From the IMG/VR virus record IMGVR_UViG_3300037234_000698: a stretch of DNA of 20,000 nt. One strand, written 5' to 3'. Below, one piece after another: positions 1 to 20,000 of the stretch. How positions within the stretch are numbered: position 1 is the first letter of the stretch; each line of letters opens with the position of its first letter. This DNA comes from an uncultured virus (IMG/VR IMGVR_UViG_3300037234_000698). Taxonomy: Duplodnaviria > Heunggongvirae > Uroviricota > Caudoviricetes. The notes under the pieces are model-generated. The model worked only from the letters and a program-made list of their open reading frames with translations, was not told the origin of the DNA and made no database searches. A program made the translations under genes and the position numbers.

Positions 1-201
1 CTCGAAGAGCACGGGCGCGACGTGCTGTACGTCGGCTACGACCACGCGGTGGCGCTCCACGCCTACGTCGAGTCGGAGGCCAAGGACCACCACGGCCAGC
101 CGGGCGACAGCTACACCCAAACCCGATGGGAGCGCGCAAGCGTCGAGGACGGGTGTCACCCCAACGACCTCGACTGGGCCATCGCTTCGGAGGAAAACTG
201 A
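1..201 (+). CDS. Partial hypothetical phage protein (5' truncated)
   Basis: Frame 1 is open from base 1 (LEEHGRDVLYVGYDH...WAIASEEN) to TGA at 199-201, with GC-rich third positions; abuts the next gene. Confidence 0.7.
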   Translation, partial: LEEHGRDVLYVGYDHAVALHAYVESEAKDHHGQPGDSYTQTRWERASVEDGCHPNDLDWAIASEEN

Positions 202-202
202 C

Positions 203-478
203 GTGGCGCACCTACCGAAACCGACCGTTCACGACTCGGCCACCTACTGGCAAGCGTACCACCTCGGAGGCGAGGGCCGCACGCGCGCTAAGGGCGGCTA
301 CATCTGCTACGCGCCCGGTTGCCCCGGCAACTCGGCCAACTACCACCCCGGGTGGGGAGGCACGGAGCGCGAGGCGCTGCTGGCGGCCTGCTACTGGAGC
401 AACCAGGCGGCGTGTGTCCGCGTGGTGCCCGTCGGCCGCGCTCCCCAGTGGGCCATCGAGCAAGCAGAGGAGGGCTGA
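203..478 (+). CDS. Hypothetical phage protein, 91 aa
   Basis: GTG start with GGAGG upstream; tight packing with both neighbours. Confidence 0.7.
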   Translation: MAHLPKPTVHDSATYWQAYHLGGEGRTRAKGGYICYAPGCPGNSANYHPGWGGTEREALLAACYWSNQAACVRVVPVGRAPQWAIEQAEEG

Positions 479-479
479 C

Positions 480-770
480 ATGAAGCTCGCAACCATCACC
501 GTCACCACCGCCGAGGTTGAGCTCCCCGAGAAGTGCCCCGAGTGCGGGGAGTGCCTGCTCCGGCACCACCGGCATGGCCCCTCGGTTCGAGTGTCGCTTC
601 TCTCCGACGTCGAGCGCGTGGGGGCCATCGACCAGAACGGCGGCGTGATCTACATCGACGCCGGCGACCCCGACACCGACGGCGGCATGACCGACGCGCC
701 CTACATGGTGCAGTGCCAGGCGTGCGGCCACGTCCTGGCCGGCGACATCCCCCAGGTGGACTGTGGCTAG
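480..770 (+). CDS. Zinc-ribbon hypothetical protein
   Basis: ATG 480 after GAGGAGGG; CPECG and CQACG pairs. This is the 3' part of track ORF 126..770. Confidence 0.7.
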   Translation: MKLATITVTTAEVELPEKCPECGECLLRHHRHGPSVRVSLLSDVERVGAIDQNGGVIYIDAGDPDTDGGMTDAPYMVQCQACGHVLAGDIPQVDCG

Positions 771-1080
771 CAGGTCGAAGCCGCAGCCGCGCATCGCGGT
801 CAAGGTCGGGCAGGTCTACCAAGCACCCCGCCCTGGCCTCCCTGCGCGGTACGTGAAGATCGCCCGCATCACGAAGGGCGACCAGCCGAAGGCGCGCTAC
901 TTCGAGGTCGCCCGCGGCTCGCACGTCCGCAAGGGGCCGCGCCGGATCGTCGGCAGCGTCCGGTGGGAGAACAACCGGCCGACCAAAACCTACGTGGCGA
1001 ACACCACGCCTCACTATCTGCAATGGGACTGCTCCATTGCCGCGTTCGTCATGGGCGCCGGCTTCGAGCTCGTGGACTGA
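763..1080 (+). CDS. Basic hypothetical phage protein, 105 aa
   Basis: Overlaps the upstream stop; coding-like codon usage; fills the gap in the operon. Confidence 0.65.
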   Translation: MASRSKPQPRIAVKVGQVYQAPRPGLPARYVKIARITKGDQPKARYFEVARGSHVRKGPRRIVGSVRWENNRPTKTYVANTTPHYLQWDCSIAAFVMGAGFELVD

Positions 1081-1090
1081 AAGGACTGAC

Positions 1091-1462
1091 ATGCCGGATT
1101 GTATCGAGTGCGGACAGGACTACTGGATCAAAAAAGCCGACATCGATAAACCCGCGGGCTCGTGCCCCGGCTGCCAGGTGAAGGCGATCAACGCCACGAC
1201 CACGCCGGTCTGGCCCTTCACCGCCGACGACGGAACGGTCTGGGGCCAGGTGCTCGCGGACTGCCCCCTCTGCGGGACCGTGGTGGAAGTGCAGGAGGGC
1301 TGGGTTGCGCCCGCACACCCGACACCCCAGGGAACGAAGGTCTGCGCCGGCACCGGCCGCGCGCCTCGCAGATACGAAAAGGTCCGCTTCGAGGTCGAGG
1401 CGCGCCACTACCACAAGACGCACGGCACCCCCAAGCGCAGCCACCACAAGAAAGGGCAGTGA
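1091..1462 (+). CDS. Cys-rich (multiple CxxC) hypothetical protein
   Basis: ATG 1091 after AAGGA; CIEC, CPGC, CPLC and H...C motifs. Confidence 0.7.
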   Translation: MPDCIECGQDYWIKKADIDKPAGSCPGCQVKAINATTTPVWPFTADDGTVWGQVLADCPLCGTVVEVQEGWVAPAHPTPQGTKVCAGTGRAPRRYEKVRFEVEARHYHKTHGTPKRSHHKKGQ

Positions 1463-1463
1463 C

Positions 1464-1940
1464 ATGAGCTGGGATGAAATCGAAGGAACGCTGGCCGAGG
1501 TCACCGCGCGGCTCACGAGGGCCGCCCTGGCGCACCACGTAATCGAGAACGCGCCGGTTGACCGTCGCCTGGTTGGCCACGACGACGACGCGGTAGCCGA
1601 GCACCGGATCTGGTGGGTCGCCGAGGTGGACGCCGGCGAGTGCGGCACCGACCGGCTGATCATGGTCGCCCAGCTGCGCGAGTTCGCGGGCGGCCCGTTC
1701 GCCTACAACCTCATGCAAGAGGGCATGGGGCCGTGGTGCATCGACTGCCCCCAGGAGCTGCTCGACCTGGCGCCTACCGCTCCAACCGGGAGCGGCTACG
1801 AGCACGCGGCCGAGTGGCGCGACCGGGTCAAATGCCACAACGAAGCCATGGCGCAAATGCGAGAGGCGGTCGAGAAGCGTCGCCTCGAGCGAAACCGGCG
1901 CGAGCGGGAACGCTGCGCAGCGAAAAGGAGAAACCGATGA
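1464..1940 (+). CDS. DUF6927-like phage/mobile-element protein
   Basis: Motif AYNLMQEGMGPWCIDCPQELLDL...AAEWRDRV resembles the family pattern YKxMxExMGPxxxDCP..L....A.EWR (recalled, not searched). Confidence 0.65.
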   Translation: MSWDEIEGTLAEVTARLTRAALAHHVIENAPVDRRLVGHDDDAVAEHRIWWVAEVDAGECGTDRLIMVAQLREFAGGPFAYNLMQEGMGPWCIDCPQELLDLAPTAPTGSGYEHAAEWRDRVKCHNEAMAQMREAVEKRRLERNRRERERCAAKRRNR

Positions 1941-2794
1941 CCGAGACGCGACCCTACGGAGAGCTCAAGCTCACCAGCGAAGACTTCCAGAACCCCCGCA
2001 TCCTCAACCGCAGCGGTCTATCCAAGAAAGACTTGCGCGAGCTCGCGTTGGATATTGCCCGCCGCGGGCTGCTCTATCCGCTTCTCGTCGATGCCGACGG
2101 CCTGATCATCGGCGGCCAGCGCCGCTACCTGGCCATCGGCCTGATCCTGACCGAGGAAGGGTGCCTTCTCGGCCACGTCGATGAGCACGACGCCTACGCC
2201 CTGGCCGCCCGCTGCCGCGAATTCCAGCGCGACGGGATCCCGGTGCGCCGCATCGAGGGCGACCTCGACGCCGCCGCCACCGCCCTGGCCGATAACCTCC
2301 ACCGGGCCGACCTGTCGAGCTTCGAGGTCGCCGAGCGCCTGGCCGCGTTCAACAGCGACGAGGGCGGCCCGACCGGGGCCGAGCTCGCCCGGCGAATCGG
2401 CAAATCGAAGACCTACGTCAGCCGGATGCTGAAGGCCTGGCGCGGCGCCTCCCCGGCGCTGAAACGCGCCTGGAGCGCCGGTACCATCGCCTACGACACG
2501 GTCAAACAGATCGCCGAGCTGCCGACGGCCGAGCAGCCAGCGGCCGTAGCGAGGGCCGAGAGGGCGCTGGAGCGGGCCAAGCCCGGCCCGAAGGGATCGC
2601 ACGGCCGCCCAGGGGTCGCCGCGCTCAAGGCCGCGCACGAGCGGCTCGTGGACCTTTGCGACCGCGACGACGATCACGGGCTGCCCGAGGACTACCTCGT
2701 GGGCGTCCGCGACGCCCTGGACTTCGCCACCGGGGGCAAACCCCACGCCGATCTGGCGGTCCTGATAGGCCAGGCCGCCCCGTCACCAGAATAG
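1937..2794 (+). CDS. parB: ParB/RepB/Spo0J-family protein
   Basis: ATGA overlap with AAGGAG RBS. NPR; LALDIARRGLLYPLLV; Arg patch GGQRRYLA; ADNLHRADLSSFEVA; HTH TGAELARRIGKSKTYVSRML. Confidence 0.9.
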   Translation: MTETRPYGELKLTSEDFQNPRILNRSGLSKKDLRELALDIARRGLLYPLLVDADGLIIGGQRRYLAIGLILTEEGCLLGHVDEHDAYALAARCREFQRDGIPVRRIEGDLDAAATALADNLHRADLSSFEVAERLAAFNSDEGGPTGAELARRIGKSKTYVSRMLKAWRGASPALKRAWSAGTIAYDTVKQIAELPTAEQPAAVARAERALERAKPGPKGSHGRPGVAALKAAHERLVDLCDRDDDHGLPEDYLVGVRDALDFATGGKPHADLAVLIGQAAPSPE

Positions 2795-2800
2795 AGGGAG

Positions 2801-2820
2801 AAAGGTCGACGAAGGTCGAC
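2801..2820. repeat. Tandem AAGGTCGAC x2, forming a 16-bp GTCGAC-N4-GTCGAC dyad just after parB
   Basis: aaaggtcgac gaaggtcgac read directly from the sequence. Confidence 0.55.
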
Positions 2821-2862
2821 AGTCTAGGGCACCCCGCCCCGTCTACTAACCAGAGGGACAAC

Positions 2863-3171
2863 ATGAAAGACAACGACATGAAAGACAAGAACACCAAAAC
2901 CCACCGAATTTGCTGGCGGAACAAGTGGCTGACCAGCGAGGCCACGACGATCACGGAGATGGTCGAACACCTACGGAACGCGGCCACGTCGCTCGAGGCC
3001 ATGGCCGAGGAGGGGGTCACTCTCGAATACGACCCCGACAGCATGGCCGACGACTACGCCGAGCTCGTGACCACGGACCCGGAAGTGGCCAATACGTTCA
3101 GCATGGTGCCGGACCACGACTGCGACCGCCGGCTGTCAGACGACGGCGAGTTCCTCGACGACGGCGAGTAG
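2863..3171 (+). CDS. Acidic hypothetical protein, 102 aa
   Basis: ATG 2863 after GAGGGA; 3' part of track ORF 2656..3171. Confidence 0.75.
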   Translation: MKDNDMKDKNTKTHRICWRNKWLTSEATTITEMVEHLRNAATSLEAMAEEGVTLEYDPDSMADDYAELVTTDPEVANTFSMVPDHDCDRRLSDDGEFLDDGE

Positions 3172-3172
3172 G

Positions 3173-3195
3173 GCTATACTCGGGGCGCTCTCTGG
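3173..3195 (+). promoter_or_regulatory. Repeat copy 1, GCTATACTCGGGGC-GCTCTCTGG (TATACT -10-like)
   Basis: 14 bp identical to 3586-3599; lies between a TAG stop and the RBS/ATG at 3210. Confidence 0.65.
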
Positions 3196-3209
3196 CTGAA
3201 GGAGATCCC

Positions 3210-3584
3210 ATGCCCGTCACCGCGACGCTCGTCCGCGCAACCGACTACCGCCTTTTCTACGCAATCGACTACAACAACCAACCGGCGGGCAACCCGCTCA
3301 TCATCGCCAGCGCGACGTTGCAGGCCGACGCGGCCGGGAAGCCGCACCTCCTCAAAGTGTTTCAGACAGCGGTGGCCAACAACACTGAGGCCATCTTTCT
3401 TCTGCTGGGCGGCGTGGGCTGTGTCTCGCGACTCACCCCCGGAGAATCGGTCGCCTGGTCCCTGGACGCGCAACGGGGTGAGCTGAGTGGCCTCGCCGAG
3501 CTGCTCATCGAGTCTGGGCTAGGAGGAAACAACAACGGCATCTTAGAGCTCCAGGTCACTTCTGCCCCAATGTTCCGGGCGTAG
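3210..3584 (+). CDS. Hypothetical protein, 124 aa, possibly virion-associated
   Basis: ATG 3210 after AAGGAG; rich in Ala/Gly/Asn/Leu; flanked by direct repeats. Confidence 0.7.
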   Translation: MPVTATLVRATDYRLFYAIDYNNQPAGNPLIIASATLQADAAGKPHLLKVFQTAVANNTEAIFLLLGGVGCVSRLTPGESVAWSLDAQRGELSGLAELLIESGLGGNNNGILELQVTSAPMFRA

Positions 3585-3585
3585 C

Positions 3586-3609
3586 GCTATACTCGGGGCT
3601 GCTCTCCGG
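3586..3609 (+). promoter_or_regulatory. Repeat copy 2, GCTATACTCGGGGC-TGCTCTCCGG, upstream of the lysis cassette
   Basis: Same context as copy 1: TAG stop, repeat, purine-rich RBS, ATG 3626. Confidence 0.65.
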
Positions 3610-3625
3610 GAAGGGAACAGCCATC

Positions 3626-3895
3626 ATGTTGAAGGCATTGAGAGACGGCCTGGTCGGTCTGGCCGGGAGCAAGAAGTTTCTGGCGGCATTCCTGGCCGCG
3701 GTCTGCTGGGGAGTTGGCAAGCTCGGCCTGGAGCTCGACGCCGAGGAGGTCTACCCAATGGTCGTCCCAATGTGGGTTTTCATCCTCGCCCAGATGGGTG
3801 CCGACTGGAAGAAGGCGGCGGCCCTGATCGCGGCCAGCTCCAACGGCAACGGCGAGCTCGAAGCGCCGAAGCCCGAGGAACCCACGCCGGAGTGA
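3626..3895 (+). CDS. Putative holin
   Basis: 89 aa with two hydrophobic segments, an SKKFLAA (SRKF-type) motif and a charged C-tail; upstream of the spanins. Confidence 0.7.
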   Translation: MLKALRDGLVGLAGSKKFLAAFLAAVCWGVGKLGLELDAEEVYPMVVPMWVFILAQMGADWKKAAALIAASSNGNGELEAPKPEEPTPE

Positions 3896-4110
3896 ACGCC
3901 TGGCACGGAGCGCAGGGCGTCGCCAAGGCGCTCTTCGGGTTCGATCCGGCGCCGACCCGCACCGTCATGGCGCGGCGGCGCGCCTGCCTGGCCTGCCCCG
4001 CGCTCCGGAAGCCCAGTATCGCCGTGCCGGCGCGCTGCGCCGAGTGCGGTTGTATCGTACGACTCAAATCCGTGGTGCTCGGCGAGGAGTGCCCGAGGGG
4101 GATGTGGTGA
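3892..4110 (+). CDS. DUF6171-like small Cys-rich protein
   Basis: GTGA overlap; R..CxxC...CxxCGC....K......CP..W pattern. Confidence 0.7.
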   Translation: MNAWHGAQGVAKALFGFDPAPTRTVMARRRACLACPALRKPSIAVPARCAECGCIVRLKSVVLGEECPRGMW

Positions 4111-4520
4111 GCGCAGTCGTCGTTGCTGTCGGTGGGTTCGGCGTGATCGCCCTGCAGATCGCGTTCTCCTGGTGGCTGGTCAAGTGGGGGCGAAAGGACG
4201 AGGGCGAGCTCCGAGTGCAGCAGTCGCGCATTGACGAGCTCGACCGCGCCGTGGAAGATCGCGACATCGCCCTGGCGGGCGCGAAAAGTGCCCTGGCCCG
4301 AGAGCGGGCTGCACTCTCAGCAGCGGAGGAGCAACGTGCAAGCGCGATCAAGCTGGTCGAAACCCTGGCGGCCGATAATCCTGGCGCTGTCGCTGATGCT
4401 ATTCGCGAGCAGCTCGCTCGGCTGCAGGCTCTTTCGCGGGTGCCCAAAGTGCCCGCCGGCCCCGCCGGCGACGGTGATCGAGAAGCCGATCCCGTGCATG
4501 GCGGCTCTACCCCCGATTGA
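4107..4520 (+). CDS. i-spanin (Rz-like)
   Basis: N-terminal TM helix (VVVAVGGFGVIALQIAFSWWLV) followed by an Ala/Glu/Arg coiled coil; its 3' end is overlapped by a lipoprotein gene in another frame. Confidence 0.75.
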   Translation: MSAVVVAVGGFGVIALQIAFSWWLVKWGRKDEGELRVQQSRIDELDRAVEDRDIALAGAKSALARERAALSAAEEQRASAIKLVETLAADNPGAVADAIREQLARLQALSRVPKVPAGPAGDGDREADPVHGGSTPD

Positions 4521-4668
4521 CTTCGCGCCCGAGGACTGGCCCGACCCCCAGGCCGACGGCTCGACCTCGCTGACCCCCGAGCTCGCCGCGCGCTTCCTGG
4601 CGCTGCTCATCACTCTCACCGACTACCTGGAACAGCAGTATGCCCGGTGCGCGGAAACCGCGCCCTAG
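4336..4668 (+). CDS. o-spanin (Rz1-like lipoprotein)
   Basis: GTG 4336 after GGAGGA; signal peptide IILALSLMLFASSSLG|C with lipobox; Pro-rich mature part with Cys residues; overlaps the i-spanin gene. Confidence 0.75.
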   Translation: MQARSSWSKPWRPIILALSLMLFASSSLGCRLFRGCPKCPPAPPATVIEKPIPCMAALPPIDFAPEDWPDPQADGSTSLTPELAARFLALLITLTDYLEQQYARCAETAP

Positions 4669-5233
4669 GCGCTGCGCGTACGCGGAGGGCAGCAAGAGGT
4701 GTCGCCGGGTCGGCTTCGGCAACCCGCCTCTCTGCCGCCACCACGCGCTGGTCATCGAGCTTGAGCTCGAACAGAACGATCCCCTGTCGGACGTGATGGA
4801 GAATTTCGACCGCTGGCTGTCCGGCCAGCGTGGAGATCCCTTCCTCGACGGCATCATTGGAATCCTGGGCAGCGTCATCGGGCCGCGGATCAACTACTCC
4901 CAGCAGCAGGCCGCCTGGCACCAGGCCCGGATGGCGGGCTCTAGCTCCCAACGGCCAGGCCGGCGGCGGGTTCCCCCTCCCCCGCCACCGCCGCCACCGC
5001 CGCCCCCCACCTGGGAACCGCCCCCGTGGGAGCCTCCCCAGGCACCCGACCAGGCCGTGAAGGCCAAGCAAGTGCTCAACTTCGAGGCCGGCGAGGCCCT
5101 GACGGCCGCCGCGGTGAACAAGCGACGGCGCGAGCTCGCGCGGATCTACCACCCCGACCGGCCCAACGGCTCGAAAGAGGCCATGCAACGGATCAACGAG
5201 GCGGCCGACGACCTGCTCGCCAACCTGGCGTAG
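4640..5233 (+). CDS. C-terminal J-domain (DnaJ-like) protein with an N-terminal C-C-C-H finger and a polyproline linker
   Basis: VNKRRRELARIYHPDR..GSKEAMQRINEAADDL with intact HPD; 12 consecutive Pro codons at 4973-5008. Confidence 0.85.
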   Translation: MPGARKPRPRRCAYAEGSKRCRRVGFGNPPLCRHHALVIELELEQNDPLSDVMENFDRWLSGQRGDPFLDGIIGILGSVIGPRINYSQQQAAWHQARMAGSSSQRPGRRRVPPPPPPPPPPPPTWEPPPWEPPQAPDQAVKAKQVLNFEAGEALTAAAVNKRRRELARIYHPDRPNGSKEAMQRINEAADDLLANLA

Positions 5234-5282
5234 GTTCTGCTATTCTGCTCGACGTCGGCTCTCCGGGGAAACGCGCCGCCAA

Positions 5283-5894
5283 GTGGTACTCACCACGCAG
5301 TTCGATCCACTGTTCCGCGAATACGGAGGCCGTGTGCCGGTCGCATTCCTGCGCGCCCTGGGCAAGCGGGAGTCGAACCTCAACCCGGCCGAGGCCAAGG
5401 ATCCCGCGTGGGGCCTGCTCCAGGTGATCCCCTCCGTCCGCACCAGCCACAACAAGCGCCGCGGGACGAGCTACAGCCAGGGCGACCTGCTCGACCCGGA
5501 GATCAACGTCAGGATCGTCACCGACCTGCTCAACCGGATCGTGACCGCCTACGGCAAGCACCCCAGCGCCAACATGCAAGAGGACTGGACGAACCCCGAG
5601 TTCGTCAACCTCATTACCGCCGGCTGGAACAGCGGCTACTCCGAGGCCGCCGGCGTTGGCCATGTCGCCAGCTGGCTCGAGGCGCACGGCATCCCCGTGA
5701 CGCACGACGCGGTGTTCGAGTACGCCGGCCCGGCGGCCGGCACGCGCCACCTACAGAACGACAAGAAGCGGAGCTGGCAGAAGACCGTGACCGAGCTCTA
5801 CTTCGCCCAGCCGGACGCGGGGAAAGCTGCCGGTGGATTGCTGGCGCTGGCCGTCGTAGGATTCTTTGCGTGGGCCGCCTACCGGCTCCTCTAG
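5283..5894 (+). CDS. Lytic transglycosylase (SLT-like) with C-terminal membrane anchor
   Basis: ALGKRESNLNP (catalytic E-S), AWGLLQV, LLDPEINVR and AGWNSG motifs; C-terminal GGLLALAVVGFFAWAAYRLL. Confidence 0.85.
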   Translation: MVLTTQFDPLFREYGGRVPVAFLRALGKRESNLNPAEAKDPAWGLLQVIPSVRTSHNKRRGTSYSQGDLLDPEINVRIVTDLLNRIVTAYGKHPSANMQEDWTNPEFVNLITAGWNSGYSEAAGVGHVASWLEAHGIPVTHDAVFEYAGPAAGTRHLQNDKKRSWQKTVTELYFAQPDAGKAAGGLLALAVVGFFAWAAYRLL

Positions 5895-5902
5895 GAGAAC
5901 AC

Positions 5903-6454
5903 ATGAGCATCGACACAGCCCGCATCGCCAGGATCCCGAAGGAGGTCGCCCGCGCGCTCCCGAGCTCGAAGCAAGGCGAGACGCCTGGCGCGCTCCAGAA
6001 CGCGAGGACCGATCTCTATACCTACTTCACGCAGATCGGCGACTCGCGCCTGCTCTACTCGGCCGACCGCTGGGTGACCGTCCGGCTCACGCTCGAAACC
6101 GCCGGCCCGGTTGACATCGGCACCGCCGCGAACATCACCCCCGTACTGTCGGGCAAGGGGCGAAGCCTGATTACCGGCGTCGAGTTCGAGACGCGGCTGG
6201 CCAAGGGCTCGCGCCTCTACATCACCGCCCAGTCGATCAACCGCGTCCTGGTGACCATCGAGCCGATCCCCTGGATGGAGCAGATCAGCAACGAGATCAT
6301 CCTGGTCGGCCAGGGCATCATCGCCGCCATCGGCCGACTCAGCCGGTCGAAGGCCGGCGCGGCCACGTCGAGCTCCGGCAAGACGGCCGACGACATCCCC
6401 TGCCCGCCGCCGCAGCGCAAGTTCCTCCCGAAGCTACGTCGGGGTAGGAGGTAG
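5903..6454 (+). CDS. Putative virion structural protein (beta-rich core, possibly single jelly-roll/penton-like)
   Basis: ATG 5903 after AGGAG; alternating beta pattern (VTVRLTLE..GPVDIG...GRSL..G...RLYITA...VLVTIE) and basic C-tail. The fold is inferred. Confidence 0.6.
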   Translation: MSIDTARIARIPKEVARALPSSKQGETPGALQNARTDLYTYFTQIGDSRLLYSADRWVTVRLTLETAGPVDIGTAANITPVLSGKGRSLITGVEFETRLAKGSRLYITAQSINRVLVTIEPIPWMEQISNEIILVGQGIIAAIGRLSRSKAGAATSSSGKTADDIPCPPPQRKFLPKLRRGRR

Positions 6455-6456
6455 AC

Positions 6457-7320
6457 ATGCCCGGATTGCAGCGAGACACCGCATCGAACCGCGTGCAGCG
6501 CAGCCAGGACTACTGGCGGCTGTTCCAAGAGATCCAGAGCTCCGGTGACATCTGGGAGATCGACGAGTCACTCAAGGGCGTGGCCATCGGCCCCGACTCC
6601 GACGTTTCCGAGGTGATCCTTTCCTACTACGATCCCGCCCAGCCGCAGAGCGTCGAGCAGCTCTCGGTCGCCGTTGGCAATCCGTTCGAGGGGCGCATCG
6701 ACGCGCTGATGGGCACCGAGTACCCACAGACCAAGTCGCCGGCGCGGATCCTCATCAGCCTGGGCGACCTGATCGACAACGCCTACGTCCCCCACAACTT
6801 CAACAGCGGCCAAGAGGTCACCAACGACACGATCACCCGGGCTCCGGCGTTTGTCGATTTGCTCGGCTACTTTGACAAGAAGGCCGAGCAGGCGCGGGTC
6901 CGCTCGGATCGCAAGATCCTCTTCTCGCGCTTCAAGGGCGTTCCCGTCGGCGGTCAGCGGTCCTACTACATCGTGCCGTCCTACGGGCGTCGCTACTGTC
7001 GGGCGCTCTTCGTCAACAACGTCTCGGCGTCGCCGGTTTACACGGTGTCCCTGCGGCTACTCGGCGTGCGCCTCGGCCACGGCCTGAACAGCAGCGGCGG
7101 TAACTCGTCGGGCGAGATCGTCATCGGAAGCCACGGGCCGATTGCCGGCGTCGGAGCTGCGCCGGCGGTCAACGGCGACTCGGGGCAGATCATCTTCCGC
7201 AGCAGCCTGCACGGGCTCTTCGACCTCTTGATCCTCGAATGCACCCCCAGCCATCAGATCGCGATCAACGGCACCGACGCCAACATCCGCTTCGATCTGT
7301 CAGACACCGAGGAGGGGTAA
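6457..7320 (+). CDS. Hypothetical protein, 287 aa, probably structural
   Basis: AGGAGG RBS; beta-rich and Gly/Ser/Asn-rich; within the late block. Confidence 0.7.
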   Translation: MPGLQRDTASNRVQRSQDYWRLFQEIQSSGDIWEIDESLKGVAIGPDSDVSEVILSYYDPAQPQSVEQLSVAVGNPFEGRIDALMGTEYPQTKSPARILISLGDLIDNAYVPHNFNSGQEVTNDTITRAPAFVDLLGYFDKKAEQARVRSDRKILFSRFKGVPVGGQRSYYIVPSYGRRYCRALFVNNVSASPVYTVSLRLLGVRLGHGLNSSGGNSSGEIVIGSHGPIAGVGAAPAVNGDSGQIIFRSSLHGLFDLLILECTPSHQIAINGTDANIRFDLSDTEEG

Positions 7321-7677
7321 ATGCCCGCCGCAAACATCGATGAAGCAATCGCCGACGTTGTGACCAACGTGATCATCAAGGCGCCCGTCATGGCGACGGC
7401 CCTCTCGCTGTGGCTGGTGATCTTCGGCCCGACGATCAGCAACCCCTTCGACGAGAACAAGCCCGGCCAGCGCACCGTTAGGGACTGGCAGGTACCAACG
7501 CGCCGTGCGTTCGGCGAGATCCCCGACACCGGCGTGTCGCCGGACTGGCTGACCGAGGAGATCATCTCGATTGTCAACGCCACGCTCGAGGCGGTGAGGG
7601 CTGCCAATGCCGCCGGGCGGATCAGCCAAGCCCAAGAGGACGACACCGTCGCCCAGTACAATATCGCCTGGCCGTAG
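7321..7677 (+). CDS. Hypothetical protein, 118 aa
   Basis: Starts immediately after the upstream TAA, with GAGGAGG RBS; one hydrophobic stretch. Confidence 0.7.
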   Translation: MPAANIDEAIADVVTNVIIKAPVMATALSLWLVIFGPTISNPFDENKPGQRTVRDWQVPTRRAFGEIPDTGVSPDWLTEEIISIVNATLEAVRAANAAGRISQAQEDDTVAQYNIAWP

Positions 7678-7688
7678 GAGGCACTCCC

Positions 7689-8615
7689 ATGATCTCAGTC
7701 ATCACGATCTCCTGTCGCGAAAAGGGCCGTCTCTCCGAGATGGCCAAGACCCTCGTGGCGAACGCTCGCGCGTCCAAGGTCAAGCTCGAATGGATCGTCG
7801 TAGACGAGCAGTTCGCGAAGCCGCACCGGCGCGACTTCACCAAGCTGGTGGGCAAAGCGATCAAGCTCAGGCACATCAAGTTGCCGCTCTCCGATCTCCG
7901 CAAGGCGGGGCTTCCCGATCACAACCGAGCTCGGAACATCGGCCTGGCCGAGGCCAAGGGCAACTACGTCGTGTTCCTCGACGACTGCTATCTGGTCGCG
8001 GACGGCTGGGCCAAGGCCGTGGCTGACGTCGCGAAGGCCGGCAAGGGCTTCCGCCCCAAGATGCACAGCGTCAACAACTTGGTGCTGCCGCCCGATGCCC
8101 TGATCAAGGGGCTGGCGCACTGGGACAAGTTCACCCCGGTAAAGGCAAACACCGTCGCCGGCCCGTGCTGGGGCGCGCCGAAGGCGGCCTTCGACAAGAT
8201 CGTCGGCTTCGATGAGGCCTACTGCGGCCAGGACAAGTACCACGACCTCGACGCCTGCATTCGCCTGGGGCGCGCCGGCGTCAAATTCGTGACCACCGAG
8301 CGCGCGTTCGTCGTCTGCCTTCGGTCAACGAAGGACCACGACGACGTCACCGCCAACAAGGAGGCGCAAGGTGGACACCGAAACCAGAAGCTGTACAACG
8401 ACCTCGTCCTCGACCGCTCTCGCATTGTCCCGGTCAAGCCTGCTGCGCCGGTGGTTGTGGAGCCTCCTACACCTACTCCGGCGCCGCCCCCGGCCGCACC
8501 CCCGGCCGCGAAGCCTGCGGCTCCGAAGGCGCCAGCTCCACCGGCAGTGCCTGGCCCGTCAAATCGTGGAAACCACACGGGCAAACGGCCACCCGCACCA
8601 AAGCCTGTGAAGTAG
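7689..8615 (+). CDS. Glycosyltransferase family 2 (GT-A) with Pro/Ala-rich C-tail
   Basis: ISVIT...EWIVVDE...ARNIGLAEAKGNYVVFLDD; FDKIVGFDEAY...HDLDACIRL. Confidence 0.85.
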   Translation: MISVITISCREKGRLSEMAKTLVANARASKVKLEWIVVDEQFAKPHRRDFTKLVGKAIKLRHIKLPLSDLRKAGLPDHNRARNIGLAEAKGNYVVFLDDCYLVADGWAKAVADVAKAGKGFRPKMHSVNNLVLPPDALIKGLAHWDKFTPVKANTVAGPCWGAPKAAFDKIVGFDEAYCGQDKYHDLDACIRLGRAGVKFVTTERAFVVCLRSTKDHDDVTANKEAQGGHRNQKLYNDLVLDRSRIVPVKPAAPVVVEPPTPTPAPPPAAPPAAKPAAPKAPAPPAVPGPSNRGNHTGKRPPAPKPVK

Positions 8616-8624
8616 GCGGCGGCC

Positions 8625-9257
8625 GTGACCGCCCTGATCACCGTCAACCCGACGCCCCGGCTCGCGCCGGGTCGGCCCCCGTTCGTGACTTCCGGGTACG
8701 GGCCGCGGGAAGGCGGCATGTACTCCACCCACTTCGGCGTCGACCAGCTGGTCAAGCGCCGGGAGGGCGAGCCCGAGAAGAGCCCCGAGGCCACCCTCGG
8801 CCGCGAGCTCGGCTGGTTCCTGCCCTCGCTCGTGCTGCCGGCGGTGGCTGCTGGGGCGGGCCGGGTGATCTCCGCGCGCTGGACAAGCACTGGCTACGCG
8901 GTTCGCATCGACCACGGCGGCGGCTGGTACACGCTCTACTGCCACCTGGGCAACCTCATGGTGCGCAAGGGCCAGTACGTCGAGGCCGGCACCCCGCTCG
9001 GCTGGATCAGCTACTCGCCCTACAAGAGCGGATGCACCTCCCGGCCGGGCCAGCCCTGCAAGATCGGGCTGAACCACCTACACTGGCAGGTCGAGTACGG
9101 CGGCATCGGCAACGCCTTCGCCGTCGATCCCGAAGAGCTCTTCGGACGCCACCTCGAGAATCTGCAGATCATCGACAACCCGCTGGGGAGCTCATTCCTG
9201 GTCAAGCTGGCGCTGGCGGGCTTCGTCGCCTGGGGCGCGTATAGGCTGCTCCAATGA
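8625..9257 (+). CDS. M23-family metallopeptidase with C-terminal membrane anchor
   Basis: TSGYGPR, HFGVD (HxxxD), VRIDHGGGWYTLYCHL, VRKGQYVEAG and HLH motifs; C-terminal TM segment. Confidence 0.9.
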   Translation: MTALITVNPTPRLAPGRPPFVTSGYGPREGGMYSTHFGVDQLVKRREGEPEKSPEATLGRELGWFLPSLVLPAVAAGAGRVISARWTSTGYAVRIDHGGGWYTLYCHLGNLMVRKGQYVEAGTPLGWISYSPYKSGCTSRPGQPCKIGLNHLHWQVEYGGIGNAFAVDPEELFGRHLENLQIIDNPLGSSFLVKLALAGFVAWGAYRLLQ

Positions 9258-10600
9258 TCCACTACGTCGCATTGGACTCCAGCGGAGAGATTCTCGGGGT
9301 CGAGCCAACGGTGGACGACGCGGTGGATGCCGCCCTCGAAGCCGAGCCCGACAAGACCGTCCAGGTGCAGGAGCTCCCCGCAAAGAGCAACCCGCAGGAG
9401 ACGGTGCCGCCGGCCGAGCGCGTGGTCGCGAAGGCCGTCAAGCGGATGGGGCTCGAAGCGCTCACCGGCATGTCCACGATCCCGAGCTCGGCGGCCGATA
9501 TGGACCTCGTGGAAGCGCACGAGCGGGTCATGGGCTACTTCCAGGGCCTGCGGTCGCGCAAAGACAGCGACGTCAAGGTCTACGACACCGTCTCCGGAAC
9601 CGTTGACGCTTGGATCGGCCAGAACTATAAGACGGTGAAAGAGCACCCCGAGCAAAAGTCGAAGGTGATGGGGCTGACCCTGACGCCGCACGAGCTCGTC
9701 TACCAGATCGCGCGCAAGCCAGGCCTCTACAGTCGCAAGTTCACCAACCGGCTGAAGAAGGTGCTCCCTCCGATGCCGCATTCGTTCACGTTCTGCGCGG
9801 GCTCGAACGATCTTTGCCGCGACTCGTGCCTGGTTCACGCCGGCCAGAACTCCGGGCCGATTTACAACACGCACCGCAAGGCCATGCAGACCGCCGTGCT
9901 GCTCAACGAGCCGCAGGCCTTCATGCGCCTCCTGGTGGCGGCGGTGCAGAAGCACGAGTGCGTCGCCCCGGCCGAGGGATACGTCCCCTACATGCGCCTC
10001 AACGTGGTGTCCGACATTCCCTGGGAGCGGGTCACCCCGTGGCTCTTTGAGCTCTTCCCGGATCTTTCGTTCTATGACTACACGAAGGTGGGGAAGCGGA
10101 GCCCGCCGGACAACTACGAGCTCACCTTCTCGTTTTCGGGAGACAACAAGAGCCAGTGTCAGAGGGAGATTGCCGAGCTTGGCCGCAAGGTCGCGGTGGT
10201 GTTCCTGGCGAAGAGGTGGGGCACGAAGAAGGGCGTGAAGGGCAAGAGCTGGGTGCCGATTTGGAGGGGGGACAAGGCGGGCGTGCGACCCCTGCCGACC
10301 ACCTTCTGGGATCTGCCGGTGCTCGATGGCGACGTCAGCGACGTTCGCCCGCTGGACCCCGTGTCACCCGCGATTGTCGGCCTGCGCTGGAAGATCCCCA
10401 GCGGCAAGCGCGCCGGCAAGGTCGTGGACGCGACCCAGGAGAAGTTTACTTTCGTCACGCCGGTCTACGTGGTTGACGGAGAGGCACACATCGACGCGCC
10501 CTTTGCTCGGCCGAACCCGGCCCGAGAGCAATTCCTGATCTCCGCGGCCACCCCGAGATTTGAGAACATCATCCACGACGTCGGCCAGCCTGGGCTATGA
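9254..10600 (+). CDS. GP88-like phage protein (Cx6Cx3C cluster)
   Basis: FCAGSNDLCRDSCL, RLNVVSDIPWE, FYDYTK, PDNYELTFS, VAVVF, LDGDVSDVRPLD and IVGLRWK match the recalled GP88 family pattern. Confidence 0.75.
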   Translation: MIHYVALDSSGEILGVEPTVDDAVDAALEAEPDKTVQVQELPAKSNPQETVPPAERVVAKAVKRMGLEALTGMSTIPSSAADMDLVEAHERVMGYFQGLRSRKDSDVKVYDTVSGTVDAWIGQNYKTVKEHPEQKSKVMGLTLTPHELVYQIARKPGLYSRKFTNRLKKVLPPMPHSFTFCAGSNDLCRDSCLVHAGQNSGPIYNTHRKAMQTAVLLNEPQAFMRLLVAAVQKHECVAPAEGYVPYMRLNVVSDIPWERVTPWLFELFPDLSFYDYTKVGKRSPPDNYELTFSFSGDNKSQCQREIAELGRKVAVVFLAKRWGTKKGVKGKSWVPIWRGDKAGVRPLPTTFWDLPVLDGDVSDVRPLDPVSPAIVGLRWKIPSGKRAGKVVDATQEKFTFVTPVYVVDGEAHIDAPFARPNPAREQFLISAATPRFENIIHDVGQPGL

Positions 10601-11046
10601 GCGAGCGGAACTTCGACAGAGTCTCGGCCAGGCTCTACCAGGGCGGGCGCGTGGACGGTCGATACGCCTACAAGCCGTTCGACATGATCGTGCTCTGCTC
10701 CGAGGAACACCAGCCGCGCATGTCGAGGTTCCACGGCAAGATCGTCAGGCCTCGCTTCGACGACACCCTCTACCCCAACGAGCGAGAGACGGCCGCGGCT
10801 TTCGCGGCGGCCAAGCAGGTCGCCGGCGAGCTCTACAAGGGCGGGGTGGTCCTGGTCACATGCTCAGCCGGGCTCAACCGCAGCGGCCTGGTGACCGGCC
10901 TGGCGCTCTGCATGGGCACGAAGCTGCACGGCGAGCAGATCGTCACACTGATACGGCGAGCGCGGGGGGATTGGGCGCTAGGGAACCGGACATTTGAGAA
11001 GATGGTTCGCGACTTCGCCCAGGGGAAAGCTCGGCACCGCGCCTGA
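10597..11046 (+). CDS. Dual-specificity/tyrosine phosphatase-like protein
   Basis: P-loop VLVTCSAGLNRSG (CX5R); RLYQGG; FDD acid loop; IRRAR..ALGN..F; ATGA overlap with the upstream gene. Confidence 0.85.
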   Translation: MSERNFDRVSARLYQGGRVDGRYAYKPFDMIVLCSEEHQPRMSRFHGKIVRPRFDDTLYPNERETAAAFAAAKQVAGELYKGGVVLVTCSAGLNRSGLVTGLALCMGTKLHGEQIVTLIRRARGDWALGNRTFEKMVRDFAQGKARHRA

Positions 11047-11203
11047 GTTCCTCGATGCGCCCCTGGATAGCCGCCTGGCAGCCGGGGCAGGTAGCCTCCG
11101 ACATAAACAGGGTGGTCGCGTCGCCGGCCTCGCCGAGCTCGAGCCCACACGCGGTTTCGCGCAGGTCACCCGAAAAATCTACCCAGTGAATCCCCCCTAC
11201 CAT
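10943..11203 (-). CDS. Small Zn-binding phage protein
   Basis: AGGAGG RBS at the stop of the M23 gene; H...ACG...TCPGC motif. The 3' end overlaps the phosphatase gene convergently by about 100 bp. Confidence 0.55.
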   Translation of the reverse strand: MVGGIHWVDFSGDLRETACGLELGEAGDATTLFMSEATCPGCQAAIQGRIEELRRGAELSPGRSREPSSQMSGSLAPNPPALAVSV

Positions 11204-11216
11204 CGGTCGCAGCCTC

Positions 11217-11846
11217 CTAGCTGATCACTCGGCGACCAAAGTGGGGCAAATAGAGCCGGGGGTCAAGGGGAAGGCCGGGTCGGTCGGTCGGATTGGGGAC
11301 GCCAAACTCCCAGAGCTCTAGGTGGACGTGGTTTCTCTCGGTCGGCCCTTCGCCGACGATGCCGATCTCCTGGCCGGCATAGAGCGGCTGGCCGCCCCCC
11401 TTGCCTGGCCAGGGGTCCACGAACATCCGGCTCATGTGCGTCACGTACGAATTGAGCAGGATGCCGGCGTGGTCGCCATGGTCGATCCTGACGGTCCAGC
11501 CCCACTCGGTTTCGCCTGCGAACCAGACGCGCCCTGGGCCAACCGCGAGGGCCGGGATCTTCCCGGTGGGCACGAAATACCTGTTGTGCCCCAGGGCGCC
11601 GTCGAGGCCCCCGTAGACCTCGGGGTAGTTCTGCGGGAGCAGGTCGACCAACCAGTTGAGGTAGGCCAGGTCGCTCCCCCAGTGGTCCGGTCCCCAGCTG
11701 TTGCCGGTCCACACCGGCTCCTGATCTTGGAACACTCCCATGGGCCATACCCAGCCCGAGAAGTCTCCCTTCGGGGTTTCGGTGGCCGGCTCGACTGGGA
11801 GGCGCAGAAGAAGATCGCCGGTGGCGCCCAAGGCCGCTACCGTCAC
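11217..11846 (-). CDS. Second M23-family peptidase (no obvious TM; candidate soluble endolysin)
   Basis: WVWPM, HWGSD (HxxxD), GWTVRIDHG, YVTHM, AGQEIGIVG, NHVHLE. Confidence 0.8.
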   Translation of the reverse strand: MTVAALGATGDLLLRLPVEPATETPKGDFSGWVWPMGVFQDQEPVWTGNSWGPDHWGSDLAYLNWLVDLLPQNYPEVYGGLDGALGHNRYFVPTGKIPALAVGPGRVWFAGETEWGWTVRIDHGDHAGILLNSYVTHMSRMFVDPWPGKGGGQPLYAGQEIGIVGEGPTERNHVHLELWEFGVPNPTDRPGLPLDPRLYLPHFGRRVIS

Positions 11847-12100
11847 TGCGCGACTCGGCGCTCGGCGCGCGACCTATCCTCGATCTCGTCGAGCTTTTCT
11901 TCGAGTGCATCTAGCAGGCGGCGAGCTCCGGCGATGTGCCGGCGGGCCAGAAACGAGCTCCGGCAGGTTTCCCCGTTCCGGTCAAACTCGCGGGCAACCA
12001 TGAAGCTGACATGGCCGGTGGCGAGTCGTTCGCTAACGACCGCGACGACCCCATCGGGATCTCGCAGTGTCTCGACTTCGCGAAAGTCGGTTCGGGGCAT
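11843..12100 (-). CDS. Hypothetical protein, 85 aa
   Basis: ATG at 12100 with GAGGTG RBS; GTGA overlap with the M23 gene. Confidence 0.65.
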   Translation of the reverse strand: MPRTDFREVETLRDPDGVVAVVSERLATGHVSFMVAREFDRNGETCRSSFLARRHIAGARRLLDALEEKLDEIEDRSRAERRVAQ

Positions 12101-12279
12101 CAATACACCTCGTAGTCCGTCCAATCTCCCTGTCCCCGGAGCTTGATTGAAACCGTGCCGCCCTTCCTCGGTTTGTGCTTCCGCAAGAAGGTGTCCATCG
12201 CACCCTTCACGCTGCGAGCCCAGACTGTCGCCATCTGGCCCCCCGGCCCTCGGACGAGATATGCCTTCTCGGCTGGCAC
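12100..12279 (-). CDS. Small basic protein, 59 aa (absent from the ORF track), probably leaderless
   Basis: MPAEKAYLVRGPGGQMATVWARSVKGAMDTFLRKHKPRKGGTVSIKLRGQGDWTDYEVY; TGATG coupling to the next gene; GTG lies 6 nt after TGcTAGTAT. Confidence 0.6.
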   Translation of the reverse strand: MPAEKAYLVRGPGGQMATVWARSVKGAMDTFLRKHKPRKGGTVSIKLRGQGDWTDYEVY

Positions 12280-12294
12280 GGCCCGATACTAGCA
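12277..12294 (-). promoter_or_regulatory. Extended -10 motif plus GTG, TGCTAGTATCGGGCCGTG (inverted repeat of 14123-14140)
   Basis: 16/18 identity to 14123-14140 on the opposite strand. Confidence 0.6.
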
Positions 12295-13014
12295 TTGCTC
12301 CTCAGACCTTGCACAGCGGGATAGTTCGGGCAGCTGGTCGAGGTCGGCCGGGGTGTCTATGTCGTCGGTCCAGTCGTCGATGCCGAGGTAGAGCTCCTCG
12401 CACCACGTCATCTCGTGGTCGAAGTCGAGCTGGTCGGCGTCGGGGCCTACGACCGACTGGTGGTTACTCAGGGGCCGGAGCCCGCGGCACTGCTGAATCC
12501 ACCAGAGTAGGCGGCGCAGATGACCACCCTGGGAGCCCCCGTAGCGCACGCTCCGGCAGGGGCAGCTCACCAGGGCGCCGACCGCCTCCTCCCGAGCCCG
12601 AAGGCCGCTGGCGGCGAAGCCAAACACCTCGCCGCCGGCGGTCGAGAGATCCGACGTGCCGGCGAAGAAGAGATCGCGCTCGTCGGAGAAGATCCCGGCC
12701 AAGGCGGCGCGCGAGAACACGACGTCGCCGAGGAGCACAACCACCCGGCCGGAGGACCATAGAAAGCGGGTCTGATCGATCCCGTCAAGGATGCACTGGC
12801 CCGGATCGGGAATCGTCACCAGCGAATCGACGGCTCGAGCCAGCCTTGGCCAGCCAACGGTGGTGATCGACCGGACGTCGGCGAGCTCTCCGATCAGCCG
12901 GTGGGTGCGGCGGATGTTCGGCTCGCCGTTGACTCTCACCATCTGCTTGGGAATGCCGAGGTCGGGGAGCCTGGACTGCGAACCCTGGCACATGATCACT
13001 ACTGTCGTTTCCAC
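12289..13014 (-). CDS. NTP-transferase (sugar/choline-phosphate nucleotidyltransferase-like, GT-A fold)
   Basis: GTG 13014 after GGAGG; VIMCQGSQSRL...PKQMVRVNGEPNI (variant of LAxGxGxRL..PK), LLGDVVFS, DDIDTPADL. Confidence 0.75.
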   Translation of the reverse strand: METTVVIMCQGSQSRLPDLGIPKQMVRVNGEPNIRRTHRLIGELADVRSITTVGWPRLARAVDSLVTIPDPGQCILDGIDQTRFLWSSGRVVVLLGDVVFSRAALAGIFSDERDLFFAGTSDLSTAGGEVFGFAASGLRAREEAVGALVSCPCRSVRYGGSQGGHLRRLLWWIQQCRGLRPLSNHQSVVGPDADQLDFDHEMTWCEELYLGIDDWTDDIDTPADLDQLPELSRCARSEEQC

Positions 13015-13859
13015 ATTTCCTCCGCAACGTCGTCGAGCTCCTGGCCGCGGTCGTGGTCGACGTAGCCCATAGCCGTCGCCAGCGAGGCCCACTGCATGTG
13101 CTGCTGCAGCTTCACCGCGGCGAAGGCGTCAGGGCCGAGAGCCTGGAGGTACTCAACCGCGTAGGTGCGACGCAGCCTGTGGGGGTACAGGCTTTCAACG
13201 CCGACCTGCCTCCCGCAGTGAGCAAGAGCTCGCGCGGTTGCGCGGCCGGCGGCTGCGCGGCGAGTAGCCTCCCTGGCCCTCGGCGAAATGAGATCCTCGA
13301 CACGCTCCCACCTGACAGCTTTATTGGCTAAAAGAAGCAGATACGGTTTGAACGTGTCGAGGACTCGGAACTCCAATCTTCGGCGACCCTTGGCCTCGTA
13401 GGCAAGCGTCCCCTGGCGCAAAGCGGCGACCACCTCGCGGCGCCGGAGCCGGAGCACGTCCCCGCACCGGAAGCCGCGCGAGGCCATGAGCCCGAGCTCG
13501 GCGCGCATCGCGTCGTCGAGGTAGTCGGCACTGTTGATCTCGTCCACCAGGGCAAATAGCTCGGCGCGCTCAATCGGCACCTTCGCGCTCTTTCGCCTGG
13601 GGGCAGGCAGGCGGATCTTCTCGATCTCGACGAGCAGCTGTTGGTCGCCCTTGAACCGCGCCCAGCGCCGACAGGCCGCCGAGATGTGCCGGAGGGTCTT
13701 GGGCGCGAGCTCCGGGTCACGCAGGCGCCGGAGCGGCCCGCCCTCCCTATAGGCCTTCCGGACGTCGTGGGCGTAGAGCTTGATCGTCCCCGGCGATAGG
13801 CCGTACTCGCCCAGGTGTCCGCGGAAGCGTTCGATTTCCCTGGCTCTCGGTGGCGGCAT
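12999..13859 (-). CDS. Tyrosine recombinase/integrase, 286 aa
   Basis: SPGTIKLY SAM-like N-domain; catalytic R (GFRCGD), K (EAKGRR), HxxR (PHRLRRTYA), W (HMQWAS), Y (AMGYV). Confidence 0.92.
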   Translation of the reverse strand: MPPPRAREIERFRGHLGEYGLSPGTIKLYAHDVRKAYREGGPLRRLRDPELAPKTLRHISAACRRWARFKGDQQLLVEIEKIRLPAPRRKSAKVPIERAELFALVDEINSADYLDDAMRAELGLMASRGFRCGDVLRLRRREVVAALRQGTLAYEAKGRRRLEFRVLDTFKPYLLLLANKAVRWERVEDLISPRAREATRRAAAGRATARALAHCGRQVGVESLYPHRLRRTYAVEYLQALGPDAFAAVKLQQHMQWASLATAMGYVDHDRGQELDDVAEEMWKRQ

Positions 13860-13884
13860 GTCGGTAAAAGGAGTTTACCCGACA
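13859..13884. promoter_or_regulatory. Inverted repeat with spacer at the recombinase start (candidate att/lox/dif-like site)
   Basis: TGTCGGTAAA-AGGAG-TTTACCCGACA; arms match apart from one extra base. Confidence 0.5.
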
Positions 13885-13894
13885 GATCCCACGA

Positions 13895-13924
13895 TTGACG
13901 CAAGGCCCCGCAAGGGTTACAAAT
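13895..13924 (+). promoter_or_regulatory. Candidate sigma70 promoter TTGACG-N17-TACAAA(T) with two CGCAAGG direct repeats
   Basis: Good -35, imperfect -10; upstream of a structured region that ends in a terminator. Confidence 0.4.
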
Positions 13925-13929
13925 TGAAT

Positions 13930-14017
13930 GTCGGCGGCCCTCGGGTCGTCCCATGTCGTCCTTGCTTCGGCAGGGAGTCCCGCCTCCCCGGGTGTCCCCC
14001 TGGGGGGGCATTTTTTT
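13930..14017 (+). ncRNA. Candidate small RNA of about 88 nt
   Basis: Hairpin GGCGGCC-CTCG-GGTCGTC, hairpin TCCTTGC-TTCG-GCAGGGA, C-rich linker, then terminator; no credible ORF. Confidence 0.45.
13993..14017 (+). terminator. Rho-independent terminator
   Basis: TGTCCCC-CTGG-GGGGGCA stem-loop followed by T7. Confidence 0.7.
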
Positions 14018-14122
14018 GGCAACGCCAACGTGGGCAAGCTGGTGATCGCGAACTATCAGGTTGCCGGTCACCTGGCGTGTCACTTTCGGCCGATCCCCGT
14101 TGTAAGATCCAGCGGGGGGCCG

Positions 14123-14140
14123 TGCTAGCATCGAGCCGTG
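14123..14140 (+). promoter_or_regulatory. Extended -10 motif plus GTG, TGCTAGCATCGAGCCGTG
   Basis: TGnTANNNT; GTG start 6 nt downstream with no SD; inverted copy at 12277-12294. Confidence 0.6.
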
Positions 14141-14353
14141 AGGCTTATCGACGCGAACACGGGCCACGAGCCCAAGGTCGGCGAGACGTTCAAAAACGTG
14201 CTCGGATTCGTGACGGTGCTTCGGGTGAAGGAGGGAATCTTCTCAGCCCAGGCCCTGGTCGACGTGAACGGAGAGAAGCACTGGTGGCCGTTGGTGGTGC
14301 GCTACATGCACCCTGGCTTCATGCTCCAAAGGATCCTCTTCATTCCGAGCTAA
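14138..14353 (+). CDS. Hypothetical protein, 71 aa, probably leaderless
   Basis: Protein-like composition; its stop overlaps the convergent gene's stop. Confidence 0.6.
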   Translation: MRLIDANTGHEPKVGETFKNVLGFVTVLRVKEGIFSAQALVDVNGEKHWWPLVVRYMHPGFMLQRILFIPS

Positions 14354-14544
14354 AACAAGCTCTGCTGCGCCTTGCCCTTCCACTCCTCCGAGTCGGGGCA
14401 CGTCACCCAGTGAGGCACGCGGCCCGTGAGGGTCTGGCCGTCGTTGGTGATGAAGGTCTGCACGAGCTCGTCGCACGGCATCGGCTTGCCGGCGATGGTT
14501 TCGATCCAGACGATCTCGGCGCCGCACGACTTGCACTGCGCCAT
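14350..14544 (-). CDS. Small Zn-binding phage protein, 64 aa
   Basis: CKSCGAEIVW..T..GKPMP.D...HWVTCP, a common phage small-protein pattern; GAGG RBS and TGATG coupling. Confidence 0.75.
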   Translation of the reverse strand: MAQCKSCGAEIVWIETIAGKPMPCDELVQTFITNDGQTLTGRVPHWVTCPDSEEWKGKAQQSLF

Positions 14545-14804
14545 CAGAGAGCCGCCTCGACGCAGCGCGGGCAGTAGTCGACGGTGTCCTCGATGTCCCC
14601 GACTTCGACGTCGCCGATCTTGGTGCGGTGCTCTTCGCAGACGCGCATATCGCACACCCCCGACTTCTTCCTCGGCCGCGGCCCGTCGCACTCATACGCC
14701 GCGTAATTGTCGCAGCCTCGCACCTGGCACTTGCGCGGCCTAACGCCGCGACAGCAGACGATTGCGACCGTTCCGTCGCGCGTCTTGAAGGTTTCGCACA
14801 CCAT
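14544..14804 (-). CDS. Cys-rich phage protein, 86 aa
   Basis: ATG 14804 after GGGAGGGG; C..C...CD...CD..VC..H...DYCP.C. Confidence 0.75.
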   Translation of the reverse strand: MVCETFKTRDGTVAIVCCRGVRPRKCQVRGCDNYAAYECDGPRPRKKSGVCDMRVCEEHRTKIGDVEVGDIEDTVDYCPRCVEAAL

Positions 14805-14842
14805 TTTGCCCCTCCCGTCGGCTATTCCCGATGTCTCCGCTG

Positions 14843-14972
14843 ACGTTAGCACAATGATCCGGACTACCTCCACTGTTCACAGTTTGTCCACAGCCGGGAG
14901 TCGAAGTGGTTTCGGTGATCTGCGAATTTGTCGCACAAAAAACTTGCCCGACCGTGCGGCCGATGGTTTGAT
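14843..14972. promoter_or_regulatory. Divergent control region: leftward TGcTAACGT, two DnaA-box-like 9-mers, TGCGA-N5-TCGCA dyad, rightward TTGCCC-N17-TTTGAT
   Basis: CTGTTCACA 14873-14881; TTGTCCACA 14884-14892; dyad 14921-14935; A-tract, then -35 at 14944-14949 and TG-extended -10 at 14967-14972. Confidence 0.55.
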
Positions 14973-14982
14973 GCGCGTCGCC

Positions 14983-15276
14983 ATGGGGGACAACATGCGG
15001 GTGCGTGATCGGATTAGGGGAGCACGCGAGGTGGCCGGGCTTACGGCCGCCCAGTGCGCCCGAGCAATGGGCTGGTCGCACCACAAAATGTGGCAGCGAC
15101 TCGAGGACGGCGAGCGGAAGGTCGACCTCGAAGAGATCGCCTCTATCGCCAGCATTCTCGGCGTGACCGTCTCGCACCTATTCGGCGAGCAGCCGGTGAT
15201 GCTACCTCACTACAAAAAGCGCGGACGACGACCTGGGACTGCACTCGTGGGGGACGCCGGTGGATTGGGAAAATGA
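14983..15276 (+). CDS. XRE-family HTH regulator (cro-like position)
   Basis: RIRGAREVAGLTAAQCARAMGWS...QRLEDGERKVDLEEIASIASILGVTVSHLF. Start is 14983 or 14995. Confidence 0.85.
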   Translation: MGDNMRVRDRIRGAREVAGLTAAQCARAMGWSHHKMWQRLEDGERKVDLEEIASIASILGVTVSHLFGEQPVMLPHYKKRGRRPGTALVGDAGGLGK

Positions 15277-16135
15277 GGACTGGGTCAAGCTGTACACCAG
15301 AGACACGGCCGACCTCCTGGCCATCGGGCCGGAAGGGCGACTCGTCTGGTACGAGATGCTCCGCAAGGTCGACCGCGCTGGAGTGATCGACACCGCCGGC
15401 GACCTGGAGATCCTTCCCGAGCTCTTGCGGGTGCCGATCCCCATGTTCGAAGTCGGCTGGGCGCGCATCGTGGCGCGCAACATGGTGGAGATCAGGCCCA
15501 CGGCGATCCTCATCCCCAACTTCGATGACGCCCAGCGCTCGCGGCAGTCCGACGCCCAGCGCCAGAAGGCCAGCCGGGAGCGTCGACGCGCACGGGTTCG
15601 AGCGCAAGAATTGCAGGCCGGCACACCATCCGTCACGAATTGTGACGAGTCAGAGTCACAAAACGTGACCGGAGCGTCACAGTCAGTCACGAGTAGAGTA
15701 GAGAGAGTAGAGAGATTAGATGTGAGTAGAGAGGATCCTCATCCGCGGCACCCGGGCGAGCAGGTAAAAGGCGATGACCCCAACGCGGACGAAGACACAC
15801 CGCCCACCCCCAGCGAGCACCTGAATGGCTACGACCTGGAAGCGGTGTACGCCCTCTACCCTCGGAAGGCAGGAAAGGCCAAGGGCCTGCAGAAGCTGGA
15901 GGAGAGGTCGCATCAAAAGGGCTTCGACTACGACCGGATCCTGGCGGCCGTCCGCTCGATGGCCGAGACGTGGAAGGGCAAATCCACGACGTTCTGCCCT
16001 CACTTCTCGACGTTCGTAAACGGCCAGCGGTGGCTCGATGACGAGCTACCGCAGCCCGATCAGGACAACCGGCGCGGGTATGCCGATCCCAGCACCGACG
16101 AAGAGCTCGAGGCCAGTCAGGAGATTGCGTTTTGA
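15260..16135 (+). CDS. Phage replication initiator (lambda O/replisome-organiser-like)
   Basis: N-terminal WVKLY; central repeat-encoded linker; C-terminal YPRKAGKAK...HFSTFVNGQRWLD; followed by a DnaC-like ATPase. Confidence 0.8.
   Translation: MDWENEDWVKLYTRDTADLLAIGPEGRLVWYEMLRKVDRAGVIDTAGDLEILPELLRVPIPMFEVGWARIVARNMVEIRPTAILIPNFDDAQRSRQSDAQRQKASRERRRARVRAQELQAGTPSVTNCDESESQNVTGASQSVTSRVERVERLDVSREDPHPRHPGEQVKGDDPNADEDTPPTPSEHLNGYDLEAVYALYPRKAGKAKGLQKLEERSHQKGFDYDRILAAVRSMAETWKGKSTTFCPHFSTFVNGQRWLDDELPQPDQDNRRGYADPSTDEELEASQEIAF
15631..15733. repeat. Putative replication origin: GTCAC/GTGAC iterons plus a purine-rich tract
   Basis: CGTCAC-N5-GTGACG 15631-15647; GTCAC-N5-GTGAC 15655-15669; GTCAC at 15676 and 15686; then GAGTAGA-type repeats. 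Confidence 0.7.
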
Positions 16136-16881
16136 GCGAGCGGAAGCGCGAGGCGGTGGCGGTCGGCGACCTCGCCGAAGAGTGGCTGGCGGTCCAGAAG
16201 CGGACGCTGGAGATCCTACCCGAGGAGCCGGCCGTCGATGCGGCCGAGCAAGCGCGAAAGGAGGCCGAGGCCAAGATCGCCGAGCAGTCCGAGGAGAATC
16301 GCCGCCGGCTGATGCGAGCGGTCGACCGCCTGGGCGTCCCCCTTCGGCACGCCCAGCAGATCATGTTCGGGAAGGTCGAGGACAGCGAAGCGCTACAGGT
16401 GGTCGCGAAGTGGCGAAGCCTCAACAACCGCGGCGCGCTGCTCGTGCTCTGCGGCAACGTCGGCTGCGGTAAGACGCTGGCGGCGGCCAAGGCGGTGCTA
16501 GACGGCCCCCCGCTGGACCGCCTGGGCAAACCGTGGCCGGACAGGTACCACGCTCGCTTCCTCGACGTGGCCGATCTCCACGAGCTGGGGCTGTTCGACC
16601 GGAGCGGAATGTATGAGCCGCTTTTCAAGTGCTCGGTCCTGGTGATCGACGACGTCGGCACCGAGTACGACGACAAGTCCGGTGTGATGCGCGTGATCCT
16701 CGACCGCATCGTCAACAAGCGCTACGCCGGCGGCGGATGGACGGTGATCACGACCAACCTCGCCTCGGGCGCGTTCAGAGAGCGCTACGGCGAGCGAATT
16801 ATGAACCGGCTGCACGACGACGGGTGCGGCTTCCAACGGGTACAGGGACAGTACCGAGAAAGGACGACAGATGGACAATAA
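16132..16881 (+). CDS. DnaC/IstB-like AAA+ helicase loader
   Basis: Walker A GNVGCGKT, Walker B LVIDDVG, IVNKRY, TVITTN, YGERIMNRL. Confidence 0.9.
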   Translation: MSERKREAVAVGDLAEEWLAVQKRTLEILPEEPAVDAAEQARKEAEAKIAEQSEENRRRLMRAVDRLGVPLRHAQQIMFGKVEDSEALQVVAKWRSLNNRGALLVLCGNVGCGKTLAAAKAVLDGPPLDRLGKPWPDRYHARFLDVADLHELGLFDRSGMYEPLFKCSVLVIDDVGTEYDDKSGVMRVILDRIVNKRYAGGGWTVITTNLASGAFRERYGERIMNRLHDDGCGFQRVQGQYRERTTDGQ

Positions 16882-17539
16882 CGAACAAAACGAACTGGAT
16901 GAGCTAAAGGAGGAAACGCTGGCCAACTTCCGCCACGTTCACGAGCGACTCGACGCGCTTGAGAAGCTGGAGGTGGCGATCAACGGCGACACCGCCGGGA
17001 AGCAGCACTCCATCCGCGACAGCATCGCCAACCTCTGGGAGAAGGTCCGCGCCATCGAGGCGAGCCTGCACGGCGAGGACCACGACCAGCGGGCGCGCTG
17101 GGAGGAGCTCGACGCCCGTAGCGAGACGCCCAAGGATGTGGAGCGGCCGTCGGGCGAACCCACCGGGCTGATCCACGACGTGACCGAGATGGCCCTGCTC
17201 GTCGGCAACCTGACCGCCGACCTGGGCAAGAGCCACGAGCTAGTATCGGTGGTGCGCAAGCTGGAGGCGAAAGTCAACGTCCTGGGCGCCGGCAAGGACT
17301 GGGCGACTCGGGTGCAACTCGACGAGGCCATCGGCAAGCACGCCAAGGCGATGTCCCAGCGAATCGCCGACGTGAGCGCCGACGTGCGCGACAAGCTGAA
17401 GGGGATCTCGGCCGACGATCTGGCGACCGCCGTGCGCTGGGCCGCCAAGTACAAGCGCGAGGTCGAGATCAGGCTGGCTATGCCATCGCGCTTCGAGGCG
17501 CTGGTGTTCGGGCTGACCGGCCGGAACGGGAGGCGATGA
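16871..17539 (+). CDS. Coiled-coil hypothetical protein, 222 aa
   Basis: AAGGA RBS; helical heptad composition; overlaps both neighbours. Confidence 0.75.
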   Translation: MDNNEQNELDELKEETLANFRHVHERLDALEKLEVAINGDTAGKQHSIRDSIANLWEKVRAIEASLHGEDHDQRARWEELDARSETPKDVERPSGEPTGLIHDVTEMALLVGNLTADLGKSHELVSVVRKLEAKVNVLGAGKDWATRVQLDEAIGKHAKAMSQRIADVSADVRDKLKGISADDLATAVRWAAKYKREVEIRLAMPSRFEALVFGLTGRNGRR

Positions 17540-17760
17540 TGCCAGAGGGACGCACGGGACTGAAGCGAGAAGAGCTGGAGAAGGTGTGCGGCCAGCTCGC
17601 GCGCGAGGTGATCGTGCCCCTGGTGCCGCCAGGCGCCGGCTTCACCTTGCTGCTCTTCGACCTGGGAGCGAAGGGCAACATCGCCTACATGTCGAGCGCT
17701 AAGCGCGAGGACATGATCACCGCGCTCGAAGAGCTGATCACCACGCTCCAGGGAAATTGA
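17536..17760 (+). CDS. Hypothetical phage protein, 74 aa
   Basis: ATGA overlap with GGGAGG RBS; GFTLLLFD...YMSSAKREDMI.AL.E pattern seen in small phage proteins. Confidence 0.75.
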   Translation: MMPEGRTGLKREELEKVCGQLAREVIVPLVPPGAGFTLLLFDLGAKGNIAYMSSAKREDMITALEELITTLQGN

Positions 17761-17761
17761 C

Positions 17762-18325
17762 GTGACGCGCTGGACCTACGAGGAGGTCAGGCAACTCTAC
17801 AGGCGAGCCGAGGAAGCGGAGAAGCGGGCAGAGGAGGGCGAGGTAGAGCTCGCGCGAGCGAACGCCAGGATCAAAACGCTGCACTCCAAGTTCCGCTTCC
17901 CCGGCAACGAGGAGGATCACGAGCCCTTCGACAAGGGAGCCGCCGACGCGCTGGCCGCTGCGGCCGACGTGATGGTGCATCGCAAGCTGATCGACGCGCG
18001 GTCGCTCGTGGCCGATGCCAGGCTTGACTACGGCGAGCCCTGGTCCCACGAGGACGCCCTGGAGATCCTCGACGGCAAGCGGCAACCATCGGCGACGACC
18101 AGCGCGGCGCGCGACGCCTTCGATGCCATCGCCAAGGCCGTCGGTTGCCCCGAGTGGGACTACCCCGGCCAGCTGGTGCGCGACGTCGAGGCGCTGGCTA
18201 CGAAAGCGCAGAAGGTCGAGCGCTGGCTCAACCAGCTGACCGGCGCGTCCGTGGAGCACGCCGAGGGATATGAAGGCCCGTGCCTCTGCTCGGAGTGTCA
18301 CGGCCTAGCCGCGGAGGACGGATGA
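17762..18325 (+). CDS. Hypothetical protein, 187 aa, with C-terminal H...CxCxxC
   Basis: Operonic packing; coding-like codon usage. Confidence 0.7.
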   Translation: MTRWTYEEVRQLYRRAEEAEKRAEEGEVELARANARIKTLHSKFRFPGNEEDHEPFDKGAADALAAAADVMVHRKLIDARSLVADARLDYGEPWSHEDALEILDGKRQPSATTSAARDAFDAIAKAVGCPEWDYPGQLVRDVEALATKAQKVERWLNQLTGASVEHAEGYEGPCLCSECHGLAAEDG

Positions 18326-18918
18326 AGATCGAGTGTGAATGTGGCCGGCAGCAGACCGTCGTTCCGGCCAACATGGAGGGCGGCATCACCGAGCTCGAAG
18401 CGCAGTCCATCGGCTGGGAGGTAAACGAGGAAGGATGGCACTGCCCGTTCTGCACTGGCAAAACGGAAAAGCTGCGCGAGATATTCGCGGGGAGGCCGAG
18501 TCGGCCGCGGTCGATTGAGGAGCGCGCGGCAAAGGTCGCCGGGTACTGCCGCTGGCTTCGAGCCCACGGCCTCGACGAGAAGCAAAAACCGCGGACGGGA
18601 ATGAACGCCTTGATCGCCTGCTGGTGGGTGATCAACTGCCTCGGCGGGCTCTTCGACGACGAAGACGACTTCGACAAGCCCTACCAGATCACCGGCTGCG
18701 ACTGCCGGGCCTGCGAGGCTGAGCGCAAGAGGTGCCAGAGCGACTTGCACCACCCCGATCAGACGGTGAGCGAAACGATGGTGATGATCTGGTGTGACGA
18801 CAAGCTCGAAACGATCCGAGCATGTTTGAAGCACGGGAAGGGTCTTGACGACGCGGCCGTGGAGGACGTGATCAGGAGAGCGGCCGAGGCGTGTCGCGAA
18901 AGGGAACCGCGCGGGTGA
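18322..18918 (+). CDS. Cys-rich hypothetical protein
   Basis: ATGA overlap after GGAGG; CECG, CPFC and CDCRAC motifs. Confidence 0.7.
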   Translation: MKIECECGRQQTVVPANMEGGITELEAQSIGWEVNEEGWHCPFCTGKTEKLREIFAGRPSRPRSIEERAAKVAGYCRWLRAHGLDEKQKPRTGMNALIACWWVINCLGGLFDDEDDFDKPYQITGCDCRACEAERKRCQSDLHHPDQTVSETMVMIWCDDKLETIRACLKHGKGLDDAAVEDVIRRAAEACREREPRG

Positions 18919-19079
18919 GCAGCAGAGCGGAGAAGCGCCGGCGGGACTTCCGCCAGCGCCAGCTGAAACGCGAGGAGGCGATCCGCAAGAGGGAGAACTG
19001 GGAGTGCCGCTACTGCGGCGCGCCCGTTCCGGGGTGGAGCCCGATCTGCCTCTGCGGGCACGTCCGCGACAGCGAATAG
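18915..19079 (+). CDS. Small basic Zn-finger protein
   Basis: GTGA overlap; WECRYCG...CLCG. Confidence 0.6.
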   Translation: MSSRAEKRRRDFRQRQLKREEAIRKRENWECRYCGAPVPGWSPICLCGHVRDSE

Positions 19080-19086
19080 GAGCGAC

Positions 19087-19653
19087 ATGGGACACAAGCC
19101 GAGGAAGAAGCCGCAGGAGCGATTCCGCGTGGTGTGCGCCGATCCCCCCTGGCCGTATGACGACCGCGGGAGCCGGATGGCGCCGAGCTACGCGGGGCCG
19201 GGCCGGGCCAAGGCTCACTACCAGATCGAAACGGCCGCGACGATCAAGTCCATGGGCAAGCTGGTCAAGCTGCTGGCCGCCGAGGACAGCTTCCTGTTTC
19301 TCTGGGTGCCGAACGCCCTGGTCCCGCTCGGCCTGGAGGTCATGGCCGCCTGGGGATACGCCTACAAGACCATGATCACTTGGGTGAAAACGACCAAGGA
19401 TGGCAAGCCGAGGATCGGCGGCGGCCACTACACCCGGGGCTGCACCGAGCAGCTCCTGCTGGGCCGCGGCGGGCTCGCCAAGGTCCGCGCTCACAACGTC
19501 CCCAACGTGATCCTGGCGCCCAGGGGCCGGCACTCGGAGAAGCCAGACCAGAGCTACGACCTGATCGAGCGGCTCTGCAAAGGCCCCTACCTGGAGCTCT
19601 ACGCGCGCCGGCAGTACAGCGAGCTCTGGTCGGTCTGGGGGAATCAGCTGTAG
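19087..19653 (+). CDS. MT-A70-family N6-adenine methyltransferase
   Basis: ADPPW, FLFLWVPN, WGYAYKT.ITWVK, TEQLLLG, HSEKPD, YLELYAR. Confidence 0.92.
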   Translation: MGHKPRKKPQERFRVVCADPPWPYDDRGSRMAPSYAGPGRAKAHYQIETAATIKSMGKLVKLLAAEDSFLFLWVPNALVPLGLEVMAAWGYAYKTMITWVKTTKDGKPRIGGGHYTRGCTEQLLLGRGGLAKVRAHNVPNVILAPRGRHSEKPDQSYDLIERLCKGPYLELYARRQYSELWSVWGNQL

Positions 19654-19666
19654 GGCGTCAAGGTCG

Positions 19667-19696
19667 TTGACGACGGATCGGCTGGACCCCTATACT
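19667..19696 (+). promoter_or_regulatory. Sigma70-type promoter TTGACG-N18-TATACT
   Basis: Near-consensus hexamers in intergenic DNA ahead of the AGGAG RBS and ATG 19758. Confidence 0.7.
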
Positions 19697-19757
19697 TTCC
19701 AAGACCTACGGCGCTACTCTCCGGAGCGCGGGGCATTCAAACAGGAGAGAAGCGCCA

Positions 19758-20000
19758 ATGGCCACGAAGAAGGGGCTTGCTGCTAACCGGAAGCGGCGTC
19801 AGGCGAGGAAGAAAACATCCCTCGTTGCGAACCCGCCCATCCTCAAAGACCTAACCGGGTTCATTCTCCCGGGCTTCGGAGCCTACGCCGCGACGCGGCT
19901 GCTCTCGCGCATGATCTACTCGATGGTGCAGCGGAGGTGGCCCAAGTTTGGCAAGCACGCCGCGGCCCTGGGTGCCGTCGGCGCCTTCGGCGGTTCCTGG
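19758..20000 (+). CDS. Partial membrane protein with basic N-terminus (possible virion inner-membrane protein)
   Basis: MATKKGLAANRKRRQARKKTSLVANPPILKDLTGFILPGFGAYAATRLLSRMIYSMVQRRWPKFGKHAAALGAVGAFGGSW...; open to the window end. Confidence 0.75.
   Translation, partial: MATKKGLAANRKRRQARKKTSLVANPPILKDLTGFILPGFGAYAATRLLSRMIYSMVQRRWPKFGKHAAALGAVGAFGGSW

Follow-up and report, generated by a model that had tools for sequence, protein, structure and literature searches.

Predicted C-terminal membrane anchors of unrelated wall hydrolases vary together within the genomes of a family of uncultured viruses

The 20,000-nucleotide stretch of the uncultured virus IMGVR_UViG_3300037234_000698 (hereafter the window) encodes two wall hydrolases that end in a putative membrane helix. 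The first, a lytic transglycosylase of the SLT family (5283..5894, + strand, 203 aa; Pfam SLT, E 1.4e-8), has a catalytic glutamate (Glu30) that is invariant over 36 aligned rows, and finishes in an 18-residue tail anchor that reaches the stop codon (5838..5891, + strand; mean hydropathy 1.94). It appears to lack an N-terminal signal (maximum hydropathy 0.39 in the first 40 aa), both this absence and the membrane helix being judged from hydropathy alone. The second, an M23 peptidase (8625..9257, + strand, 210 aa; Pfam M23, E 6.9e-15), has intact HxxxD and HxH motifs (H36, D40, H151 and H153 invariant over 12 rows), is likewise without an N-terminal signal (N-terminal hydropathy 0.61) and carries its C-terminal anchor at 9198..9254 (+ strand). 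Another M23 peptidase (11217..11846, - strand; Pfam M23, E 1.3e-9) is tail-less (C-terminal hydropathy -0.1) and is a candidate soluble lysis enzyme.

Directly upstream of the transglycosylase, in the window and also in relatives, runs a set of genes (3626..5233, all + strand) that comprises a holin-like gene (3626-3895; phrog_9987 holin, E 0.0048), an inner-spanin-like gene (4107-4520), an overlapping lipoprotein-like outer spanin with an uncertain start (about 4288-4668; a hydrophobic stretch followed by LGC) and a DnaJ-domain gene (4640-5233; DnaJ, E 0.0011). The two spanin roles are suggested by the layout, and the gene at the place of the holin-like one in relative G003 matches a Pfam holin at E 8e-9. 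On the 3' side, three conserved genes follow (5903-6454, 6457-7320 and 7321-7677, + strand; of 12 related genomes, 10, 8 and 3, respectively, have a homologue), in an order behind the transglycosylase that is the same in relatives, and their products are candidate vertex proteins and partners of the tails. A PDB sequence search with two of the genes after the transglycosylase returned zero and one weak match, respectively, and no PDB sequence match was assigned, while a promoter and terminator scan of 3100-11300 gave nothing above shuffled sequence. At the window's edge lies the 5' part of a core gene (19758..20000, + strand; about 215 aa in relatives) that has an orthologue in 12 related genomes and matches no Pfam or PHROG family. 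Its product, referred to below as the 19758 protein, consists of a basic arm, Asn-Pro, three long helices and an acidic tail.

The initial annotation had read a pattern common to these three proteins, GF.A[WY][AG]A[YT]RLL, as a candidate sorting signal of a virion membrane. All three matches lie where they had been placed (5859-5891 in the transglycosylase, 9219-9251 in the M23 peptidase and 19872-19904 in the first helix of the 19758 protein), and no other match occurs in any of the window's six reading frames. The two hydrolase tails do have 12 of 18 residues in common, with identical codons at only 4 of these 12, and an Asn-Pro does precede the GF by 12 residues in the M23 peptidase (9177-9182) and the 19758 protein (19830-19835), although the transglycosylase has none at that distance. 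The pattern was defined after the three sequences had been viewed, hence chance was assessed outside the window, on 15,927 hydrophobic 11-mers from 1,636 called proteins of the window and 12 related genomes (hydrolase tails excluded). Twelve of these 11-mers reached 6/11 identity to either hydrolase motif and a single one reached 7/11, namely that of the 19758 orthologue of G004; the 19758 helix of the window scores 8/11 and 7/11 against the two motifs. The likeness of this helix to the hydrolase tails is thus uncommon, yet across relatives only the two hydrolase tails form one class.

What is conserved in the virus family is an 18-residue C-terminal helix ending in aromatic-x-x-Tyr-Arg/Lys-Leu, found on SLT, M23, amidase and GDSL proteins; it is present on an SLT-family protein in 12 of 13 gene sets and on an M23 protein in 11 of 13. 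On a profile from which it had been left out, the window's transglycosylase tail came fourth of 757, and the window's M23 tail ranked first of 756 on a profile made solely from the transglycosylase tails of other genomes. The SLT-tail-only profile, applied to 756 proteins that have hydrophobic segments, placed 12 of 16 M23, amidase and GDSL tails among the first 25; two of the four GDSL tails fitted poorly (ranks 231 and 303). The hydrolase tails are a distinct class, borne by four unrelated hydrolase families. Searching 1.84 billion proteins with a tail profile of 24 columns yielded no match at E 0.001, the information in the profile being too low to judge spread. Of the original proposal, the portable single helix on unrelated enzymes, maintained at the protein level, held up; the fixed motif did not, since its exact form occurs in 3 of 146 distinct transglycosylase tails (the window's included). 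Nor did the spacing: among the tails, Asn-Pro comes before 4 of the 20 from M23 peptidases and 2 of the 146 from transglycosylases, so that the one at 9177..9182 (+ strand) is not conserved, and we rejected Asn-Pro as a general tail signal or release site. More broadly, no invariant motif stands ahead of the helix.

The third protein also drops out. Had one sorting signal, with its 12-residue Asn-Pro spacing, been common to all three, the hydrolase tails would imitate the first helix of the 19758 protein and dock in its lattice. This is very doubtful, even though the window's 19758 helix places its own transglycosylase tail 2 of 146, its 8/11 identity is rarer than anything in the background, and a similar match occurs in a close relative (P0123 with P0005, a pairing that is indirect). 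In 11 other genomes the helix showed no co-variation with the hydrolase tails (p=0.56), and it holds to its own consensus at positions where those tails differ; its rank on the tail profile is 126 of 756 in the window and 94-534 in relatives. It is moreover internal and weakly hydrophobic (1.15), continuing into an amphipathic stretch, and Asn-Pro is rare ahead of hydrolase tails. In an alignment of 17 rows of the 19758 protein, N22 is invariant and P23 nearly so. The predicted model of relative P0122 has helices at 25-57, 62-83 and 85-110; a fold search of a 19758 relative in BFVD gave no matches at E 0.001, and its Atlas fold matches were all below the naming threshold. The 19758 protein thus probably stands outside the hydrolase tail system, its helix would be a separately conserved element that by chance resembles this lineage's tail type, and the third match is probably a coincidence.

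Tail sequences of unrelated hydrolases were compared within and between genomes. In 17 of 20 genomes (quantile <0.5; SLT/hydrolase pairing indirect in four) they were closer to each other than to the tails of other genomes, with a mean quantile of 0.19; G001 (0.56), c49511 (0.53) and G015 (0.66) showed no matching. Against the pool, the own-genome transglycosylase tail had a mean quantile of 0.194 (16 pairs from 14 genomes), which none of 20,000 permutations equalled, and the permutation value without the window was 0.00015. Six further pairs gave 0.192, and in a strict set 10 of 12 units matched (sign p=0.019). Four replicate genomes resemble one clade, and their SLT label comes from BLAST linkage (Pfam gave no match in the two tested). 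Shuffled tails reached 0.39 +/- 0.065 (lowest of 60, 0.285), a GC-proxy-matched control retained a quantile of 0.19, and restriction to the 20 nearest SLT relatives yielded 0.255, hence the co-variation survives composition, GC-proxy and nearest-relative controls. Composition accounts for part of the signal, as the shuffles lie at 0.39 rather than 0.5 and hydropathy itself co-varies between hydrolase tails (rho 0.62). Tail anchoring is a general habit of the structural module in this family, which has 10-20 tail-anchored proteins, but matching was not seen for 87 structural-module tails: hydrolase-hydrolase comparisons gave p=0.012, as against 0.16 for hydrolase-structural and 0.39 for structural-structural ones. 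A genome-wide tail style imposed by host lipids or base composition was accordingly not seen in the structural tails. As far as sequence comparison goes, the tails of unrelated hydrolases co-vary within genomes at the protein level.

Such matching could be ancestry only, if new hydrolase domains had taken over the 3' end of the resident transglycosylase gene by recombination, the borrowed copies then drifting under ordinary anchor constraints with no specific code. The M23 peptidases do split into several subfamilies, with an amidase or GDSL protein in their place elsewhere, and tail type changes often (50 changes over the 146 leaves of the SLT tree, 70 when shuffled); synonymous sites could saturate fast, and the three genomes without matching fit as well. 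We nevertheless regard borrowing as improbable. In the 12 pairs with DNA, synonymous codons were the same at 43 of 84 sites (41.8 expected), an absence of excess that also leaves recent duplication or conversion of tail DNA without support; the few identical codons in the window, despite the many residues in common, argue the same way. Furthermore, the tails of a single M23 subfamily made up of orthologues continue to follow those of the transglycosylases (13 of 720 permutations).

The architecture has known counterparts. PRD1 P7 and gp23 of the Rhodococcus tectivirus Toil are described as having a lysozyme-like domain at the N-terminus plus a transmembrane one at the C-terminus and as virion-associated entry enzymes (PMC5773508). 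PRD1 P14 is presented as the anchor alone, proposed to join P7 beneath the vertices as a hetero-multimer (PMC6750898), and Bam35 P26 as a transglycosylase that includes a transmembrane domain (PMC8539640). In the features given there, the window's enzyme resembles PRD1 P7/P14 (gene VII), Toil gp23 and Bam35 P26 as a wall hydrolase with a membrane anchor and no signal peptide; with P7 and gp23 it has in common the N-terminal lysozyme-like domain with its catalytic Glu and, by hydropathy only, the C-terminal transmembrane helix without an N-terminal signal. A transglycosylase anchored by its C-terminus in the virion membrane is therefore not new in kind. The shared anchor of PRD1, as reported, comes from one gene, whereas here separate genes encode unrelated enzymes whose anchors change together between lineages; this within-genome co-variation is what is new, and the titles and abstract openings surveyed contained nothing on matched hydrolase tails.

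We put at roughly even odds (about 0.5) the reading that the shared tails are PRD1-P7-like anchors of wall hydrolases in the virion membrane, matched through packing together or on one partner. The catalytic domain would fold in the cytoplasm, because the enzymes carry no signal peptide, and the last 18 residues would insert into a patch of host membrane destined to become the inner membrane of the virus. The enzyme would then sit between membrane and capsid and, on entry, cut the wall of the next host, as PRD1 P7 does. The tails may stay matched because one helix surface packs tail with tail, in a mixed oligomer of the kind suggested for P7 and P14 of PRD1, or, alternatively, because they pack on one lineage-specific partner; either packing would bring wall cutters of complementary action together at a single site of entry. 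The joint change of the anchors suggests that the enzymes are assembled into one entry complex in the inner membrane.

The gene neighbourhood offers a different use for the tails, namely that they belong to lysis enzymes and keep them on the inner membrane of the host up to the moment of holin action, matched to the holin or release route of each genome. In both the window and relatives, the transglycosylase gene comes after those for holin-like, spanin-like and DnaJ proteins, and C-terminally anchored endolysins do exist, the anchor being needed for lysis on overexpression in the accounts available (PMC8943055, PMC7143992). Enc34 ORF39 and BSPM4 M4Lys, as described there, are similar to the enzyme here in their catalytic N-terminus, membrane-spanning C-terminus and nearby holin and spanin genes. 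These endolysins are, however, reported to have a PHA02564 domain (with a two-helix anchor in Enc34), to be encoded between holin and spanins and to be the sole lysin candidate. Here, the tail is one helix, a single uncharged run of about 18 residues, on several enzymes with Pfam SLT and M23 domains; the transglycosylase lies behind the holin- and spanin-like genes rather than between them and is followed by conserved genes and, in G001 and G009, by long genes of a putative spike role. The window and the four relatives checked each encode a tail-less wall hydrolase (M23, 3D, GH25 or M15), and the generality of tail anchoring in the structural module is likewise against a lysis role, which we consider unlikely. 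In weighing the entry reading, the separate presence of tail-less wall hydrolases for lysis was counted in favour, and the position of the transglycosylase directly after holin- and spanin-like genes against.

More tentatively, and as a possibility only, the tail might be a lineage-specific address, a helix code that bolts captured wall-degrading domains (transglycosylase, peptidase, amidase or esterase) onto one multi-enzyme entry machine in the inner membrane and drifts in concert over a lineage's whole set of cargo genes, distinct from the structural anchors. Portable C-terminal helices with a basic end on unrelated proteins are familiar from the bacterial sorting signals GlyGly-CTERM, MYXO-CTERM and PEP-CTERM, models of which are included in the NCBIfam library. 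The hydrolase tails are like these in form, but their enzymes lack an N-terminal signal peptide (hydropathy 0.39 and 0.61) and an invariant motif ahead of the helix. Whole proteins and 40-residue tails matched no CTERM-type model of NCBIfam up to E 5, the best tail match being EppA (14 bits, cut-off 90).

How membrane proteins are chosen for, and placed in, virions of internal-membrane viruses is poorly known, and a series of matched tails made by nature gives a direct handle on the choice. Were the match an interface, it would explain the modular exchange of entry enzymes among these viruses and provide a tag, short and portable, with which cargo could be loaded into particles that contain a membrane; were it ancestry only, the finding would shrink to the design already known from PRD1 P7, now in a virus family not described before.

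The capsid evidence is drawn from relatives, as the window does not extend to the capsid genes of its own virus. In contrast to PRD1, these relatives have genomes of 68-86 kb and two capsid candidates of about 200 aa each (the pair occurs in 11 of 12). A poor model of one candidate (pLDDT 45) gave jelly-roll-type matches (best Z 6.7) and Atlas leads to the PM2 P2 / PRD1 P3 families at 0.76-0.78, which weakly suggests a virus family with an inner membrane and a jelly-roll capsid. Tectiviruses and their relatives have an FtsK-like packaging ATPase; a Walker-A pattern scan found no conserved candidate for one, which, like the poor capsid model, counts against the entry reading, and a HerA-like ATPase is encoded in G003 only.

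A six-frame scan of the window with the pattern GFxA[WY][AG]A[YT]RLL returned three sites and none elsewhere: two at the ends of the lytic transglycosylase (SLT, gene 5283..5894, plus strand; site 5859-5891) and of the M23 peptidase (gene 8625..9257, plus strand; site 9219-9251), and one inside the product of the core gene 19758..20000 (plus strand, 5' part within the window; site 19872-19904). The positions agree with those of the initial annotation, which had read the pattern as a candidate virion-membrane sorting signal on three unrelated proteins. The likeness of the two hydrolase tails (i.e. C-terminal membrane helices) also stands, with 12 of 18 residues and 4 codons identical; both enzymes have intact catalytic residues and neither carries an N-terminal hydrophobic signal. 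The shared feature is real, for two of the three proteins.

Among the matches listed (120 of 207), nearly all SLT homologues bear a hydrophobic C-terminal helix, and in the non-duplicate loci the tail was present on 36 SLT frames and absent from 12. The exact motif was found in 3 of 146 distinct SLT tails (drawn from 119 listed homologues and the loci, with a hydropathy of at least 1.4 required), while the commonest column residues were W (41%), G/A (62%), Y (63%), R/K (52%) and L (41%); thus the helix type is conserved and the motif is not, contrary to what had been proposed. Judged by sequence, what is conserved is a C-terminal helix of 18 residues whose end is aromatic and weakly basic. The idea of a portable helix on unrelated enzymes was borne out, since an amidase and GDSL esterases bear the same tail type too, and tailed SLT-family and M23 proteins were present in 12 and 11 of 13 gene sets, respectively. 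Hydrolase tails differ from those of the structural modules (n = 87) in having an aromatic residue within the last ten (25/25 vs 53/87), fewer Lys/Arg (1.6 vs 3.3) and fewer residues beyond the helix (3 vs 6). On a profile built from SLT tails alone (window left out) the M23 tail of the window ranked first of 756, and 12 of the 16 non-SLT hydrolase tails fell in the top 25, the misses being three GDSL tails (231, 303 and 73) and one M23 (82).

The test of co-variation took every non-SLT hydrolase tail in turn and recorded where the SLT tail from that genome stood among all SLT tails, low quantiles denoting a better fit. The mean quantile was 0.194 (16 pairs from 14 genomes, in 4 of which the SLT and partner tail were paired solely through longest contigs of equal length), a value as low as which appeared in 0 of 20,000 permutations (0.00015 without the window). 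Six pairs from genomes found later via the capsid gene gave 0.192, although four of them appear to form a single clade and owe their SLT label to BLAST linkage. Quantiles lay below 0.5 in 17/20 genomes, the three without matching reaching 0.53-0.66, and in 10/12 of a strict set (window and length-paired genomes out, clade merged; sign p = 0.019); for one orthologous M23 type in six genomes the count was 13/720 permutations. Composition accounts for part of the matching and not all of it, as residue-shuffled tails gave 0.39 +/- 0.065; the quantile stayed at 0.19 in a GC-proxy-matched ranking and was 0.255 against the 20 nearest SLT relatives. Identical codons at 43 of 84 shared residues (12 pairs with DNA), where 41.8 were expected, give no sign of recent gene conversion, which we consider unsupported; that tails were borrowed repeatedly and their synonymous sites have since become saturated appears improbable to us. 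Tail matching is confined to hydrolase pairs (hydrolase-hydrolase p = 0.012, hydrolase-structural p = 0.16, structural-structural p = 0.39). On the SLT tree the tail type required 50 changes, against 70 in shuffles; it tracks the tree loosely and changes often.

A tail-anchored protein without a signal peptide inserts its tail while the enzyme domain stays cytoplasmic, and the two window hydrolases, having no such peptide, would be disposed in the same way. The design is already known: PRD1 P7, a virion entry enzyme, is an SLT with a C-terminal anchor and Toil gp23 is built alike (as described in excerpts of PMC5773508), and P14, an anchor alone, has been proposed to join P7 in a mixed multimer under the vertices (excerpts of PMC6750898). 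The likeness lies in the combination of SLT and C-terminal anchor. By analogy, we infer a P7-like entry role for the tailed hydrolases, in which those of the window would act as entry enzymes of the virion, and the tails of several enzymes would be matched because they share a common packing surface. No description of unrelated enzymes with anchors that match and change together was found in the open-licence papers searched. Holin-like and spanin-like genes upstream of the SLT could instead mark the tailed hydrolases as lysis enzymes, and endolysins with C-terminal membrane domains are known (excerpts of PMC8943055 and PMC7143992), but the window and the four relatives checked each encode a wall hydrolase without a tail, and we hold this reading, though a serious rival, to be unlikely.

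The 19758 protein probably does not belong to the tail system: in 11 genomes other than the window its helix showed no co-variation with the hydrolase tails (p = 0.56), and on the tail profile it ranked 126/756 in the window and 94-534 in relatives. Whatever the hydrolase tails are like, this helix keeps its own consensus and, in 8/12 genomes, a fixed distance to the Asn-Pro (NP) dipeptide. Twelve retrieved genomes carry an orthologue of the gene, the gene product is a distant paralogue of a capsid-adjacent arginine-rich NP protein (E 9e-8), and the model of a relative predicts NP followed by three long helices, the weakly hydrophobic motif lying inside the first. It is very doubtful that this helix genuinely shares the hydrolase signal: in the window its own SLT tail ranks 2/146 and its identity to the tails is one that no background 11-mer attains, yet this likeness is the very case picked by the initial annotation. 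The 12-residue NP-to-GF spacing is present in the window M23 and 19758 proteins, as noted there, and is not a general rule, since NP precedes few hydrolase tails (4/20 M23, 2/146 SLT).

The window holds phage replication, integrase and methylase genes, among them one for an MT-A70 methylase (19087-19653). A 70,805-base contig, one of whose proteins is identical to that encoded by the 3' part of the 19758 gene, is probably the same virus. Fifteen related records were retrieved (genes called by our own codon-score script), and family tests covered 12 of them plus the window, omitting G011 (a near copy of G010) and the fragments G006 and G007. Two capsid candidates of ~200 residues and the arginine-rich NP protein are common to 11/12 relatives. 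The capsid candidate gave a poor model (pLDDT 45) with a strand pattern matching jelly-roll folds (Z up to 6.7), its closest named Atlas clusters being the PM2 P2 and PRD1 P3 families (0.76-0.78), matches that we regard as leads, not proof. Each genome encodes ~10-20 proteins with a membrane helix at the C-terminal end, and these, together with the capsid candidates, make a tailless particle enclosing an inner membrane the likely prediction. No Walker-A packaging ATPase conserved across the same gene sets (G001-G004, G009-G017) was recovered by a pattern scan, while 10/12 of these genomes encode a transglutaminase-like protein and a coiled-coil protein of ~600 aa. Many tail-anchored proteins of their structural modules have Met-Ser/Thr/Ala-Tyr at the start (60% of 87 when the pattern is taken loosely) and a Lys/Arg run at the end. 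The 81.5-kb virus G005 (L075-L079), with no match to the capsid candidate, has a tailed SLT of the same family and a separate set of proteins with tail anchors.

In six integrated or contig-borne elements (L038, L040, L050, L051, L082 and L083), SLT and M23 proteins of these families have no C-terminal tail but a similar helix at the N-terminus (tail-profile ranks 13-163 of 757), so that, on sequence grounds, a membrane anchor, whether N- or C-terminal, seems to be required by these enzymes. Matching of the N-terminal helices within the six was not significant (55/720). The elements are small, four of them come from Myxococcales bins, where several adjoin an integrase-like gene, and a capsid candidate was found in 0/4 of the genomes searched; an Arg-Asn pair recurs in several of their proteins, akin to the Asn-Pro repeats of the window virus.

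The three genes 3' of the SLT (window 5903-7677), the first of which looks beta-rich, keep their order across relatives and had no Pfam, PHROG, NCBIfam or PDB sequence match; a glycosyltransferase (7689-8615) precedes the M23 gene, and a GP88-like protein with two NP pairs (9254-10600) and a dual-specificity phosphatase (10597-11046) follow it. At the SLT position of the cassette, G009 has a gene (L097:9913-10413) for a protein whose N-terminal helix is aromatic-basic and which gave no Pfam hydrolase match, and directly before the M23 gene of G002 lies a 44-codon frame (L061:10630-10764) that, with Asn-Pro and a membrane helix at its end, resembles an anchor-only protein in sequence. Next to the SLT cassette, the capsid candidate has a second, diverged copy in some relatives, at L068:1060-1620 (G003), L099:11247-11960 (G010) and L014:2381-3043.
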